From NCBI GenBank assembly GCA_963845565.1, contig CAWJSJ010000001.1:416001-480000 (forward strand): a stretch of DNA of 64,000 bases, written 5' to 3'. Every line of letters begins with the position of its first letter. Within the stretch, counting starts at the first letter, position 1. The notes beneath the pieces are model-generated. The model saw only the letters and a list, made by a program, of their open reading frames with translations. It made no database searches and was not told the DNA's origin. The stretch is from an uncultured Methylomirabilota bacterium. GTDB taxonomy: Bacteria; Methylomirabilota; Methylomirabilia; Methylomirabilales; 2-02-FULL-66-22. The position numbers and the translations under genes are program-made. Positions 1 through 64,000 of the stretch are shown here, one piece after another.

Positions 1-93
1 GGGCTCGTCTCTTCGGTCTTCCACTGCCGTCCCGCATCCTGTTATGGCGTCGGTTCCCCGCCTCTCTGTTCACCCCTGCCGGAGGGATGAGGG

Positions 94-912
94 ATGTTCG
101 GGCTACTCCATCAGTTTCGCTGGATCGACGCCCTTGACATCCTGATCGTGGCGTTCGCCATCTACCAGATCATCCTGGCGGTGCGCGGGACCCGGGCGTT
201 TCAGATGCTGTTGGGGCTCGCGCTCCTGTATGTTGCGTCCTGGGTCTCGCTCCGCATCGGCCTGGTGACGGTGAACTGGGCCATCTCCAACCTGCTGGCG
301 GTGTGGCTGCTGCTGGTGATCATCCTGTTCCAGCCCGAACTACGGCGGGCCCTGGCGAGCATGGGCCGCCGCGGGAGCCTGCTGCGTGTCTTCTGGCGGT
401 ACCAGGAGGCGCACATGATCGACGAGGTGGTGCGCGCCGTCACCGCGCTGGCCGCCAAGAAGGTGGGGGCAATCGTGGTGCTGGAACGAGACTCCCGCCT
501 GTCGGACATCGTGGACTCCGGGACGGCGGTGGACGCCATCGTGTCACGGCGGTTGCTGGAGTCGATCTTCTACCCGTACTCTCCCTTGCACGACGGGGCG
601 GCCATTTTGAGCCGGGACCGGATCGTGGCCGCCTCGTGCTTCTTGCCGCTCAGCATCAATTCCGAGCTCCCGCGGGATCTGGGGACCCGCCACCGAGCCG
701 CCGTCGGCGTGACCGAGGAGAGCGACGCGATCGCGATCGTGGTGTCGGAGGAAACCGGAACCATCTCCCTCGTGGTCGGAGGAGACATCACCCGAAACCT
801 GGACGGGGCGGTCGTTCGACAGCGGCTGGGTCGCTTGCTGGGCCCGCCGCGACGGGCGTTCGGTCGCACGAAGACCAAAACGGTCGCCGCGGCCGGCGGG
901 CCGGGGGAGTGA
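94..912 (+). CDS. cdaA: Diadenylate cyclase CdaA/DacA
   Basis: Three N-terminal TM helices; SPLHDGA and LGTRHRAA motifs; cdaA-cdaR-glmM order. Confidence 0.95.
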   Translation: MFGLLHQFRWIDALDILIVAFAIYQIILAVRGTRAFQMLLGLALLYVASWVSLRIGLVTVNWAISNLLAVWLLLVIILFQPELRRALASMGRRGSLLRVFWRYQEAHMIDEVVRAVTALAAKKVGAIVVLERDSRLSDIVDSGTAVDAIVSRRLLESIFYPYSPLHDGAAILSRDRIVAASCFLPLSINSELPRDLGTRHRAAVGVTEESDAIAIVVSEETGTISLVVGGDITRNLDGAVVRQRLGRLLGPPRRAFGRTKTKTVAAAGGPGE

Positions 913-944
913 ACGCGCGGTCGGTATGACGGCGGCGGGGCGCG

Positions 945-1598
945 ATGCACATGCGGACATGGCTCCTGTACAATCCAGGTCTCAAACTCCTCTCGCTCGC
1001 GCTGGCGGCGTTCCTCTGGATCGTCGTGCTGGGGGAGCAGAAGGTCGATGTGACGGTGCACGTCCCGCTGCAACTCGCGCTGCCTCAGGGCCTCTTCATG
1101 ACGAACGATCCGGTGGATTCCCTGGATATTCACCTCCGCGGTCCAAAGACGCTGGTGACGTCGCTCGCCCCGCGCGAGGTTGCGCTGGAGGAGTTGTCCG
1201 TCAAGTGGGTGGAAGGGGAGAACATCATTCCGATCCGGCCTGATCTGGTGCGCGTCCCGCGCGGAATCCAGGTCGTCGCGGTCACTCCGCAGCGGGTGCG
1301 GGTGGTGCTGGAGTCGTCCGGCGAGCGCGAGGTGGAGATCACCCCTCGGGTGGAAGGGGGGCCGCCGGCGGGATATGTGGTCCGCCGGGTCGTGGCCGTG
1401 CCGGCGCGCATCCGCATCGTCGGCCCGACCAGCGAGCTACGCCGGATTACCCGGCTCCACACGCTGCCGATCAGCGTGACGGGGCAGACGGCCTCGTTCT
1501 CCGCCCGGGTCCTGCTGGAACCGGTCGGGCGCCAAGTCCAGGTGCGGGACAGCGACTCGGTCACCGTCGAGGTCGAGATCGGACAGAAGCCATCCTAG
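945..1598 (+). CDS. cdaR: CdaR/YbbR-like regulator of CdaA
   Basis: N-terminal KLLSLALAAFLW anchor and YbbR-like beta repeats; lies between cdaA and glmM. Confidence 0.85.
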   Translation: MHMRTWLLYNPGLKLLSLALAAFLWIVVLGEQKVDVTVHVPLQLALPQGLFMTNDPVDSLDIHLRGPKTLVTSLAPREVALEELSVKWVEGENIIPIRPDLVRVPRGIQVVAVTPQRVRVVLESSGEREVEITPRVEGGPPAGYVVRRVVAVPARIRIVGPTSELRRITRLHTLPISVTGQTASFSARVLLEPVGRQVQVRDSDSVTVEVEIGQKPS

Positions 1599-1701
1599 GC
1601 CGTTGTCAAAGAATATCTTGACCGGAGAAATTCCGGGAACGGCATAAGGAGCCGTAACGAAATTTCAAATAATGGCCGAATTATTTCATAACGGCTCCTA
1701 A
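1596..1701. repeat. Composite two-hairpin MITE-like repeat, copy 1
   Basis: TAG-GCCGTTGTCAAAGAAT..AACGGCA-TAA-GGAGCCGTAACGAAAT..ATTTCATAACGGCTCC-TAA; recurs at 16608, 19594 and 37057. Confidence 0.9.
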
Positions 1702-1723
1702 GCGAAGCGGACGGAGGAAGGGC

Positions 1724-3076
1724 ATGGGACGATTGTTCGGGACGGACGGTGTGCGCGGCGTGGCCAATCAGGAGCCCATGACGCCGGAGACCGTGGTCAA
1801 GCTGGGACGGGCGGCGGCGCACCGCCTCAAGGCCCCCGGCGACCGGCGGAGCATCGTGATCGGGAAGGACACGCGGCTGACCGGCTACATGCTCGAGACC
1901 GCCCTGACGGCGGGCATCACCTCCATGGGCGTGGACGTGATCCTGGTCGGCCCCCTCCCCACGCCCGGCATCGCCTTCATCACGCGCAGCCTGCGCGCCG
2001 ACGCGGGCGTGGTCATCTCGGCCTCGCACAACTCCTTCGAGGACAACGGGATCAAGTTCTTCTCGGGGGAGGGTTTGAAGCTGCCCGACGCGCTGGAAGC
2101 CGAGATCGAGGACCTGATCTTCTCGGGGGCCCTCGATCGGATCCGCCCGCCCGCCAACGACATCGGGAAGGCCTACCGGGTCGGCGACGCGGCAGGCCGG
2201 TATATCGAGTTCGCCAAGAACTCGTTCCCGAAAGGCCTCACCCTGCGGGGCCTGAAGGTGGCGGTGGATTGCGCACACGGCGCGGCGTATCGCGTTTCGC
2301 CGGCGGTGCTGCAGGAGCTCGGCGCGGAAGTCATCGCGCTCAACGTGTCGCCGGACGGTCTCAACATCAACGCGGGGTGCGGGTCGCTGCAACCCGACCA
2401 GCTCCAGCGGGTGGTGGTGGCGGAGCGGGCCCACGTCGGATTCGCGCACGACGGGGACGGGGATCGCGTTCTCGCCGTGGACGAGACCGGGGCCCTGGTG
2501 GACGGCGATCAGATCCTGGCCGTGTGCGCCACGGACCTCGCCGCCGCGGGGCGCCTCCCGGCGCGGACGGTGGTGGCGACGGTGATGAGCAACGTCGGTC
2601 TCGAGGTGGCCCTGCGCGACGCGGGGATCGGTCTGGTGCGCACGGCGGTCGGAGACCGGTACGTCCTCGAGGAGATGCTCCGTCACGGGTATACCCTCGG
2701 CGGGGAACAATCGGGGCACATCATCTTTACGGAGCACAACACGACCGGAGACGGCGTCGTCACTGCCTTGCAGGTCCTGGCGACGATGGTGCGGTCGGGC
2801 AAGCCCCTGTCCGAGCTGGCGGCCTGCATGCGGCGGTTTCCTCAGGTTCTCCAGAACGTCCGCGTCCGGCGCAGGGAGGACCTGGCGGCGCTGCCTGCGG
2901 TCCGGCAGGAGATCCAGGCCGCCGAGGCCGCCTTGACGGGCTGCGGGCGCGTCCTGGTGCGCTACTCGGGGACCGAGCCGCTGGTGCGGGTGATGATCGA
3001 GGGCCCGGACGAGGAGCGCATCCGGTCGCTGGCGGAGACCATCGCGGCGGCCATACAGACGGCGATCGGCGAGTGA
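1724..3076 (+). CDS. glmM: Phosphoglucosamine mutase
   Basis: [29 protein letters not shown] and RYSGTEP motifs. Confidence 0.97.
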
Positions 3077-3148
3077 GGGCGGGGCGCCGAGCGCGGCTCG
3101 GGTCCCGGCGGGAGCCATGGGCGATACACCACAGGGCGGGGTGAGGCG

Positions 3149-3877
3149 ATGACGACGCTCGTTGTCGGGCTGGATCAGCTGGCCATGTTGCGGCACGCCG
3201 GCGGTACGCGCGACCCGGATCCGGTCGTGGCGGCGGCTCTCGCGGAGCTGGCCGGGGCGGGCGGGGTTCGCGTGACCTGCGGCCGCGAGCAGGGCGGCAT
3301 CCAGGAACGAGACGTGCGGATGCTGCGCGAGGTGGTGCGGACGGCCCTGATAGTCCGCATGCCGGCCCAGGACGAGTTTCTCAAGTTGGCCCTCGCCGTG
3401 CGCCCGGACGTGGTGACGCTGATCCCAGGCGCCCGGGAAGGGCTCGGCGCCGAGCGCGGGCTGGATGTGGAGGATCGCCGCGAGGAGATCCTTCCATTCG
3501 TCGAAGCCCTCAAGGCGAGCGGCATCCTGGTCGCCGTCCTGGTGGACCCGGTGCCGACCCAGATAAAGGCGGCGCAGCGTTCGGGGGCCGGGGCGGTGCT
3601 GATCCACACCGGGCGATTCTGCTGGGCGACCAGCGATGCCGCCCGGGCGACGGAGTTCGACGCGCTCACCAACGCGGTCAAGATGGGCCACCGGTTGGGG
3701 CTCGCCATCCACGCCGGAGGAGGACTCACCTTCCAGAGCATGGGCGCCCTGGCCGAACTGCCGGAGATTACAGCCGTGGACGTCGGGCACGGCGTGATCG
3801 CCCGGGCGGCGTTGACGGGCATGGGTGAGGCCGTCCGGGAGGTTCGTCAGCTCCTGCAGGGCGGCTCGGCCCGATGA
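3149..3877 (+). CDS. pdxJ: Pyridoxine 5'-phosphate synthase-like protein with a degenerate active site
   Basis: PdxJ length and motif spacing (PDPV, RPDVVTLIP, IHTG, VGHGVIARA); pdxJ-acpS synteny; catalytic residues substituted. Confidence 0.75.
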   Translation: MTTLVVGLDQLAMLRHAGGTRDPDPVVAAALAELAGAGGVRVTCGREQGGIQERDVRMLREVVRTALIVRMPAQDEFLKLALAVRPDVVTLIPGAREGLGAERGLDVEDRREEILPFVEALKASGILVAVLVDPVPTQIKAAQRSGAGAVLIHTGRFCWATSDAARATEFDALTNAVKMGHRLGLAIHAGGGLTFQSMGALAELPEITAVDVGHGVIARAALTGMGEAVREVRQLLQGGSAR

Positions 3878-4257
3878 TCCTCGGGATCGGCACGGACCTG
3901 GTGGAGATCGTGCGCGTGGAAGATCTCCTGTCGCGCCACCAGGAGCGGTTTCTGAGCCGGGTCTTTACCCCCGCGGAACGGGGGGACTGTCTCGACCGCG
4001 CCCGTCCGGCGATGCACTTGGCCGCGCGTCTGGCGGCCAAGGAGGCGGCCATGAAAGCCCTGGGAACCGGATGGGGATTGGGCGTCCGGTGGCTGGACAT
4101 CGAGATCCGGTCTGGGGACGGCACGCCGCCCAGCCTGTCCTGGACGGGCGCGGCTGGTGCCCGCGCGGAGGCCCTGGGTATTCGGCAGACCCTGGTGAGC
4201 CTCTCGCACGACGGCGGGTACGCATTGGCGTTGGTGGTGGCCACGGACGGACGATGA
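3874..4257 (+). CDS. acpS: Holo-ACP synthase
   Basis: GIGTDLVEI, AAKEAAMKALGTG and SLSHD motifs. Confidence 0.95.
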   Translation: MILGIGTDLVEIVRVEDLLSRHQERFLSRVFTPAERGDCLDRARPAMHLAARLAAKEAAMKALGTGWGLGVRWLDIEIRSGDGTPPSLSWTGAAGARAEALGIRQTLVSLSHDGGYALALVVATDGR

Positions 4258-4300
4258 GCGGGGGCGGGCGTCGGAGTCCCGGCGCGGCGATCGAGGGGCC

Positions 4301-5866
4301 ATGATTCGAGTGGCGACGGCGTCGGAGATGCAGGCGATGGATCGGCGGGCTGCCGCCGAGTTCGGGATTCCGTCGCTGCTCCTGATGGAGAACGCCGGCT
4401 CGGAAACGGTGCGCGAGATCCTCGCGGCGTTTCCCGGGATCGGCGGGCTGCGCGTCCTGGTGCTGTGCGGGCGGGGGAACAACGGCGGGGACGGATTCGT
4501 GATCGCGCGCCGACTCCTCGGCCGGGGCATCTCGGTCCGCACCGTGCTGCTTGCGCCCCGGGAGGTGGTGCAGGGCGACGCCCGGATCAATCTGGAGATT
4601 CTGGAGAAACTGGGCGCGCCGCCGGTCGAGATGCCTGATTCGAGCCATCTTTCCGGTCTGCGGGAGTGCCTCTTTTGGGCCGACGTGGTGGTCGACGCGA
4701 TCATGGGGACCGGCGCCCGTGGGCCGGCGCGCGATGTCCTGGCCGAGGCGATCGACGCGGTGAATCGGTCGGGGCGTCCGGTGGTCTCTGTGGATATTCC
4801 GTCGGGCCTCGGCGCCGATCAGGCAGAAGCGGCGGGCCCCGCCGTCCGCGCGACGCTCACGGTGACCTTCGCCGCGCCGAAGCGGAGCCTGCTCCTCTTC
4901 CCGGCCGCGGCCCACGCCGGGCGGGTCCGGGTGGTGGACATCGGCATCCCGCGGGCGTTGTGGACTGGCGAGGAGATCGGCGTTGGCCTGCTGCAGGCCG
5001 CCGACGTGCAGGGGGCCTTTCCTGTTCGGGAGCCCGCGGCGCACAAGGGGAGCTACGGTCACGTCCTGGTCATCGCCGGGTCAGTGGGCAAGACCGGCGC
5101 GGCGGCCCTGGCGGCCCTGGGCGCCCAGCGGATCGGCGCCGGCCTGGTGACGCTGGCGGTGCCGGCCAGCCTGAATGACATCCTCGAGGTGAAACTGACC
5201 GAGGCCATGACCGCGCCGGTGCCGGAGACCGAGGCGCGGACGATGGCCCTGGCGGCCCTGGAGCCGCTGCTCCGCCTGGCGGAAGGCAAGGACGCGGTGG
5301 CGATCGGCCCGGGTCTGGGGACGCACCCAGCGACCCAGGCACTGGTCCGCGAGCTGGTGACGCGGCTCCGCATGCCCGTGGTGGTGGATGCGGATGGCCT
5401 GAACGCGCTGGCAGGCGCGGCGCAATGTCTGCGCGACGCCGCCGGGCCGCTGGTCCTGACACCGCACCCGGGCGAGTGCGCCCGGCTGCTCGGCGTGTCG
5501 GTCGCGGCCCTTCTGGCGGAGCGGATCCCGGTGGTTCAGAAGACCTCCGCAGATTGGCATCTCAATCTGGTCCTGAAGATGGCCCGGACGCTGGTCGGGG
5601 ACCCGACGGGCGGCGTCGCCATTGTTCCGACGGGGAACCCGGGTATGGCCACGGGAGGGACGGGCGACGTCCTGACCGGTGTGATCGCGGGCCTCATCGC
5701 CCAGGGGGCGGCGGCCCCGCTGGCCGCGCGCGCCGGGGCTTACGTCCACGGCCTGGCGGGCGACCTGGCGGCAGGTCGCCTGGGGCCGGAGGCGATGCTG
5801 GCAGGGGACCTCCTGGACGCCCTGCCCGAGGCGATCGGGCGGGTGAAGACGGGTGATCCGGCATGA
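4301..5866 (+). CDS. nnr: Bifunctional NAD(P)H-hydrate epimerase/dehydratase
   Basis: LMENAG, GNNGGDG, HKGSYG, TPHPGE and GGTGDVL motifs. Confidence 0.95.
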   Translation: MIRVATASEMQAMDRRAAAEFGIPSLLLMENAGSETVREILAAFPGIGGLRVLVLCGRGNNGGDGFVIARRLLGRGISVRTVLLAPREVVQGDARINLEILEKLGAPPVEMPDSSHLSGLRECLFWADVVVDAIMGTGARGPARDVLAEAIDAVNRSGRPVVSVDIPSGLGADQAEAAGPAVRATLTVTFAAPKRSLLLFPAAAHAGRVRVVDIGIPRALWTGEEIGVGLLQAADVQGAFPVREPAAHKGSYGHVLVIAGSVGKTGAAALAALGAQRIGAGLVTLAVPASLNDILEVKLTEAMTAPVPETEARTMALAALEPLLRLAEGKDAVAIGPGLGTHPATQALVRELVTRLRMPVVVDADGLNALAGAAQCLRDAAGPLVLTPHPGECARLLGVSVAALLAERIPVVQKTSADWHLNLVLKMARTLVGDPTGGVAIVPTGNPGMATGGTGDVLTGVIAGLIAQGAAAPLAARAGAYVHGLAGDLAAGRLGPEAMLAGDLLDALPEAIGRVKTGDPA

Positions 5867-5918
5867 CCGAGCGCCCGGCGTCCTCCCCCTCGGGGGCGTG
5901 GGGAGTGGAAGGGTCGTG

Positions 5919-6458
5919 ATGACCGTGTTGGCGCTGGGCGATTGCGAGCTGTCCTGGGAGTCCGCGTCTCCCGAGGAGAGCCTCCGAGCCGGGGAAGCCC
6001 TGGGCCGCTTCCTCCGACCGGGCGATCTCGTGGCGTTGTTTGGCGAATTGGGGAGCGGAAAGACGCTCTTTGTCCGCGGCATCGCGATGGGCTTGGGCTG
6101 CCGGCCGGAAGAGGTTCACAGTCCAAGCTTCACGCTGGTGAACGAGTATGACGGTGCGGGGAAAGAGGCCGCGGCCACCTCGCCGTGGCGGCTTGCCCAC
6201 ATCGATCTGTACCGGATCCGCTCCGAAGCGGATCTCCCGGGCATCGGGTGGGACGAGTACCTGAGCGTGCGCTACATCGTCGCGGTCGAGTGGGCCGAGC
6301 GCGCCGTGCGCTCGCTGCCGCGAGACCATCTGCGGGTGCGGCTGGACGCACGGGGCGGCGACCGGCGGCGCGTGTCTGCACAGGCCACGGGATCCCGATC
6401 CGCGCGTATCTTGCGGGAGTGGTTGGCGACACTCGGTGTCCATGTGGTGCCGGCGTAG
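5919..6458 (+). CDS. tsaE: tRNA t6A biosynthesis ATPase
   Basis: GELGSGKT, SPSFTLVNEY, HIDLYR and VEWAE motifs. Confidence 0.93.
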   Translation: MTVLALGDCELSWESASPEESLRAGEALGRFLRPGDLVALFGELGSGKTLFVRGIAMGLGCRPEEVHSPSFTLVNEYDGAGKEAAATSPWRLAHIDLYRIRSEADLPGIGWDEYLSVRYIVAVEWAERAVRSLPRDHLRVRLDARGGDRRRVSAQATGSRSARILREWLATLGVHVVPA

Positions 6459-6607
6459 CCTCGCCGACATGGGAGAACGGCACGGCGATTCTGCGGGGGA
6501 AGCGATGCGCTCCTGTGGCGCCCGGGCGGCGGGCGAGGGGCAGGAGGCGACGGGGTAGGGGTTCCTTTCCGCCGGGGCTCTTCGGGAGTCCCTGATGAGG
6601 TCGGACC

Positions 6608-7432
6608 ATGACGATCGTGGCGATTTCGCGGGAAATGGGGAGCGGGGGGTACGAAGTTGCGTCGGCCGCGGCCAAGATCCTCGGCTATGACTACGTGGAC
6701 CGGGAGATCCTGCTCCACGCGGCGCGCGTCCATGACGTGTCGGAGGAGAAGATCACCGACGTCGCCGACCGGCACCTGTCGCTCTGGGAGCGGTTCGACG
6801 AGGAGAAGCGCCGCTACCTGACGTTCATCGAGGCGGCGTATTACTCCTTTGCGGAAAAGGGGAATGTGGTCACCGCGGGACGCGGCGGCCCGTTCTTTCT
6901 GCGCAACGTGACCCATGCCGTGCGGGTCCGGATCATGGCGCCCTTCGAGGTGCGGGTGCGGCGGGTGATGGAGCGGGAGAAACTGGACCACAAGGCGGCC
7001 GTCGGGAAGGTGCGGAACTACGACCGCGAGCTTGCCGGGCGCATCGATTACCTGTTCGGGCTGGACTGGACGCTCCCCGAGAACTACGACCTGGTGATCA
7101 ACACCGAGGCGGACGCCTGGCAGTTCTACATCGACCTGTTGGTCGCCACCGCCCGGCATGCCCGATTCCAGCCGACGCCGGAATCGCTCCAGCGGGTGCG
7201 GGACCTGAGCCTGGGGGCGCGGGTGCGGGCAGCCATCGCCAAGGACCCGCTGACCAAGAACATCAACGTCGAGGTGGTGGCCCACGGCGGTCAGGTGGCG
7301 CTGAAAGGCGTTGTCTTCAGCCCGGCCATGATGGATGCGGCGGCGGGGGTGGCCCGACACGTCCCGGGTGTCACGCAGGTATCCTGCGAGGCCGTGGAGA
7401 TTCCGCGGGTCTACCCCGGCCCGATCATGTAG
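6608..7432 (+). CDS. Cytidylate-kinase-like family protein with a C-terminal BON domain
   Basis: ISREMGSGG, GRGG and YDLVINT motifs; BON-like C-terminus (GQVALKG..VPGV). Confidence 0.8.
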   Translation: MTIVAISREMGSGGYEVASAAAKILGYDYVDREILLHAARVHDVSEEKITDVADRHLSLWERFDEEKRRYLTFIEAAYYSFAEKGNVVTAGRGGPFFLRNVTHAVRVRIMAPFEVRVRRVMEREKLDHKAAVGKVRNYDRELAGRIDYLFGLDWTLPENYDLVINTEADAWQFYIDLLVATARHARFQPTPESLQRVRDLSLGARVRAAIAKDPLTKNINVEVVAHGGQVALKGVVFSPAMMDAAAGVARHVPGVTQVSCEAVEIPRVYPGPIM

Positions 7433-7474
7433 GGGCAACCGTCGAACGTCTTTTTATCACCCCTGGAGCGCGCG

Positions 7475-8659
7475 CTGACGAACACCCGGTCGCTTGCCGT
7501 CTATTACTTCTGGTATTTCGTCGCCGTCGGCGTCCTCGAACCCTATCTGACCCCTTTGTGGCGAGAGTTCGGCCTGTCCTCTTCCGAGATCGGACTGCTC
7601 AACGCCATCATGCCGGGGGTGGCGACGGTCGCGCCCTTTCTCTGGGCGGCGTATGCCGATGCCACGCGTAGCGGCGACCGTATCTTTCTGTGGACCACCT
7701 GGCTCTCCGCGCTCGCGGCACTCCTTCTCCCCAACGCTCAGCGCTTCGTGCCGGCAGCGCTCGGCATCTTCTGCTTGGCGGTCTTCCGGACGCCGCTGAT
7801 CCCCTTCGCCAACAGCATGACCTTCCGCGTGCTGAAGGATCGCCCCCAGCGGTACGCGGGCATCCGGCTGTGGGGGACGATCGGGTATATCGTCGCCGCG
7901 GTGGGGGCGGGGGCGGTGATGGATCGGCTCGGTTTGCGGATGGGGATGTACGGAGTCAGCCTCTCGATGCTGGCGTGCGGTCTCGTGGCGTGGGCGGGGA
8001 GGAGCCGGGAGCGCGTCCGGCTGGCCCCGGTCGGCCTGCAAGAGATTCTGGAGACCCTGCGCGATCGGCGCCTCCTGATTCTCGTGACGGCCACCGCGCT
8101 GGCCTGGGTGAGCTACGGGCCATATGGGACGTTCTATACGATCCACCTGGAGCAACTGGGTTTCTCCCGGGCCTTCGCGGGAACCGCCTGGGCGCTGGCG
8201 GCGGCGAGCGAGCTGATCGTGATGCTGCTCTGGCCTCGCATGTGCGGCTGGGCGACGCCCCGGACCTGGCTCATCGTGGCGTTGACCGCGCATCCGTTGC
8301 GATGGCTGCTGTCCAGCGTGGCGCACGGCCCCGCGTTCCTCCTGGCCATCCAGCTCACCCACGCGTTGACCTTCGGGGTGCTCTATCTGGCCGCCGTGCA
8401 GAGCGTGGAGGGTTTGGCTCCCGAGGGGCTGCGGACCACGGCGCAGGGCGTATTCGCCTCGGTGACGTTCGGCGTCGGGGGACTCGTCGGCAACAGCCTG
8501 GGTGGGTTGCTGTACGAGCCGATGGGGATGACGGCGCTCTACATCGCCGCCGCCGTGGTTTCGGCCTGGGGGCTGTTCCTGTTCGTCGTGGGCACGCCCC
8601 GCGAACGAGCCGACGCCCAACCTCTTGCACCACGCGCGGCGCGGGAGGAACGCCGATGA
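7475..8659 (+). CDS. MFS transporter (MFS_1_like), probable CTG start
   Basis: About 12 TM helices; IRLWGTIGY motif; TM1 (YYFWYF..PYL) lies upstream of the first ATG/GTG/TTG. Confidence 0.8.
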   Translation: MTNTRSLAVYYFWYFVAVGVLEPYLTPLWREFGLSSSEIGLLNAIMPGVATVAPFLWAAYADATRSGDRIFLWTTWLSALAALLLPNAQRFVPAALGIFCLAVFRTPLIPFANSMTFRVLKDRPQRYAGIRLWGTIGYIVAAVGAGAVMDRLGLRMGMYGVSLSMLACGLVAWAGRSRERVRLAPVGLQEILETLRDRRLLILVTATALAWVSYGPYGTFYTIHLEQLGFSRAFAGTAWALAAASELIVMLLWPRMCGWATPRTWLIVALTAHPLRWLLSSVAHGPAFLLAIQLTHALTFGVLYLAAVQSVEGLAPEGLRTTAQGVFASVTFGVGGLVGNSLGGLLYEPMGMTALYIAAAVVSAWGLFLFVVGTPRERADAQPLAPRAAREERR

Positions 8660-9894
8660 AAAGCGCCTCCAGGCTGCTCTGGTTGCTCTTTGCAGTTAAC
8701 TTGTTCAACTACATCGACCGGCAGATCCTGTTTGCCGTCTTCCCGGCTATCCAGGCCGACCTGCACCTGTCGGACACGCAGCTCGGCCTGTTGGCCTCGG
8801 CGTTCATGTGGGTGTACCTGTCGGCGGCGCCGGTCTTCGGTCTGCTGGCGGATCGCCGGTCGCGCCCCCGGCTGATGGGCTTGGGCGTGGGGATCTGGAG
8901 CTTGGCAACGGCGCTCTCGGGAATGGTCCGAAGTTACGGGCAACTCCTCATGGGCCGAGCGCTGGTCGGGGTCGGCGAGGCGAGCTACGGAGCGGTGGCC
9001 CCGGCCATGCTGTCCGATGCCTACGAACCCGCGCATCGCGGTCGAGCCCTGGCGCTGTTTTCCATGGCGATTCCAGTGGGTAGCGCGCTCGGGTATTTGC
9101 TCGGGGGCGCGTTCGAGCAGGCGCTCGGCTGGCGCGCGGCGTTCTTCATCGTGGGGATTCCCGGTCTCTGGCTGGCCTGGACCGTGGGGCGCCTGCCCGA
9201 CGTGACCCGTGGCGGCCTCGATGGTTCCGGGTCCGCGTCTCCGGCCGTGGCCGCGCCGCGAGTGGCGGATTACCTGGAACTTCTCAAGACCAAGAGCTAC
9301 CTCTTGAACTGCCTGGCCATGACGGCCATGACGTTCGCCGTCGGGGGGCTGGCTGCCTGGGTGCCAACGTATCTGGTGCGAATCCGAGGGATGGGGCTGG
9401 CGGAGGCGAACTTGGTCTTTGGCCTGCTCACCCTGGTGAGCGGCCTCGGCGGGACCATCGTGGGAGGGTGGCTGGGCGACCGCTTGCTTCCCCGGCTGCC
9501 GACGGCCTACTTCCTGGTCTCCGGGATCGGGCTGGCGCTCAGCGTGCCGTGTGCCGCGGCGGTGATCCTGCTGGATGATCGGACGTGGGTTCTGGTGGCG
9601 ATCTTCCTGGCGGAGGTGTTCATCTTCCTCAACACGGGGCCACTCAACGCCATCATTGCCAACGTCAGCCGCTCACAGGTGCGCGCCACCGCCTATGCCG
9701 TGAATATCTTCGTCATCCACGCGCTGGGCGATGCCATCTCGCCCGCCCTCGTGGGGGCGGTCTCGGATCGTGTGGGCCTCGCCACGGCATTCTGGATCGC
9801 CCCCGGCGCGCTGGCGCTCGGCGCGGCCTTCTGCTTCTGGGGGATGCGGACGTATGGCGCGGACGCGGAGCGCGTGAAAGAGAAGGCGGAGTAG
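8656..9894 (+). CDS. Spinster-like MFS transporter
   Basis: NLFNYIDRQ, GRALVGVGEASY and HALGDAISP motifs. Confidence 0.88.
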   Translation: MKSASRLLWLLFAVNLFNYIDRQILFAVFPAIQADLHLSDTQLGLLASAFMWVYLSAAPVFGLLADRRSRPRLMGLGVGIWSLATALSGMVRSYGQLLMGRALVGVGEASYGAVAPAMLSDAYEPAHRGRALALFSMAIPVGSALGYLLGGAFEQALGWRAAFFIVGIPGLWLAWTVGRLPDVTRGGLDGSGSASPAVAAPRVADYLELLKTKSYLLNCLAMTAMTFAVGGLAAWVPTYLVRIRGMGLAEANLVFGLLTLVSGLGGTIVGGWLGDRLLPRLPTAYFLVSGIGLALSVPCAAAVILLDDRTWVLVAIFLAEVFIFLNTGPLNAIIANVSRSQVRATAYAVNIFVIHALGDAISPALVGAVSDRVGLATAFWIAPGALALGAAFCFWGMRTYGADAERVKEKAE

Positions 9895-9898
9895 GGGG

Positions 9899-9980
9899 AG
9901 CTGGCAGCAGGCAGGCGGCAGCTGGCAGAGGACGACCCGACCGTCTGGAACCGCTCCCCGTTCGCTGCCTGCTGCCAGCT
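9899..9980. terminator. 16-bp inverted repeat between convergent genes; probable bidirectional terminator
   Basis: AGCTGGCAGCAGGCAG / CTGCCTGCTGCCAGCT. Confidence 0.55.
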
Positions 9981-9986
9981 TTCCCT

Positions 9987-11018
9987 TCACGGCACGAGCA
10001 CGACCTTCCCGAACACGGCGCGACCTTCCAAGAGACGATGCCCTTCCGCGCAGTCCGCCAGGGGGAGCGTCCGGTCAATCACCGGGCGCAGGCTGCCCCG
10101 TGCCAGGTGGCCGAACACCGTCAGCATGTCCGCCTTGGTGCCCAGGAAAGCGCCCAGGATTGAGATGGACTTCGAGAAGAGGTAGCGGATGTCCACGCTG
10201 CCCTCGTAGCCGGCGCTGGCCCCGCACGTCACGAGCCGCCCGCCCGATGCGATGTTCGGGATGAGCGTCTGCCAGGTGGCGCCGCCCACGTGCTCGAAGA
10301 CCACGTCCACCCCACGTTTGCCCGTGAGCCGGCGGATCTCCTGAGCGAGATCCTGGCGCGCGTAGTTGATCCCCTCGTCCGCCCCCAAGGCCGTCGCCTT
10401 CACGAGCTTCTCGTCGGTGCCTGCCACCGCGATCACCCGCGCGCCAACCAGCTTCGCGATCTGCACCGCGGCGGTGCCGACGCCGCTCCCGGCCCCCATC
10501 ACCAGGACGTCCTCGCCAGCCGCCAGGTGTGCCTGAGTGGCGAGCATGTTCCAGGCGGTCAGGAACGCGACGGGAACCGCGGCCGCGCCGGTGTAGGCCA
10601 GCGAATCGGGAAGGGGAAGGCAGTTGACCTCGGGAACGCAGACGAAATCCGCACACCCGCCATCCATCACGTAGCCGCCGACCACCTTGAACCCGCGGCA
10701 CAGGTTGTCGTCTCCTCGGAGGCAGGCGGCGCACTGACCGCAGGAGATTCCAGGAGAGACCAAGATGCGCTGGCCGACCGTGATACGGGAGCACATGGCG
10801 CCCAGGGAGACCACCTCGCCCGCGATGTCACATCCGCCGATCTTCGGAAGTGGCACCTTCATTCCCGGCAAGCCCCTTCGCAGCCAGATGTCGAGATGGT
10901 TCAGTGCCACCGCCTTCACGCGAAGCAGAACCTCCGTCGGTCGCGGAGTGGGATCCGCCACATCCTCGTACCGCAGCACCTCGGGGCCTCCGTGTTCATG
11001 AAATCGAACTGCTTTCAT
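9987..11018 (-). CDS. Zinc-binding medium-chain dehydrogenase / quinone oxidoreductase
   Basis: CGQCAAC..C structural zinc motif; GAGSGVG motif; GKVVL terminus. Confidence 0.9.
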   Translation of the reverse strand: MKAVRFHEHGGPEVLRYEDVADPTPRPTEVLLRVKAVALNHLDIWLRRGLPGMKVPLPKIGGCDIAGEVVSLGAMCSRITVGQRILVSPGISCGQCAACLRGDDNLCRGFKVVGGYVMDGGCADFVCVPEVNCLPLPDSLAYTGAAAVPVAFLTAWNMLATQAHLAAGEDVLVMGAGSGVGTAAVQIAKLVGARVIAVAGTDEKLVKATALGADEGINYARQDLAQEIRRLTGKRGVDVVFEHVGGATWQTLIPNIASGGRLVTCGASAGYEGSVDIRYLFSKSISILGAFLGTKADMLTVFGHLARGSLRPVIDRTLPLADCAEGHRLLEGRAVFGKVVLVP

Positions 11019-11357
11019 GGGACCTCCTCATATGTGCGGTTGGTGGATTTGTGAACTGATGGATTGGTCAAGCGGCCACCTCGGAAAATGGGAAATTCCG
11101 ACCTCGACCTATCACGTTGCCAGATTGCCCGGTAGCCCAATCGCCGACTTGACCAATTGGCACCTCGACGAATTGACCAACCGACGCCGTGCGTCAGCGC
11201 GGGGAATCGTAATCGCCTGGAAGGCAAGAGTCAAATCGATCGTCCATGCACAGCGCACCGTCGCCGCAGCGGGGGCACCGCGGAGCCGTTGGCCGGTTGG
11301 GGGAATGCTCTTGACTTACACCGGGTGGGAGAGGTACGAGTATCTGCCAGCATCACC

Positions 11358-11516
11358 ATGTCCGGGCTTTGCCGCAGGGGAGAACACGCTGTGGGAGTGC
11401 CCCAAGCCGGGATGCCGACAAGTCCTCCCAGCCGAAGCGGACCTGCGCGGCCAGCGGAACCGCAGAAGCCAAAGCTCCTCGACCGCCTGCGCGAGGTCCT
11501 GCGGGCCCGCAACTAC
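11358..11516 (+). pseudogene. intI: 5' remnant of an integron integrase
   Basis: KPKLLDRLREVLRARNY resembles IntI N-termini; similarity stops abruptly; an attC array follows. Confidence 0.7.
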
Positions 11517-11610
11517 ATTTCCCACGTCGTGAACGACAATCTGGCGGCTCCCGCGCCCGCGCAATGGAGCGGCGACTGGCCAGCCGCAGTCGGGCGTCAC
11601 GCGCCGCGCC

Positions 11611-11702
11611 GCCCAACCGCGCCTGCAGCCGCCACCCCTCCCTGCGGTCGGGGCAAGCCCCGCACGCGTGCGGGGTGCGGCTGAGCCGCCGCTCCGTTAG
11701 CC
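11611..11702 (+). mobile_element. attC site 1
   Basis: GCCCAAC..CTGCAGCCG..CGGCTGAG..GTTAGCC imperfect palindrome. Confidence 0.85.
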
Positions 11703-11709
11703 CGGGAGA

Positions 11710-11997
11710 TCAAGCAGCCGCCAGTTTCTTGACCTGAAACGTCCGGCGCTTGGCTTCCGCGTGGGCCAAATCGTATTGAAGTTGCTGGCGCAACCAGCTC
11801 TCGGCGGTCGTGTTGAAAGCCATCGATAACCGGACGGCCATTTCCGGGCTGATCCCGGAGCGGCCGTTCAGAATGCTCGATAGGGTCTTGCGGCTCACCC
11901 CAAGCGCCTGGGCCGCCTCGGTCACGCTCAGGTCGAGGGGCTCAAGGCAGAGCCCCCGCAGGATTTCCCCGGGATGGGGAGGGTTGTGCATCTTCAT
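11710..11997 (-). CDS. higA: HigA antitoxin (Xre HTH)
   Basis: [29 protein letters not shown]. Confidence 0.93.
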
Positions 11998-12004
11998 GGG
12001 GGAC

Positions 12005-12286
12005 TCAGTGGTAGTCTTCATAGTCAACATCCTCAACGTCGGAGGCAGACATCGTAAATGTCACGCGCCAGTTGCCGCTCACCCGTACCGCCCAACTCCC
12101 CTTCCGGTCCCCTTTCAGGGGGTGAAGGTCCAAGCCCGGCAGCGCCATGTCTCGCGCTTCGACCGCCACGTGGAGACGACCCAAGATGAGTCGCAGCCTA
12201 CTGGCATGCTTGGCCTGGATTCCGGCCGTCGTGCCACGCAGGAAGAACCGTTCCAGACCCTTGTGTCGGAAGGTGAGTATCGCCAC
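12005..12286 (-). CDS. higB: HigB/RelE-family toxin
   Basis: [27 protein letters not shown]; upstream of higA. Confidence 0.93.
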
Positions 12287-12294
12287 GTCGGGAG

Positions 12295-12320
12295 TGTAAC
12301 ACGTAACGTTCCGGGTTACA
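12295..12320 (-). promoter_or_regulatory. Putative HigA operator/promoter
   Basis: TGTAAC-N14-GTTACA palindrome just upstream of higB. Confidence 0.6.
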
Positions 12321-12325
12321 ACCCC

Positions 12326-12418
12326 GACTAACATCTGCCTGCAGCAGATGGCGCGAAGGGGCGCCAGGACGAAAAGCCACGTTATCGTCTCGCGCCACTG
12401 CTGAGGCTCGCGTTAGGT
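12326..12418 (+). mobile_element. attC site 2
   Basis: GACTAAC..CTGCAGCAGATGGCGCGA..TCGCGCCACTGCTGAG..GTTAGGT. Confidence 0.9.
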
Positions 12419-12427
12419 GGACGCCAG

Positions 12428-12754
12428 ATGATGCCGCTGCAGAAGCGTTGGACGGAGCACGCGGCGAGGTTCGGGGGAATCGTCCGGCTCAACGCCCCGG
12501 TCCACGTCGGCAGCCCGCCGTTCGTCGCTCCGGTACTACTCCAAGGCTTTGGGGCGAGGCGCGGAATGGTTTTGGTCGCGACCTATCGTGAGATCCAGGC
12601 GATCACTGACGTGCTTGCGGAAGCGGGGTACGGCTACTCCTGCCTCGGCGATCCCGGCGACGCCGATCCGGATGAAGTCGCTGTTGTAGAGATGCTCGTC
12701 GACTGGGGCTGGTCCGGGCCCGGGCAGCCGCCGAGTTGGTATGGTGCAGCCTAA
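12428..12754 (+). CDS. Hypothetical gene-cassette protein
   Basis: ORF fills the space between two attC sites; its stop codon lies within the GCCTAAC box. Confidence 0.75.
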   Translation: MMPLQKRWTEHAARFGGIVRLNAPVHVGSPPFVAPVLLQGFGARRGMVLVATYREIQAITDVLAEAGYGYSCLGDPGDADPDEVAVVEMLVDWGWSGPGQPPSWYGAA

Positions 12755-12820
12755 CCCTTCGCTCCAACCGATACGCTAGGGTTTGCGGCCTCCGCGTGCG
12801 GCTGAGGTCAAACATTAGGC
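12749..12820 (+). mobile_element. attC site 3 (R' mutated to ATTAGGC)
   Basis: GCCTAAC..CTCCAACCG..CGGCTGAG..ATTAGGC. Confidence 0.75.
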
Positions 12821-12845
12821 GGCAAAATCCATATCGAGGTAGATC

Positions 12846-13355
12846 ATGAGCATCGAAGCAGGCTACATCCTTGGTGCAATTGCCATTGGTATTGGCGCAA
12901 CTCTGATCATGGACCTTTGGAATCTGTTCCTGAAGCGTACGTTCAGCATTCCATCGCTCAACTACTGTTTGCTCGGACGCTGGCTTCGCCACATGCCGGG
13001 GGGCACGGTTCGGCATGCGAGTATCGCCGCCGCGCCACAGAAACCCTTTGAGTGCACGGTTGGCTGGATTGCCCACTACACCATTGGTGTCGTGTTCGCG
13101 CTTGTGTTCGTCGTTCTGACATCAGGTGATTGGCTTGCGCGACCCACTTTGCTGCCTGCGCTGCTCTACGGCATTGGCACCGTTGTGTTCCCGTTCTTCA
13201 TCCTGCAGCCGTCGTTCGGCCTCGGCATGGCTGCCTCAAGAACGCCCAAACCAGCGCAGGCCAGGCTGAAGAGCCTTGTGACACATACCGTATTCGGAGT
13301 CGGGCTGTATGTGTGTGCACTTGGCGTGAGCTACGTGCTACGGGTTCATGCCTAA
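12846..13355 (+). CDS. DUF2938-family membrane protein (cassette)
   Basis: GIGATLIMDLW, GWIAHY and QPSFGLG..S.TP motifs. Confidence 0.85.
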   Translation: MSIEAGYILGAIAIGIGATLIMDLWNLFLKRTFSIPSLNYCLLGRWLRHMPGGTVRHASIAAAPQKPFECTVGWIAHYTIGVVFALVFVVLTSGDWLARPTLLPALLYGIGTVVFPFFILQPSFGLGMAASRTPKPAQARLKSLVTHTVFGVGLYVCALGVSYVLRVHA

Positions 13356-13415
13356 ACGCTTTGCAGCGGATGCTCCGCCTATCGGCGGCACGCCCCTGAA
13401 CTGGAACGGTTGGCT
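13350..13415 (+). mobile_element. attC site 4 (degenerate)
   Basis: GCCTAAAC..TTGCAGCGG..CCCTGAA..GTTGGCT. Confidence 0.6.
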
Positions 13416-13439
13416 TGTAAGAAAGAGGAATATGGGGCC

Positions 13440-13988
13440 ATGAATCCAAAGATCGTTATCAGGAACGAGACGCATGACGATGTGTGCGCGATAACTGAGG
13501 TGACTATCGCAGCGTTCAAGACCTTGGAGATCAGCCACTACACGGAGCAGTTCATCATCGAGGCGCTACGTGCGGCCAGAGCCCTTACGGTATCGCTGGT
13601 CGCAGAACTGGATGGCCGGGTGATAGCGCACATTGCTTTCTCTCCCGTGACCATTTCCGACGGCACACCGAACTGGTACGGACTTGGACCTGTCTCCGTC
13701 TCGCCGGAGTTCCAACGGAGGGGCATCGGCAACGCACTGATACGAGAAGGGTTGTTTCGCCTGAAAGATATGAATGCTCAAGGATGTTGTCTCGTGGGAC
13801 ATCCGGATTACTACAGGAGATTCGGGTTCACGAACATATCTGGACTTGTGCATGAGGGGGTGCCGCAGGAGTTCTTCTTCGCCCTGTCTTTCGACGGGCA
13901 TACTCCGCAGGGCACTGTCGCTTTCCACGAAGGTTTTAAAGCGGATGGCCAACAAACGGGTGCAGGCGACGCTTTACAGCGCGCCTGA
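13440..13988 (+). CDS. GNAT acetyltransferase, YhbS-like (cassette)
   Basis: HIAFSPV, LGPVSV.P..QRRGIG and GHPDYYRRFGF motifs; the ORF runs into its attC. Confidence 0.9.
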   Translation: MNPKIVIRNETHDDVCAITEVTIAAFKTLEISHYTEQFIIEALRAARALTVSLVAELDGRVIAHIAFSPVTISDGTPNWYGLGPVSVSPEFQRRGIGNALIREGLFRLKDMNAQGCCLVGHPDYYRRFGFTNISGLVHEGVPQEFFFALSFDGHTPQGTVAFHEGFKADGQQTGAGDALQRA

Positions 13989-14003
13989 CCCCTAGCGTTG
14001 GCC
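13947..14003 (+). mobile_element. attC site 5
   Basis: GGCCAAC..GTGCAGGCGACGCT..AGCGCGCCTGAC..GTTGGCC. Confidence 0.88.
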
Positions 14004-14053
14004 GACACCTAGCCAAACGCGGCTATCACTGTATCCATTGTCAGGAGGGTCCG

Positions 14054-14783
14054 ATGACTATTACGAACAGGCAGTCCCGGACAAATGTGTATGAAGTTGC
14101 CGAAGGGATCTACCGCATCAATACTCCCGTGGTGTTCGAAGGCGGCGGAGGGTTTTCGTTCAACCAATACCTTTTGGTGGATGATGAACACGTTGCTTTT
14201 TCACACCGGGCCGCGAAAGATGTTTCCGCTAGTGCGTGAAGCGGTCGCGAGCGTTTTGCCGGTCGAGAGGCTTCGCTACATTGCGTTTTCCCATGTGGAA
14301 GCCGACGAGTGTGGCTCGCTGAACGAATGGCTTGTCGCCGCTCCGCGGTCTGTACCACTGTGCGGCAGGGTTGCTGCCATGGTATCGATCGGCGACCTTG
14401 CTGATCGGGCACCCCGGGCGCTCGCCGATGAAGAGCTGCTCCTTCTGGGGAAGCACTCCGTGCGTTGGTTCGACACGCCGCATTTGCCACACGCGTGGGA
14501 ATGCGGCTTTCTGAAGGAAGAACGAACCTCTACCTTGCTGTGCGGTGACCTGTTCACGCAGGGTGGCAATGATCTCCCGCCCATCACGGAGTCGGACATT
14601 CTTGGGCCGAGCGAGGCTTTCCGCCATGAGATGGACTACTTCTCGCACACGAAGAACGCGCGCGTAATGTTTGAGAAGCTTGCGTCGACAAACCCGGCAA
14701 CACTCGCGTGCATGCACGGTAGCGCATGGCGTGGTGACGGGGCAAGATTGCTTCGTGCTCTGGCTGATGCGCTCTCTGAGTGA
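14054..14783 (+). pseudogene. Metallo-beta-lactamase-fold (FprA/ODP-like) protein with a +1 frameshift near 14190
   Basis: FSFNQYLLVDDE is in one frame and LLFHTG..FSHVEADECG..PHAWE..GDLF is in the next. Confidence 0.8.
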
Positions 14784-14811
14784 TTTGCCCACAACTGGGC
14801 ATGGACAGGTC

Positions 14812-14871
14812 ACCCAACCAGGCGCTCCAGCGAAGGCGGATACGCCGCGCCGCTGCGCGTGGTCGTGAGGC
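14812..14871 (+). mobile_element. attC site 6 (R' mutated to GTGAGGC)
   Basis: ACCCAAC..CTCCAGCG..CGCTGCG..GTGAGGC. Confidence 0.7.
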
Positions 14872-14939
14872 GCCAGGAACGCTGCACGGCCGACCCCGTC
14901 CGCCTGGAAGGCGCGCCCCTTTCACCCCAGGAGTCGCCA

Positions 14940-15326
14940 ATGAGCGTGCGAGTTGTCCGCCTCGGAACCCAGCGCATCCCCGGAGAAGGAACAAGGATCG
15001 GAACGGTTCGTCGCCCTCCTCGTGGTGTGCCGAAAGCACAGTTCGCAACGCAGAACTGGTACGACGTGTGGTTTCCGAACCTCGCCCCGAGCGTCGAGAC
15101 CATGAAGCTTGGGCAAGAAGCCGCGTCGTCAGTGCAATGGTCGGCGTTCGCGCGGAAGTACAAGGCCGAAATGGCTGCGCCCGAGGCAAAGCATGACCTG
15201 GAACTCCTGGCCGTGTTGTCGCACGCCACCGACTTCTCTGTGGGGTGCTACTGCGAGCACGAAGACCGTTGCCACCGTTCTATCTTGAAGCAGCTTCTCG
15301 TCGAGAACGGGGCAAAGGTGGAGTAG
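14940..15326 (+). CDS. DUF488-family protein (cassette)
   Basis: IGTVRRPPRGV, YDVWFPNLAPS and CYCE...CHRS motifs. Confidence 0.85.
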   Translation: MSVRVVRLGTQRIPGEGTRIGTVRRPPRGVPKAQFATQNWYDVWFPNLAPSVETMKLGQEAASSVQWSAFARKYKAEMAAPEAKHDLELLAVLSHATDFSVGCYCEHEDRCHRSILKQLLVENGAKVE

Positions 15327-15348
15327 TCGTGTTAACGAAGGCAATGAC

Positions 15349-15413
15349 GCTTAACCTCTCGCTCACGCCGACCGCCAACGGCCCGCCACGCCTTTGGTCT
15401 TCGATGGTTGGGG
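15349..15413 (+). mobile_element. Truncated or degenerate attC site 7
   Basis: GCTTAAC-CTCTCGCTCACGCCGACC left arm; right arm poorly conserved. Confidence 0.45.
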
Positions 15414-15469
15414 CTGCGGGTATTGCGCGCCAGGGAACACATTGAACCTCCGAACGCAGGGAGAAGGCC

Positions 15470-16588
15470 GTGCCGATCATTGAAGCTGAATTCATGGAAC
15501 GGACAACCCGGCTCGACGTTCAGGAGTTCTGGGCGGAGAACGCTGGCTGTGAAGCGTTCACGACCAACAAGCCGCGCTGTGCGCTGTCGTTCTCGCCGGA
15601 CGACCACTGGCTGTTCGAGTTCACGCACGCGCCTTCGACGCTGCGGTATTATCAGGACAAAGCGTATCGAGATCAATTGCATCGCGAAGCCAATCAGGTA
15701 ACATCGACCTATGTGGGGCGGACGTTCTTTGAAAATGACACGTGGGTTTACAGCCCCAAGCGGATCGAGAACCTGTTTGGCTCCGACTTCACCTACACCG
15801 AAGGCAGCACGCCCTGGCTGGCGCACGTCACCGATGACCCGGCGGAATTCGCGCGGGTTCTCGACCGCGCCGAGGCAACCGATGTCAAGGAGTGGGCCTT
15901 GCCGGACGAGTACCGGCGCGAATGGGAAGCGCGTCGGGCGCGGGGGCTGGAGGCGCCGCTGCTGGGCACGGGCAGCCGGGGGCCCGCCACGATCATGACC
16001 TCGGTCTTGCAGCCCGAGATCGTTTTCTTCTGGTGTTACGATCATCCGCAGCTCATGCAGCGATTCCGAGATATCCTGGCCACCAAGATGATCGAATTGA
16101 ACCGGGCCTTGCGCGAATTTTCCGGCAACACGCAGTCGGGCTGGTGGATCACGGACGACAACTGCACGCTATTCAACCGTGCGCTCTACCGCGAATATTG
16201 CGTCCCGGTGCTCGAAAAGGTATTGGACGCGATGGCCCCGCGCGGCTCGTGGCGTTATCAACACTCGGACAGCGCCATGGGCCACCTGCTCGGGTATCAG
16301 CGCGAACTGGGAATCACGAGTGTGAACTATGGGCCAGAGGTGGACGCGGCCTTCATCCGGGAGAGCATGCCCGAGGCCATCATCAATGGCCATACGCCGC
16401 CATTTCTGCTGCGCAACGGCTCGGCGGACGAAATCAAGGCGCGCGTGACGGCCGATTTCCAAAAGGCGGGCGCGACCGGCGGGCTGATCGTCACGACGGC
16501 GGGGTCGCTGGCGGCGGGTACCGGGGTCGGCCGAATGCGCTGGTACATGCAGTTGGTGCAAGAGCATTGTCGGTACAATCAGAGGTGA
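15470..16588 (+). CDS. Uroporphyrinogen decarboxylase / MtaA-CmuA superfamily protein
   Basis: RGPAT, DD.C.LF...LYREY..P, HSDS and G..PP..LRNG motifs. Confidence 0.7.
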   Translation: MPIIEAEFMERTTRLDVQEFWAENAGCEAFTTNKPRCALSFSPDDHWLFEFTHAPSTLRYYQDKAYRDQLHREANQVTSTYVGRTFFENDTWVYSPKRIENLFGSDFTYTEGSTPWLAHVTDDPAEFARVLDRAEATDVKEWALPDEYRREWEARRARGLEAPLLGTGSRGPATIMTSVLQPEIVFFWCYDHPQLMQRFRDILATKMIELNRALREFSGNTQSGWWITDDNCTLFNRALYREYCVPVLEKVLDAMAPRGSWRYQHSDSAMGHLLGYQRELGITSVNYGPEVDAAFIRESMPEAIINGHTPPFLLRNGSADEIKARVTADFQKAGATGGLIVTTAGSLAAGTGVGRMRWYMQLVQEHCRYNQR

Positions 16589-16607
16589 GACGGCGGATGG
16601 TTTTCTC

Positions 16608-16712
16608 TAAGCCGTTGTCAAAGAATCAGTTGAGCGGAGACATTCCGAAACGGCATAAGGAGCCGTAACGAAATAGAAAGAGATGTATAGGTTATTTCGT
16701 AACGGCTCCTAA
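16608..16712. repeat. Composite two-hairpin repeat, copy 2
   Basis: Same arms as 1596-1701 with divergent spacers. Confidence 0.9.
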
Positions 16713-16899
16713 CATCATGCACATGAGCGCCTGATTCCCTTCCGGCATGACGGGCTGAGCCTGCGATCCTGTTACGGCTCAATCCAGCGTCCAGCCGCCA
16801 CTCCCCGCCCGCCCCGAGTTCACCTTCACGCCCTCGGGCGCTCGGCGTACGCGATTTCTTCCCGGATCTCACCTCCCCTCCGTCGCCAATGGCTGTGAC

Positions 16900-16928
16900 T
16901 TGCACGGCATGGGGCCGACCGGTATACT
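16900..16928 (+). promoter_or_regulatory. Sigma70-like promoter of tsaB
   Basis: TTGCAC-N17-TATACT. Confidence 0.6.
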
Positions 16929-16948
16929 GCGCGAACGGAGGGAAGGTC

Positions 16949-17644
16949 ATGCTTGTTCTCGGGATCGAGAGTTCCACCACGCAGGGCGGGGTCGCCATCA
17001 TTGGTGAGGATCGGGTGCTGTGCGAGGCCATCCTGAACGTGGAAGTCACGCACTCGGAGCGGCTACTGCCGGCGGTGGACCGCGCCCTCGGCGAGGCGCG
17101 GATCTCGCTGGAGGCCCTGGGCGGCATCGCGGTAAGTATCGGCCCGGGGTCGTTCACCGGACTGCGTATCGGCCTCAGCACCGCCAAGGGGCTGGCGTAT
17201 GCCACGGGACTCCCGCTCGTCGGCGTGCCTACGCTGGAGGCGATGGCCTGGACGCTCCCCGCGGCGCGGTGGCAGATCTGCCCCGTGCTGGACGCCCGCA
17301 AGCAGGAAGTGTACGCGGCGCTCTTTCAGCACGACCGGGACGGGCTCCGGCGGGTGAGCGCGGACATGGCGGTCGCGCCGGAAGCGCTCTGCCGCCTGAT
17401 CAAGAAACCGACGCTGTTCCTCGGTGACGGCCTGGCCCCCTACCGGGCGCTGTTCGAAGAGCGCCTGGGTGACCGTTTGCTCTTGCCGCCTCTTGCCAGC
17501 CGCGGGGCGCGGCCGGCCTGCGTGGCGGAGCTCGGCCGGCGCCGCCTGCTGCGGGGTGAACGGGATCTGCCCGAGACTCTGGTTCCCTGCTACCTGCGCC
17601 CTTCGGAGGCTGAGCTGCGCCGACGCCCGGGGGTAACCCGGTGA
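16949..17644 (+). CDS. tsaB: tRNA t6A biosynthesis protein TsaB
   Basis: HSERLLP, GPGSFTGLRIG, DARKQEVY and P.YLR motifs. Confidence 0.95.
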   Translation: MLVLGIESSTTQGGVAIIGEDRVLCEAILNVEVTHSERLLPAVDRALGEARISLEALGGIAVSIGPGSFTGLRIGLSTAKGLAYATGLPLVGVPTLEAMAWTLPAARWQICPVLDARKQEVYAALFQHDRDGLRRVSADMAVAPEALCRLIKKPTLFLGDGLAPYRALFEERLGDRLLLPPLASRGARPACVAELGRRRLLRGERDLPETLVPCYLRPSEAELRRRPGVTR

Positions 17645-17657
17645 CCGCCAGGAGACA

Positions 17658-18179
17658 TTGTCGGACCCGGATCATGAGTCGCGTCGTATGAACGAATCGC
17701 AGCCCCGCCAGATTGTGACCGATCTCCTCATCGAGCCGATGAAAAAGGCCGACCTACCGGAGGTCCTGGGCATCGAGGTCGCCTCGTTCTCGCTTCCCTG
17801 GACCGAGGAGATGTTCGATAGCGAATTGACGCAGGACACGCTGGCCGAAGTGCTGGTCGCTCGTCTCCCCGCCGTCGGACACCCCCCGCTCCTCGTGGGG
17901 TATATTTGTGTCTGGGTCGTCACCGACGAGCTGCACATAAACAACTTGGCGGTCCACCCGCGGTGGCGGAAACGGGGAATCGCGCGGGAATTGCTCCACG
18001 CGGCCATGCGGCATGGGCGAGAGCAGGGTGCGCGGGCGGCGTACCTGGAAGTGCGCGCCTCCAACCTGGCCGCCGTGGCTCTCTATCGTCAGGCGCGGTT
18101 CGAGGCGATCGGGGTACGGCCTCGATATTACACGCACCCGGTAGAGGATGCGGTCGTCATGCGTCGAACCGGCCTCTGA
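17658..18179 (+). CDS. rimI: Ribosomal-protein-alanine N-acetyltransferase
   Basis: ELHINNLAVHP, LEVRASN and R..YY..P.EDA motifs; follows tsaB. Confidence 0.92.
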   Translation: MSDPDHESRRMNESQPRQIVTDLLIEPMKKADLPEVLGIEVASFSLPWTEEMFDSELTQDTLAEVLVARLPAVGHPPLLVGYICVWVVTDELHINNLAVHPRWRKRGIARELLHAAMRHGREQGARAAYLEVRASNLAAVALYRQARFEAIGVRPRYYTHPVEDAVVMRRTGL

Positions 18180-18295
18180 TGACGGCCAGGTCGGCGCGCC
18201 TTGACAAGCGTTTGACCGCGCTGGTAGTGTCGGCGCGACGCGCGATACCGATGGAGCTCCCGGGACGGCACCGGCCTGCGACGAGGAGGAACAGG

Positions 18296-18475
18296 ATGAT
18301 TGACAAGGAATTGCTGGAGATTCTGGCCTGTCCGAAATGCAAGACCGAGGTGCGGCTGGACGAGGCCGCGCAGCGCATCGTCTGCCTGTCTGCGACCTGC
18401 GGGCTCCGTTACCCCATCCGGGACGGCATTCCGGTCATGCTGATCGACGAGGCGGAGAAACCGGCCGCCGCTTGA
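18296..18475 (+). CDS. Trm112/YcaR-family protein
   Basis: LLEILACPKCK..YPIRDGIPVMLIDEA. Confidence 0.92.
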   Translation: MIDKELLEILACPKCKTEVRLDEAAQRIVCLSATCGLRYPIRDGIPVMLIDEAEKPAAA

Positions 18476-18516
18476 TCGCCGGTCGATCCGCCGAGTCGAA
18501 ATCACCTGGAGGAGCC

Positions 18517-19596
18517 ATGCGCGCCCTGATCACGGCCGGCGGTCGCGGCACTCGGTTGCGGCCGCTGACGCACACCAGCAACAAGCACCTGATTCCGATT
18601 GCCAACAAGCCCATGATCCATTACGCCCTCGAAGCGGTGGCGGCGGCCGGGATCCGGGATGTGGGTATCGTCATCAACCCCGACACCGGCGACGACATCC
18701 GGAAGGGACTCGGGGACGGCAGCCGGTTCGGTCTCGCGGTGACGTACGTGATGCAAGCGGCGCCGCTCGGTCTGGCTCACGTGATCCGGGCGGCGGAGGC
18801 ATACCTCCAACACGAGCCGTTCGTGTTTTTTCTTGGCGACAACGTCGTGGTCGGGGGCATCCGGCAGTTCGTGGAGCGGTTCCAGGCACGGAAGGATCAC
18901 TGCCACCTGGTTCTGGCGCGTGTCCGGGAGCCTCAGCGGTTCGGGGTCGCCGAGGTCCGCGGGGATCGAATCGTCCGTGTGGTGGAGAAGCCGACGCAGC
19001 CGCCGAGCGACTTTGCCGTCACCGGGATCTATGTCTACGACACCCCGATCTTCGAGGCGGTGCACGCCATTCGTCCCAGCGCCCGCGGCGAGTTGGAGAT
19101 TTCGGACGCGCATCAATACCTCCTGGAGCACGGCTACCAGGTGGGGTTCTCGGAGATCACCGGCTGGTGGAAGGACACCGGGAAGCCGGAGGATCTGCTG
19201 GAGGCGAACCGGTTTGCCCTGGACCATCTGCTGGATGGGGTGGGGCCCGTGGTGCGGGGGTATGTGGATGCGGAGAGCGACGTGCAGGGCAAGGTGGTCG
19301 TGGAGGCCGGAGCGCGCGTGATCGCCAGCCACATCCGGGGCCCGGCTATCATCGGCGCGGATTGCGTCGTGGAGCGGAGTTATATCGGCCCCTTCACGGC
19401 GCTGGGACCGCGCTGCGTCATCCGGGATTCGGAACTGGAGTACAGCATCCTCTTCGAGGACACCCAGATCTTGGACGCCGACGTGCGGATCGAGCGGAGC
19501 CTGCTCGGGCGCGAGGTGCTCATTCGCCGCGCCCAGGGGCGGCCCAAGACTCAGCGGTTTGTCCTGGCCGATCAGAGCATCATCGAATTGTGCTAA
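18517..19596 (+). CDS. rfbA: Glucose-1-phosphate thymidylyltransferase, long form
   Basis: GGRGTRLRPLT, PSARGELEI and WWKDTG motifs. Confidence 0.92.
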   Translation: MRALITAGGRGTRLRPLTHTSNKHLIPIANKPMIHYALEAVAAAGIRDVGIVINPDTGDDIRKGLGDGSRFGLAVTYVMQAAPLGLAHVIRAAEAYLQHEPFVFFLGDNVVVGGIRQFVERFQARKDHCHLVLARVREPQRFGVAEVRGDRIVRVVEKPTQPPSDFAVTGIYVYDTPIFEAVHAIRPSARGELEISDAHQYLLEHGYQVGFSEITGWWKDTGKPEDLLEANRFALDHLLDGVGPVVRGYVDAESDVQGKVVVEAGARVIASHIRGPAIIGADCVVERSYIGPFTALGPRCVIRDSELEYSILFEDTQILDADVRIERSLLGREVLIRRAQGRPKTQRFVLADQSIIELC

Positions 19597-19699
19597 GCCG
19601 TTGTCAAAGAATAACGCGACCGGAGAAAGTCCGGGAACGGCATAAGGAGCCGTAACGAAATTGCAGAAAATGGCCAAGTTATTTCGTAACGGCTCCTAA
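19594..19699. repeat. Composite two-hairpin repeat, copy 3
   Basis: Begins at the rfbA TAA stop codon; same arms as copy 1. Confidence 0.9.
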
Positions 19700-19727
19700 G
19701 CGCCATCGAAGAAAGGGCCGTTTCATC

Positions 19728-20612
19728 ATGCGCATTCTGATCACGGGAGCCAACGGGCAGCTCGGCGTGGCGCTGTCGCAGGCCCTGGCCGGTCGCGCCG
19801 AGGTCGTCGGGTGTGATTTGCCGGCCTTCGATATCACGGCGGCGGACTGCGCCGCGCAGGTCGCGGCGGCTGCTCCCGATTGGGTCGTCCACGCCGCTGC
19901 CGCCACCGATGTGGACGGGTGCGAGAAGAATCCGGCCATGGCGGCGGCGGTGAACGCCGACGGCACGCGCCGGATCGCGGAAGGGTGCCGGCGGGCGGGA
20001 GCGGGTCTGGTGTACATCTCCACGGACTTCGTGTTCGACGGCGGACAGGCGATTCCCTATGTCGAGACGGACGCTCCGCGACCCCTGTCCGCGTACGGCC
20101 GCTCCAAGCTGGCCGGGGAGCAGGCAGTGCGCGAGGTGGCGCCTCGGTGGGCGATTGCTCGGACGGCCTGGCTCTACGGGGTGCACGGGCGAAACTTTGT
20201 CAAGACGATCGTGACCAAGGCAGCAGCGGGGGAGTCGCTCCGCGTGGTGGACGATCAGGTCGGGTCGCCGACGTACGCCGGGGATCTGGCCCGGGCGTTG
20301 GCGCAGTTGATGGCGGAGGGGCTGACGGGGGTGTTTCACTTGACCAACGCCGGATCGTGCTCCTGGTACGAATTCACACAGGAAATCCTGCGCCAGGCCG
20401 GGTTCGGTGCGACGCCGCTGGCACCCATGACGTCCCGCGAGTTGAATCGGCCGGCCGAACGCCCCGCCTATTCCGTGTTGGCGAACACGGCCTGGCGCGC
20501 GGCCGGCCATCCGCCTCTACGGCCCTGGCCGGACGCCCTGGGCGTGATGCTGGAGGCCTGGCGCGCGGCCGGAGCGTCCGCCGAGCCGGTGTTCCCGCAA
20601 CCGTCCAGATGA
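19728..20612 (+). CDS. rfbD: dTDP-4-dehydrorhamnose reductase
   Basis: GANGQLG, STDFVFDG, YGRSK and DDQVGSPT motifs. Confidence 0.95.
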   Translation: MRILITGANGQLGVALSQALAGRAEVVGCDLPAFDITAADCAAQVAAAAPDWVVHAAAATDVDGCEKNPAMAAAVNADGTRRIAEGCRRAGAGLVYISTDFVFDGGQAIPYVETDAPRPLSAYGRSKLAGEQAVREVAPRWAIARTAWLYGVHGRNFVKTIVTKAAAGESLRVVDDQVGSPTYAGDLARALAQLMAEGLTGVFHLTNAGSCSWYEFTQEILRQAGFGATPLAPMTSRELNRPAERPAYSVLANTAWRAAGHPPLRPWPDALGVMLEAWRAAGASAEPVFPQPSR

Positions 20613-20672
20613 TGCGTCGGGTCGCGGGGCGGCGCCGGGCATCGCGTGAACCGCCGAAACCCGGATGAGATT

Positions 20673-21701
20673 ATGACCTCTAACGCTGATCCCTCAGCCG
20701 GCCACGAGGCCGTTCACCGCGGTCTCCCGTATCTGTCCGTGGTCATTCCCGTGTACAACGAAGAGGCGACGCTGGAAGCGCTGTACGCGCGCCTGGCGCC
20801 CGTCCTGGAAGGGATCGGCAGGCCCTACGAAGTGCTCTTCGTGAACGACGGCAGTCAGGATGCGTCACTCGGGATCCTCCGCCGACTGCATGAACTGCAC
20901 CCGGTTGTCCGGGTCATCGCGTTGAATCGCAACTATGGCCAGCACGCCGCGGTGTTTGCCGGGTTGGAGTACGCGCGGGGTGCGGTGATCGTCACGCTGG
21001 ACGCGGATCTCCAGAATCCGCCCGAAGAGATTCCCCGGTTGGTTGCGGAAGTCGAGGCCGGACACGATGTGGTGGGAGGCTGGCGCCGCGACCGGCAGGA
21101 TCCGCTGCTTCGCCGCCTCCTTTCCCGCGGCATGAATCGGCTCACCTCGTACATGGTCGGGGTCCGCATGCGGGACTATGGGTGCATGCTTCGCGCCTAT
21201 CGCCGCGAGGTGGTGGACGTGCTGCGTGGGTGTCGCGAGATCTCCAGCTTCGTGCCCGCCCTGGCCAACAGCTTCGCGCGCTCGCCGGTCGAGATCGCCG
21301 TCGAGCACGCGGGTCGGACCGACGGGGGCTCGCGCTACCATGCCTTCCGCCTCATCCGTTTGGCGTTCGATCTGATGACGGGGTTCTCGCTGATCCCCAT
21401 CCAGGTCGTCAGTCTGGCCGGGATCGGGATCGCGCTGCTGGGGCTGGGTTTCGGCGGATTTCTCCTCGTCCGCCGGCTCTGGGTCGGTCCGGAAGTCGAA
21501 GGCGTGTTCACGCTGTTCGCCATCCTGTTCGTTTTTGTCGGCGTGCAGATCCTGGCGCTCGGGCTCATCGGGGAATACATCGGTCGCATCTACCTGGAGG
21601 TCCGCCGCCGGCCGCGTTACGTGATCCAGGAGGTCTACGACCACGCCCCTGCGACGACTTCCGGGTCAACAGGCGAGCGCGCCGATCCGCGCGGCGCATG
21701 A
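20673..21701 (+). CDS. GT2 polyprenol-phosphate glycosyltransferase (ArnC-like)
   Basis: VVIPVYNEE, DADLQNPP, DYGCMLRAY and GEYIGRIY motifs. Confidence 0.88.
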   Translation: MTSNADPSAGHEAVHRGLPYLSVVIPVYNEEATLEALYARLAPVLEGIGRPYEVLFVNDGSQDASLGILRRLHELHPVVRVIALNRNYGQHAAVFAGLEYARGAVIVTLDADLQNPPEEIPRLVAEVEAGHDVVGGWRRDRQDPLLRRLLSRGMNRLTSYMVGVRMRDYGCMLRAYRREVVDVLRGCREISSFVPALANSFARSPVEIAVEHAGRTDGGSRYHAFRLIRLAFDLMTGFSLIPIQVVSLAGIGIALLGLGFGGFLLVRRLWVGPEVEGVFTLFAILFVFVGVQILALGLIGEYIGRIYLEVRRRPRYVIQEVYDHAPATTSGSTGERADPRGA

Positions 21702-21714
21702 CCGAGGTCGAGGC

Positions 21715-22668
21715 GTGATCCTGGGCTTGCGCATTGACGTGTGCACGTTCGAGGGATTGCGGACCGGCGTGCCGGCCCTGCTGTCCCTGCTGGCGCGATT
21801 CGACGCGCGCGCGAGCTTCTTCGTGGCGCTCGGGCCAGATCGGAGCGGGCGCGCGCTCCTCCAACTCCTCCGCCCGGGTTTTGCCTCCAAGATGCGTCGG
21901 ACGCGGGCCGTTCGCACCTACGGATGGCGCACGATCCTCTCCGGGACGCTTCTGCCGGCCCGGCGTGCCGCCGACCTGGCCGAGATCGTTCGCGCCATCC
22001 CGGCGGCCGGACACGAGGTGGCGGTGCACGGCTACGACCACCGGCGCTGGCAAGACGGTCTGTTTCGCATGACCGAGGCGGAGGTCCGCCGCGAGATGGC
22101 TCAGGCCGTGGCGGTGTACGAACGCGTGGTCGGGCGCCGACCGGATGGCTTCGGCGCCCCCGGCTGGCAGTGCAGTCCCACCAGCCTCCGCGTGCTCGAC
22201 GAGTCGAGCTTTGCCTACGCCAGTGACACGCGGGGGAGGCAGCCGTTCTTCCCGTCTCTGCACGGATTAACGCTCCGGACGCTCCAGATTCCGACGACAC
22301 TGCCCACGCTGGACGAGGTGCTGGGTCTGGATGGCATGGACGGCGATGGGTTTGTCGGCCTGGTGAACCAACGACTGCGGCAGGACCCCTGGCCGGTTCT
22401 CACGCTGCACGCCGAGATGGAAGGGGGGCGTTTCCTGTCCGTCGCGGAGGCGTTGCTCGAGCGCTGGGGGGTGCAGGGGGTGCGCTGTCTTCCGCTGGCC
22501 GAGATGGCGACCAGAGTCCGCGCCGCCGGCGAAGATCGAATCCCGATTGCGGACATCGCGCCGCGTCCCATCAGGGGTCGCTCTGGATCTGTGGCCACCC
22601 CGCAAGGACTGGAGCCGACGAGCGAGGTCAGGGGCGCGGGCCGGCAGCGCGAGCCACGCCTCCGTTGA
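21715..22668 (+). CDS. ArnD-like deformylase / polysaccharide deacetylase
   Basis: LRIDV.T..G, GPDRSGR, PTTLPTLDE and HAEMEG motifs. Confidence 0.85.
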   Translation: MILGLRIDVCTFEGLRTGVPALLSLLARFDARASFFVALGPDRSGRALLQLLRPGFASKMRRTRAVRTYGWRTILSGTLLPARRAADLAEIVRAIPAAGHEVAVHGYDHRRWQDGLFRMTEAEVRREMAQAVAVYERVVGRRPDGFGAPGWQCSPTSLRVLDESSFAYASDTRGRQPFFPSLHGLTLRTLQIPTTLPTLDEVLGLDGMDGDGFVGLVNQRLRQDPWPVLTLHAEMEGGRFLSVAEALLERWGVQGVRCLPLAEMATRVRAAGEDRIPIADIAPRPIRGRSGSVATPQGLEPTSEVRGAGRQREPRLR

Positions 22669-22756
22669 ATCCCCCTCGAACCTTGGCCCGCGCTTCGTGA
22701 TGACGCCGAGCGCTTCCGGGTAACGTCGCGCCGTGTGGTCGGCGCGGCGTCGGGTG

Positions 22757-23071
22757 TCACACCAGGTCGCGGAGGGCCTGCGTGTATTCGTCGATCATCG
22801 GCTGGTGCCGATGGCGAGTGGCAGCGGTGAGGCCGTCCTGATACGCCGCACGGGCCCCCGCGACGTCTCCGATCCGCTCCAGGGACTGCGCCAAGAGTCG
22901 GTAGACCGCGCCTTCGTCCTGGGCAAGCTGGAGATACCGGCGGAGGGTGTGCACCGCCTCCGGGTACTTTTGCGCCTTGAAGTATTCATAGCCGAGCATA
23001 TAATGACTCGTTCCGTCGCTCGGATCCTGCGCGACCAGCGCGAGCAGCGCCTCTATTCTGGATGCCGTCAT
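22757..23071 (-). CDS. Small TPR protein
   Basis: Helical repeat pattern (DP.D...HY.LG.EY); AGGAGG ribosome-binding site. Confidence 0.75.
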   Translation of the reverse strand: MTASRIEALLALVAQDPSDGTSHYMLGYEYFKAQKYPEAVHTLRRYLQLAQDEGAVYRLLAQSLERIGDVAGARAAYQDGLTAATRHRHQPMIDEYTQALRDLV

Positions 23072-23198
23072 GGCCGTAAGACCTCCTGATGGACGCACGG
23101 TTCCTCTGCCGGATGATACGGGTCGGCGGGTCGAAGATCAAGACCGTGGGTCGGTCGGGCGCGGGGTGGCGGTGCGCGAGGCCGGGCGGAGAGCAAAC

Positions 23199-24350
23199 GT
23201 GTCCGCGCGCGGTGGCGAACGCCGGGGTCACACCAAGGCGGAATTGGCGGCGGCGCTCGAGGCGTTACGGGCGTACCACGAGGACCTGCTCTCCAGCCTG
23301 CAGGATGGGGTGATCATTCTCGATCGGGACAGTTGCATCGTCTCGGTGAACCAGGCCGCCGAAGAATTGACGGGATTCTCGCGTTCGCAGATCGCGGGCC
23401 GATCAATCGGCGAGGTGTTCGCCCCTCCGGCGCTTCTGTCCGCGCTGGCGGCCAAGACGGTCGCCAAGGGGCGCAGCCACACCGACTTCGATGCCCACGT
23501 GGTGCGGGCAGACGGGAGCCCGCTCACACTCAGCACGGTGGCCTCGCTGATGAGCGATCCGACCGGCGAGCAGCGCGGGGTGGTGCTGGTCCTCCGCGAC
23601 CTGTCCCGGGTCCGCGACATGGAGGAGCAGCTCCGGCGGTCTGAGCGTCTCGCGGCGCTGGGCGTGCTGGCCGCCGGGGTGGCGCACGAGGTGCGGAACC
23701 CGCTGGTGGGCATCCGGGCGGCGGCGCAACTCCTGGAGGGTGAGCCGAGTTTCGCGCCGTCCCTGCGGGAATTCACCGGGATCATCATCCGTCAGGTGGA
23801 TCGACTCAACCGGATCGTGGAGGATTTGCTCGTCTTTGCCGGCCAACGTCCGTTGCAGCGCCGGTCCTGCAACGTGAACCAGATCCTGGAGGAGGCCTTG
23901 CGGCTGGAGGAGCCGGCGCTTCAGGGCGGTCGCGTGACGGTTCTCCGGCGGTATGACCCCGAGGTGCCCGCCGTGGCCGGTGATCCGGACCGGTTGCTGC
24001 AGGTTTTTCTGAATCTGGTTCGTAACGGCGTCGAGGCGATGGCGGCCGGCGGAGGAGAATTGGCGGTCCGGACCCGGTTCGAGCGGGTGGCACCCCAATG
24101 CGGCGGGCGGTCGGCCGCGGTAGCGGAGATCTCCGATCGCGGGCCGGGGATTCCGGCGGAGGTCGAGCGGCAGCTCTTCAATCCCTTCTTCACCACCAAG
24201 GACACGGGGACCGGTCTCGGTCTCCCGATCTCGGTTCGGATTGTGGAAGAACACGGGGGCACGGTCGAGGTGCAGAGCCGTGTGGGGGACGGGACGACGT
24301 TCCGCGTTCTCTTGCCGCTGGCGGGGGACGACGAGGGGGCTTGCACATGA
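23199..24350 (+). CDS. ntrB: PAS-domain histidine kinase, NtrB-like (start uncertain)
   Basis: AHEVRNPLVGIRAAAQLL, NPFFTTK..GTGLGL; followed by ntrC next to amtB/glnK. Confidence 0.8.
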   Translation: MSARGGERRGHTKAELAAALEALRAYHEDLLSSLQDGVIILDRDSCIVSVNQAAEELTGFSRSQIAGRSIGEVFAPPALLSALAAKTVAKGRSHTDFDAHVVRADGSPLTLSTVASLMSDPTGEQRGVVLVLRDLSRVRDMEEQLRRSERLAALGVLAAGVAHEVRNPLVGIRAAAQLLEGEPSFAPSLREFTGIIIRQVDRLNRIVEDLLVFAGQRPLQRRSCNVNQILEEALRLEEPALQGGRVTVLRRYDPEVPAVAGDPDRLLQVFLNLVRNGVEAMAAGGGELAVRTRFERVAPQCGGRSAAVAEISDRGPGIPAEVERQLFNPFFTTKDTGTGLGLPISVRIVEEHGGTVEVQSRVGDGTTFRVLLPLAGDDEGACT

Positions 24351-25810
24351 CGGGAAAGCGCGTTCTGGTCGTGGACGATGAGGAAAGCGTTCGCTGGGCG
24401 CTCACCAAGGCCCTGGAGCGCGCGGGGTACGCCGTCGATCTGGCCGCCGACGGGCCGAGCGGAACCGTGGCGGCGGAGAGCCCGGCCGTCGATCTCGTGC
24501 TGCTGGATGTTCGACTCCCCGGGCGGGACGGCTTGGCAGTGTTGCGCGATCTACGAAAGCGCCGGCCGGACCTTCCGGTTATCATGATGACCGCCTACGG
24601 GACGCTGCAGGTCGCGGTCGAAGCCATGAAGCAAGGGGCCTACGACTACATCGGGAAGCCGTTCGACGTGGACGAGGTGCTCCTGGTGGTGGAGAAGGCC
24701 CTGGAGGCGCAAGCGCTGGCGCGCGAGGTATCCGAGCTTCGCCAGAAGGCCGAGGAACGGTTCGACCTCGGCGGCATCGTCGGGGGAAGCCCGGCCATGC
24801 AGCACATCTTCAAGGCCGTGGGCAGGGTGGCGGGGACCGATCTGACCGTCCTGCTCCGCGGGGAGAGCGGCACGGGGAAGGAGTTGATCGCCCGGGCCGT
24901 GCACGAGAACAGCCGGCGAAAGGGCCGGCCCTTCGTACCGGTCAACTGTGCCGCCATCCCACGGGAGCTCCTGGAGAGCGAGCTCTTCGGTCACGAAAAG
25001 GGCGCCTTCACAGGCGCCGTGGCGGCTCGGCGCGGCCGGTTCGAACAGGCGGACGGCGGGACGGTATTTCTGGATGAGGTGGGCGATATGGACCTCAGCC
25101 TCCAGACCAAGCTGCTGCGGGTCCTGCAGGAGCGGCGGATCGAGCGCCTGGGAGGGGAGGGGTCCATCCCCGTGGACGTCCGGATCGTGGCGGCAACCAA
25201 CCAGGACCTGGAAGCGGCCGTGGCCGTGCGCGCCTTTCGCGAGGACCTCTTCTACCGGCTCAACGTGATGTCGATTCACCTGCCGCCCCTGCGCGACCGG
25301 CGGGAAGACATTCCCGCCTTGGTGCACCACTTTCTGGCGGCATTCGGGCGCGAACAGCAGGCGCCGCCCAAGCTGTGTGCGGCGGAGGCGCTGGAATTGC
25401 TGTTGCTCTATGCGTGGCCCGGCAATGTCCGCGAACTGGAGAACGTGGTAAAGCGCGCGGCGGCGCTGACTCCCACGGCGCTCATCCTGCCAGATCAGTT
25501 GCCCGACGCGATCCGAAAGGGGGCGACCGCCGAGGCGGTGGCGGCCGGTCCCGTGGATTTTCCGGTGGAGTGGATGCGCGGCGAGATGTCCCGGCTCAAA
25601 GACACCGCGGACGGACGGCTCCATGCCCATTTTCTGGCCTGCGTAGAGCGGCCACTCCTGGCGTTGATGCTGCGCCGCACGGGCGGGAACCAGGTGAAAG
25701 CGGCCGAGATTCTGGGAATCAACCGCAATACGCTGCGAAAGCGGATCAGGGACCTCGCCGTGCCCCTGCCGGGGAAGGGCGCTGACGGGGTGACGGACGA
25801 CGGAGCCTAG
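24347..25810 (+). CDS. ntrC: Sigma54-dependent response regulator, NtrC-like
   Basis: Receiver domain, [14 protein letters not shown] and [12 protein letters not shown]. Confidence 0.85.
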
Positions 25811-26766
25811 TACTCGACCTTGACGCCGGCCACAGCCCAGACCTCGAAGCCCTTTCCGCCGGTGACATTTAGCCCATTGAGAGCATTGGCGTTCGGCGGA
25901 CCGGCCAGCAGCTTGTTGTTGCTCCCCAACCAGAGCAGGTGCGGGCCGCCGGAGAACGTCCACTTCCCGTACCGTGCGGGAACGAACCTCAATGGAACGT
26001 CCACTACGAACCCGAGATCGGCGAAGCCGAAGGTTTTGTCCGTCACTCCCGTTGCCGTGGCCACCTCGTAGTAATTATCGAGGCTGAGCCCCAAGACGAA
26101 GGGGAGATGGAATCGGGCCGACCAATTCTTGCTGAAGTCGACTGCGTACCCCGGGTCGATTCCGAACTCGAGGTAGATCCCGCGGTTGCCACCGTATGGG
26201 CTGGCCCCATCCGCACCCCCGGAAGTCTCGCCGGCGACGAGCATATAGGGAGTCAGGGCGAAATCCTGGTCGCCAGGCAACTTGAACGACCAGACGCCGC
26301 TGTCGTCGAAGCCCACCTTCCCGAAGACCTCCTGCACCTGCGCGGCCGAGCCGATGCCGGGATAGGCGTAGAGGTTCCAACCGCCTTCCAGTGTCAATCG
26401 TTTGAAGAAGACCAGACCGCCGGTCAGGTACAGGTCCTGCTCGTAGTAGTTGGTGCCGATGGGCGCCGCCACGGATTGGAAATGAGAGAAGCTAGCCGCC
26501 TTCACGTATCCTCCCGTGAGCACGTCCTTCTCGCTGCCCTCGTAGAGGTTGACCTTGAGTTCGAGATATGGCTGGAACTGGAACCCAGCATTGCTCTGCG
26601 CGATACCGCGGAAGTAATACGAGGTCGGGATGTTGAACACCCCGGTGAAGGAGAGGGCCCCGGTGTTCGGCGGCGGGGGCTCGTCTGCCGCCCACGCAGG
26701 AGCGCCCGTCAGTGCGAGGAGTGCCGCGAGGAGTATAACGGTGTAGCGCGACCACGTGAATGTCAT
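25807..26766 (-). CDS. Probable outer-membrane beta-barrel (porin-like) protein
   Basis: Signal peptide, Y.FRGI.Q motif, amphipathic strands and C-terminal VKVEY. Confidence 0.7.
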   Translation of the reverse strand: MTFTWSRYTVILLAALLALTGAPAWAADEPPPPNTGALSFTGVFNIPTSYYFRGIAQSNAGFQFQPYLELKVNLYEGSEKDVLTGGYVKAASFSHFQSVAAPIGTNYYEQDLYLTGGLVFFKRLTLEGGWNLYAYPGIGSAAQVQEVFGKVGFDDSGVWSFKLPGDQDFALTPYMLVAGETSGGADGASPYGGNRGIYLEFGIDPGYAVDFSKNWSARFHLPFVLGLSLDNYYEVATATGVTDKTFGFADLGFVVDVPLRFVPARYGKWTFSGGPHLLWLGSNNKLLAGPPNANALNGLNVTGGKGFEVWAVAGVKVEY

Positions 26767-26794
26767 GTCTGCTCCCTCTGCCTGAAGCGCGTGG

Positions 26795-26864
26795 AAAAAC
26801 GAGACGCCTGCGGGTTGCGAATCCGCAGGCGTCGTTGCCTCGGTGACGACCAACGGCGGTCGTC
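26795..26864 (-). promoter_or_regulatory. ANTAR-target dual hairpin overlapping an intrinsic terminator
   Basis: Minus strand: GACGACC-GCCGTT-GGTCGTC, then AGGC-AACGAC-GCCT overlapping GACGCCTGCGG..CCGCAGGCGTC-TCGTTTTT. Confidence 0.85.
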
Positions 26865-26908
26865 GGAGTCTGCTGCGACCGGAAGGGTAATCGTGCGCGC
26901 CCGTCCGG

Positions 26909-27499
26909 TCAGTGGGGCGCCATGCTCACCTCGGCGGACAGGATGATGGCCCGCGCGATCTCGGTCATGGGGCGCTGCGTGTCCATGCTCTTTCGGCGGA
27001 TACGGGCGTAGGCCTCGCGCTCGGAAAGTCGCCCCCCCTCCATCAGGAGGCCCTTCGCCCGCTCGATCACCTTTCGTGCCTCGACGCTCTGCCGCAGAAC
27101 GTCCAATTCCTGTCGGAGAGCCCTCAACTCCCGGAATCGACACACCGCAACCTCGAGCGTGCTGCGAAGCGTGGTTGCGCCAATCGGCTCTACCAGAACC
27201 CCCATGACGCCGGCCTGAGCGGCCAGGCCGAGCGGGACTGGTTCCAGGCCACCGGCTGCTACCAGGACGACGGGCACCCCGTGTTCGCCGGAGAGTCGAT
27301 CGGTCAGGCGCTCGCCCGATCCATTGCCGAGGGTTGCCGCAACCAGGGCCACATCAGGCGCCGTGTCGGCGGCGATGCGCACGGCGTCATCGGGCCCGGC
27401 AGCAAGACCGGCGATCCGGCAGTCCATCCCCCCCAGGCTTCGGGTGATCCGCGTTCGTCGGTCGGTATCCGGGTCCACCAGCAGAATTGAGAGTGTCAT
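26909..27499 (-). CDS. Pseudo-receiver-ANTAR antiterminator (NasT/AmiR-like)
   Basis: RKVIERAKGLLM..SEREAY..IRRKSMD..M.EIA ANTAR motif. Confidence 0.9.
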   Translation of the reverse strand: MTLSILLVDPDTDRRTRITRSLGGMDCRIAGLAAGPDDAVRIAADTAPDVALVAATLGNGSGERLTDRLSGEHGVPVVLVAAGGLEPVPLGLAAQAGVMGVLVEPIGATTLRSTLEVAVCRFRELRALRQELDVLRQSVEARKVIERAKGLLMEGGRLSEREAYARIRRKSMDTQRPMTEIARAIILSAEVSMAPH

Positions 27500-27605
27500 T
27501 GCCGGTATCCCTCTCTCGGGATATCTCCGTTGCGGGGAGTCGCAGGGAGGGCCGGACCCCACGGTCGGGGACGAGGCCCTCCCTCCCGACACGACGTGAG
27601 ACCGC

Positions 27606-29174
27606 TTACGCCATTGGTGCCTTGGCCCTGACGAACGCGGGCTCGCCGATCGCGTCTGAGCGCTGGGGATTCGGGGTACCCCCGGGCGACCGGATCGCGG
27701 ACGCCACCTGGAAGTCGGGATAGGCGGTGATGCCGTGTTCTCCGACATCAAGGCCTTCATATTCCTCCTCGGGGCTGACGCGGATGCCCAGGAACACTTT
27801 CAGGATCCCCCAAGCAGCCAGCGAGATCAGGAAGGTGAAGACGCCGCTTCCAATCACACCGATGAGCTGCGCCACGAGAAGCTTGGTCCCGCCTCCGAAG
27901 AACAGGCCGTTTCCGGTCGTGTTCGGTACGAGGTCCTGGGCGAATAGTCCTACCGCAATCGTGCCGAAAACGCCGCAGACCAAATGGACAGAGGTCGCAC
28001 CGACCGGATCGTCAATCTTCACCTTGTCGAAGAACAACACCGCGAACACGACGAGGACGCCGGCGATGAGGCCGATGATCAGCGAGCTGCCCACACTCAC
28101 GAAGGCGCAGGACGCCGTGATGGCCACCAGGCCCGCCAGGCACCCATTGAGAGTCATGGACAGGTCCGGCTTCCCCAGGATCCACCAAGCCGCCAGCGTC
28201 GCGCTGAAGGCCGCCGCCGCCGCCGCGGTGTTGGTGGTGGTGGCAATCCGCGCGATGGCGTTCCAATCGGCGGCCATGGTGCTGCCGGGGTTGAACCCAA
28301 ACCAGCCGAACCACAGGACAAAGGTGCCGATGGTGGCCGCCGTCATGTTGTGGCCCGGAATAGGAGTCACGCGGCCATCTTTGCCGTACTTCCCCATCCG
28401 CGGGCCGAGCACGAGAATCCCGGCGAGGGCCGCCCATCCGCCGACCGAGTGCACGACGGCGGAGCCCGCAAAGTCAAACATGCCTAGTTTCGCCAGCCAA
28501 CCGCCACCCCATATCCAGTGACCCACCACGGGATAGATCAGGGCGACCATGACGAAAGAGAAGACGATGAATGCTCGGAACTGGATGCGCTCGGCGACGG
28601 CGCCCGAGACGATGGTGGCCGCCGTACCGGCGAACACGAGCTGGAAGAAGAACTTCGCCCAGAGGGGCACCCCGGTCCAGTTGATAGAGCCGTACACCCC
28701 TTTATACGCGTCCCCCATGGCCGGGCTGTTATCGACCCCGCTCACGAACCAGAGTCCTTGCGTGCCGAAAAAGGCGTTCCCGTCTCCGAACATCAAGCCC
28801 CAGCCGATAAAGAGGAAGGCCAGGGAGGACACGGCGAAGACAATGAAGTTCTTCGACAAGATGTTCACCGCATTCTTGGCCCGGCACAACCCGGACTCGA
28901 CCATGGCGAACCCCAAGTTCATAAAGAAGACCAGGAACGCAGTCACCAGGACCCAGATCGTGTCCATGGCGATCTTCATGTCCTTGATACCGTCCGCCAT
29001 CTCCTTGGTAAATGCCACCGCCGCCCCTGCGCCTGCCCCAGCGGCAGGTGTCGATATCGCTGCGTCCTTGGCAGGCTCTTCCGCCGCCCAAGGGGTGCCG
29101 ATCCCACCCAGAAGCAGACCAGCCGCCAAACCGAGGACCAACACCGTCCCCCACATGTTCCTCCAGTGCGCCAT
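27606..29174 (-). CDS. amtB: Ammonium transporter
   Basis: DFAGSAVVH, WFGWFGFNPGS, DDPVGA.SVH and GLDVGEHG motifs. Confidence 0.97.
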   Translation of the reverse strand: MAHWRNMWGTVLVLGLAAGLLLGGIGTPWAAEEPAKDAAISTPAAGAGAGAAVAFTKEMADGIKDMKIAMDTIWVLVTAFLVFFMNLGFAMVESGLCRAKNAVNILSKNFIVFAVSSLAFLFIGWGLMFGDGNAFFGTQGLWFVSGVDNSPAMGDAYKGVYGSINWTGVPLWAKFFFQLVFAGTAATIVSGAVAERIQFRAFIVFSFVMVALIYPVVGHWIWGGGWLAKLGMFDFAGSAVVHSVGGWAALAGILVLGPRMGKYGKDGRVTPIPGHNMTAATIGTFVLWFGWFGFNPGSTMAADWNAIARIATTTNTAAAAAAFSATLAAWWILGKPDLSMTLNGCLAGLVAITASCAFVSVGSSLIIGLIAGVLVVFAVLFFDKVKIDDPVGATSVHLVCGVFGTIAVGLFAQDLVPNTTGNGLFFGGGTKLLVAQLIGVIGSGVFTFLISLAAWGILKVFLGIRVSPEEEYEGLDVGEHGITAYPDFQVASAIRSPGGTPNPQRSDAIGEPAFVRAKAPMA

Positions 29175-29209
29175 TGCGGTGTCTCCTTTCTCGCGTGATT
29201 TATCGTGCT

Positions 29210-29548
29210 CTAGATCGCGGCATCGCCAGTCTCGCCGGTGCGGATGCGCATGGCATTCACTATGTCGGTCACCATGATCTTCCCATCTCCGATCTTTCCC
29301 GTACGAGCGGCGTCGCTTGCCACCTTCATCACTTCCTCAAGTTTCACGTCCGAGACCAGGATTTCCAGACGGACCTTCGGAAGGAACGTGACCGTGTACT
29401 CGCTTCCCCGATACGTCTCTGTCTTGCCCTTCTGCCGACCAAAGCCTTTCACTTCCGTCACCGTCATCCCCTGGACGCCGATGTCCGTGAGCGCGTCCCG
29501 AACTTCATCGAGCTTGTGGGGTCTGATAATGAGGTCAAGTTTCTTCAT
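29210..29548 (-). CDS. glnK: PII nitrogen regulatory protein
   Basis: [24 protein letters not shown] and RIRTGE motifs; upstream of amtB. Confidence 0.95.
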
Positions 29549-29599
29549 GGCTGCTCCTTGCGCGAACGCCGCGCTGTGATCGCTCGCAGGCAAAGGAAG

Positions 29600-29614
29600 G
29601 CAAGAGGCGTGCCG
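29600..29614 (-). promoter_or_regulatory. Sigma54 (-24/-12) promoter of glnK-amtB
   Basis: CGGCACGCCTCTTGC on the minus strand, 52 bp upstream of the ATG. Confidence 0.8.
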
Positions 29615-29863
29615 TGGCCGAAAGGCAGGTGGGCGATCCTCGGCAACTTCCCGCCGGAGCGCACCTTTCTGGCGTAGGCGTGACAAGGACGCGGTTGATT
29701 CTGGCCTGTGTCGTCCCATACGGATTTGGTCTGATACGACAAGAATGTAGGGTGTGACACGCCGGCGAAGTGTGGGGCCAGGCCGGATCGGCACCTGGTA
29801 ATGGGAGTAGGCATCCGACTCCGTCGATGGTCCCGACGGCACGCCCTGCCTGGAGGCGGCGAA

Positions 29864-31507
29864 CTATTTGACGGGCTGGAACGATCTGACGATCTGGTGT
29901 CTGCGAAGCCGGTAGGCAAGCTGGCGCGGGGTGATGCCAAGGACGGCAGCGGCCTTGACCTGGACGCCTTCGGCTTCGGTGAGCGCCTGGAGGATCTGAT
30001 GTCGTTCCGTTTCACGCAGGCTAGAAAGGGGAGGCGCCAAGGGCGAGGCAGCGTTCTTGGCACGGGCCTTCGCAGTGGCGCTCACTCGTTCGCCATGGTC
30101 GCTCTCGGGGTCCGTGGGCAAAAGCAGGTCTTCGGGAAGAATGAGGCGTCGGCGCGACATGATGACAAGTCGCTCGATGCAGTTTTCCAGCTCCCGCACG
30201 TTCCCCGGCCAATCGTAGTCGAGCATCTCCTGCAGAGCCCGGCCGGTGATGCGCACCTTCCGGTTGTTCTCCCGGTTGTATTTGGCGAGAAAGTGCTCGG
30301 TGAGCAGCGGGATATCCTCGCGACGCTCGCGGAGCGGTGGGAGGACGACGGGGACCACGTTCAGGCGATAGTACAGATCCTCTCGAAACTTTCCGGCGGC
30401 GATGGCGGCCTCGAGGTCCTGATGTGTGGCCGCGACGATCCGGACGTCCACGGCCACGGTCTGGGTTCCGCCCACGCGCTCGAAGGAACGCTCCTGGAGA
30501 ACGCGCAGGAGCTTGGCTTGGAGGTCCAGGGGGAGATCGCCGATCTCGTCCAGGAACAAGGTCCCGCTATCGGCGAGCTCGAATCGCCCCTTCTTGGTCG
30601 CGGTGGCCCCGGTGAAGGCACCCTTCTCGTGGCCGAAGAGCTCGCTTTCCAGGAGCGTCTGGGGGAGGGCGGCGCAATTGATCCTGATGAAAGGCCCCCC
30701 CGCGCGAGGCGAGTTGTGATGGATGGCGCGTGCCAGCAGCTCCTTGCCGGTCCCGCTCTCGCCGCGCAGGAGAACCGTGGCCCGGCTCTGGGAGACCTGG
30801 TGGATTGCCTCGTAGATCTCTCGCATCCGTTCGCTCTGGCCGACGACACTCTCCAGGCGGTAACGGCCATGCAGTGCCTGCTGCAGGTTTCGCGTCTGCT
30901 CCAGCAGCCCCTCGCGCTCGCGGACGACGTGTTGCTGGAGATTGACGCTTTGCCCGATCAACGAGGCCACGATGCTCAGCACGCGCACGTCTTCCTCGAA
31001 CGAGACGCGCTCCGCAAAAAGGCGGTCCACGGTCAGGACTCCGATAGCCGCCCCCCCGACCTTGATGGGCACGGCGATGAAGGCAACCGTCTGGGCGGCA
31101 AGGTCGCCTCGCGAGCGCGTGCGATCCAGAAACTCGGGCTCGGCGCCGATGTCGGGAATGACCATGGGGAGCCCGTGCAGCATGACCTTGCCCAGGATCC
31201 CTTCGCCCTTGTGATATCTTCCGCGGATGATCTCTTCCGGCGTCATTCCGACTGCCACACGGATGGACAGTTCATCCTGCAGCGCGTCGTAGAGCAGGAT
31301 CGTCCCCTTCCGCATCCCCATGAAGGCATTGAGAATCCGCAATATGGCGGAGAGGTTCTGCTCCAGCTCCAGCGACGATCCCAGGATCTTGCTGATCTCG
31401 TACAGTGTGGTGAGCTCCAGGACGCGTCGGTCCAGCTGGTCGCGTTCGGATGGACGCGCCGCCGCTGCCGTTGTGACTGGTGTCGAAATGGTGACCGGGC
31501 CGCTCAT
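29864..31507 (-). CDS. GAF-AAA+-HTH sigma54 activator, NifA-like
   Basis: GAF domain ([14 protein letters not shown]), GAFTGA and [14 protein letters not shown]. Confidence 0.88.
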
Positions 31508-31521
31508 GGATGAATCAGGAG

Positions 31522-31536
31522 GCAGCTTCTATGCCA
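31522..31536 (-). promoter_or_regulatory. Sigma54 promoter of the nifA-like gene
   Basis: TGGCATAGAAGCTGC (GG-N10-GC) on the minus strand. Confidence 0.6.
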
Positions 31537-31729
31537 TACCGTGTCGTGTCGCTCTTGGGGAATGTTGGGTAGTGTTTCTAAATAGTTACGAACTACAGAG
31601 GGTAACGGCGTCAGCCGGGGAAATCGTCCGCTGCCCGCCGGTTCGGCGGGTGGCGGTATTCCTGCCTAGTTTTCAGTCAGCGATGCGCAGCGCCGGGACC
31701 CGGGACGAAAATCCGACGAGGGCTTGGGC

Positions 31730-31759
31730 TTGACAGTGGTAGGCGCACAGGGATAGAGT
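31730..31759 (+). promoter_or_regulatory. Sigma70-like promoter of the ABC operon
   Basis: TTGACA-N18-TAGAGT. Confidence 0.5.
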
Positions 31760-31916
31760 GGTCCCGGTTCTGGCACGTGACGTTGGGATTTCGCCGGGAA
31801 GTCGCCTCGTCGTCACGTGGAGATGCCAGACTTCGACGCTTCGGCGGTCGGTGCGGGGCGCACGGCTGTCGTGGACGGTGGATCCGACGAACCCCGGGGG
31901 GGGAAGGAGGGCACCC

Positions 31917-33068
31917 ATGAGGCGGTTGATGTTGGGGGTCGCAGTGTTTGGGCTCGGACTCACGTTGATGGCGTGGGGATCCTCGGGGCCGGCGTTGGCG
32001 GGCGAAAAGATCGTTCTGAACGTGGTGACCGCCGGCGACACGAACATGCACGAACTGCAAAAGAGCATCTTCGGTCCGGCGTTCAGCAAACAATTCCCAA
32101 ATGTCGAAATCAACGCGGTTGGCAGCGGCCCGGGCGATCCGGGCAGTCGGGTGATCTTCCAGAAACTCAAGAGCCAGAAGGACGCCAACGTCGCCAAGTA
32201 CGACATCGACGTGGCGGTGGTTCATCAGAGCATCATGCCGGACATGATCCAGAACGACCTGCTGGCCAAGTACGGCCCCGAGATCGCGACCTACAAGCTG
32301 ATGACGGCGGCCAATGGGAAGAACGCCCTGGGTTTCAACGTGGAAGGCTTCGTCATGCCCATGTTCCAGAGCCAGGTGGTCCTGGCGTATAACCCGGACA
32401 TGGTCAAGAATCCGCCGAACACTTTCGAGGAATTGGTGACGTGGATCAAGGCCAACCCCCGAAAGTTCGGATACAACGGGGTCAAGGGCGGCATGAGCGG
32501 GACGGCCTTCGTCACCGGCTGGACCTACTGGAAGTCCGGGAAGTATGACCAGTACGCCACGGGGGCCTACGATAAGACCGCCCAGGCCGGCTGGCCGGCG
32601 GCCATCAAGGAGCTGAAGACCCTTCCCGTGACGATGACCACCGGAAACAACGACACGCTCGACAAGCTGAATCGCGGCGAGATTGCCATGGGGCCGGTCT
32701 GGGTGGATATGCTGATCAACATGAAGAACGAGAATCGCATGGATCCCAAGATCAGGATGAAGCTGATCGCCCCTGGCTTGCCCGGACAGCCGATGTACCT
32801 GGTGGTGACGAAGAAGTCCCCGAATTACGAGATGGCCAAGAAGTACGTGGAGTTCATCACCTCGCCCGAGCAGCAGGCCAAAGTCGTGGTGGAGCGACAG
32901 GGCTGGCTCCCCGGCATTGACTCCAAGCACGTGCTTTCGGTGGTCTCGCCGAAGGCGAAGGAGATGCTCTTTGGGGACATCCCGCCCGAGACGCTGGAGA
33001 AGAACGGGCTCGTCTTCCCGCAGCAGCAATACTTCAAGGATCTGCTGACCGCGTTCGAGGAGAACTGA
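31917..33068 (+). CDS. ABC transporter substrate-binding protein (PotD/AfuA-like family)
   Basis: Signal peptide; LAYNPD..PP.TFEEL..WIKANP.KF.Y motif. Confidence 0.88.
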   Translation: MRRLMLGVAVFGLGLTLMAWGSSGPALAGEKIVLNVVTAGDTNMHELQKSIFGPAFSKQFPNVEINAVGSGPGDPGSRVIFQKLKSQKDANVAKYDIDVAVVHQSIMPDMIQNDLLAKYGPEIATYKLMTAANGKNALGFNVEGFVMPMFQSQVVLAYNPDMVKNPPNTFEELVTWIKANPRKFGYNGVKGGMSGTAFVTGWTYWKSGKYDQYATGAYDKTAQAGWPAAIKELKTLPVTMTTGNNDTLDKLNRGEIAMGPVWVDMLINMKNENRMDPKIRMKLIAPGLPGQPMYLVVTKKSPNYEMAKKYVEFITSPEQQAKVVVERQGWLPGIDSKHVLSVVSPKAKEMLFGDIPPETLEKNGLVFPQQQYFKDLLTAFEEN

Positions 33069-33092
33069 CAACCCCTGCACCCACGGAGACGC

Positions 33093-33123
33093 GGGCGAGG
33101 GGGCCTTATCCCCCTCGCCCTTT
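33093..33123 (+). terminator. GC-rich hairpin after the binding-protein gene (attenuator or mRNA stabiliser)
   Basis: GGGCGAGGGG..CCCCTCGCCC-TTT. Confidence 0.55.
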
Positions 33124-33127
33124 CATT

Positions 33128-33943
33128 ATGCGATTCTCAACGCGGATTGCTTGCCTGGTCATCGCCCTGCCCCCGCTCGCCATCGTGATCTGGCTGTTCT
33201 TTCTGCCTTTTCTGTCGTCGGCGCACCTCAGCCTGATACGCGAAGATCAGTGGAGCCTGCGGAACTACTATCTGGTCTGGCGTCTGTACAAGTACGACGT
33301 TCTGTACACGCTCTGGATCGCCTTCATCAGCTTGGTCGCGGTGCTGGGGATCGCCGTGTTTCTGTGCGGCTATCTCCGCCTTCACTCCAACAGGATGGTC
33401 GAGTTTCTATTCAAGATCCCGCTCTTCATCCCCTTCGTCGTCGTCGGCCACGCCATGCGGGTGCTCCTGGCCCCCAGGGGAACACTGAACGCGGTCCTGA
33501 GTCAGGTGGGCGCCATCAACATGAGCGACCCGCCCTCGATTGCGTTCGGGTGGATCGGGATTTCCGTCTCGCTGATCTGGAAGAACCTTGCCCTGGCGGT
33601 GCTCTTGGTCCTGGGGGCGTACCGATCCGTGGACGAGACGTTCCTGGAGGCGGCGCGTAATTTCGGCGCCTCCGGCTTCCGGCAGATCAAGGACATCCTG
33701 CTGCCGATGTCGAAGGCCTCCCTGGCGGTGGCAGGAGCCTTCATGTTCACTTCGATGCTGGCCTCGTTCTCGGTCCCTTTGATGATCGGCAGCGGCGAGC
33801 CACCCCAGATGGTGATGATCGACGTCTTCTATCGGATCAACTATCAGGGAGACTACGGGACCGCCAACGCCTTGGGGGTGGTATCGTACCTGATGGCCAT
33901 GGGGGTGGCGGGGTACTACCTGCGAACCATCTCGCAGAAGTGA
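33128..33943 (+). CDS. ABC transporter permease
   Basis: Six TM helices; EAARNFGAS loop. Confidence 0.9.
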   Translation: MRFSTRIACLVIALPPLAIVIWLFFLPFLSSAHLSLIREDQWSLRNYYLVWRLYKYDVLYTLWIAFISLVAVLGIAVFLCGYLRLHSNRMVEFLFKIPLFIPFVVVGHAMRVLLAPRGTLNAVLSQVGAINMSDPPSIAFGWIGISVSLIWKNLALAVLLVLGAYRSVDETFLEAARNFGASGFRQIKDILLPMSKASLAVAGAFMFTSMLASFSVPLMIGSGEPPQMVMIDVFYRINYQGDYGTANALGVVSYLMAMGVAGYYLRTISQK

Positions 33944-33954
33944 ACGGGATAGTG

Positions 33955-34034
33955 AGCTGTCAGCGTTCAGCATTCAGCGGTCAGCCACGACTCTGCGGCC
34001 ACTGTTGAACGCTGAGGGCTGACCACTGAGAGCT
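33955..34034. repeat. Inverted array of TCAGCNN heptamers
   Basis: TCAGCGT TCAGCAT TCAGCGG TCAGCC ... CTGAGGG CTGACCA CTGAGAG. Confidence 0.7.
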
Positions 34035-34039
34035 TCGAC

Positions 34040-34834
34040 ATGATTCAACGGACGCTTCGGATGGCAGGCGTGGTCGCGGCGGCGGTGATCATTTTCGGCC
34101 CGCTCTCCAGCCTGGTCATCTGGTCTTTTGCGGAGAAGTGGTACTGGCCACATCTGTTCCCGCAGCAGGTGGGGTTCTTCTACTGGGCCAAGGTGCTGCA
34201 GGGGGATATGCTACGGGCGCTCACGGACGGATTCCTGATCGCCATCGTCGTCACGATCCTCACCCTGGTCATCACGATCCCGCTCGCCTATGTTCTGGCG
34301 CGCCTCCCGATTCCCTTCAAGCCGCTGATCCTCATGGTCTTCCTGTTGCCGCAGGCATTTCCACAACTCCCGGTGTTCGTGAACTCCACCACGTTGCTCT
34401 ACCGGGTGAACCAGGGCGGAAAGTTCTGGGGTGTCGTCTTGATCCATATGGTCGGCGCACTGGTGTTTGCGGTCTGGACCATGACGGCGGTCTTCAAATC
34501 GGTGCCCGAGACACTGGAAGAGGCCGCGATCAACCTGGGCGCCTCCCGTTTCAAGAGTTTCTATTCCGTGTCGCTTCCCCTGGCAACCCCCGGAATCATC
34601 GCCAGCACGCTGCTGGTGTTTCTCTATTCGCTGGACGAGTTTACCGGAACGCTCCTGGTGGGAAGTCCGTTCGTCCTCACGCTGCCGGTGTACATGTACC
34701 GGACGTCGGTCGGGTACGAGCTGCAGGTGGCTTCGATCAGCGCGCTCTTGCTGATGGTGCCGGGCATCGTCCTGCTCGTGCTCCTGGAGCGCTACATGAA
34801 ATCCGAGTACCTGTCGATGTTCGGACGGATCTGA
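34040..34834 (+). CDS. ABC transporter permease
   Basis: Six TM helices; EEAAINLGAS loop. Confidence 0.9.
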   Translation: MIQRTLRMAGVVAAAVIIFGPLSSLVIWSFAEKWYWPHLFPQQVGFFYWAKVLQGDMLRALTDGFLIAIVVTILTLVITIPLAYVLARLPIPFKPLILMVFLLPQAFPQLPVFVNSTTLLYRVNQGGKFWGVVLIHMVGALVFAVWTMTAVFKSVPETLEEAAINLGASRFKSFYSVSLPLATPGIIASTLLVFLYSLDEFTGTLLVGSPFVLTLPVYMYRTSVGYELQVASISALLLMVPGIVLLVLLERYMKSEYLSMFGRI

Positions 34835-34839
34835 TTCGA

Positions 34840-34920
34840 AGAGCCGAGAGTGGAGAGCCGAGAGCCGAGAAGAGATTCCGAAGCCGAGACTCGAGCTCTC
34901 GGCTCTAACCGCTCGGCTCT
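34840..34920. repeat. Inverted array of AGAGCCG heptamers
   Basis: AGAGCCG AGAGTGG AGAGCCG AGAGCCG ... CGGCTCT ... CGGCTCT. Confidence 0.7.
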
Positions 34921-34931
34921 AAAGGGGTGCC

Positions 34932-35972
34932 ATGGTTGAGGTCCGAGTCGAAAACGTCCGCAAGACGTACGGAAAGGTCGAAGCGCTGAAGGGCGCCTCG
35001 CTGACCTTTGCTAGCGGGGCGATGACGGCCATCCTGGGCCCGAGCGGCTGCGGGAAGACCACGCTTTTGCGAAGCATCGCGGGCTTCATTCAGGTGGATG
35101 AGGGCCGCGTTTTCCTCGGTGGCGACGAAGTAACGCAGCTTCCGCCCCAACGGCGGGGGACGGCCATGGTCTTCCAGAACTACGCCCTCTGGCCCCACAT
35201 GACCATCTTCGGGAATGTGGCCTACGGTCTGCGGCTGCAAAAAATCCCCGAGGGGGAGATTCGCCGACGCGTCCTCAAAGTGCTGGAGTTGGTCGAGATC
35301 GGGAACCTGTCCGACGTGGAGACCCGCAAACCCGCCGCACTCAGCGGGGGACAGCAGCAGCGCGTCGCGCTGGCGCGCGCGCTCGTGGTGGAGCCCAAGG
35401 TGCTCCTAATGGACGAGCCCCTGTCCAATCTGGACGCCAAGGTCCGGCAGCGCTTGCGGGCCGAGCTGCGCCGGCTGCAAAAACAGATTGGGATCACGGC
35501 CATCTACGTCACCCACGACCAGGAAGAGGCGCTGGCCCTTGCGGACACGGTGGTGCTCATGGATCAGGGGCGGATCGTCCAGACGGGCACACCGCAAGAC
35601 ATCTACCTCAAGCCCGAGACGGCCTTCGCCGCGGAGTTCCTGGGTGTAAGCAACCAGTTGGAGGCGGAGGCCGCCGACGGACGCCTTGTGGTCGCGGGAC
35701 AGACGGTGGCATACGCCGGGCCCGCGCGGGGCAAAGCCGTCATGATTGTCCGGGCCTCGGATATTCACGTCGAAGACCCCGCTGCCGTGGCACGCCCAGG
35801 AATGGTCACGTTGACTGGGGCCCTGGAGGAGAGCCTGTTTCTGGGCGCACACTACCGGCACTACATCCGGGTCGGTGACGTGATCGTGATGGCCGACAGC
35901 CCCGACCCCCGGCCTGCCGGTGCGGTTCGGCTGGTGATGCCGTCGGACAGGGTGCAGGTGTATGGGAAGTAG
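34932..35972 (+). CDS. ABC transporter ATPase (PotA-like)
   Basis: GPSGCGKT, LSGGQQQR and DEPLSNLD motifs; TOBE tail. Confidence 0.95.
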   Translation: MVEVRVENVRKTYGKVEALKGASLTFASGAMTAILGPSGCGKTTLLRSIAGFIQVDEGRVFLGGDEVTQLPPQRRGTAMVFQNYALWPHMTIFGNVAYGLRLQKIPEGEIRRRVLKVLELVEIGNLSDVETRKPAALSGGQQQRVALARALVVEPKVLLMDEPLSNLDAKVRQRLRAELRRLQKQIGITAIYVTHDQEEALALADTVVLMDQGRIVQTGTPQDIYLKPETAFAAEFLGVSNQLEAEAADGRLVVAGQTVAYAGPARGKAVMIVRASDIHVEDPAAVARPGMVTLTGALEESLFLGAHYRHYIRVGDVIVMADSPDPRPAGAVRLVMPSDRVQVYGK

Positions 35973-36014
35973 GGAGCGCTTAGAGCCGAGAGCCGAGGAG
36001 GGCATGAGCCCGGA

Positions 36015-36152
36015 ATGAAAAAGAAAGCGGTCATCCTGGACACGCACCCCGGCATCGGCACGTCCGGGCCGGACGTTGATGATGGTCTGGCGATTGCCCT
36101 GGGCCTTCTTCGTCCAACCTGCAATCTCCTCGGGTCACCTTTCACGTATTGA
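36015..36152 (+). pseudogene. N-terminal fragment of a nucleoside hydrolase
   Basis: MKKKAVILDTHPGIGTSGPDVDDGLAIAL resembles the IILDTDPG..DD.LA motif, then degenerates and stops. Confidence 0.65.
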
Positions 36153-36261
36153 GCGCCGGCTGGCCGGTTCCATGGTGGCGACGATTCCCATCGTGATCCT
36201 GTTCTTTGTGCTGCAGAAGTACTCCGTCCAGAGCGTGACCTCGACCGGGATCACGGGGTAG
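36153..36261 (+). pseudogene. C-terminal fragment of a MalG-type sugar ABC permease
   Basis: AGSMVATIPIVILFFVLQKY..Q....TGITG-stop. Confidence 0.7.
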
Positions 36262-37059
36262 ATGGGCCTCCCGCCCGGCGTGGTCGGCGTCCGCTTCGCC
36301 CTGCCGCTGGTTTCGGGGCACTTCATCCGACGGCTGAATCGCTTTGCGGCCCTGGTCCGGGTGCAGGGGCGGGACGAGCGGGTCCACGTGCGGAACTCGG
36401 GGCGGCTGCGGGAATTGCTGACACCCGGTCGTCGTGTTCTCCTGGAGCCGGCGCGCGGCGACGGGCGGCGGACTCGGTTCACGCTGGCGCTGGTACGCCT
36501 GGCGTGTGGCTACGTCTCCGCCGATGCCCACCTGCCCAACGCGCTGGTGGAGGCGGGGTTGCGGCGGAACGCGGTGCCGGGGTGCCGCGGCTACCGGTTT
36601 CTGCGCCGGGAACCGGTCATGGGCCGAAACCGGGCGGACTTCCTCCTGGCACGGGGGGACGCGCGCTGCCTGGTCGAGGTCAAGTCGGTGACCCTGGTCG
36701 AGGAAGGTCTCGCGCTTTTTCCGGACGCCCCCACGGCACGCGGCCGCGTTCACCTCGAGCACCTGATCTCGGCACGCGGCCGGGGCGCGCTGGCCGTGGT
36801 TCTCTTCGTGATCCAGCGGAGCGATGCCACGGCTCTCGCGCCGAACTGGACAACGGATCCGGCATTTGCCGCCGCACTGACGCGGGCGAGACAGGCCGGC
36901 GTGCGGATCCGGGCGATGACCTGTCGCGTCACACGGGCCGGCGTGTGGCTCGCCGGGTCCGTGCCGGTGCGTTTCCGCGCTGGGAGTGGTTCGCCTGTCG
37001 GCAACCCCGTCCTGTGCGTGAAAGAGGTTGACACTAGAGCGCTCCGCCGACTAGGGTAG
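36262..37059 (+). CDS. sfsA: Sugar fermentation stimulation protein / nuclease SfsA
   Basis: RRLNRF, NSGRLREL, VEVKSVTL and FPDAPTARG..HL motifs. Confidence 0.92.
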   Translation: MGLPPGVVGVRFALPLVSGHFIRRLNRFAALVRVQGRDERVHVRNSGRLRELLTPGRRVLLEPARGDGRRTRFTLALVRLACGYVSADAHLPNALVEAGLRRNAVPGCRGYRFLRREPVMGRNRADFLLARGDARCLVEVKSVTLVEEGLALFPDAPTARGRVHLEHLISARGRGALAVVLFVIQRSDATALAPNWTTDPAFAAALTRARQAGVRIRAMTCRVTRAGVWLAGSVPVRFRAGSGSPVGNPVLCVKEVDTRALRRLG

Positions 37060-37114
37060 GCTGTTGTCAACGAAGATCCAAATAATGGCCAACCTATTTC
37101 GTAACGGCTCCTAA
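37057..37114. repeat. Composite repeat, copy 4 (internally deleted)
   Basis: TAG-GCTGTTGTCAA fused to CGAAGATCCAAATAATGGCC..ATTTCGTAACGGCTCC-TAA. Confidence 0.85.
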
Positions 37115-37121
37115 GCGCTCG

Positions 37122-37670
37122 ATGCGGGACAGCGTGGCGGGACGGACGGCGACAACGCGAGGCGGGACGGCAGTTCGGGTCCCGCGACTCTGGCCGATAG
37201 TCGGCATCCTGGCGACTCCGGTGGCCCTCGGGCTGGGGGTCTTCCTCCGCCGGTACCGGGGGGCGGATCGCACGGCCATGGCGCTGGGGGTTCTGGTCGG
37301 CGCTGGGATTTGTCTCGTCGTAGGTCTGGCCTGGTTTCAGCGCCGATTCGGCGGGACGAAAATGGACCGCCAGAGGTTGCGCTGGACGGGATTTCGCGTT
37401 GGGGCGATCGCGGGTGGCTGCGCGGGCGGCATCGGCGTGGTCCTCTTGGCGGTGCGGTGGGCCATCGATCAACTGGGCGGTCCCGTCGGTGAGCAGTTCG
37501 GCCCGGCGTTCCTGCGTGCGCTGCTGGCCCTCTGGTGGAAGACCCTTCCGGGTCTGCCGGCGTACCTGGCTGCCGGCATCGTGCTGGGAGGTGTGCTGGG
37601 ACTGGGCGTCGCCGAGGCGATCGGGGCCTGCGCGCGCCGAATCCCCAGCGAGGCACCCCGGGAAAAGTAG
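37122..37670 (+). CDS. Hypothetical membrane protein (about 4 TM helices)
   Basis: Hydrophobic segments; co-oriented with neighbours. Confidence 0.6.
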   Translation: MRDSVAGRTATTRGGTAVRVPRLWPIVGILATPVALGLGVFLRRYRGADRTAMALGVLVGAGICLVVGLAWFQRRFGGTKMDRQRLRWTGFRVGAIAGGCAGGIGVVLLAVRWAIDQLGGPVGEQFGPAFLRALLALWWKTLPGLPAYLAAGIVLGGVLGLGVAEAIGACARRIPSEAPREK

Positions 37671-37751
37671 CGGTTCTCCGGGTTTTTGATGAGTTCGCCG
37701 CGCGTCGTTGCCGCGCCGGTCGCGATCGCTCCCGTATAAGGATGACTTACG

Positions 37752-39158
37752 TTGTCAACCGTCCGGCTCCAGCGTCATGCCCCGTGTCCCTGCGGAAGCC
37801 TCCGCGCGCTCGCCGACTGCTGTCTGCCCTGGGAAGAGGCATTCCGACGCCTGGTCGCACGCCTGGCCGCGTTCGCCGCCGCGCCCACCGCGCGCCGGCT
37901 TGAGGGGCGCGCCGCGGCCGTGTTCTGGAATATCGAAGCACCCGACGACACCCCCCACGGCCGCAGCGCCGGGAGTGACGCCTGCTTTGCCGAATGGTTC
38001 CTGCACGACTACGTCGCACCGAAGCGAACGGGTCCGCTGCTGGGGGAGTTCGCCGACGGGGCGGACGGTTTGATCGGTCGCGAAGAGCGGTTGCTCTTCT
38101 CCATGCTGCTCACACCAATTCGAGCCTTCGAGATCGCGGAACCCCCGGGTCCTCGGGGGGTGGCAGTGAAGGATCTGTTGGCGGGATCCGAATGGGTGCT
38201 GGGGCCGCTCGGGGTGCCGGATGGGTTGATCCGGTCCGACGTGTGTATCGGTCGGCTGCTCCCGGTCGGGCGACTCGGGCGGCCCGGGATCGGCCTGCTC
38301 AGGCTTCCGCCGGGAAGTCAAGGGGAGTTGATGGCCTATCTCCGCGCCACCTACCGGTTGTCGCGGGCCGGCCGGCACGTGTCGCTGGAGGATTACGCCG
38401 ACAGGGCGGGGCACCTGTATCACCATTTTTTTCTCGATCGCGGACGAGAACTGGGTGGGCGCGCCCACCGCACCTGTCGATGGACGCCGTTCATCGCCGG
38501 ACAGATCCGGTACCGCGGGGACGAGACAGCGCGTATCCGGGCGGCGTTGAATCGCCAGCCCGAACTCGAACCGGTGACGGACTGGGAGGACGGAGCACGC
38601 TACCTCTGGCTGGACCCGGTGCAAGGCGTGACAGCGGGGACGGTTTGGTTTCGAGGGGACGAGATTCAAGCGTCTGCCGAGACCGAGGAGGATCTGGGAC
38701 GACTGGGCGGATTCCTCGAGTTGTGCTTGCGCGGTCTGGTGCGGCGAGAGCCGGCGGAAGCCGCGCCCACCGCACCCGTTGCTCCGGCAAGTGCGGCGCG
38801 ACACGGGGCGGGGTCGGCAGGAGCGGTCTTCATCCGGGGGTTCTTGGAGCGTTGGCCGGAGATGGCGTCGCCGACGCTCTCCGACGAGACCCCGCGGGAG
38901 GCGTGCCGATCGGCGGCCGGCCGCGAGGCGGTGGTCCAGCTGCTTCTTGGGCTCGAGCGGGACATGGCGCGCCAGAAGCGGCTCGACCGGGCGTGGGGCG
39001 AGATCGGACCGCTCTGGGAACGACTGAGCCTGTCGCCCCCGCCTCCGCAGCACGGATCAGCGGGCGAGGAGCGCGTGCCGTCGGTGACGCCACACCCGAG
39101 GTCGTCAAAACCGAGTGGTGACGGGCGGGCGGGCGGTCGGGCGTCGAAACGGACGTGA
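37752..39158 (+). CDS. SEC-C motif protein
   Basis: N-terminal PCPCGS....DCC; C-terminal W.....P.L...TPREA segment. Confidence 0.7.
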   Translation: MSTVRLQRHAPCPCGSLRALADCCLPWEEAFRRLVARLAAFAAAPTARRLEGRAAAVFWNIEAPDDTPHGRSAGSDACFAEWFLHDYVAPKRTGPLLGEFADGADGLIGREERLLFSMLLTPIRAFEIAEPPGPRGVAVKDLLAGSEWVLGPLGVPDGLIRSDVCIGRLLPVGRLGRPGIGLLRLPPGSQGELMAYLRATYRLSRAGRHVSLEDYADRAGHLYHHFFLDRGRELGGRAHRTCRWTPFIAGQIRYRGDETARIRAALNRQPELEPVTDWEDGARYLWLDPVQGVTAGTVWFRGDEIQASAETEEDLGRLGGFLELCLRGLVRREPAEAAPTAPVAPASAARHGAGSAGAVFIRGFLERWPEMASPTLSDETPREACRSAAGREAVVQLLLGLERDMARQKRLDRAWGEIGPLWERLSLSPPPPQHGSAGEERVPSVTPHPRSSKPSGDGRAGGRASKRT

Positions 39159-39192
39159 CGGAGTTGTTTGTATTCATCAGAGGAGAGGTCGC

Positions 39193-39492
39193 ATGGATCC
39201 AGTTCAAGAAGGAGTCGGGGGCGACCCGACGGCGTTCCAGCAACAGGTCGAGGCCGCCTTGGCCAAGGTCCGCCCGGCACTGCAGGCGGATGGGGGCGAC
39301 ATCGTGCTGGTGGCGGTGGATGGGCAGGACGCCCGGGTGCGCCTGAAGGGCGCTTGCCACGGGTGACCAGGCGCTCAGCGGACACTCCAGTTCGGAGTGC
39401 AGCGTTTTCTGCAGCACGAGGTGCCGGGCTTCGGGCGCGTGATCGACGACGCGGAGAACGACGAAGAAGACGAGTGGATTAAGCGGATGTGA
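39193..39492 (+). CDS. NifU/NfuA C-terminal-domain protein, probable selenoprotein (TGA at 39364 = Sec)
   Basis: KVRPALQADGGDI.LV..RLKGACHG-TGA-PGAQRTLQFGVQRFL..EVP; homology continues past the TGA; SECIS-like hairpin present. Confidence 0.85.
39371..39405 (+). promoter_or_regulatory. Bacterial SECIS-like hairpin
   Basis: CACTCC-AGTTC-GGAGTG with the apical loop 22 nt after UGA and G in loop position 2; lower stem GCGCT/AGCGT. Confidence 0.7.
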
Positions 39493-40342
39493 CGGGACCG
39501 GCGGCGCCTTCGGACGGCGAGGCCTCGTGGGTGTGGCTGTGTGCCACGGCGGGGTGGTCGTGCTCGTGCTCGTGCCAGAGGCCTTCGTGCGCGTGGCGGT
39601 GACGATGGATCAAGTTGGCCGCCCGGAGGATTGTCCGGTTCTGTAGGATGCGCTCGGGAGGATCGGAGGCGAGAATGCGCCGGTCCTCTCCGAACACCAC
39701 CACCCGGCCGGCGATCTCGGGGACGATGTGAAGGTCGTTGGTGGAGGTGACGACGGTTTTCCCCTGCGCCTGCGCCTCCAAGATAAGATCCACCAGGATC
39801 CGGCTGCTCCGGGGGTCCAGACCCGCCGTGGGCTCGTCGAGCAAGAGGACCTGCGGATCCACCGCCAACATCGCGGCCAAGGCGACCTTCTTTTTCTCGC
39901 CCCCCGAGAGCGCAAACGGGGGGCGCTCCGCCAGTCCACGCAGACCGAACCGGTCCAAACCCTCCTGCATCTTCCGGCGCACGGCGTCCGGCGGATCGTT
40001 GAACTGAAGGGGCCCGAAGGCGATCTCGTCCTCGACGGTCGGATTGAAGAGTTGGGCGTCCACATTCTGGAACAGGACGCCGACCTCCTTTCGGAAGAAC
40101 ATCCCAAAGGGATCGCGGGAGAGGAGGGACTCGGTGATCTCCCGTCCGAAAGCCCGATAGCTCCCCTGCTGGGCGAAGAGGAGTCCTGCGAGGAGTTTGA
40201 GCAGGGTGGTCTTTCCGCAGCCGTTCGCCCCCAGCAGGACCACCCGCTCCCCGGTGTCGACCGTCAAAGAGATGCCCGCCAGCGCCGGGATGTCCGGTGC
40301 ATACGCGTAGCAGGCCGAATCCACTTCCAAAAGCACAGACAT
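39479..40342 (-). CDS. cbiO: ECF Ni/Co transporter ATPase (NikO/CbiO) with a His-rich tail
   Basis: GANGCGKT, QLFNPTV, LSGGEKK and DEPTAGLD motifs. Confidence 0.92.
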   Translation of the reverse strand: MSVLLEVDSACYAYAPDIPALAGISLTVDTGERVVLLGANGCGKTTLLKLLAGLLFAQQGSYRAFGREITESLLSRDPFGMFFRKEVGVLFQNVDAQLFNPTVEDEIAFGPLQFNDPPDAVRRKMQEGLDRFGLRGLAERPPFALSGGEKKKVALAAMLAVDPQVLLLDEPTAGLDPRSSRILVDLILEAQAQGKTVVTSTNDLHIVPEIAGRVVVFGEDRRILASDPPERILQNRTILRAANLIHRHRHAHEGLWHEHEHDHPAVAHSHTHEASPSEGAAGPVTSA

Positions 40343-40371
40343 TGGATGCCATCTCCCCTTCGTGAACGGGA

Positions 40372-41301
40372 TCAGGCGAAGTGCGCTCCGCCGCAGAGGG
40401 CGGCAACCAGCGCCACACATGCCCAATCCCGTAGCGCCAGCGGGCGTCCGGTGGGAACGCGGAACTCGCCCGTGAAGCCGCGCGCCGTCATCGCATCGGT
40501 GACCTCGGTCATCAAGTGGAGGCTCTTCTCCCAGGCGGCGGCGATGCGCGATCCCACCCACATCTGATCCGAGGCGAGCGGCCCCCGACAGATCGTCCGG
40601 CTCTTCTTGCCGAGATGGACCTCCTCTGACTGTCGGAGGAGCAGGTGCAGATAGCGGACGGCCATCCCGGCCGTGCACAGGAAGACGGCCGGGATGCGGA
40701 GCGACCGCAGGGAAGCGAGCAGGGCGGTCCAGCGCGTGGACAGCGTCAGGCACAAGACGGCGGTCACCGAGGCCAGTGTGCGGAGGAGGAACGTCGTCGC
40801 CGTGAGGAGGCCCTCGGCGCTGACGCCGATCGACGCCGGGATGGCATACGGGCCCAGCTGCCGGTCCGTGTCGAAGCGCAGGATGGGCAGGAAGACCTGA
40901 CCGCCGCTCGTCAGGTTGAGGGTGGCAGGGAGGGCCATCAGGGTCGAAAAGAGGAGAGCGATCAGGAGGCCGGCCCCCAGGATCTCGCGTGGGCGGATTC
41001 GCGAGGCGAGGACCGCGGCTGCGGCGAGCACGGCGTGTGCGGCCAGCGCGGGGAGAGAGGCCGCGAGGCTCGTGCTGACCAAGAAGAGCAGGGTGGCCAG
41101 CAGACGGGCACGCGGGTCCACTTGCTGCATGATCCCGGGCCGCCGGGCGATCTCCTCGCGGAGGTGGGCCTCGGCGAACACGGAGGCCAGCCGGCGCAGC
41201 GTCCGGTCGAGGTACCGGGTGCGGGGCGGCCGAAGTCCTCTGGCCTGCAGCGTCTCGAAAAACTGGCGCTCGCGCGGCGGAACCGTTCTGGGGTCCCTCA
41301 A
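40372..41301 (-). CDS. cbiQ: ECF transporter T component (NikQ/CbiQ)
   Basis: DPRARL, RYLHLL and AM.ARGF.G motifs; TTG start overlaps the upstream stop. Confidence 0.88.
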   Translation of the reverse strand: MRDPRTVPPRERQFFETLQARGLRPPRTRYLDRTLRRLASVFAEAHLREEIARRPGIMQQVDPRARLLATLLFLVSTSLAASLPALAAHAVLAAAAVLASRIRPREILGAGLLIALLFSTLMALPATLNLTSGGQVFLPILRFDTDRQLGPYAIPASIGVSAEGLLTATTFLLRTLASVTAVLCLTLSTRWTALLASLRSLRIPAVFLCTAGMAVRYLHLLLRQSEEVHLGKKSRTICRGPLASDQMWVGSRIAAAWEKSLHLMTEVTDAMTARGFTGEFRVPTGRPLALRDWACVALVAALCGGAHFA

Positions 41302-41633
41302 CGGGTCCCCTTCGTCAGCCAGCGCGTCAGGACGTAGGCGCCCCCCCCGCACAGGCCGACGCCGACGAAAGCGGAGAGAACGTACGACAAGCTGCGATGA
41401 GCAAGCGGGGCCTCGTCCTGGCCCGGGAGCGCGTAATCCGGGATGGGGGCTTTCCAGAGATCTGACAGCCTCTCCATGCCCGAAGGGGCATACCCGATCA
41501 TCTGCCTCACCTCATCCAGGCCCCATTCGCCCCAGGCGCTGCCGGCGCGCAAAAGTTCCGGCAAATACAGCCCGATTGGGGAGAGCGCGGCCATCACGAG
41601 CAGGGCGACCCAGTACGGGCGGTACTCCTTCAT
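41298..41633 (-). CDS. NikN-like (PDGLE-type) accessory component
   Basis: LSPIGL..AWGEW..APIPDY motifs; two TM helices. Confidence 0.8.
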   Translation of the reverse strand: MKEYRPYWVALLVMAALSPIGLYLPELLRAGSAWGEWGLDEVRQMIGYAPSGMERLSDLWKAPIPDYALPGQDEAPLAHRSLSYVLSAFVGVGLCGGGAYVLTRWLTKGTR

Positions 41634-42322
41634 GGCGACACCTCGCCGCCGGCGGGTCGGAGGACCCAGGCCGACCGAGAGCCGTGGAGGTGATACACGA
41701 CCAGGGCGGTGAGCAGAGCCTCGACGAGGCCGAAGAGGAAAAGATGCTCCAGGACCATGACGGGGACCGTCACGGACAGGGGGTAGGGCGCGTACAGGGC
41801 CCGGCCATCGCCTGCCGTGTGGAGCCAGGGCTGGAGGCCGAACATCAGGGCGGTGGTGAAGGAGGCCGCCGTGAGGCCCAACCAACCGCCGATTCCCGCG
41901 GAGATCGCCTGCCCTTTGCGGGAGGGGAGGAGCCGGGACAGCACCCGGTATACGGCATAGCCCGTGAAGGGCATGACGAAGGCGATGTTCAGGCAATTGG
42001 CCCCGATCGCGGTGATCCCTCCGTCGCCGAACAGGAGGGCCTGGATGACCAGGGCGATACTTATGGCCAGCGCGGCGCCCCAGGGCCCCACGGCAACCGC
42101 GATCAGAACCCCACCGACGGCGTGGCCGGTGGTCGCGCCTGGAAGCGGGATGTTGAACATCATCACTAAGAACGAGAATGCCGCCGCAAGGGCCAGTAAC
42201 GGGGCGCGCCGCGCCGCCAGCGCCGTGCGGGCCTTGCGAGCGGCCAGGCCCCACAGGGGAATGCAAGCGGCGTACGTGGCGAGATAGGTGGGAGGACCGA
42301 GGTACCCATCCGGGATGTGCAT
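41630..42322 (-). CDS. cbiM: ECF S component NikM/CbiM
   Basis: MHIPDGYL N-terminus; QALLFGDGGITAIGAN motif. Confidence 0.95.
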   Translation of the reverse strand: MHIPDGYLGPPTYLATYAACIPLWGLAARKARTALAARRAPLLALAAAFSFLVMMFNIPLPGATTGHAVGGVLIAVAVGPWGAALAISIALVIQALLFGDGGITAIGANCLNIAFVMPFTGYAVYRVLSRLLPSRKGQAISAGIGGWLGLTAASFTTALMFGLQPWLHTAGDGRALYAPYPLSVTVPVMVLEHLFLFGLVEALLTALVVYHLHGSRSAWVLRPAGGEVSP

Positions 42323-42347
42323 TGGGACTCCCTGCGGTGCGTCGGTA

Positions 42348-42372
42348 TGGCACCACGGTGCAGTTCGTGCCA
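42348..42372. promoter_or_regulatory. Putative NikR operator
   Basis: TGGCAC-N13-GTGCCA palindrome between nikR and cbiM. Confidence 0.6.
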
Positions 42373-42392
42373 CCGCCGCAACAAAAAAAAGC

Positions 42393-42812
42393 TTACCCGA
42401 GCGCATGCCCTTCCGCGGTGGCGGAGAAGGTGCCGTGCTTGACGCCGCGCGTGCCGATGAGACGATCGGCGATCACTTTCAATTCGTTGGCCTTGCCCCG
42501 TAACACCAGGACCTCCAGGCAGTGGTGCGGATCGAGGTGCACGTGCAGCGTGGAGACAATAGTGCGGTAGTGCGCGTGCTGGAGGTCGGTGAGCTTATCC
42601 GCCAGTTCGCGCACCTCGTGGTTATACACCAACGTCAGCGTTCCCACCGTCTCGGCGGTCCCGAGATCCCACTGTTCCCGCACGAGACTTTCCCGGATCA
42701 GGTCCCGGAGGGCCTCCGACCGGTTGCTGTATCCCTTCCGGTGGATCAGCCGGTCAAACTGTTGCAGGAGCGGTTCTTCAAGCGACACGCCGAATCGGGT
42801 GACACCGGACAT
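42393..42812 (-). CDS. nikR: Nickel-responsive regulator
   Basis: RFGVSL..NRSEALRDLIR, QH..HVHLD...CLEV. Confidence 0.96.
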   Translation of the reverse strand: MSGVTRFGVSLEEPLLQQFDRLIHRKGYSNRSEALRDLIRESLVREQWDLGTAETVGTLTLVYNHEVRELADKLTDLQHAHYRTIVSTLHVHLDPHHCLEVLVLRGKANELKVIADRLIGTRGVKHGTFSATAEGHALG

Positions 42813-43043
42813 ACGACCTCCACACAGAATATATTGCCAACTTCCCGGCCTGGATGCAAGCCCGATCTGGGCGTTGTCCGTGGATGCCGTCCAGGCGGAT
42901 GGGGTGTTGCCGTGCGGTGCCGCCGCCAGGCTTCACGCCGGGGGGGGCGCGGCCAGGATGCAATACTTGACTGGAGCAATAAGATCGTTGATTATCGGAG
43001 GTAACGTATCGGTATGTGCCACACGGGGAAAGGGGAGCGCTCT

Positions 43044-43973
43044 ATGGCAACCAGCGAGATCACGCCGCGCGTTGACGCCGTGCGGGTTTTCAACCGGTTT
43101 TACACCAAACACATCGGCGTCTTGCACGAGGGGCTGCTGGGGAGCCGGTTCTCTCTCACCGAGGTGCGTGTGCTCTACGAACTCGCCCACCGGGAGCAAC
43201 CGACGGCCGCGGACCTGATTCGAGAGCTGGGGTTGGACGCCGGCTACCTGAGCCGCATTCTGCGGGGTTTCGCGAAGCGCGGCCTGATCACCAAGACGCG
43301 GTCCACCGCCGACCGCCGGCAAGCACTGTTGTCACTGACCGCCCGCGGACGGAAAGCCTTCGCCCCTCTCAACGCCCGCTCGCATGCGGAAGTGGCCGCC
43401 ATGTTGACCGGCCTTTCCGTCGCGCGGCAAGGCCGTTTGATCGAGGCGATGGGCACGATCCAGACGGTGCTCGGTGCCCAACCCGAACCGAAGATCGCGT
43501 ATGTGCTGCGACCCCATCAGCCGGGGGATATGGGGTGGATCATCCATCGTCATGGGGTACTGTATGCGCGGGAGTACGGATGGGATGAGACCTTCGAGGC
43601 CCTGGTGGCGGAGATCGCGGCGAAGTTCATCCGGCATCTCGACCCCAAACGGGAGCGGTGTTGGATCGCGGAGCGGGAGGGGGGTATCGTCGGCTCGGTG
43701 TTCCTGGTCAGGAAATCCGAAACGGTGGCGCAGTTGCGTCTGATGTATGTGGAGCCCGACGCGCGGGGGTTGGGCATCGGCCGGCGCCTGGCCGAGGAAT
43801 GCATCCGCTTCGGGCGACAAGCGGGGTACCGAAAGATGGTGCTCTGGACCAACAGTGTCCTGGTGGCGGCCCGGCACATCTACCAAGCGGCGGGTTTTCG
43901 CCTGGTCCATTCGGAGCCGCATCATAGCTTCGGTCATGATCTGATCGGCGAGACCTGGGAGTTGCCGCTGTAA
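43044..43973 (+). CDS. MarR-HTH / GNAT fusion protein
   Basis: FNRFYT..LDAGYLSR; PGDMGW..FEALVAEI; LWTNSVL motifs. Confidence 0.9.
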   Translation: MATSEITPRVDAVRVFNRFYTKHIGVLHEGLLGSRFSLTEVRVLYELAHREQPTAADLIRELGLDAGYLSRILRGFAKRGLITKTRSTADRRQALLSLTARGRKAFAPLNARSHAEVAAMLTGLSVARQGRLIEAMGTIQTVLGAQPEPKIAYVLRPHQPGDMGWIIHRHGVLYAREYGWDETFEALVAEIAAKFIRHLDPKRERCWIAEREGGIVGSVFLVRKSETVAQLRLMYVEPDARGLGIGRRLAEECIRFGRQAGYRKMVLWTNSVLVAARHIYQAAGFRLVHSEPHHSFGHDLIGETWELPL

Positions 43974-44070
43974 GCGAATGCAGAGCCGGGAAGCGGTGGG
44001 CGCGGAGGGGGCCGTGTCTTGGCGTCATAATGGGGAAGTGCCCGGCGCGCTGGTTGGGGCGGGCGTGAGA

Positions 44071-44988
44071 ATGCGCCCCGATGTGCGTGGGCTCCTGCCT
44101 GTCGCTGCGGCTGCCGCCGCCGGGATACTGGTCGGCACGGCGATGGTGGCCACGCGGTTTGTCATCGGTCAGACGGCTCCCGCGTCGCTCGCGTTTCTGC
44201 GCTACCTCATCGGGTGCTGCTGCTTGGTCCCGCCGCTCCTGCTCTCTGGCGGTTTACATTTCGAGCGACGCGACCTGGTTCCCATCGGTCTGCTCGGGAT
44301 CACCCAGTTCGGCATCCTGATCGCCCTGCTGAATTTCGCGCTGCAATACATTCCGTCGGGTCGCGCGGCCCTGATATTCGCCACCGTGCCCCTGCTGACG
44401 ATGCTGCTGGCAACACTCCTCGGACAAGAGCGACTCACCGTGGCGAAGACCCTGGGGGTGCTCGTTACCATCGTCGGGGTGGCTTTCGCGCTCGGCGACA
44501 AGGCGGTGGGATCGGGTGGCGCGGCCCACCAGTGGGTTGGAGAACTTGCCGTGCTGGCGAGCGCCCTCTGCGGCGCCGTGTGTAGCGTCCTCTACCGACC
44601 GTACCTTCGCAAGTACCCGCCAGTGGCCGTCAGCGCGCTGGCCATGCTGTCTTCAGTCGGATTCCTGGCACTGCTCGCCGCCACGGAAGGCTTCTTCGAC
44701 GCGTGGCCCGCCTTTACCCCCGGCGGGTGGCTCGCCATCCTGTTCATCGGCGCGAGCAGCGGGATCGGCTACTATCTCTGGCTATGGGCGCTGAATCACA
44801 CGACCGCGACCAAGGTCACCGTGTTCCTGGCGCTCAGCCCCATCACGGCCGCTGTGCTGGGCGCTGTGTTCCTCGCAGAACTACTGTCGCCGATGTCCTG
44901 GCTCGGGATCGTCGGCGTTGGGCTCGGCCTGTGGGTTGCGCACCGGGACGACTCTTTGGCGGTGGTCCCCGGCGGAAAGCGGGCGTGA
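44071..44988 (+). CDS. EamA/DMT family transporter
   Basis: About 10 TM helices in a duplicated EamA pattern. Confidence 0.88.
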   Translation: MRPDVRGLLPVAAAAAAGILVGTAMVATRFVIGQTAPASLAFLRYLIGCCCLVPPLLLSGGLHFERRDLVPIGLLGITQFGILIALLNFALQYIPSGRAALIFATVPLLTMLLATLLGQERLTVAKTLGVLVTIVGVAFALGDKAVGSGGAAHQWVGELAVLASALCGAVCSVLYRPYLRKYPPVAVSALAMLSSVGFLALLAATEGFFDAWPAFTPGGWLAILFIGASSGIGYYLWLWALNHTTATKVTVFLALSPITAAVLGAVFLAELLSPMSWLGIVGVGLGLWVAHRDDSLAVVPGGKRA

Positions 44989-45259
44989 ATCCGGCGGATG
45001 ACAAATCGCCAGGGACCGCGCGGGGGGATGCGATGCGCCAGTAGCACTGAACCGGGTCAAGGGCAAATCTGATGGTTAGCGGGGCATATTTCGAACATTT
45101 CCCCCCCCGTTTGTAGTCGCACGTCCTCCTTGTAACAACTCTGATCCAATGCGCACTGTTCGTTGGTAATCCGCGCCGTTGATGTGCTACGATCCGCCCC
45201 CAAGGCGATCCCGTAAGGATCTGGGTGTCGGTGTTCGGACGGGACCATGCAGGAGCGAT

Positions 45260-45802
45260 ATGCCGAGTCGGTTGATCATCGTATTGAGCGTCCTGTATCC
45301 CGTGGTGGTGTACGTTGGGGGCCGGTATTTTCCGCCGCAAGCGCTCGCGCTGGTCCTTGCGCTGGTCGTCCTGACGCGCAGGACGGGTGCCTTCGGCGTC
45401 CGGATCGGCCCCTGGTCGGTGGCGTGCGGTCTGATTCTGGCCGTTCTGGCGTTCGGACTCAACGACGCGCTGCCGCTCAAGATGTATCCCGTGGCGGTGA
45501 ACGCATCCCTGCTGGCGATCTTTGCCTCCAGCCTGAGATACCCGCCCCCCATCGCCGAGCGCATCGCCCGCATCCGCGTTCCCGACCTTCCGCCGGAGGC
45601 GGTGGCGTACACGCGCAAGGTGACGCAGGCGTGGTGCGCCTTTTTCGTGGTGAATGCGTTGGTCGCCTTGTGGACCGCCACCCGGTGGCCGGTCCAGGCG
45701 TGGTTCTACTACAACGGGATCATCGCCTATCTCCTGGTCGGGGTCATGTTCGGCGCTGAGTGGCTGGTGCGGCGACGCGTGCTGGCGGGGTACCATTGGT
45801 GA
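45260..45802 (+). CDS. COG4648-type membrane protein (as found in aryl-polyene-like clusters)
   Basis: YPV.VN..F..SL...P.AERIAR..YTRKVT.AW..FF..N..W..YNG.IAY motif. Confidence 0.85.
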   Translation: MPSRLIIVLSVLYPVVVYVGGRYFPPQALALVLALVVLTRRTGAFGVRIGPWSVACGLILAVLAFGLNDALPLKMYPVAVNASLLAIFASSLRYPPPIAERIARIRVPDLPPEAVAYTRKVTQAWCAFFVVNALVALWTATRWPVQAWFYYNGIIAYLLVGVMFGAEWLVRRRVLAGYHW

Positions 45803-45856
45803 GGAGGGCGAAGGCATCGCGGCAGTCGCAGATCCAAGGGGAACACGGGGCATGCG

Positions 45857-47302
45857 ATGAGAGTGCTCCTGCTACGACCGGATCCCGGTAACGAGCGCTT
45901 CGGCCTGGGGCCGTTTTTTCGGGTGGAGCCGCTCGGCCTGGAGTACATCGGGGCGGCGCTCCGCGCTTGCGGCCACGAGCCGTGGATCGCGGATCTGCGG
46001 TTTCGTCCGGGCCTGGACACCTGGATCCGGCGCACCCGGCCCCAGTTGGTCGGCATCTCCTGCCTGCATTCACTCGAATACGACCGAGTGCGCGCGACCG
46101 CCCGGGCGGTCCGGCGGGCGGCGCCGGAGGCGTTCGTTCTGGTCGGGGGGCATGCGGCGGCGGCATTCCCGCGGCCGCTCGAATGCGACGAGGTTGATGC
46201 CATCTGCCTTGACGACGGCGAGGAGATCGTGCCGGCCCTGGTCGAGGCGATCGAGCGCGGTGCCCCCCTCGACATGCTGCCGGGGCTCCGACTGCGAATG
46301 GGCGGCGAGTGGCTCGCCACGCCTCCCCGGCCACGGCAGACCGGTCTGGATCTTGTACCCCTCCCGGCGCGCGACCTGGTCGAGCAACACCGGAATGGCT
46401 ATCACTGCCTGCTCTTCAAGCCGATCTGGCTGGTCGAGACGGCACGTGGCTGCCCGTATCGGTGCAGCTTTTGCTCGGTCTGGCAACTCTATGATCGTGC
46501 CTACCGGGAACGGTCCGTGGCGGCGGTGGCGGAGGACTTCGCCTCCGCCGGAGACGCCGTCTTCGTTGCGGACGACCTCTTCTGGCACCATCCGGCACGG
46601 AGCCGCGAACTCGCCGAGGCGCTCCGTAAACGTGGCGTGTCGAAGCGCTGGATCCTGGTGCAGACTCGGACCGACCTCATCTCGCGCCAGACGGAACTCC
46701 TCGAGGTGTGGCGGCCTCTGGCGAAGGATTTTGACATCTTCTTCGGGTTTGAGGCGGCCAGCGACGCCGGCCTCTCCCAGGTGGACAAAGACGCAGGGGT
46801 CGGGGCAAGCCTCGAGGCGGTGCGCATCGCCCGGTCCCTGGGTTACGGGGTCAACGGGAACTTCCTGATCGATCCCGACTGGACGGAGACCCATTTCGCG
46901 GAGCTGTGGGATTTCGTGGCGCGCCACGATCTCCGCCGGGCGGGATTCACCATCCTGACGCCGCTGCCGGGCACCGAATTTTTCGATCGGCTGGCCCCGC
47001 GGCTGGCGGGGCAGCCGTGGCATGCTTACGATATGCACCATCTGCTCTGGGAGCCGCGACTCGGCGCGCGGCGTTTCTTCGAGCTGTATGCCGAAACCTG
47101 GCGGCGATCCATCCTCAACGCGTCCGGAGACAAGACGTGGCTGGACTGGGTGCGGCAGGTGCGACCAACGATGGTACCGTATCTGCTGCGCGTGCTCTGG
47201 CGCACCCAGCGGATGATGAAACCCGAGGCCTACCTCGGCGAGTACCAGGCAACGAACCGGACGTGTCCCGGGTCTTCGAGCAGCGCCGGGGTCGCATCGT
47301 AG
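45857..47302 (+). CDS. B12-binding radical SAM enzyme (HpnR-related)
   Basis: EPLGLEY, VGGHAA, RGCPYRCSFC, DPDW and TPLPGT motifs. Confidence 0.88.
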   Translation: MRVLLLRPDPGNERFGLGPFFRVEPLGLEYIGAALRACGHEPWIADLRFRPGLDTWIRRTRPQLVGISCLHSLEYDRVRATARAVRRAAPEAFVLVGGHAAAAFPRPLECDEVDAICLDDGEEIVPALVEAIERGAPLDMLPGLRLRMGGEWLATPPRPRQTGLDLVPLPARDLVEQHRNGYHCLLFKPIWLVETARGCPYRCSFCSVWQLYDRAYRERSVAAVAEDFASAGDAVFVADDLFWHHPARSRELAEALRKRGVSKRWILVQTRTDLISRQTELLEVWRPLAKDFDIFFGFEAASDAGLSQVDKDAGVGASLEAVRIARSLGYGVNGNFLIDPDWTETHFAELWDFVARHDLRRAGFTILTPLPGTEFFDRLAPRLAGQPWHAYDMHHLLWEPRLGARRFFELYAETWRRSILNASGDKTWLDWVRQVRPTMVPYLLRVLWRTQRMMKPEAYLGEYQATNRTCPGSSSSAGVAS

Positions 47303-47363
47303 CGAAATGGTGCGGTGTCGGGCCGCGACCTCAGCGGCGGGAGGTAGGCGCAGGACCGTGGCA

Positions 47364-48257
47364 ATGGAGACCGTGGTGGACACCCCGGACCGGCCGAAGC
47401 CCTTCCGACATGTGCTGGCCGCCCCCTGGTTCTATCGTCTGGGGTTCGCGGCGGCGCGCGCGGTGCCCGTTCCCGTTCTGTACGGGATTGCCGATGGCCT
47501 GGGCGTGGCCACGTATCTGACCAACGGCAGGTTGGTCGCCGCAGTGCGCGCGAACCTGACGCGCGCATTCCCCCAGGCATCCGAGCGTGAACGATCACGC
47601 CTGATACGGCGGATCCTCCGGAACTACGTGCGATACCTGGTCGATTACGGCCGTTTTCGGTGGACGCGGCGAGAGGGGTTCGAGGCGCTGATCCCTGCAC
47701 TCGAGGGCGGAGATCACCTACAGGGAGCGTTTGCCGCCGGGCGGGGCGTGATCCTGGTTACGGGGCATGTGGGCAACTGGGAATTGGGGGGGACGTTCTT
47801 CGGCCAATCCGGCGTCAAGATCCATGTGGTCACCCTGCCGGACGGGCACCGACAGATCGACGCCATTCGGGAGCGATATCGGGGGCGCCACGCGATCAGC
47901 ACGATCGTCCTCGACGGGTCGCCGTTTGCCTCGTTGGAGATGATGGCAGCGCTGAAGCGCAACGAGATGGTGGCTATGCTGGTCGACCGGTGGGGGGAAG
48001 CGGATGGGATCGAGTCGCCCTTCTTGGGCGGGACGCATCACCTTCCCCGCGGCCCCTTTGTGCTGAGCCGGGCGACCGGGGCGCCGATCCTGCCTGCCTT
48101 TGTCGTGCGCGACGGGGCCTCCTACCTGGGGATTGTGGAGCCTCCCTTTGTCGTCGAGGGGGACGACTTGGGGCCCTATGCGGCTCGCGTCAGCGGTGCG
48201 CTGGAGCGCGTCATCCGGCGCTACCCGGATCAGTGGTATAATTTCATTCCTGTGTGA
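47364..48257 (+). CDS. Lipid A/phospholipid acyltransferase (LpxL/HtrB family)
   Basis: GHVGNWE, L.DR and YPDQWYNF motifs. Confidence 0.9.
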   Translation: METVVDTPDRPKPFRHVLAAPWFYRLGFAAARAVPVPVLYGIADGLGVATYLTNGRLVAAVRANLTRAFPQASERERSRLIRRILRNYVRYLVDYGRFRWTRREGFEALIPALEGGDHLQGAFAAGRGVILVTGHVGNWELGGTFFGQSGVKIHVVTLPDGHRQIDAIRERYRGRHAISTIVLDGSPFASLEMMAALKRNEMVAMLVDRWGEADGIESPFLGGTHHLPRGPFVLSRATGAPILPAFVVRDGASYLGIVEPPFVVEGDDLGPYAARVSGALERVIRRYPDQWYNFIPV

Positions 48258-48287
48258 GGCGGCGAGCGCAACCGGAAGGACGGCGAC

Positions 48288-49817
48288 ATGCACCTGACGA
48301 CGCTGGCGGGACGGCGGATTCCCGGTATCACGCGATCGCTTCCGCGGACGGTTCGGTCGCTCTGCCCGGAGTGCCTCCAGACGATCCCGGCAGAGGAATT
48401 GGCCGAGGATGGGCGCGTAGTCATGCGGAAGGCGTGCCCGACGCACGGGCCGTTCAAGGACGTCGTGTTCTCCGACGCCGAGATGTTCCTCCGCATGGAG
48501 GCGTGGCATTTCGGAGACGGCCAGGGGTTCGCGAACCCCCAAGGAGATGCGGACGGGGAGTGTCCGCAGCGGTGCGGCATCTGCGGCTGGCACACCAGCC
48601 ACACCTCGCTGGCCAACGTGGACCTGACCTCCCGGTGCAATCTGTCCTGCCAAGTGTGCTTTGCCGACGCCAACGGGCAGGCCTATGAACTGTCGTTCGA
48701 GCAGGCCATGGACACCCTGCGCCGGCTCCGGGGACAGTGCCCGGCGCCGGCGTTCGCGGTGCAGTTTACCGGCGGGGAACCGACGCTGCATCCGCGGTTT
48801 CTCGACATCGTGGCCGGGGCGAAGGCCCTGGGGTTTTCCCACCTCCAGGTGGCCAGCAACGGGCTGAAGCTGGCGGATCCGGATTTCGCGTGCCGGGCCC
48901 GGGACGCGGGCCTGCAGTACGTGTACCTCCAAATGGACGGGACGACCGACGAGGTGTTCCTCGCGCTCCGCGGCGCGGCACTCCTCGATCGAAAGCTCGC
49001 CGTGCTGGCGTCGGCACGGAAAGCCGGCCTTCGGATCATCTTCGTTCCCACCATTGCCAAGGAGGTGAACGACCACCAGATCGGCGACCTGTTCCGACTG
49101 GCGTTCGAGCACCTGGACGTGCTCTCCGGCATCGCCTTCCAGCCGATGACCTTCACCGGCCGCGTGCCGGAAGGGGACCGGCTGCGTCTGCGCTTCACGC
49201 TCTCGGACCTGGCGCGCGAATTTGGCGAACAAACGGGAATCACGCGGCTGGACGCGGACTGGTTCCCGCTGAGCGCCGCCGTGCCCCTCATCCGGTACGC
49301 CGGGGCCCTGACCGGCACCGCGCTGGTCAACCACACGTGCCACCCGCATTGCGGTCTGATGACCCTGCTGTTCGTCGATCAGGACCGGCGGGCGGTCCCG
49401 ATCACGCGGTTCCTGGACCTCTATTCCCTCCTCACGGATCTCGACGCGTTGGCGGCAAAGACGCACCCGACGAGCATCAAGGTCCTGTCGAAGGCCCGGG
49501 CGCTCCAGGCGCTCAACCGGCACTTCCATTCCGACCGCGCCCCGGAGGGGCTGACGTTCTTGCGATTCCTCCAGACACTGGACGGATTCGGCGACAAGCG
49601 GTACTCCTGGAGCGACGCCCACCGGGGGTACACGTACAAGACCTTCTACGTGCTCGGGATGCATTTCATGGACGCCTACAATTACGATCTCGAGCGCGTT
49701 TCGCGGTGCGGGGTCCATTATTCCGCTCCCGATGGGAAGATCTATCCGTTCTGCTCGTACAATTCGGGGCCGACCTTTCGAAAGCGAGTGGAAGAGGGAG
49801 TGGGATGGGCGCGCTGA
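48288..49817 (+). CDS. Radical SAM enzyme of the tetraether lipid synthase (Tes/GDGT-MAS, MJ0619) family
   Basis: CPEC..CPTHG, CPQRCGICGWH, CNLSCQVC, VYLQMDG, FQP..FTGR, HPHCG, MHFMD.YNYD..R..RC..HY and PFCSYN motifs. Confidence 0.88.
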   Translation: MHLTTLAGRRIPGITRSLPRTVRSLCPECLQTIPAEELAEDGRVVMRKACPTHGPFKDVVFSDAEMFLRMEAWHFGDGQGFANPQGDADGECPQRCGICGWHTSHTSLANVDLTSRCNLSCQVCFADANGQAYELSFEQAMDTLRRLRGQCPAPAFAVQFTGGEPTLHPRFLDIVAGAKALGFSHLQVASNGLKLADPDFACRARDAGLQYVYLQMDGTTDEVFLALRGAALLDRKLAVLASARKAGLRIIFVPTIAKEVNDHQIGDLFRLAFEHLDVLSGIAFQPMTFTGRVPEGDRLRLRFTLSDLAREFGEQTGITRLDADWFPLSAAVPLIRYAGALTGTALVNHTCHPHCGLMTLLFVDQDRRAVPITRFLDLYSLLTDLDALAAKTHPTSIKVLSKARALQALNRHFHSDRAPEGLTFLRFLQTLDGFGDKRYSWSDAHRGYTYKTFYVLGMHFMDAYNYDLERVSRCGVHYSAPDGKIYPFCSYNSGPTFRKRVEEGVGWAR

Positions 49818-49839
49818 CGCGGGGCTTGCTGTGACCGGG

Positions 49840-50562
49840 ATGAGGCTCCGCTTCGCTGCGATCGCGGCGCTGGGGTTGTCCTGGTGGACCCCTGGGGGAC
49901 CGGCGGCGGCGCCTGCCCCTGCTCCGATTGAGGGCAAGGAGCGAATCGAGGTTATCGAGCGCCTCCAGACGCAGCAGCGACAGATTACGAGTCTTCGGGC
50001 CACGGTTGTGCAGAGGAGGCGGCACCCGCTCCTGACCGCCGAGGCGGTGAGCGAGGGCACCTTGCTCTTCCAGAAACCCAACCGGGTTCGGTGGGAGGTG
50101 GACAAACCGGATCGGGCCGTCATGGTGATCGACGGGCGCTCGTTGATGACCTATCGCCCCGACAGGCAGGAGGCCGAGCGAAGGGATTTCGGGGCGGATT
50201 TCGGCGCCCGCGCGGCCGTGGAGTTTCTCGCCTCGGGAATGAGTCTTGCGGTGCCCGAACTCGAGAAGCGGTTCCAGGTGGACATGCACCGGGAGGACGG
50301 GATCTTGGTCCTCGTGCTCACGCCCCGATCCCGATGGGCGGCGAAGGCGGTCGCGTCGGTGGCGCTCTATCGGCAAGCGCAGGACGCGGTGCCCAGCCGG
50401 ATCGTGATCTCCGGCCAGCCGGGCGATCGGACGGAGATCACGCTGACCGATATCGTCATCAATCCCCCGGTTGCCGAGGACGCGTTTACCCTCCGTCTTG
50501 GGCCGGGGGTCCGGGTGACGGACATCAGCAGACCGGGAGGAGAGAAGGGCAGTGACCGTTAG
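49840..50562 (+). CDS. LolA-like periplasmic lipid/lipoprotein carrier
   Basis: Signal peptide; G.L.FQKP..VRWE..KP motif. Confidence 0.82.
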   Translation: MRLRFAAIAALGLSWWTPGGPAAAPAPAPIEGKERIEVIERLQTQQRQITSLRATVVQRRRHPLLTAEAVSEGTLLFQKPNRVRWEVDKPDRAVMVIDGRSLMTYRPDRQEAERRDFGADFGARAAVEFLASGMSLAVPELEKRFQVDMHREDGILVLVLTPRSRWAAKAVASVALYRQAQDAVPSRIVISGQPGDRTEITLTDIVINPPVAEDAFTLRLGPGVRVTDISRPGGEKGSDR

Positions 50563-51655
50563 GCCGTCCGCCACCTGCGGGGTGATCGAGCTTCCGGTGC
50601 GCCGAATCCACCTGGAATTGACGAACCGGTGCAACTTCGCCTGCGAGTTCTGCCCAGACGATCGCATGGTTCGGCCTCGCGGCGCCATGCCGCTCTCCCT
50701 GGTCGAGCGTCTGCTGGCGCAAGCCGGCCGGGACCGTGTCGCCCGGGAGGCGCACTTCCACGTCATGGGGGAACCGCTGCTCTATCCCGCGCTGACCGAC
50801 GCGGTCCGCCTTGCCCGCGGCAGCGGGCTGGAGGCGTGGCTGACCACGAACGGGAGCCTGTTGACCCCGGACCTGCTGACGGACCTCCGGGACGCCGGCC
50901 TCTCCCACCTGACTATCTCGCTGCAGACGCCCGATGGCCCCACCTTCGGCCTGCGTGGGTCCCATCGCCTCTCCTTTGCGGAGTACCAGGAGCGGATGGT
51001 TGGCGCAGTGCGCCGCTTTCTGGCGGACGAGTCGGGGATGCACCTTTCGGTCTGCTTTTTGTCCAATCCGCTGCGCCGGTTCCATGCCCCGGGCGCGGCC
51101 CGGCTGCGCGTGGCCGAGTCCGGGAAGGAGTTGCGCGCGCACATGGCGCGTTGGGTGGACGAGATCTTCGGCGGTACGGCCTTCGAGCGCCAGGTGCCGG
51201 AACTCCGCGCTCGGATCCGGAAGGCCGGCATCTTGAAGGAAGGCTGCATCCCCCTGACCGCACACCTTGACTTCCGGGTCCGCGTCCTGGGGAACTGGGC
51301 GGGGCACTTCGCAGGTCCTTTCGTTCCCGCCCGGTTCGGCTACTGCCCGGGGCTGGCCGAGCAGTTCGGGGTCCTGTGGAACGGGGACTACGTGATCTGC
51401 TGCGCGGATTACGACGGACGAACGGCCTTGGCGAACGCCTCGGAAACCTCAGTGGTGGAGTATCTGTCGCTGCCCGCGGTGCAGGAGATCGCGGGTGGCT
51501 TCCGACGGCATCGCGTCATCCACCCGCATTGCCGGCAGTGTCTCGGGGATCGGCACCCGGTGAGTTCCTTCCTGCGGCAGGCCGGATCGATCGTCTATTT
51601 CAAGGTCTACCGGAAGTTCATGAAGGATGGAGTCACAGGGCGGGGCACGGCATGA
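50552..51655 (+). CDS. Radical SAM protein with a SPASM/twitch domain
   Basis: CNFACEFC, GEPLL, C..L..QFGVLWNGDYVICC.D and C..C motifs. Confidence 0.88.
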   Translation: MTVRPSATCGVIELPVRRIHLELTNRCNFACEFCPDDRMVRPRGAMPLSLVERLLAQAGRDRVAREAHFHVMGEPLLYPALTDAVRLARGSGLEAWLTTNGSLLTPDLLTDLRDAGLSHLTISLQTPDGPTFGLRGSHRLSFAEYQERMVGAVRRFLADESGMHLSVCFLSNPLRRFHAPGAARLRVAESGKELRAHMARWVDEIFGGTAFERQVPELRARIRKAGILKEGCIPLTAHLDFRVRVLGNWAGHFAGPFVPARFGYCPGLAEQFGVLWNGDYVICCADYDGRTALANASETSVVEYLSLPAVQEIAGGFRRHRVIHPHCRQCLGDRHPVSSFLRQAGSIVYFKVYRKFMKDGVTGRGTA

Positions 51656-53007
51656 ACCTCCTGCTCATATCACCACTGACATCCAAGAGCCTGCTGGGGG
51701 CCGATTTCTATTTCCGGATGCCGACGCTGGGCCTGCTGCGGGTCGCCGGCGCGACACCGCCCGAGTGGACGGTGAGTATCCTCGACGAGAAGGCGGAGCC
51801 GATCGATTTCTCGCGCCCGGCGGACCTGGTCGGAATCACGGGGATGACCCCCGCTATCAACCGCGCGTACGAGATTGCCGATGCGTTCCGCGGCCGCGGC
51901 GTGCCCGTGGTGATGGGGGGAATCCATGTCAGCATGTTGCCGGACGAGGCGCTGGCGCATTGCGATGCCGTGGTCATCGGCGAAGCGGAAGGGCTCTGGG
52001 CGCGTCTGCTGGCGGACTTCCGGGAGGGGCGGCTGCAGCGCCGCTACCAGCACACCGCATTTCCGCCCTTGACGCGGCTCGGCAGCCCGCCGTGGCCCCT
52101 CTACGACGGGAAGCGGTACCTGCCGTTTCACTGCGTGGAGACCAGTCGGGGATGCCCGCACGGATGCGATTTCTGTTCCGTGACGAATTACTTCGGAGGA
52201 TGTTACCGCACGCGCCCGCCGGCGGAGGTGGAGGCGGAGATCCGCGGACTGCGCCCCTTCGCGGGGCGATTCACGCTGAAGAACGTCGTCTTCTTCGTGG
52301 ACGACAACATCGCGGGGGACCGCGCCCATGCGTGCGACTTGCTGACCCGGATGATTCCCTATCGGCTCAAGTGGCTTGGCCAGGCGTCGACCGGCATTGC
52401 TCGAGACGACGAGGTGCTGGACCTGTGCCGGAAGAGCGGCTGCATGGGTCTGCTGATCGGTTTCGAGACGCTGTCTCGGGAGCGGCTCAAGGCGGTGCGT
52501 AAGGGATTCAATCGCCCCGACGACTACCTGGACGCCATCCGGAAAATTCACGATTACGGGATCGGCATCAGCGGCGCGTTCGTCTTCGGTCTGGATGGCG
52601 ACGACGAAGGGGTGTTCGACCGGACCTACGAGTTCGTGCAAAAGGCGAGGCTGGAGAGCCCCTACTTGTCTATCCTTACCCCCTACCCCGGGACACGCCT
52701 ACACCGAAAACTTGCGGACGAAGGGCGCATTGTCGATTTGGACTGGTCCAATTACAACACCAACAACGTGGTGTACCGGCCCCAGGGGATGACGGCAGAG
52801 CAGTTGTTCGACGGGTATTTCCAGCTGCAGAAGGCGGTCCACACGGTGCCGGCCATCGTGCAGCGGTTCTGGGGAACCACCTCGCGGGCCAACTTCTGGC
52901 TGCCCATGAATTACGGGTTCCGTCGCTCGGTCCAGAAGCTGGCGGCGCGGTCGCGAGAGTTTCGCCCGGTCGGGTCGGGCTTTACGAACACGACGCCCGC
53001 CGCGTGA
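51652..53007 (+). CDS. B12-binding radical SAM enzyme
   Basis: GGIHVS, GEAE, RGCPHGCDFC, FVDDN, GFET and TPYPGT motifs. Confidence 0.9.
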   Translation: MNLLLISPLTSKSLLGADFYFRMPTLGLLRVAGATPPEWTVSILDEKAEPIDFSRPADLVGITGMTPAINRAYEIADAFRGRGVPVVMGGIHVSMLPDEALAHCDAVVIGEAEGLWARLLADFREGRLQRRYQHTAFPPLTRLGSPPWPLYDGKRYLPFHCVETSRGCPHGCDFCSVTNYFGGCYRTRPPAEVEAEIRGLRPFAGRFTLKNVVFFVDDNIAGDRAHACDLLTRMIPYRLKWLGQASTGIARDDEVLDLCRKSGCMGLLIGFETLSRERLKAVRKGFNRPDDYLDAIRKIHDYGIGISGAFVFGLDGDDEGVFDRTYEFVQKARLESPYLSILTPYPGTRLHRKLADEGRIVDLDWSNYNTNNVVYRPQGMTAEQLFDGYFQLQKAVHTVPAIVQRFWGTTSRANFWLPMNYGFRRSVQKLAARSREFRPVGSGFTNTTPAA

Positions 53008-54185
53008 CCGTGATGCGATGCGCGCGCGCTTCTCGGATCCTGATCCTGGACGGCTTCTGGAACAAGGCGCTGGCGGGGGTGCGCTCCCTGGGGCGGCGCG
53101 GCTTCTTCGTCGGTGTGGGGGAAAGGACGCGGCTCACCCCCGCGATGTTCTCGCGCTACTGCCGGCGCCGGCTTGTGCACCCCTCCGTCTCCAGGCGGCC
53201 GGATGCGTTCCTGGCGGTGTTGGAGCGGGAGCTCGAGATCGGCGGCTACGATGTGCTCTTGCCCATGGAACTCTCCACGCAACTCCTGGTCACGGCGCAT
53301 CGGGAGCGTCTGGCACCATTGGTGCGGATCCCCTTCGCGGATGCCGAGGCGACCCGCCGCGTCGATGACAAGGGATCGCTCGCCGCGTTCGCAACGGCGC
53401 GCGGGATCGCGTGCCCGGCCACGTTCTTTCCACGGGGGCCGGTGGATGCCGCCGCGATGGCGGGCGAGTTCCCCTATCCGGTCCTCATTAAGCCGCGCCA
53501 TTCCTCGGGCGGGCGGGGGATCGCACGGGTGGAATGCGCCGCGGACTTCGCGACGGCGTATGCCCGGGTCCATGGCCGATCGGCCGCGCCGATCGTGCAG
53601 GAATGTCTCCCCCCGGGCGGGGAGGCCCTGGGTGTGGCCGTACTGATGAACTTCGCCTCGGAACCGAGGGCGTCATTCACCTACCGGCGCCTCCGGGAGT
53701 ATCCGATCACCGGCGGCCCGAGCACGCTTCGAGAGAGCATCTGGGATCCGGCGCTTCAACAGCGCGCGGAACACCTGCTGGCATCGTTGAGCTGGACCGG
53801 GGTGGCCATGGTGGAGTTCAAAGTGGATCCGCGGGACGGCGAACCGAAACTGCTGGAGGTCAATCCCCGTTTCTGGGGCTCGCTCCACCACGCGATTCTC
53901 TGCGGCGTCGATTTTCCGTTCCTCCTGTACCGGTTAGCCATGGACGGGGATGTGGATCGGGTGATGCGATATCAGGTCGGGGTCAGGAGCCGCTCGCTGC
54001 TCCATGGCGACATGATGCATTTTCTGGCGAACCCCAACCGGTGCCACCTGACGCCCAGGCTACACGACTTCTCCATCCCCGATGACGTCCTCTCGGCGGA
54101 TGATCCCTTGCCGACTCTCGGGCGCATCGCGTCCCTGGTGGCACTGGCGCGCGACCGGGAATTGCGCGCACTGGCGTGGAACTGA
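53004..54185 (+). CDS. ATP-grasp carboxylate-amine ligase
   Basis: IKPR..SGGRG, VQE.LP and VEFK.D..LLEVNPRFWGS motifs. Confidence 0.85.
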   Translation: MTVMRCARASRILILDGFWNKALAGVRSLGRRGFFVGVGERTRLTPAMFSRYCRRRLVHPSVSRRPDAFLAVLERELEIGGYDVLLPMELSTQLLVTAHRERLAPLVRIPFADAEATRRVDDKGSLAAFATARGIACPATFFPRGPVDAAAMAGEFPYPVLIKPRHSSGGRGIARVECAADFATAYARVHGRSAAPIVQECLPPGGEALGVAVLMNFASEPRASFTYRRLREYPITGGPSTLRESIWDPALQQRAEHLLASLSWTGVAMVEFKVDPRDGEPKLLEVNPRFWGSLHHAILCGVDFPFLLYRLAMDGDVDRVMRYQVGVRSRSLLHGDMMHFLANPNRCHLTPRLHDFSIPDDVLSADDPLPTLGRIASLVALARDRELRALAWN

Positions 54186-54186
54186 G

Positions 54187-55242
54187 ATGAGGCGTCGGGA
54201 ACGACGAGCCTGCAGATCGGCAGTGGTCCGCCGCGCATGGACGTTGGCCGCGGTGTTGCTTTTCCTAGGCGGCGCGGCATGTAGTACGACGGACAAGCGC
54301 GTCGGGCCGCAGGTGTACTCGCAGCCCCGCTACGGGATCGATCGGTTCGTCGAGGCAAAAGGCTACCGCCTCCATTACGTGGAGGCGGGTTACGGACCGC
54401 CGGTGGTGCTGATTCCGGGCGCCTTTACGACCTATCGAGCGTGGGACGGTATGCTGCCCGCCCTGTCCGTCCACCACCGGGTTCTTGCGTTCGACTACGT
54501 CGGCGTCGGGGATTCGGACCAACCGAGTGACGGGTTCGGGTATACGTTGGAGGAGCAGGCGGATGTGATGCGGGAGGCGATCGTCACTCTCGGTGTGGTC
54601 GGGACGAGGGTTATCGGTGCGTCGTACGGAGGTGCGGTGGCGTTGAATCTTGCCGCCCGGTATCCGGAACTGGTCAGCCGGGTCGTCTGCATCGAGGGCG
54701 GGGCGCTGATCGCACCCGAGGTGCTGAACTACAGTGCACTCGGACGCCTCATCGATTGGCCCGTGCTGGGGGACATCATCTGGGGGTTCATGAAGTCCGG
54801 TCTCTTCGACACGATCACGGCGCGATCGGTGATGGGGAACGCCTGGGCGGACTTGACGCCGGAAGCCCGCCGCGATGTCACCGGGGTCTTCTCGGCGAAC
54901 ATCATGACCGTGTCGCGGGCGTCGTGGATGGGAATCTACCGAGCGATCACGACTCGGATCGACTTCCTGGAGGCCCTGCAACGCACCCGAACCCCCGTGC
55001 TCTACCTGTACGGGGAGGCGTCGAAGTATCGGGCCGTGGCCGAGGCGAACGCGAGGCAGTTCTCGGAACGCCATCCGACCATCGAAGTGGTGGCGTTCCG
55101 TAACGGGATCCACGACTTGCACCTGCAGTATCCCGAAGAGATCAGCAGGCTGGCCTTGGGCTTCTTCGGGGCGGCGCCGAGCGCGCAGTTGGCCGGCGGG
55201 GGCGCGGCCAAAGCGGAGAGCGCGGCAGTCGTGGGGCCGTGA
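54187..55242 (+). CDS. Alpha/beta-hydrolase, probable lipoprotein
   Basis: Signal peptide ending GAAC; GASYGG nucleophile elbow; C-terminal His. Confidence 0.85.
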   Translation: MRRRERRACRSAVVRRAWTLAAVLLFLGGAACSTTDKRVGPQVYSQPRYGIDRFVEAKGYRLHYVEAGYGPPVVLIPGAFTTYRAWDGMLPALSVHHRVLAFDYVGVGDSDQPSDGFGYTLEEQADVMREAIVTLGVVGTRVIGASYGGAVALNLAARYPELVSRVVCIEGGALIAPEVLNYSALGRLIDWPVLGDIIWGFMKSGLFDTITARSVMGNAWADLTPEARRDVTGVFSANIMTVSRASWMGIYRAITTRIDFLEALQRTRTPVLYLYGEASKYRAVAEANARQFSERHPTIEVVAFRNGIHDLHLQYPEEISRLALGFFGAAPSAQLAGGGAAKAESAAVVGP

Positions 55243-55264
55243 GGTCACCAGGAAAGGGATCGAC

Positions 55265-56620
55265 GTGACACCCTGCGATCATTCGGGACGCCATCCGTTT
55301 CGCATCCTCCTGGTCTCCCCGGTGGACAAGGCCATGCTGGGGCAGGACTTTTACTTCAGATTCCCCCATCTCAGTCTGCCCACGTTGGCCGCCTACACCC
55401 CGGCGGAGGCCTCCGTGGAGATCGTGGATGAAAAGTTTCATCCCTTGCCGGAGGGGCAGGGTTACGATCTGGTCGGCATTTCCGCCATGACCCCGCTCGC
55501 GCCCAAGGCGTATCGCATTGCAGACACGTACCGGCGGCGAGGGATTCCTGTGGTCATGGGCGGGTATCACCCGACCGTGCTGCCGGACGAGGCGCTCGAG
55601 CACGCGGACAGTGTCTGTATCGGGGAAGCGGAGACGCTCTGGTCCACCATCGTGACGGACGCCATGGCCGGCCGACTCAAGGAGCGATACCGCTCCGACG
55701 CGTTTCCCTGCCTCGACAATCTGCCGGCACCCCGGCGGGAGTTGCTGCGGGTTCCCCGCTCCCGGCGGTTCGAGCACATCAACGTGCATTTCGTGCAGAC
55801 GACCCGGGGCTGCCCCTTCCGGTGTTCCTTCTGCGCCGTGACCAGCGTGCTGGGGGGCAAGCTCCGACACCGCCCCGTCGCGGAGATCGAAGCCGAGATC
55901 GAGGCGCTGGGCGTTCGCCGTTTGGACCGAGGCCAGAAGCGCGACCGGTTTCATAACATCATCTTCTTCACCGACGACAACATCGTGGGCCACCGAGGGT
56001 ACTCGCGAGAACTCTTGCGCATGGTCGCTACCTTCAACCTGAAATGGGTCGGACAAGCCTCGACCAACGTAGCCGACCACGAGGAAATCCTCGGCCTTCT
56101 CCGGGATTCGGGCTGCATGGGGCTGGCCGTAGGCTTCGAGACGCTCTCACAGAAGAACATCCGGGACGTCGGTAAGGGCGTGAACCGGACGCAGGAGTAT
56201 CTGGAGCGCATCCGCAAGATCCATTCCTACGGGATCGGGCTCGCGGGGAATTTCATCTTCGGATTCGATCACGACGACGCCACGACTTTTGCCGAGGTGG
56301 TCCGTTTCGTGGATGCGGCCCGGCTCGACGGATTCTACTACTCGCTCCTGACCCCGTATCCGGGGACCCCGTTTTTCGACCAGATGAAAGCCGAGGGCCG
56401 CCTGCTGGAGACGGACTGGTCGCTGTACGACACGGACCACGTGGTGTACCGTCCCCGGCTGATGGATGCCGAAACCCTGATGAAAGGTTATCGCTGGGCC
56501 TGGCGGCGCAGCCTTGAATACCGGAGCATTCTCACCAGGCTCCTGGGCTCGCGGAACCAGCTCATCTTTTTCGGCCCCATGAACTACGGGATGCGCCGTA
56601 CGATCCTGGCGCACCGGTAA
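55265..56620 (+). CDS. B12-binding radical SAM enzyme (paralog of 51652-53007)
   Basis: GGYHPT, RGCPFRCSFC, FTDDN, GFET and TPYPGT motifs. Confidence 0.9.
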   Translation: MTPCDHSGRHPFRILLVSPVDKAMLGQDFYFRFPHLSLPTLAAYTPAEASVEIVDEKFHPLPEGQGYDLVGISAMTPLAPKAYRIADTYRRRGIPVVMGGYHPTVLPDEALEHADSVCIGEAETLWSTIVTDAMAGRLKERYRSDAFPCLDNLPAPRRELLRVPRSRRFEHINVHFVQTTRGCPFRCSFCAVTSVLGGKLRHRPVAEIEAEIEALGVRRLDRGQKRDRFHNIIFFTDDNIVGHRGYSRELLRMVATFNLKWVGQASTNVADHEEILGLLRDSGCMGLAVGFETLSQKNIRDVGKGVNRTQEYLERIRKIHSYGIGLAGNFIFGFDHDDATTFAEVVRFVDAARLDGFYYSLLTPYPGTPFFDQMKAEGRLLETDWSLYDTDHVVYRPRLMDAETLMKGYRWAWRRSLEYRSILTRLLGSRNQLIFFGPMNYGMRRTILAHR

Positions 56621-56656
56621 GGGGGTGGGTCGGACCTCAGAGAGGAGGGAAATGTC

Positions 56657-57634
56657 ATGCGGTGCACAGCGAGAGCGCTTTTCCTCTGTATGGTTGTTTC
56701 GCTCTGCGTTTCGCACACCGTGGCCGCTGAAATCCTCACCAATGAGGCGGTCGTCACGATGGTCAAGGCAGGACTCGGGGACGACGTGATCGTCGGCAAG
56801 GTCCGGCTGACGCAGGGACAGTACGATCTCTCCACCAACGGCCTCCTGCGCCTCAAGGCCGACGGAGTGAGCGAAGCGGTCATCAAAGCCATGATCGAGG
56901 CGTCGGCCGGTGGGGAGGCACCCGGGCCGAAGCCGGTCCAGGCAGCGACGGCTCCCGCGGAGGCAGCGCGTCGCGAAGAGGCGGCCATCGCGCTCTACAA
57001 ACAGGGGAAGATGGCAGAGGCCGCGGCGGCGTTTGACCGGCTGATCGCCGAGAAGCCGGACGACGCCGGACTCAGGGTGTGGAAGGCCCTCACGCTGCTG
57101 GAGCAGGCGCGCGAGATCAAGGACAACAATGCGTCCGGGTACAAACCCCTGGTCATGAACGCCTATGCCATCCTTCAGCCGCTCAAGCCGAGGCTGGCGA
57201 CCAACGCGGATTGGAATTTCGCGATGGCCAAGGCCTTCTGGCTGAACGCCTCGCCCACCTGGGCGAGTCGGGCCGCGGGGAACGCACTCCGCCTGCAGGC
57301 GAATTATCCGGAAGCGCAGCTGCTCCTGGGCGACCTGGCCTATGACAGCGAGGTGAGCTCGCTGAACCAGGCCCCCGGCAGTCCGGGGCGGGAGGCCACA
57401 CTGCGGTGGGCGGGCGCCGCGCCTCGGAGGGAAATCGACAAGGCGCTGGCCATGCCGGACCTGCCCCCATCACTCCGCGCGGAGGCGTTTTACAAGCTCG
57501 GTGTGATCTCGGCGGAATTGCAAGGCAAGTCAGAGACGGCGCGTGAATACTGGGAGCGCGCGGTGGCCGCCGATCCCGCCTGCCGATACGGCCGCATGGC
57601 CCAACGCCGTCTCCAAGCGCCGCCCGCGAAGTGA
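56657..57634 (+). CDS. Exported TPR-like protein
   Basis: Signal peptide; LTN..V..MVKAGL..D.I motif; helical repeats. Confidence 0.7.
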   Translation: MRCTARALFLCMVVSLCVSHTVAAEILTNEAVVTMVKAGLGDDVIVGKVRLTQGQYDLSTNGLLRLKADGVSEAVIKAMIEASAGGEAPGPKPVQAATAPAEAARREEAAIALYKQGKMAEAAAAFDRLIAEKPDDAGLRVWKALTLLEQAREIKDNNASGYKPLVMNAYAILQPLKPRLATNADWNFAMAKAFWLNASPTWASRAAGNALRLQANYPEAQLLLGDLAYDSEVSSLNQAPGSPGREATLRWAGAAPRREIDKALAMPDLPPSLRAEAFYKLGVISAELQGKSETAREYWERAVAADPACRYGRMAQRRLQAPPAK

Positions 57635-58557
57635 TGCACGCGACAGCAAGCGGGGGCCGGACTGCCGCCTCCTGCGGACGGACGCGCGCGGCCCCGCCCT
57701 TTGTCGCCGGCCCTCCTGTTCCGGTGGCGAGTGTGCGAGACCTGAATGCCCTGACGGTGGACCTGGAAGATTGGTACCACGTGTGCGGGGTGAAATCGGT
57801 TGAGGGCCCTCGGCAGTGGGGGGCTTTGGAAAGCCGCGTCGTCCGGAGCACCGAACGCCTTCTTTCGCTCCTGCAGTCGCACGGCATCCGGGCCACGTTC
57901 TTTGTGCTGGGGTATGTCGCCGAGCGGGAGCCGGGCCTGGTGCGTGCCATCGCCCGAGAAGGGCACGAGGTGGGCCTCCACGGGCACGTCCACCGCAGGA
58001 TCTTCGAGATGTCGCCCGCCGAGTTCGACGAGGATCTGGTTCGCGCCCAGGCGGCCGTCTCGGCGGCCGCGGGCACCGACGTGGTCGGCTACCGGGCGCC
58101 GGAGTGGTCTATGCGTCCGCATACCCTGTGGGCCTTGTCGATTCTGAGAAAGCGAGGAATTCTCTACGATTCCAGCATGGTGCCCCTCACCCGGATGGGG
58201 GATCGATCCTTTCCCCGTGTTCCCTGCCGCTTCGACACTCCGAATGGAGAGATCGTGGAGTTTCCGTTGACAACAGTTCGATGTTTCGGCGAAAGTATCC
58301 CCTTCTCGGGGGGGTTGCCTCTGAGGTTGACTCCCTACTTCTTCATCGTGTCGCAGATCCGTCGCCTGAACGCGGCCGGGAAACCCGCACTGGTATATGT
58401 CCATCCCTGGGAATTCGACCTCGAACAGCCGAGGATCGGGCTGCCGTGGAGCCGCAGGTTCATGCACGATTTCAACCTGCCGGCGACCCCACGGAAACTC
58501 TCGGGCCTTCTGACACATTTCCGGTTCGCTCCGATCCGGGAGGTGCTGGTCACTTAA
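57631..58557 (+). CDS. Polysaccharide deacetylase-family protein (start may be 57733)
   Basis: TVDLEDWYH, ATFFVLG, HG..H, GYRAP and Y.HPWEFD motifs. Confidence 0.88.
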   Translation: MMHATASGGRTAASCGRTRAAPPFVAGPPVPVASVRDLNALTVDLEDWYHVCGVKSVEGPRQWGALESRVVRSTERLLSLLQSHGIRATFFVLGYVAEREPGLVRAIAREGHEVGLHGHVHRRIFEMSPAEFDEDLVRAQAAVSAAAGTDVVGYRAPEWSMRPHTLWALSILRKRGILYDSSMVPLTRMGDRSFPRVPCRFDTPNGEIVEFPLTTVRCFGESIPFSGGLPLRLTPYFFIVSQIRRLNAAGKPALVYVHPWEFDLEQPRIGLPWSRRFMHDFNLPATPRKLSGLLTHFRFAPIREVLVT

Positions 58558-58779
58558 TTGTGGGATCGACAGTACGCCTCATCACTCGGGATCTTCGTTG
58601 GCGTCGCCGTCGTTTGCCTCATCGGGATCATGTCCCTGCTGCTCTGGCTCGGCTGGGCCGGCGTCGCGGGACTCTCGGCGATCGCGGGCGGATTCTTGGC
58701 CTGGTTCTACTGGGCCCCTCGTCCGGACCTGACCCCGAGGGGCGACGAGCCCGAACCGGATGGGACGCAGCATGACTAG
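58558..58779 (+). CDS. Small two-TM membrane protein
   Basis: Hydrophobic ORF that fills the gap and overlaps the next start. Confidence 0.5.
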   Translation: MWDRQYASSLGIFVGVAVVCLIGIMSLLLWLGWAGVAGLSAIAGGFLAWFYWAPRPDLTPRGDEPEPDGTQHD

Positions 58780-59995
58780 TCGCGTCGCCATCACGGGGAT
58801 GGGGATCGTGACGTGCTACGGCATCGGCACGTCCGCGACCTGGGGAAAGATCCTCGCCGGGGAACCCGGCATCCGCCCCATCACTCTCTTTGACACGTCC
58901 GATTATCGCGTGACGCGGGCGGGGGAGTTTACCGATCTTCCGGTCGCGCCGTGGCGGCGATTCCGTGCCACGCGGATGGACCGCGCCTCCAACCTGTTGC
59001 ATCATGCGCTCGCCGGCGCACTGGGCGGGTTGGACATGCCGGCGACCGCCACGGTGCCCGTGCCGCCCCTGGTGGTCCTCGGCACCACACTCGGGGGCAT
59101 GACCTCGGGGGAGCAATACCATGGGATGTATCTCCGGAAAGGGCCGGCCCTGGCGCGACCTTCCCTGGTGGTGGGGCACCTCGCCCAAGCGCAGGTCCTC
59201 CAAATCATGGACGAGTTCTCGCTTCCGGGCGTGCCGCGCATCTTTTTGAACGCGTGCACGTCAAGCGCCAACGCCATCGGCCATGCGTTCCGCGCGGTTC
59301 GCGGCGGGCGGGCCCAGGTCGCGCTGTGCGGAGGGTATGACGCGCTGTGCGTTTTCGGGTTCACGGGGTTCCACTCGCTCCAGGCGCTGACGACCGACGT
59401 GTGCCGGCCGTTCGATCGGAGTCGCGACGGGCTTTCGATCGGCGAAGGGGCCGGGATCCTCCTCCTCGAGTCGTGGGACCGCGCCCAGGCGCGTGGGGCG
59501 CCGATCCTCGGAGAGATCGTCGGGTACGGGGAATCGACCGATGCGTTCCACATGACGCGCCCGGAACCCGAGGGTTGCATGGCGGCGCTGGCGATCCAGG
59601 CCGCCGTCCGGGACGCCGGGATCAGCGCCGCGGAGGTGGATTACGTGAACGCGCACGGAACCGGGACACCGTTCAACGACCGGTCGGAGACGGCCGCCCT
59701 GGTGGCCGCCATGGGGGAGCGTGCCTATACGATTCCGGTGAGCTCCACCAAGGCGATGATTGGCCATCTGCTGGGCGGGGCCGGTGCCGCGGAAGCGATT
59801 CTCACCGTGTTGGCCCTCAGGGACGCATGGCTTCCGCCGAATGGGAATTACCAGACGCCCGATCCCGACTGCGCCCTACGGATCGTCCGGCAGGCGGAAC
59901 GGCCGACACGCATGCGGTATGCGCTCTCCAATTCCTTCGGCTTCGGCGGAGCCAACGCCACCCTGGCGTTCCGAAGTGTGCGGGCGGACTCCTGA
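58772..59995 (+). CDS. Beta-ketoacyl-ACP synthase (FabF-like, intact Cys-His-His triad)
   Basis: NACTSS, NAHGTGT, GHLLG and NSFGFGG motifs. Confidence 0.92.
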   Translation: MTSRVAITGMGIVTCYGIGTSATWGKILAGEPGIRPITLFDTSDYRVTRAGEFTDLPVAPWRRFRATRMDRASNLLHHALAGALGGLDMPATATVPVPPLVVLGTTLGGMTSGEQYHGMYLRKGPALARPSLVVGHLAQAQVLQIMDEFSLPGVPRIFLNACTSSANAIGHAFRAVRGGRAQVALCGGYDALCVFGFTGFHSLQALTTDVCRPFDRSRDGLSIGEGAGILLLESWDRAQARGAPILGEIVGYGESTDAFHMTRPEPEGCMAALAIQAAVRDAGISAAEVDYVNAHGTGTPFNDRSETAALVAAMGERAYTIPVSSTKAMIGHLLGGAGAAEAILTVLALRDAWLPPNGNYQTPDPDCALRIVRQAERPTRMRYALSNSFGFGGANATLAFRSVRADS

Positions 59996-61062
59996 TGGAC
60001 AGGGTCGCGATTTCGGGTATCGGCATCGTGAGCCCCGGGGCGTTCGGGCGAGAGGCGTTTCTCCGGACCCTCTCGCCCGAACGCCGGACGGATCCGACCT
60101 TTCGGGTTCCCGAGTTTGCCCTCGAACACCACCTGGACAACGCGCGATCGTTCCGCCGGGTTGCCGATGCGACCAAGTTCGCCCTGACCAGTATGGCTCT
60201 GGCGATTGCCGATGCAGGATTCCGTGCCGCCGACTTCGGGGGCGAGCGAGCGGGTCTCGTGGTCGGGGTCAGCCACGGCGCGGTGACCTACGCCGTGGAG
60301 TTTCACCGGACCCTCTTGCGGGAAGGGGCGCTCTCGGCGTCGCCCCTCTATTTTTCCGAATCGGTTCCGAATGCACCGGCAGGAAACGGAGCCATCGCGT
60401 TCCAGATCCGCGGCCCGGTGCACACACTGATCGGGGACGAACCGGTCGGGACGCAAGCCATCGATCTTGCCTCCACCCTGCTCTACGACGGGTGCGTGGA
60501 TCGCTGCGTGGTGGCCGGAACCGAGGAATGGAACGGGGTGGTGGCGCACGCGTACGCCCAGATGGACCACGTCCATCGGAACGGCCGGGACCGCGGGGAC
60601 ACCCCTGCGCTGAGTGACGGGGCCGCGGCGTTGGTGCTCGAGCTGGAAAGTACGGTCGCGAGGCGGAAGGCGACGCCTCATGCGGTCATCGGCGGATGGC
60701 ACCTTGGGCGGTGCCTGGCGGGCTCGCTCGAGGACGCGATGGCGGATACCATCCGCGTGGCGTTCGGACCCACCGGGCATCCTGCCGCGGAGGCGGATCA
60801 TGTCGTGCCTCCCACGGGTCGGCACCGTCGTGCCGCGATGCGCGGCGTGGGTGCGGCGCGCGGGACTGCAGCAGGACAGCCGACGTGGCTTGACCTCCTT
60901 CCCGTCCTGGGCAACCCGATGGGGGCCTCCAATCTGTTCCAGGTCGCGATCTCGGCGGCCCTGATCTCGAACGGAACGCTGGCAGGGCCGGGCCTGGTCG
61001 TGTCCACGGGTATCCAGCGTACGCTGGCGGCCGTCGTGATTTCGGCAGCGGAACGGGAGTGA
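59995..61062 (+). CDS. Non-catalytic KS-like subunit (chain-length-factor-like)
   Basis: SP..F..SVPN..G....F.IRGP motif; Cys position reads E (GDEPVG); no HGTGT. Confidence 0.8.
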   Translation: MDRVAISGIGIVSPGAFGREAFLRTLSPERRTDPTFRVPEFALEHHLDNARSFRRVADATKFALTSMALAIADAGFRAADFGGERAGLVVGVSHGAVTYAVEFHRTLLREGALSASPLYFSESVPNAPAGNGAIAFQIRGPVHTLIGDEPVGTQAIDLASTLLYDGCVDRCVVAGTEEWNGVVAHAYAQMDHVHRNGRDRGDTPALSDGAAALVLELESTVARRKATPHAVIGGWHLGRCLAGSLEDAMADTIRVAFGPTGHPAAEADHVVPPTGRHRRAAMRGVGAARGTAAGQPTWLDLLPVLGNPMGASNLFQVAISAALISNGTLAGPGLVVSTGIQRTLAAVVISAAERE

Positions 61063-62195
61063 CCGGGGTGGACGATCTGCGTTGCGCGCTGCGCGAGATC
61101 CACGGTGGGGCGGTCGCAAAGCGTCTTCTGGCAGATATTCTGTGCTGGGCCGAGCGCGACGGCGTGTTGGAGCGCATGCGCAGGCTGTCCCATTTTACCG
61201 AGGCGGACCTCTGCCGCGCCCTGGATTCCGATCTCGGGTACGCGCTCGGTGCCGGGAATCGGCGACGCATGATCCGGCTCCTCCTCTGCTTGCTTGGCGA
61301 GTGTGGGCGCCTGCGGGAGGCGGATGGAACGTGGGCGTGGCGCTCGGACGGTTCGACCCACGGCCTGGAGAGCGACGAGGAGTCACCTCCGGCGGAGGGA
61401 CGATCGGCCACGGACGCGCAATACGGCTTTTTCCATCGGTGTCTGGAATCCGTCCCGACCTACCTGCGCGGCGGGAGCTCTTCCGTACTCTTTGACCAGA
61501 CGCACGCGGCGGTCTGGGACAGTTTCCTGGGCTGCGCGGAATTCCAGACCTGTCGCTCGCTGCTTCTCGAATTGATGGGAATCGAACGGCACCCCTCCTG
61601 TCGCTTCCTGGATCTGTGCCACGGCCCCGGCTGGGGGATGGAGGCGGCGATCTCCCGGTTTCCGGCGATCCGGGTCACCGCCGTGGACTTCACGGATGTC
61701 TTTCGGGACACGGCGAGAGCGCGGGCGGAGCGCGCGCAGGCCAGCAACCGGCAGCGGGGCCACATGGCTGTTCCGATCACCTGGGTGGGCCCCGAGCAAT
61801 GGCACGGGTTTGGGGACCCCCTCCCGTTTCCCGACTGTGCGTTCGATGCCGTCTTCTTCACCTGCGGGGACCCGTATATTCCTCGCCCCTTGCGGGGGGC
61901 CGTGTATCGAGAACTCGGCCGACTTCTCGCGCCGGGCGGACGGCTGGGAGTCCTGACACGGTCCTGTCCGGATCGAGGCGCCCGACACGTCCCGTCGTTT
62001 TGGCTTCGCGTCTCCGCGCTGGCGCACGATTTCGCCGAGAGCGTGTGCGCAGGATGGGAGGGTTTTGCTGAGGCTGACGACACGATCCGATTGCTGGTGA
62101 GCGCCGGCTTTCAGGGGAGCATCAACGCATCAGGGGACATGAGTCTGCTGGATTCCTCGCTGTGGATCCTCAGGAAGCGGTGCGGCGATGGCTGA
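61059..62195 (+). CDS. Class I SAM-dependent methyltransferase
   Basis: FLDLCHGPG, AVDF, LPFPD..FDAV and L.PGG.L motifs. Confidence 0.8.
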   Translation: MTGVDDLRCALREIHGGAVAKRLLADILCWAERDGVLERMRRLSHFTEADLCRALDSDLGYALGAGNRRRMIRLLLCLLGECGRLREADGTWAWRSDGSTHGLESDEESPPAEGRSATDAQYGFFHRCLESVPTYLRGGSSSVLFDQTHAAVWDSFLGCAEFQTCRSLLLELMGIERHPSCRFLDLCHGPGWGMEAAISRFPAIRVTAVDFTDVFRDTARARAERAQASNRQRGHMAVPITWVGPEQWHGFGDPLPFPDCAFDAVFFTCGDPYIPRPLRGAVYRELGRLLAPGGRLGVLTRSCPDRGARHVPSFWLRVSALAHDFAESVCAGWEGFAEADDTIRLLVSAGFQGSINASGDMSLLDSSLWILRKRCGDG

Positions 62196-63393
62196 GACCG
62201 TGGTCGTTACGGGACTCGGCGTGGTGTCCCCGCTCAATCCCGAGGGTGACCTGGAACGATTCTGGGCATCGTTGTGCGCCGGAGATACGGCACTGTGTGA
62301 GGTGCATTCCTTCGACACCTCGCGGTATCCGTACCACGTAGCGGCGGAGATCGATCGGGATCGGTTGGGAGTCTCGGGTGCGACGGAGGCGCCAGCGTGG
62401 CGTATGGCCGAAGTGGCTTGCGATCAAGCGCTCACCCATGCCGCCGCCGCCCGGTGCACGTTCGAGCCCCGGCGCGCCGGCATCGTGGTCGGGACCGTGC
62501 TCGGTGGAACGACGACGGGCGAGCGGTACATTCGGGCTGAGAACCGAGAACGAGGACGTGATGTCGCGGTGCTGACACAGTATCCGCTCCGGGCCGTGGC
62601 CGCCCTCTTGGCGCGGAAGACGGGGTATGCCGGTTGCGCGCTGACCGTGTCGACCGCCTGTGCGTCGGGGACCGATGCCATCGGGCTGGCCTCCCGCCGG
62701 ATCGCGTCGGGCAGGGCGGACCTGATGATCGCAGGTGGCGTGGATGCCGTCTGCGAGCTTTCGTTTTCCGGTTTCGCCGCCTTGAAGGCTCTGACGACGG
62801 ACAAGGTGCGCCCCTTTTCGCGGAATCGGACGGGCTTGGCGCTCGGAGAGGGCGCGGCGTTCTTGGTCTTGGAGGCGGCGCACGCGGCGGCGCGCCGTGG
62901 GGCGTCGGTGCTCGGTGAGATCGCCGGCTACGCCTCCCGCGCCGACGCGGTCCATCTGACTGCGCCCCATCGTGGGGGGCGGGGGCTAGCCGCCGCGGCT
63001 GCGGCCGCCCTCCGCGACGGGGGGTGCCGCCCGGACGCGATCGACTATGTGAGTGCCCACGGGACGGGGACCCCCTATAACGATGCGATGGAAACGATGG
63101 CCCTCAAGACCGTCCTGGGGACCCACGCGCACCGGGTCGCAATCAGCTCGATCAAGGGAGCCCTCGGTCATGCATTCGGAGCCGCCGGGGCGATCGAAGC
63201 GGTGACGTGTCTCCTGGCGATGCGCGACGGCATCATCCCGCCGACCATCAATCTCGAGGAACCCGACCCGGCGTGCGATCTGGACTTCGTGCCGAACCGG
63301 GCGCGACGGACGACGGTGCGCGCCGCGCTGTCGCTCTCCGCGGGGTTCGGCGGGCAGAACGCCGTGCTGGCGATCCGGGCCCCCGCGCCATGA
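62188..63393 (+). CDS. Beta-ketoacyl-ACP synthase (FabF-like, intact Cys-His-His triad)
   Basis: TACASG, SAHGTGT, GHAFG and GFGGQN motifs. Confidence 0.92.
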   Translation: MAETVVVTGLGVVSPLNPEGDLERFWASLCAGDTALCEVHSFDTSRYPYHVAAEIDRDRLGVSGATEAPAWRMAEVACDQALTHAAAARCTFEPRRAGIVVGTVLGGTTTGERYIRAENRERGRDVAVLTQYPLRAVAALLARKTGYAGCALTVSTACASGTDAIGLASRRIASGRADLMIAGGVDAVCELSFSGFAALKALTTDKVRPFSRNRTGLALGEGAAFLVLEAAHAAARRGASVLGEIAGYASRADAVHLTAPHRGGRGLAAAAAAALRDGGCRPDAIDYVSAHGTGTPYNDAMETMALKTVLGTHAHRVAISSIKGALGHAFGAAGAIEAVTCLLAMRDGIIPPTINLEEPDPACDLDFVPNRARRTTVRAALSLSAGFGGQNAVLAIRAPAP

Positions 63394-64000
63394 GCCACCC
63401 CGTTCGACTCGTCAGTATCGGAATCGCCCGAACCGATGGCGACGGGGCGGGGGTGAACGGAGGGCTCGCCGGTCGGCTCTCGGGGGCCCTGTCGGCGGTC
63501 TCGCGGGACGGCGCGCAGGTCCGCCTGGCGCACGGCATCGAGGAGGCGACGTTGATCGCCGCCTACGACGCGCTGCGTCTCGCCGGTGTGCGCACGCCGC
63601 TGGGGACCGCGGAGATCGGCGTTGCGCTGGGCGTGGAGGAGGGGATCGACGGCATCAAGGCCCAGTACTACCGGGAGGTCGTGAAAGACGGCCCGCTGGG
63701 CGCAAGCCCGATCGTTTTCCCCCTGACGACTCCCAACACCGTCGCCGCGCGTATCTCCATCGCCTTCGATCTGCGCGGAGAGATTGTTACCATGTGCGGC
63801 GGCACCCTGTCCGGGGCGCATGCCCTCGGGCGTGCGATGGAGGCGCTGCGCGAGGGGCGGTCGTCGGCCATGCTCGCCGGCGGTACGACGTCCGTGGAGC
63901 GGGAGTTCCTCGACGCGCTCTCCCTCGTCGGCGGGTTCGAGGGTGGGGCGCCGGGCTGCGCTGCGTGCCTGTTTCTCCTCCGGGCCCCGGGATCGGCCGA
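63390..64000 (+). CDS. Second non-catalytic KS-like subunit (runs off the window)
   Basis: Own translation: SPIVFPLTTPNTVAARISIAFDLRGEIVTMCGGTLSG, with T at the ACxSG Cys position. Confidence 0.75.
   Translation, partial: MSHPVRLVSIGIARTDGDGAGVNGGLAGRLSGALSAVSRDGAQVRLAHGIEEATLIAAYDALRLAGVRTPLGTAEIGVALGVEEGIDGIKAQYYREVVKDGPLGASPIVFPLTTPNTVAARISIAFDLRGEIVTMCGGTLSGAHALGRAMEALREGRSSAMLAGGTTSVEREFLDALSLVGGFEGGAPGCAACLFLLRAPGSA

Follow-up and report, generated by a model that had tools for sequence, protein, structure and literature searches.

A tetraether-synthase homologue in a Methylomirabilota counterpart of the anammox kuste3335-3352 lipid cluster

Described relatives of the operon

The kuste3335-3352 genes of the anammox bacterium Kuenenia form a large candidate cluster for ladderane synthesis that has been discussed since Rattray 2009 (PMC2649909). 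Desulfotalea psychrophila has a syntenic cluster, yet it had no ladderanes (PMC2649909). When subsets of these Kuenenia genes were expressed in E. coli, no new fatty acids appeared; most of the proteins were insoluble and the two radical SAM proteins went undetected (Javidpour 2016, PMC4790861). NCBIfam carries a model, TIGR04072, for one enzyme of this cluster type. Recent work favours a separate Cluster I (kuste3603-3608) for ladderanes, in which a ketosynthase (KS) and a dead KS form a KS/CLF-like heterodimer (bioRxiv 10.64898/2026.05.19.726425). Ladderane lipids have been described as glycerol phospholipids. For the methyltransferase AmxMT1 (Brocadia fulgida, PDB 8HD2), pull-down showed binding to an anammox ACP (PMC9821293).

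Two further systems bear on the locus. Tetraether synthase (Tes, or GDGT-MAS) of M. jannaschii is known from structures 7TOL/7TOM (PMC9433317, PMC8941075); the accessible text of PMC9433317 reports that it binds E. coli phospholipids, indifferent to their head groups, and that its Tyr459 adjoins the terminal carbon. The activity of bacterial Tes homologues has been called unconfirmed (PMC8941075, PMC11868695). In their anchoring and export genes, aryl-polyene clusters resemble the locus, as far as the accessible part of PMC8253772 goes.

By gene content and order, the operon described here represents the kuste3335-3352 lipid cluster of anammox bacteria in a form that carries Tes. The family of the chassis is known; what is new is a Tes homologue lying between an acyltransferase and a LolA-like gene.

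The operon and its anammox counterpart

The operon comprises 28 co-oriented genes over 30.5 kb. Profile searches find seven radical SAM enzymes among them, and all seven have the CxxxCxxC motif. Eighteen genes, all on the + strand, run from 45260 to the end of the window (the whole 64,000-nucleotide stretch analysed); ten more follow, ending at G000:C1:491781, G000 being the source genome. Genes past the window end are counted on in window numbering below, and three start codons within it were reset by one codon or frame.

45260..45802, +, COG4648/ApeG-like membrane protein, 180 aa; hydrophobic segments; ESM Atlas feature score 0.93 to COG4648 clusters (lead only)
45857..47302, +, B12-binding radical SAM enzyme A, HpnR-like; Pfam B12-binding and Radical_SAM
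47364..48257, +, LpxL-family acyltransferase, directly upstream of Tes; PF03279 E 7e-37; H135 motif
48288..49817, +, Tes/GDGT-MAS homologue, 509 aa; NF045702, 7TOL match, fold, intact metal motifs
49840..50562, +, LolA-like periplasmic carrier; PF03548 E 2e-18; TIGR00547 87 bits (under cut-off)
50552..51655, +, radical SAM/SPASM enzyme A; profile match; 42-48% identical to anammox and Nitrospirota copies
51652..53007, +, B12-binding radical SAM enzyme B; profile match; 58-60% identical to anammox copies, among the best conserved genes
53004..54185, +, ATP-grasp carboxylate-amine ligase; PF15632 E 1e-9; common to all three cluster types
54187..55242, +, alpha/beta hydrolase; PF00561 E 3e-21
55265..56620, +, B12-binding radical SAM enzyme C; profile match; paralogue of enzyme B, 47% identical
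56657..57634, +, TPR protein; signal-peptide-like N-terminus
57631..58557, +, polysaccharide deacetylase (DUF3473); PF01522, PF11959; positional counterpart of kuste3351
58558..58779, +, 73-aa hydrophobic ORF, placed as kuste3350 is
58760..59995, +, ketosynthase KS1; Cys-His-His intact
59995..61062, +, CLF-like subunit 1; Glu replaces the catalytic Cys
61059..62195, +, AmxMT1-like SAM methyltransferase (MT1); PDB 8HD2 E 3e-59
62188..63393, +, ketosynthase KS2; Cys-His-His intact
63390..64000, continuing to 64358, +, CLF-like subunit 2; catalytic Cys replaced
64352-65668, +, PaaK/FlxY-like ligase (beyond window)
65665-66735, +, SPASM enzyme B (beyond window)
66746-68110, +, B12 enzyme D; TIGR04072, 396 bits, cut-off 360 (beyond window)
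68196-68924, +, FabG (beyond window)
69173-69430, +, ACP (beyond window)
69435-69860, +, FabZ (beyond window)
69857-70786, +, methyltransferase 2 (MT2; beyond window)
70786-73296, +, MMPL (beyond window)
73293-74738, +, CrtI-like flavoenzyme (beyond window)
74735-75781, +, GT2 (beyond window)

The genes are tightly packed: 11 of the 17 junctions in the window overlap or abut (gap of 1 nt or less), and no gap exceeds about 60 nt. The GC content of the cluster (0.67) is close to that of the genome (0.66). An earlier note on this DNA had described at least 18 tightly coupled co-oriented genes running past the window, including five radical SAM enzymes (one Tes-like, three B12-binding, one SPASM), two KS and two CLF-like subunits. 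All of these were found, and the ACP, FabG, FabZ and MMPL genes for which it proposed to look downstream lie among the ten that follow. Catalytic residues are C166/H299/H336 in KS1 and C158/H291/H328 in KS2, with Glu and Thr at the Cys position of the CLF-like subunits; against the PDB, KS1 ranks ordinary FabF first. The hydrolase has an N-terminal hydrophobic stretch with a Cys at its end and may be a lipoprotein. Some labels are looser. The COG4648-like protein has no Pfam or NCBIfam match in profile searches and is restricted to genus-level relatives (kept in G004, G006, G009 and G019), and the deacetylase stays under the cut-off of TIGR03006 (262 bits, cut-off 276).

Of the 28 genes, 22 match an anammox cluster in the same order, at 26-60% identity; in the anammox genome G182 the figures are 28-59%. 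Synteny was also seen by sequence in G082 and G285. Kuenenia was compared by published labels alone; those of kuste3351-3335 agree in order with the 17-gene stretch that starts at the deacetylase and ends at the glycosyltransferase: deacetylase-like, small ORF, FabF, non-canonical FabF, methyltransferase, FabF, unknown, phenylacetyl-CoA ligase, two radical SAM, FabG, ACP, FabZ, methyltransferase, membrane protein, phytoene desaturase-like and glycosyltransferase. Three further traits of the kuste3335-3352 type are present, namely a B12 enzyme (D) over the TIGR04072 cut-off, active FabF paralogues beside non-catalytic ones and a methyltransferase of the Kuste3347/AmxMT1 type. The last matches 8HD2 over 340 residues, and its Y273, H323 and E327 correspond to the proposed catalytic residues of AmxMT1 (a Tyr and a His-Glu dyad). 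It differs from the Brocadia enzyme in its non-anammox host and in its putative partner, the cluster's own ACP. Five genes of the window version are additional to the Kuenenia set: Tes, the COG4648 protein, B12 enzymes A and C and the hydrolase.

The anammox cluster itself runs upstream of its published range, with acyltransferase, LolA, a VTT-domain-type protein, SPASM, a B12 enzyme and an ATP-grasp ligase. The accessible part of the published candidate table lists none of these upstream genes.

Chance assembly can be dismissed because the full order of 28 genes recurs in the relative G009 (some frameshifted), partial copies occur in G004, G006, G016 and G019, and near-complete copies are seen in other phyla. 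The radical SAM and KS genes thus recur together, which bears out the earlier view of a pathway dedicated to a lipid, built on a chassis whose export and anchoring genes are of the aryl-polyene kind. That note had also called the cluster undescribed. In this it went too far, for the chassis is orthologous to kuste3335-3352 (PMC2649909, PMC4790861); it had brought in ladderane clusters as an analogy, but the relation is orthology. Literature and database searches did find no characterised product for this combination, as it had supposed.

Contigs from four RNA runs (three studies) cover 22, 30, 29 and 29 of 30 operon bins at 85% likeness or more, a weak sign of expression, DNA carry-over being possible. 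CobS was not found in the source genome, so cobalamin would need uptake.

The Tes homologue and its cassette

The Tes-like gene of the earlier note belongs to the Tes family in the strict sense. The protein passes NF045702 (474.9 bits, cut-off 450), matches GDGT-MAS 7TOL at E 8.5e-109 in sequence searches, and its predicted model (pLDDT 82.9) matches 7TOM in Foldseek at E 1.6e-50 and TM 0.85, with the next match at TM 0.34. When the metal ligands and key residues given in the accessible text of PMC9433317 are mapped onto it, the rubredoxin site is C26/C29/C50/H53, the N-cluster C92/C96/C99/H102 and the radical SAM motif C117/C121/C124; C355, C474 and C489 are assigned to the C-cluster by conservation. 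M458 and Y478 are the equivalents of Met439 and Tyr459. These motifs and residues are kept in the window protein and in 25/25 cassette-linked relatives. Coupling of the terminal sp3 carbons of two lipid chains is predicted from sequence. The window Tes is nonetheless only 36-37% identical to the M. jannaschii enzyme, which it otherwise resembles in cut-off, fold and four metal-site motifs; it is bacterial and belongs to a clade of its own, apart from the acidobacterial Tes. Unlike the archaeal gene, it sits within an operon of KS/CLF, acyltransferase and export genes, which makes archaeol an unlikely substrate.

The clade is tied to its neighbours. It unites 27 of 80 Tes loci (SH-aLRT 100) from Methylomirabilota, Nitrospirota and Deferrimicrobium-like genomes. 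The acyltransferase lies directly upstream of Tes in 25/27 of these versus 0/53 of the other Tes loci, and the LolA-like gene downstream in 24/27 versus 1/53. A reverse scan from the acyltransferase gave 12 orthologues with identities of at least 40%, and Tes comes next in 11 of them; in the twelfth (GC 0.35) the acyltransferase directly adjoins LolA. At the other 68 acyltransferase loci of the scan no Tes match exceeded 46 bits. With MT1 as cluster marker, a Nitrospirota class sample of 251 genomes had MT1 in nine, Tes over cut-off in eight and both in seven (4/248 without three genomes first found through Tes); in a sample of 251 from the host's own phylum, all five genomes with MT1 also had Tes.

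In Deferrimicrobium-like clusters the KS block is replaced, and acyltransferase, Tes, LolA, ATP-grasp ligase, deacetylase, MT1, ACP, MT2, MMPL and GT2 are retained. Tes is therefore tied to the head-group, acylation and export module. These clusters also have enzyme A, 72-74% identical to the window copy and likely a C-methylase.

Anammox copies lack exactly the Tes gene, at 6/6 junctions seen, and nest among the Tes-bearing Nitrospirota copies. Tes was thus likely lost in the anammox lineage, and it must be dispensable for some kind of product.

Possible products of the operon

An anammox-type operon with an intact Tes relative points to a product that is likely an unknown tail-linked envelope glycolipid. 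Our specific proposal, which we put at a little short of an even chance, is that carrier-built, methyl-branched chains are joined tail to tail by Tes into an exported glycolipid. The PaaK/FlxY-like ligase would load a starter acid, and two KS/CLF pairs with FabG and FabZ would extend two kinds of chain on one ACP. As no enoyl reductase (FabI) was found among the cluster proteins, the CrtI-like flavoenzyme may set the saturation state. As the chains grow, the AmxMT1-like enzyme would introduce alpha-methyl branches; methylation or cyclisation at unactivated carbons would fall to the four B12 and two SPASM enzymes. An amino-sugar head group carrying an amide-linked part, to be acylated from ACP by the LpxL-like enzyme, could be the work of GT2, deacetylase and ATP-grasp ligase (labels under curated cut-offs). 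Tes would then couple two terminal methyl carbons into a macrocycle or membrane-spanning dimer, and MMPL with the LolA-like carrier would export it to the outer envelope. Such a product would be cross-linked and methylated and perhaps membrane-spanning, and anammox bacteria would make an un-coupled congener.

Archaeal Tes attacks a saturated terminal methyl. The PaaK/FlxY-type starter suggests an aryl-capped chain, and since neither an aryl cap nor a polyene chain has such a methyl, the extension step or a second alkyl chain must supply one. KS/CLF pairs with FabG and FabZ and without enoyl reductase normally yield conjugated polyenes. A less likely contender is an anaerobe's aryl-polyene or flexirubin-like pigment lipid, its ring and chain tailored by the radical SAM enzymes, with Tes making another C-C bond (via a ring methyl or within one chain). 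The operon has in common with aryl polyene (ApeA-R) and flexirubin clusters COG4648, a LolA-like carrier, an RND/MMPL exporter, acyltransferase, glycosyltransferase, KS with CLF-like partners, FabG, dehydratase, ACP, an AMP ligase and the missing enoyl reductase; it differs in its seven radical SAM enzymes, Tes, ATP-grasp ligase and AmxMT1-like methyltransferase. The ligase best matches FlxY (396 bits, cut-off 520) and, in the PDB, PaaK structures, but it is under both cut-offs; FabG (251 bits to FlxB, cut-off 340) and LolA (69 bits to LolA2, cut-off 125) also stay under those of their flexirubin models. ApeG/L/M-type genes (COG4648, itself a lead, LolA-like, RND) are present by the gene list in the accessible part of PMC8253772, but profile searches of the cluster proteins gave a single PP-binding match and no DUF3261 (ApeN) match, against two ACPs and ApeN in ApeA-R, and no DarB-type KAS III or ammonia-lyase match. 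The single aromatic lyase of the source genome is on another contig and has the Ser-His motif of histidine ammonia-lyases. The invariance of the Tes motifs, including the Tyr that adjoins the terminal carbon in GDGT-MAS, also counts against this contender.

The head-group indifference of GDGT-MAS invites another view, that Tes acts on ordinary phospholipids as a general synthase of membrane-spanning lipids (brGDGT or diabolic-acid type) and merely travels with the cluster. It is the sole Tes match in the genome, and a DUF2229 protein of PlsA/Ger type about 100 kb upstream could form ether bonds, for which profile searches found no gene among the cluster proteins. We consider this improbable: three phyla share the acyltransferase-Tes-LolA order, the clade almost never occurs without the cassette, and the Tes of Acidobacteria, suspected makers of brGDGT, fall outside the clade and have no cassette. 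The chance that a non-anammox host uses the cluster for ladderanes or other lipids with cyclobutane rings is slimmer again, in spite of the orthology, the TIGR04072 match and the ACP binding of AmxMT1. Desulfotalea and the case for Cluster I count against it, as does hydrazine synthase (PF18582), with no match in the source genome and matches over cut-off in G082, G182 and G285; glycosyltransferase, deacetylase, MMPL and LolA, moreover, point to an exported glycolipid rather than a glycerol phospholipid. Slightest of all is the prospect that the cluster acylates and tailors hopanoids into an extended or lipid-linked form. HpnR (TIGR04367) is the best model for enzyme A and HpnN for MMPL, but both fall far under cut-off (232 of 650 and 240 of 752 bits); squalene-hopene cyclase (shc) is over cut-off but on another contig, and neither the Nitrospirota and anammox versions nor the G004 locus has enzyme A.

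A broader account, which we regard as doubtful, is that a distinct bacterial Tes clade became part of a glycolipid pathway of the type II polyketide/fatty-acid kind, where it would weld two chains, each with several methyl groups, into an outer-envelope lipid that spans the membrane or forms a macrocycle. This would be a new lipid class and a possible source of the orphan over-branched membrane-spanning lipids of anoxic settings. The Tes-bearing operon would also be ancestral to the kuste3335-3352 cluster, acquired by anammox bacteria from a Nitrospirota-like donor, with loss of Tes. An operon with an intact Tes relative offers a direct way to test the role of such bacterial enzymes.

Gene content of the operon

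The operon comprises 28 genes over 30,522 bases (GC 0.67). An earlier note had read at least 18 co-oriented genes here and an operon continuing past the window; all 18 proved real and co-oriented, and ten more genes follow downstream. The ACP, FabG, FabZ and MMPL genes that the note proposed to look for there are all part of the operon. Seven products are radical SAM enzymes: four B12-binding (enzymes A to D), two SPASM and one homologue of tetraether synthase, GDGT-MAS (Tes). There are two active ketosynthases (KS1 and KS2), each with a non-catalytic partner (CLF1 and CLF2) directly after it, and the chain-assembly set is completed by one ACP, FabG, FabZ and a PaaK/FlxY-like ligase. Tailoring genes encode two methyltransferases (MT1 and MT2) and a CrtI-like flavoenzyme. 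Head-group, acylation and export functions are represented by an LpxL-type acyltransferase, a glycosyltransferase (GT2), a deacetylase, an ATP-grasp ligase, an MMPL protein and a LolA-like carrier. No FabI-type enoyl reductase is apparent among the operon proteins, the sole SDR being FabG-like. PDB searches with B12 enzyme B, CLF1, KS1, ACP, FabZ and the CrtI-like protein returned generic relatives only, as did an Atlas search with SPASM enzyme A (generic radical SAM/SPASM clusters).

A scan upstream of the operon gave no sigma-70-type promoter, three terminator-like matches were discarded because they lie inside genes, and the 64-kb window (C1:416001-480000 of the source genome) holds no tRNA genes. 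Most of the operon is covered by RNA contigs of four runs, which lacked a DNA control. A MarR-GNAT fusion and an EamA transporter are encoded just before the operon on its strand (window 43014-44988); among the loci tested, this pair adjoins the cluster only in the genus relative G009. An 88-aa 2[4Fe-4S] ferredoxin is encoded on the same strand 280 bases after the GT2 gene (L001:16061-16327), downstream in G009 too, and might supply electrons to the radical SAM enzymes.

The Tes homologue and its conserved neighborhood

Tes scores over the NF045702 cut-off, and its alignment with GDGT-MAS is full-length. Its predicted fold is GDGT-MAS-like (TM 0.85; pLDDT 82.9 for the model from a 30-sequence alignment, 35.8 from the single sequence), and every metal motif as well as the equivalents of Met439 and Tyr459 are kept. 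The closest match of Tes (95%, L041) carries a Bacteroidales title, which was not adopted as the host's lineage because the next matches (81-82% identity) and the named relatives of MT1 are Methylomirabilota. In a quick tree, from which L078 (a split match) was excluded, 27 of 80 Tes loci form a clade with the window protein (SH-aLRT 100). Within this clade, the acyltransferase gene lies upstream in 25/27 and the LolA-like gene downstream in 24/27; among the loci outside it, which are mostly acidobacterial, the figures are 0/53 and 1/53. In the acidobacterial loci L069, L077 and L095, a further Tes-like paralogue, distantly related (~30% identity), lies 2 kb upstream of Tes.

Two loci belong to the clade yet were excluded from the module label. 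L041, in a record titled Bacteroidales, has a near-identical cluster (Tes 95%) lacking enzyme A and with many frameshifts; the title may be a binning or labelling error, or the cluster a recent transfer. L048 (877-4155), on a contig titled planctomycete, has a Nitrospirota-type cassette Tes adjoining opposite-strand TPR and lipoprotein-like genes that resemble those of anammox clusters. The activity of bacterial Tes homologues is described as unconfirmed in two papers (PMC8941075, PMC11868695). Our search, in which subscription journals were scarcely covered, found no literature that connects Tes with a ketosynthase, aryl-polyene or ladderane-type cluster; clade members may appear among the Tes homologue lists or gene-neighborhood figures supplementing PMC8941075 and PMC11214058.

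The genus relative G009 has all 28 genes in order, and four more genus members have partial copies. Among 251 genomes of the phylum, MT1 occurs in five and Tes in seven, and all five MT1 carriers have Tes; the cassette (acyltransferase, Tes, LolA-like gene) is seen in the genus only, the Tes carrier G017 (47% identity) having no cassette genes on its short contig. In the Nitrospirota class sample (251 genomes), MT1 is found in nine, Tes over the cut-off in eight and both in seven; minus three genomes first found via Tes, the counts are six, five and four (n = 248). Near-complete clusters including Tes are present in G041, G048 and G616. The discordant genomes are G660 and G804, whose clusters run off their contigs, and G793, with a six-gene KS-to-ligase block only within the 40 kb examined. 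In metagenomes, Tes follows 11 of 12 close acyltransferase orthologues among the best 80 of 579 matches, in a scan with 7 of 10 query rows from Tes-bearing clusters. All these counts involve related genomes that are not independent, so they describe a pattern and not a probability.

More distant relatives of the acyltransferase (L216, L239, L244, L250, L252, L258 and L264) belong to Tes-less ACP clusters that are likewise rich in B12 radical SAM enzymes, and show how wide the family is. There is also a compact version of the cluster, L198:6282-15126, with acyltransferase, Tes, ATP-grasp, enzyme A, deacetylase, small ORF, MT1, MT2 and GT2 genes; no KS match was found in its 15 kb.

Three Deferrimicrobium-like genomes have in place of the KS block, on the opposite strand and flanked by the Tes module, a block containing BtrH, ABC-transporter and KAS III genes:

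L136-L138: hybrid cluster of G042
L139-L141: hybrid cluster of G043
L148-L150: hybrid cluster of G050, whose replacement block adds a type III PKS and a YceI protein

The replacement block also encodes an enzyme that scores strongly against TIGR04072 (655 bits in G050). What is kept is the acyltransferase, Tes, LolA, ATP-grasp, deacetylase, MT1, enzyme A, ACP, MT2, MMPL and GT2. As Tes persists where the KS block has been replaced, it belongs to an acylation, head-group and export module and not to chain assembly.

Relation to the anammox cluster

The earlier note considered the cluster undescribed. For the chassis this is not supported, as the anammox kuste-type cluster matches it by order and sequence. 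The published labels of Kuenenia kuste3351 to kuste3335 (PMC2649909, PMC4790861) match 17 operon genes one by one, from the deacetylase to GT2. Matches in order at 25-60% identity were found for 22/28 genes in the anammox genome G182 and 21/28 in both G285 and G082. Enzyme D exceeds the TIGR04072 cut-off (396 against 360 bits). MT1 (window 61059-62195) retains the Tyr and His-Glu residues of anammox AmxMT1 (PDB 8HD2; PMC9821293), which it matches at E 3e-59. An MT1 search of 401 Planctomycetota genomes gave three matches, namely G182, G285 and G082, all with hydrazine synthase over the cut-off; hydrazine synthase was not found in the source genome.

The first gene of the anammox clusters is the acyltransferase, which places their start several genes upstream of kuste3352, the published boundary. 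The extension encodes the acyltransferase, LolA-like protein, a 210-aa membrane protein (its G041 counterpart has a VTT domain), a SPASM enzyme, a B12 enzyme and the ATP-grasp ligase:

L158:17045-L159:4697: upstream extension in G182
L155:18486-L156:6149: upstream extension in G285
L161:18346-L162:6194: upstream extension in G082
L159:7696-7896: anammox 66-aa ORF between deacetylase and KS1, hydrophobic, with no Pfam match
Window 58558-58779: small ORF at the same position

PMC4790861 gives a 66-aa gene at this position as a putative ACP; by its sequence, the ORF looks like a small membrane protein.

What the anammox clusters lack is Tes. The acyltransferase is directly followed by the LolA-like gene in all six anammox-class clusters with the junction covered (G082, G182, G285, G482, G507 and G512; three further clusters had no junction coverage); hydrazine synthase was checked in three of the six, and the other three, drawn from that class sample, fall with them in a ten-gene tree. 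Among 131 anammox-class genomes, none has Tes over the cut-off and nine have MT1. Weak matches to the Tes model (at most 200 bits; cut-off 450) occur in 22 of the 131, none of them an MT1 carrier. A Tes search of the three anammox genomes was negative at E 1e-15; BLAST matches of ~28% in G182 and G082 were rejected because they overlap SPASM genes.

In mutually rooted KS1/KS2 trees, the Methylomirabilota copies branch first and the anammox copies fall among Nitrospirota ones (support 95 in the KS2 half, 56-73 in the KS1 half). The ten-gene tree of 20 clusters (fast searches, LG+G4, several rows with 5-8 of 10 genes; G793, G484 and the Deferrimicrobium-like genomes excluded) places eight anammox-class copies in one clade (99.9), nested inside eight Nitrospirota copies (steps 88-98), seven of which have Tes. 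Nitrospirota monophyly was rejected by an AU test (p 0.0125), the tested group having been chosen after the KS trees were inspected. The simplest reading, we infer, is transfer from a Nitrospirota-like donor, Tes having been lost on the stem leading to anammox bacteria.

In sum, the cluster is real, conserved and uncharacterised; its chassis was already known, and Tes is what differs.

A candidate product and its alternatives

The observations cover gene content, motifs, gene order and co-occurrence; the chemical steps are all read from family labels. We tentatively favor, at a little short of even confidence, an exported amino-sugar glycolipid. Methyl-branched, ACP-built chains would be placed on the head group, Tes would couple them tail to tail, and the finished product would be exported. 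The main difficulty lies in the chains. KS/CLF systems without an enoyl reductase tend toward polyenes, and the PaaK/FlxY-like ligase suggests an aryl cap, yet Tes attacks terminal methyl groups. The same features would fit an aryl-polyene-like pigment with Tes doing other chemistry, which we consider rather unlikely. Two KS/CLF pairs would leave room for a second, alkyl-ended chain; the solved Xenorhabdus aryl-polyene lipid reportedly has a second conjugated fatty chain on its amino-sugar scaffold. PMC8253772 notes that a structure was reported for that lipid. The CrtI-like protein may act as a saturase; no phytoene desaturase activity was seen in its Kuenenia counterpart (PMC4790861).

Action of Tes on bulk phospholipids is improbable, a point for it being a PlsA/Ger-type DUF2229 gene elsewhere in the source genome. 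This gene (C1 ~360767-361423, L193) lies ~100 kb upstream and is apparently split over two reading frames. The presence of shc speaks for hopanoid tailoring, to which we give the least credence of all. Three more KS/FabG/FabZ clusters are present in this genome (C2:2592943-2601451, C2:1663697-1673915 and C2:1253563-1257332), one with a PaaK-like ligase and one with an LpxL-like acyltransferase; CobS was not found there, and pmoA gave no match in a search run without a positive control.

Ladderanes as the product are quite improbable. Published work reports a syntenic Desulfotalea cluster without ladderanes (Rattray et al., PMC2649909) and no new lipids from expressed subsets of the cluster (Javidpour et al., PMC4790861). 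Ladderane research is now centred on a separate Cluster I (bioRxiv 10.64898/2026.05.19.726425, PMC10139942). Outside anammox, 'ladderane' clusters are flagged as a matter of routine without being explained (PMC9902471, PMC11968836). The larger anammox candidate cluster is longer than published, occurs almost whole in non-anammox bacteria of other phyla and is equipped for glycolipid export, which argues against its being ladderane-specific machinery and gives lipid chemists reason to search existing anammox enrichments for an unrecognised glycolipid.

Here a Tes clade arrives with its likely substrate pathway attached. Nature has also supplied a one-gene control: acyltransferase and LolA genes are adjacent in anammox bacteria, whereas Tes stands between them in Nitrospirota. 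The contrast of Tes-plus and Tes-minus clusters makes two questions testable, one on bacterial Tes homologues and one on the larger anammox candidate cluster.

Follow-up and report, generated by a model that had tools for sequence, protein, structure and literature searches.

The window, that is, the whole stretch of 64,000 nucleotides analysed here from the genome of an uncultured bacterium of the Methylomirabilales (phylum Methylomirabilota), carries on its forward strand, at positions 48288–49817, a gene for a radical SAM enzyme of the Tes/GDGT-MAS family (509 aa; ATG start with a purine-rich stretch ahead of it). Twenty-seven co-oriented genes, of which tes is number four, together occupy ~30.5 kb, from window position 45260 to position 491781 of the host contig (window-equivalent 75781), so that the cluster outruns the end of the window. 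The host genome assembly (5.36 Mb on six contigs; completeness 98.7%, contamination 6.4%) contains nine matches to the NCBIfam Tes model NF045702, and the sole one over the cut-off is the product of this open reading frame (474.9 bits versus 450, E = 2.5e-142), the margin being narrow; archaeal-type Tes members reach 730 bits with the same model. The sequence-only reading of the window had proposed a Tes/GDGT-MAS homolog at this position, and the PDB sequence search agrees, with 7TOL as the top match over residues 20–503 (E = 8.5e-109) and a runner-up at E = 8e-09. The AlphaFold model, built from a 24-sequence alignment (pTM 0.84, mean pLDDT 77.6, with low confidence in the cluster-binding loops), matches 7TOM and 7TOL in Foldseek, the sole structural aligner behind this comparison, with TM scores of 0.75–0.76 (7TOM: TM 0.76, E = 2.5e-41), the next fold scoring 0.32. 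Non-Tes radical SAM families (MoaA, SPASM, TrsS) were considered and rejected, their scores being far lower, as was the specific identity of TrsS (NF045646), for which the protein reached 310 bits against a cut-off of 490. We also set aside ‘hydroxymethylpterin dimethyltransferase’, an old label on some homologs which the accessible part of the GDGT-MAS paper (Lloyd 2022) overturns.

The metal sites of the archaeal enzyme are all recognizable in the window protein. The rubredoxin-like site, C-X2-C-X20-C-X2-H, is formed by C26, C29, C50 and H53 (C9, C12, C33 and H36 of GDGT-MAS), the N-terminal auxiliary cluster with its three Cys and one His by C92, C96, C99 and H102 (C73, C77, C80 and the His of GDGT-MAS), and the radical SAM motif CX3CX2C by C117, C121 and C124. 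Further downstream lie the C-terminal motifs HPHC (352–355), MHFMD (458–462), RC..HY (473–478) and PFC (487–489), in which M458 corresponds to the labile Met439 of GDGT-MAS and Y478 to the active-site Tyr459. The C-terminal [4Fe-4S] cluster of GDGT-MAS is described as having three Cys and one Met as ligands (2026 Nat Prod Rep review, accessible text), and from their invariance we infer that C355, C474 and C489 are probably the cysteine ligands here. The residues in contact with 5'-dA/Met are kept as well (F125, Y213, D217, R228, V253, T255, Q285, T290 and R292), with a single change, at a backbone contact, from Ser271 of GDGT-MAS to Thr288. These correspondences were counted by hand on the alignment of Tes with 7TOL, with a tag offset of 20. 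Three sets were aligned, comprising 117 close homologs, 36 bacterial homologs from outside the clade described below and 119 matches of an archaeal-type query; the 15 metal-ligand positions are 97–100% conserved in each set, and C92, C96, C99 and H102 reach 100% in all three. The motifs that the sequence-only reading had listed are thus all present, with 15 of 15 ligand positions retained, and the alignment and modelling against Methanocaldococcus jannaschii GDGT-MAS (MJ0619) that it had proposed left no ligand missing (TM 0.76). The open reading frame encodes an intact, full-length member of the Tes/GDGT-MAS family in which all four metal sites are kept.

Superimposed on this conserved framework are residues fixed in the close relatives of the window protein, namely, N348, H349, C351 (100%), M358 and L360 near C355 and, further along, D432 and W441. 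Position 360, Leu in this clade, is Tyr in 100% of both the acidobacterial and the archaeal sets. Fixation of N348, H349, M358, L360, D432 and W441 may reflect an altered substrate or an altered chemistry.

The remaining genes of the cluster, all on the forward strand, are those of a lipid assembly and export system. Gene 1 (45260–45802, probable start) encodes a COG4648-type, ApeG-like membrane protein, as judged from the ESM Atlas (feature score 0.93 and TM 0.87 with COG4648 clusters). It is followed by B12-binding radical SAM protein a (45857–47302; nearest to HpnR at 232 bits, cut-off 650), which is missing from the 95%-identical locus L016, and by an acyltransferase of the LpxL/PatA family (47364–48257; PF03279, E = 7e-37) with the motif HVGNWE (H-X4-E). 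Directly downstream of Tes lies the gene for a LolA-like lipid carrier (49840–50562; E = 2e-18, probable start, apparent signal peptide by eye), for which the LolA2 model remains below its cut-off. The flanks assigned to Tes in the sequence-only reading, an acyltransferase and a LolA-like gene, are thus borne out by profile matches. Next come radical SAM/SPASM protein a (50552–51655), B12-binding radical SAM protein b (51652–53007, probable start), an ATP-grasp ligase (53004–54185), an alpha/beta hydrolase (54082–55242), B12-binding radical SAM protein c (55265–56620), a TPR-repeat protein with a hydrophobic N-terminus (56657–57634) and a polysaccharide deacetylase with DUF3473 (57631–58557). 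The chain-building section opens with ketosynthase KS1 (58760–59995), with an intact Cys-His-His triad, and its chain-length-factor-like paralog CLF1 (59995–61062), in which the catalytic Cys is replaced by Glu, and continues with a SAM-dependent methyltransferase, MT1 (61059–62195), a second ketosynthase, KS2, also with an intact triad (62188–63393), and CLF2, which lacks the catalytic Cys and is cut by the window end (63390–64000). Beyond the window follow, in this order, an acyl-CoA/AMP ligase (nearest to the flexirubin ligase FlxY, below cut-off), radical SAM/SPASM protein b, B12 radical SAM protein d (a TIGR04072 member, 396.3 bits versus a cut-off of 360), FabG, ACP, FabZ, a second methyltransferase (MT2), an MMPL protein, a phytoene-desaturase-like oxidoreductase and, as the last gene, a GT2 glycosyltransferase. 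In the comparison that gave the FlxY and TIGR04072 assignments, three roughly cut reference stretches (L105 and two of L113), whose frames are not clean, were left out. The top profiles of KS1 and KS2 are FabF models, below cut-off. Altogether, the cluster encodes seven radical SAM enzymes, including Tes and one of the ladderane-cluster type.

Neither an enoyl reductase nor FabH was found among the 27 annotated cluster genes; without an enoyl reductase, the chain may be a polyene. A cysteine desulfurase or sulfur carrier was likewise not found, either among these 27 genes or among the extra genes of five relatives' clusters. The gaps between the cluster genes within the window do not exceed 61 nt, except for 202 nt ahead of KS1, and a promoter and terminator scan of positions 44800–52000 yielded nothing above shuffles. 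The GC content of the cluster (0.670, versus 0.659–0.664 in the flanks) and its tetranucleotide distance (94th percentile of 150 random windows) give no clear sign of recent transfer. Contigs of four RNA-labelled runs from four studies overlap parts of positions 45000–52000, one of them, of 1.7 kb, spanning tes and lolA at ~92% identity. We set this aside as evidence of expression because an upstream control stretch was also covered, at similar identity and depth (two runs), so that DNA carry-over could lie behind these contigs.

Phylogenetic analysis placed the window Tes in a strongly supported clade (SH-aLRT/aBayes 100/1, stem length 0.25; FastTree support 1.0) whose members, by record title, belong to Methylomirabilales, Deferrimicrobiaceae and other Deltaproteobacteria, Nitrospirota and Desulfobacterales. 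The FastTree analysis included 140 sequences, with the partial or split open reading frames L024, L033, L046, L055, L072 and L102 left out; the IQ-TREE topology, obtained from 61 sequences in an unfinished search, was the same and was fixed for SH-aLRT. The clade and the acidobacterial homologs share a non-archaeal Tes branch (99/1), the branching order among the non-archaeal groups being poorly resolved. Whole-length identity is 31–43% to named archaeal Tes and 46–53% to non-clade homologs, those in Acidobacteriota-titled records included. Comparison with acidobacterial Tes had been suggested on the basis of the sequence alone; the window protein falls outside the acidobacterial clade, and its own clade is a distinct bacterial one, apart from the acidobacterial candidates for brGDGT synthesis. 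No cultured carrier appeared among the named matches of two protein searches (best 120 each) or in the best 80 of the 246 related loci described below, and the named relatives are all MAGs, most matches being nameless. The eight Tes-like matches on plasmids are distant (28–36% identity), and the search of plasmids with the acyltransferase gave no match.

The clade is distinguished not only by sequence but also by gene context. A scan of GTDB genomes, with seed patterns taken from the clade alignment and hence favouring close relatives, confirmed 246 related stretches, and the best 80 of these comprise 44 clade loci (40 by tree, 4 by 57–75% identity) and 36 non-clade loci. Tes is immediately preceded by the acyltransferase in 39 of the 42 clade loci with enough flank versus 0 of 33 others, and immediately followed by LolA in 36 of 39 versus 0 of 36; these counts are given without p-values, since related genomes are not independent samples. 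In two of the three upstream exceptions, the GT2 of the cluster takes the place of the acyltransferase. Outside the clade, locus L082 carries a LolA-like gene at a distance of 4 kb on the opposite strand.

Across genomes, Tes follows the cluster. Of the 21 genomes of the genus, six carry clade Tes and one more a non-clade Tes (47% identity), and the MMPL gene of the cluster is present in exactly those six; five of the six also have a close ATP-grasp ortholog, and two ~98% complete genomes have neither clade Tes nor MMPL. In the phylum, a Tes-like match was obtained for 11 of 251 genomes, over the cut-off in 6. Among 301 Nitrospirota genomes (phylum by record title), clade Tes and a close MMPL coincide in the same four, whereas three carry a non-clade Tes without an MMPL match and four a distant MMPL without Tes. 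The clusters of five relatives were compared over 32–60 kb. Two Nitrospirota-titled genomes hold 23 and 22 of the 27 cluster genes in the same order. Two deltaproteobacterial genomes keep the run acyltransferase–Tes–LolA–ATP-grasp–deacetylase and the run ACP–MT–MMPL–GT2, with a different, inverted KS/radical SAM block between them, and the fifth relative, whose contig is 32 kb long, retains MMPL, acyltransferase, Tes, LolA, ATP-grasp, ACP and KS but gave no match to a B12 radical SAM protein. Thus, the tailoring genes vary or move, whereas acyltransferase, Tes, LolA, ATP-grasp ligase (5/5 relatives' clusters examined in full) and MMPL are constant. Taken together, these observations indicate that this Tes clade is co-inherited with a dedicated lipid cluster common to several bacterial phyla.

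The cluster as a whole combines elements of several known systems. Its Tes shares with GDGT-MAS of M. jannaschii (MJ0619; 7TOL, 7TOM) the four-domain fold, the metal ligands, the labile Met, the active-site Tyr and, with the one Ser-to-Thr replacement, the SAM contacts; it differs from it, at 35–36% identity in the structural alignment, in the clade-specific residues by the C-terminal cluster and in being encoded by a bacterial host, within a KS/CLF lipid cluster that includes export genes. The acidobacterial Tes of Solibacter usitatus and Ca. Koribacter versatilis, for which MAG relatives stood in, belong to the same non-archaeal branch and have the same ligands, but their loci are devoid of acyltransferase, LolA, KS and MMPL neighbours. 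The chain-building half resembles the ladderane-like extended FASII clusters of Kuenenia, Desulfotalea and Geobacter, which, in the accessible text of Rattray et al. (2009; PMC2649909), likewise include a KS with a catalytically dead KS, ACP, FabZ, FabG and a TIGR04072 B12 radical SAM protein, as well as phytoene-desaturase-like, phenylacetyl-CoA-ligase-like, glycosyltransferase and deacetylase genes; the KS/CLF also resembles the anammox KS/CLF pair (2026 KS/CLF preprint, in the part available). Unlike those clusters, the present one carries Tes, its host is not an anammox organism and ladderane production is not implied. Matches to TIGR04072 over its cut-off are common (56 of 301 genomes in one set, 29 of 151 in another), in contrast to the rare clade Tes (4 and 2 genomes of these sets), so that Tes marks a rare subtype of the ladderane-like cluster. 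With the aryl polyene (ape) and flexirubin clusters (bioRxiv 2020.12.19.423268), the window cluster has in common KS/CLF, ACP, dehydratase, KR, acyltransferase and glycosyltransferase, the FlxY-related ligase and the export kit of an MMPL/RND exporter, a LolA-like carrier and a COG4648 protein, and all ape core gene types (KS, CLF, ACP, DH, KR and MMPL transporter) are present; it departs from them in its seven radical SAM enzymes, its ATP-grasp ligase and its single ACP. The product of the ape system is a glycerophospho-GalNAc lipid assembled by ApeD and ApeJ, for which ApeM, ApeG (COG4648) and ApeL (LolA-like) are the proposed exporters (Grammbitter et al., bioRxiv 2020.12.19.423268). The closest parallel in proposed reaction is Mss of Thermoanaerobacter and Thermotoga (PMC13159169), which would also join bacterial acyl chains tail to tail by radical chemistry; Mss belongs to another radical SAM family, whose relationship to Tes is described as no more than remote.

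We consider it slightly more probable than not that Tes carries out tail-to-tail C–C coupling on a glycolipid that the cluster is predicted to make and export, and the gene context suggests that the coupled chains are KS-made. The KS/CLF pairs, ACP, FabG, FabZ and the AMP ligase would make a special acyl chain, to be tailored by the B12 and SPASM radical SAM enzymes; the acyltransferase and GT2 would load it, at the inner membrane, onto a glycerolipid or amino-sugar core, comparable to the action of ApeD and ApeJ, and the deacetylase and ATP-grasp ligase would act on the head group. Tes would then take a hydrogen from one chain end by means of the 5'-dA radical, store the resulting radical on one of the sulfurs in the C-terminal [4Fe-4S] cluster, and join a second chain end to it, giving a macrocyclic or membrane-spanning lipid, which the MMPL protein, the COG4648 protein and LolA would carry to the outer membrane. 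In the accessible accounts, GDGT-MAS consumes two SAM per bond, with the first chain radical held on a sulfur of the C-terminal cluster (Lloyd 2022; 2026 Nat Prod Rep review), and works on intact, saturated lipids whose head groups are bound non-specifically; the binding of ester-linked E. coli phospholipids by the M. jannaschii enzyme (both Lloyd 2022, same accessible text) counts in favour of coupling on the cluster lipid. The family is further characterized by two conserved hydrophobic lipid pockets and by Csp3–Csp3 coupling of lipid tails. Tes is retained together with the assembly and export genes, whereas the tailoring genes vary, and this tips the balance slightly towards an assembled lipid as its substrate. 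Given its place in a lipid cluster common to several phyla, the enzyme is likely to cross-link tails that belong to a dedicated envelope lipid and not to ordinary membrane lipids. A polyene chain would count against coupling, given the saturated substrates of GDGT-MAS; however, in the C26:5 chain of aryl polyene lipids the double bonds stop at C12 (Grammbitter et al., bioRxiv 2020.12.19.423268), and such clusters can thus leave a long saturated tail. Considerably more tentative is the notion that the exported product belongs to a new lipid class, namely, a glycolipid, macrocyclic or membrane-spanning, with polyketide-like, radical-tailored chains joined end to end. With the same reserve, one may picture a Tes recruited by a type II PKS/FAS pathway, with delivery of the lipid by MMPL and LolA, in uncultured lineages of Methylomirabilota, Nitrospirota and Deltaproteobacteria.

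The cluster lipid could also be the substrate of a different chemistry, be it ring closure within a single chain, desaturation or release of the C–S product as a thiol or thioether. The GDGT-MAS reaction itself passes through a C–S intermediate (Lloyd 2022, accessible text), the cluster is ladderane-like, with a TIGR04072 member and no enoyl reductase among its annotated genes, and the substitutions fixed by the C-terminal cluster (N348, H349, C351, M358 and L360) fit a changed substrate or reaction, for which reason we keep this alternative as a minority possibility; retention of all GDGT-MAS ligands and of the labile Met, the 31–43% identity to named archaeal Tes over the whole length and the failure to find a desulfurase or sulfur carrier in the six clusters argue against it. 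Isoprenoid substrates, from which the enzyme would produce archaeal-type GDGT or macrocyclic archaeol, are unlikely, and this reading can be nearly dismissed. Although the equivalog cut-off of the NCBIfam Tes model is passed, the neighbours of Tes are fatty-acid and polyketide genes, CarS had no match in the 98.7% complete host genome and PcrB/GGGP synthase only a marginal match of 44 residues inside a 574-aa frame; by this search, the host apparently lacks an archaeol synthesis pathway (GGGP synthase, CarS). The KS-linked, non-isoprenoid setting proposed from the sequence alone, for which there are now two KS/CLF pairs with ACP, FabG and FabZ, is thereby upheld.

It is improbable, in our estimate, that Tes is a general membrane enzyme which converts ordinary (iso-)fatty acyl phospholipids into lipids of the iso-diabolic-acid or brGDGT type, with its place in the cluster being secondary. 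Partnership would come from a two-gene DUF2229 system located outside the cluster, ~100 kb from tes, and PlsA/Ger-like by domain only. This system occurs in 14 of the 21 genus genomes, every Tes carrier included, and it is for this reason that the brGDGT-type route keeps a small share of probability. The clade also shares its branch with the acidobacterial homologs (SH-aLRT 99; 46–53% identity), and, in the portions available, Tes homologs have been proposed for brGDGT synthesis in Solibacter (Halamka 2023) and linked to the iso-diabolic tetraesters of Ca. Koribacter (Chen et al. 2025, via PMC13023045). By contrast, 8 of the 14 DUF2229 carriers are without clade Tes, and the occurrence of Tes mirrors that of the cluster and not descent: 6 of 21 genus genomes carry it, two others that are ~98% complete lack it, and a Tes-like match of any kind was obtained for 11 of the 251 genomes of the phylum; moreover, none of 30 acidobacterial loci of at least 10 kb has the cluster context, several lying beside dnaG or rpoD. 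The link to branched GDGT implied by the sequence-only reading therefore appears weak, given the separate clade, the different gene context and the patchy distribution in the genus. The presence of the DUF2229 system in all Tes carriers of the genus would fit a general ether-lipid route and as such runs counter to coupling on the cluster lipid.

Bacterial Tes homologs as such are known, and their activity is called unconfirmed in the accessible parts of the sources (Zeng 2022; Lloyd 2022; PMC11868695). Among acidobacteria that produce iso-diabolic acid, 3 of 14 carry Tes, and Mss was identified instead (Sahonero-Canavesi 2022, accessible text). Environmental studies count bacterial Tes homologs as possible sources of brGDGT (Zeng 2022; PMC11868695; PMC13023045; as far as their available text goes). 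Fixation of the present clade to a specialized lipid cluster implies that at least some of the bacterial Tes matches are likely unrelated to brGDGTs, which matters for the source assignment of this palaeoclimate proxy. In addition, the cluster points to a candidate substrate pathway for a bacterial Tes and thereby to a defined comparison with and without tes. Within the accessible literature, mostly outside subscription journals and including the available parts of PMC13274423, PMC12042123 and PMC11884234, we found no Tes inside a KS/CLF–LolA–MMPL cluster, and the literature on non-isoprenoid macrocyclic diethers yielded nothing attributable to the cluster described here. Members of the window clade may appear, unnamed, in the supplementary tree of Zeng or the network of Lloyd, which lie beyond the accessible parts of these papers.

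Relatives of the cluster differ in the presence or placement of some genes. At a 95%-identical locus (L016:8428-9067), the acyltransferase gene follows the COG4648 gene without the B12-dependent radical SAM gene that separates them in the window (45857..47302), and numerous apparent frameshifts are present. This locus was deposited as Bacteroidales, yet its identity and gene order agree with the Methylomirabilales window. In two deltaproteobacterial genomes (L107 and L112-L114, on G251:C8 and G254:C1), an inverted KS/CLF/B12-radical SAM block splits the Tes assembly/export module into two halves.

Tes homologs also occur outside the clade of the window protein. Four acidobacterial loci (L060, L068, L089 and L094) encode two Tes paralogs each, the second lying directly upstream of the first and forming a long branch, with 30-32% identity. 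A genome of the same genus, G017, carries a non-clade Tes with 47% identity (L015, G017:C152:1045-2562), and the MMPL gene of the cluster has no match in that genome.

Elsewhere in the host genome, further KS loci are found on the second contig, G000:C2 (1255318-1257332, 1668936-1670174, 2555586-2557852 and 2597202-2601451), three of the four adjoining a FabG-like gene. The contig bearing the window, G000:C1, additionally encodes a two-gene CoA-activase/DUF2229 system (L105, 359207-363522, minus strand; products of 595 and 849 aa), which is present in 14 of the 21 genomes of the genus set and resembles PlsA/PlsR or Ger in its domains.

Within the window, a 654-nt part of the sfsA region (36280-36933) is missing from related-strain contigs of two runs. 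A nitrogen-regulation block (23070-31507) comprises an NtrB/NtrC-like pair, amtB-glnK and a NifA-like activator. The cobalt ECF transporter genes cbiM, cbiQ and an ABC ATPase gene (39479-42406, minus strand) lie ~3 kb ahead of the cluster, which itself encodes four B12-dependent radical SAM enzymes.
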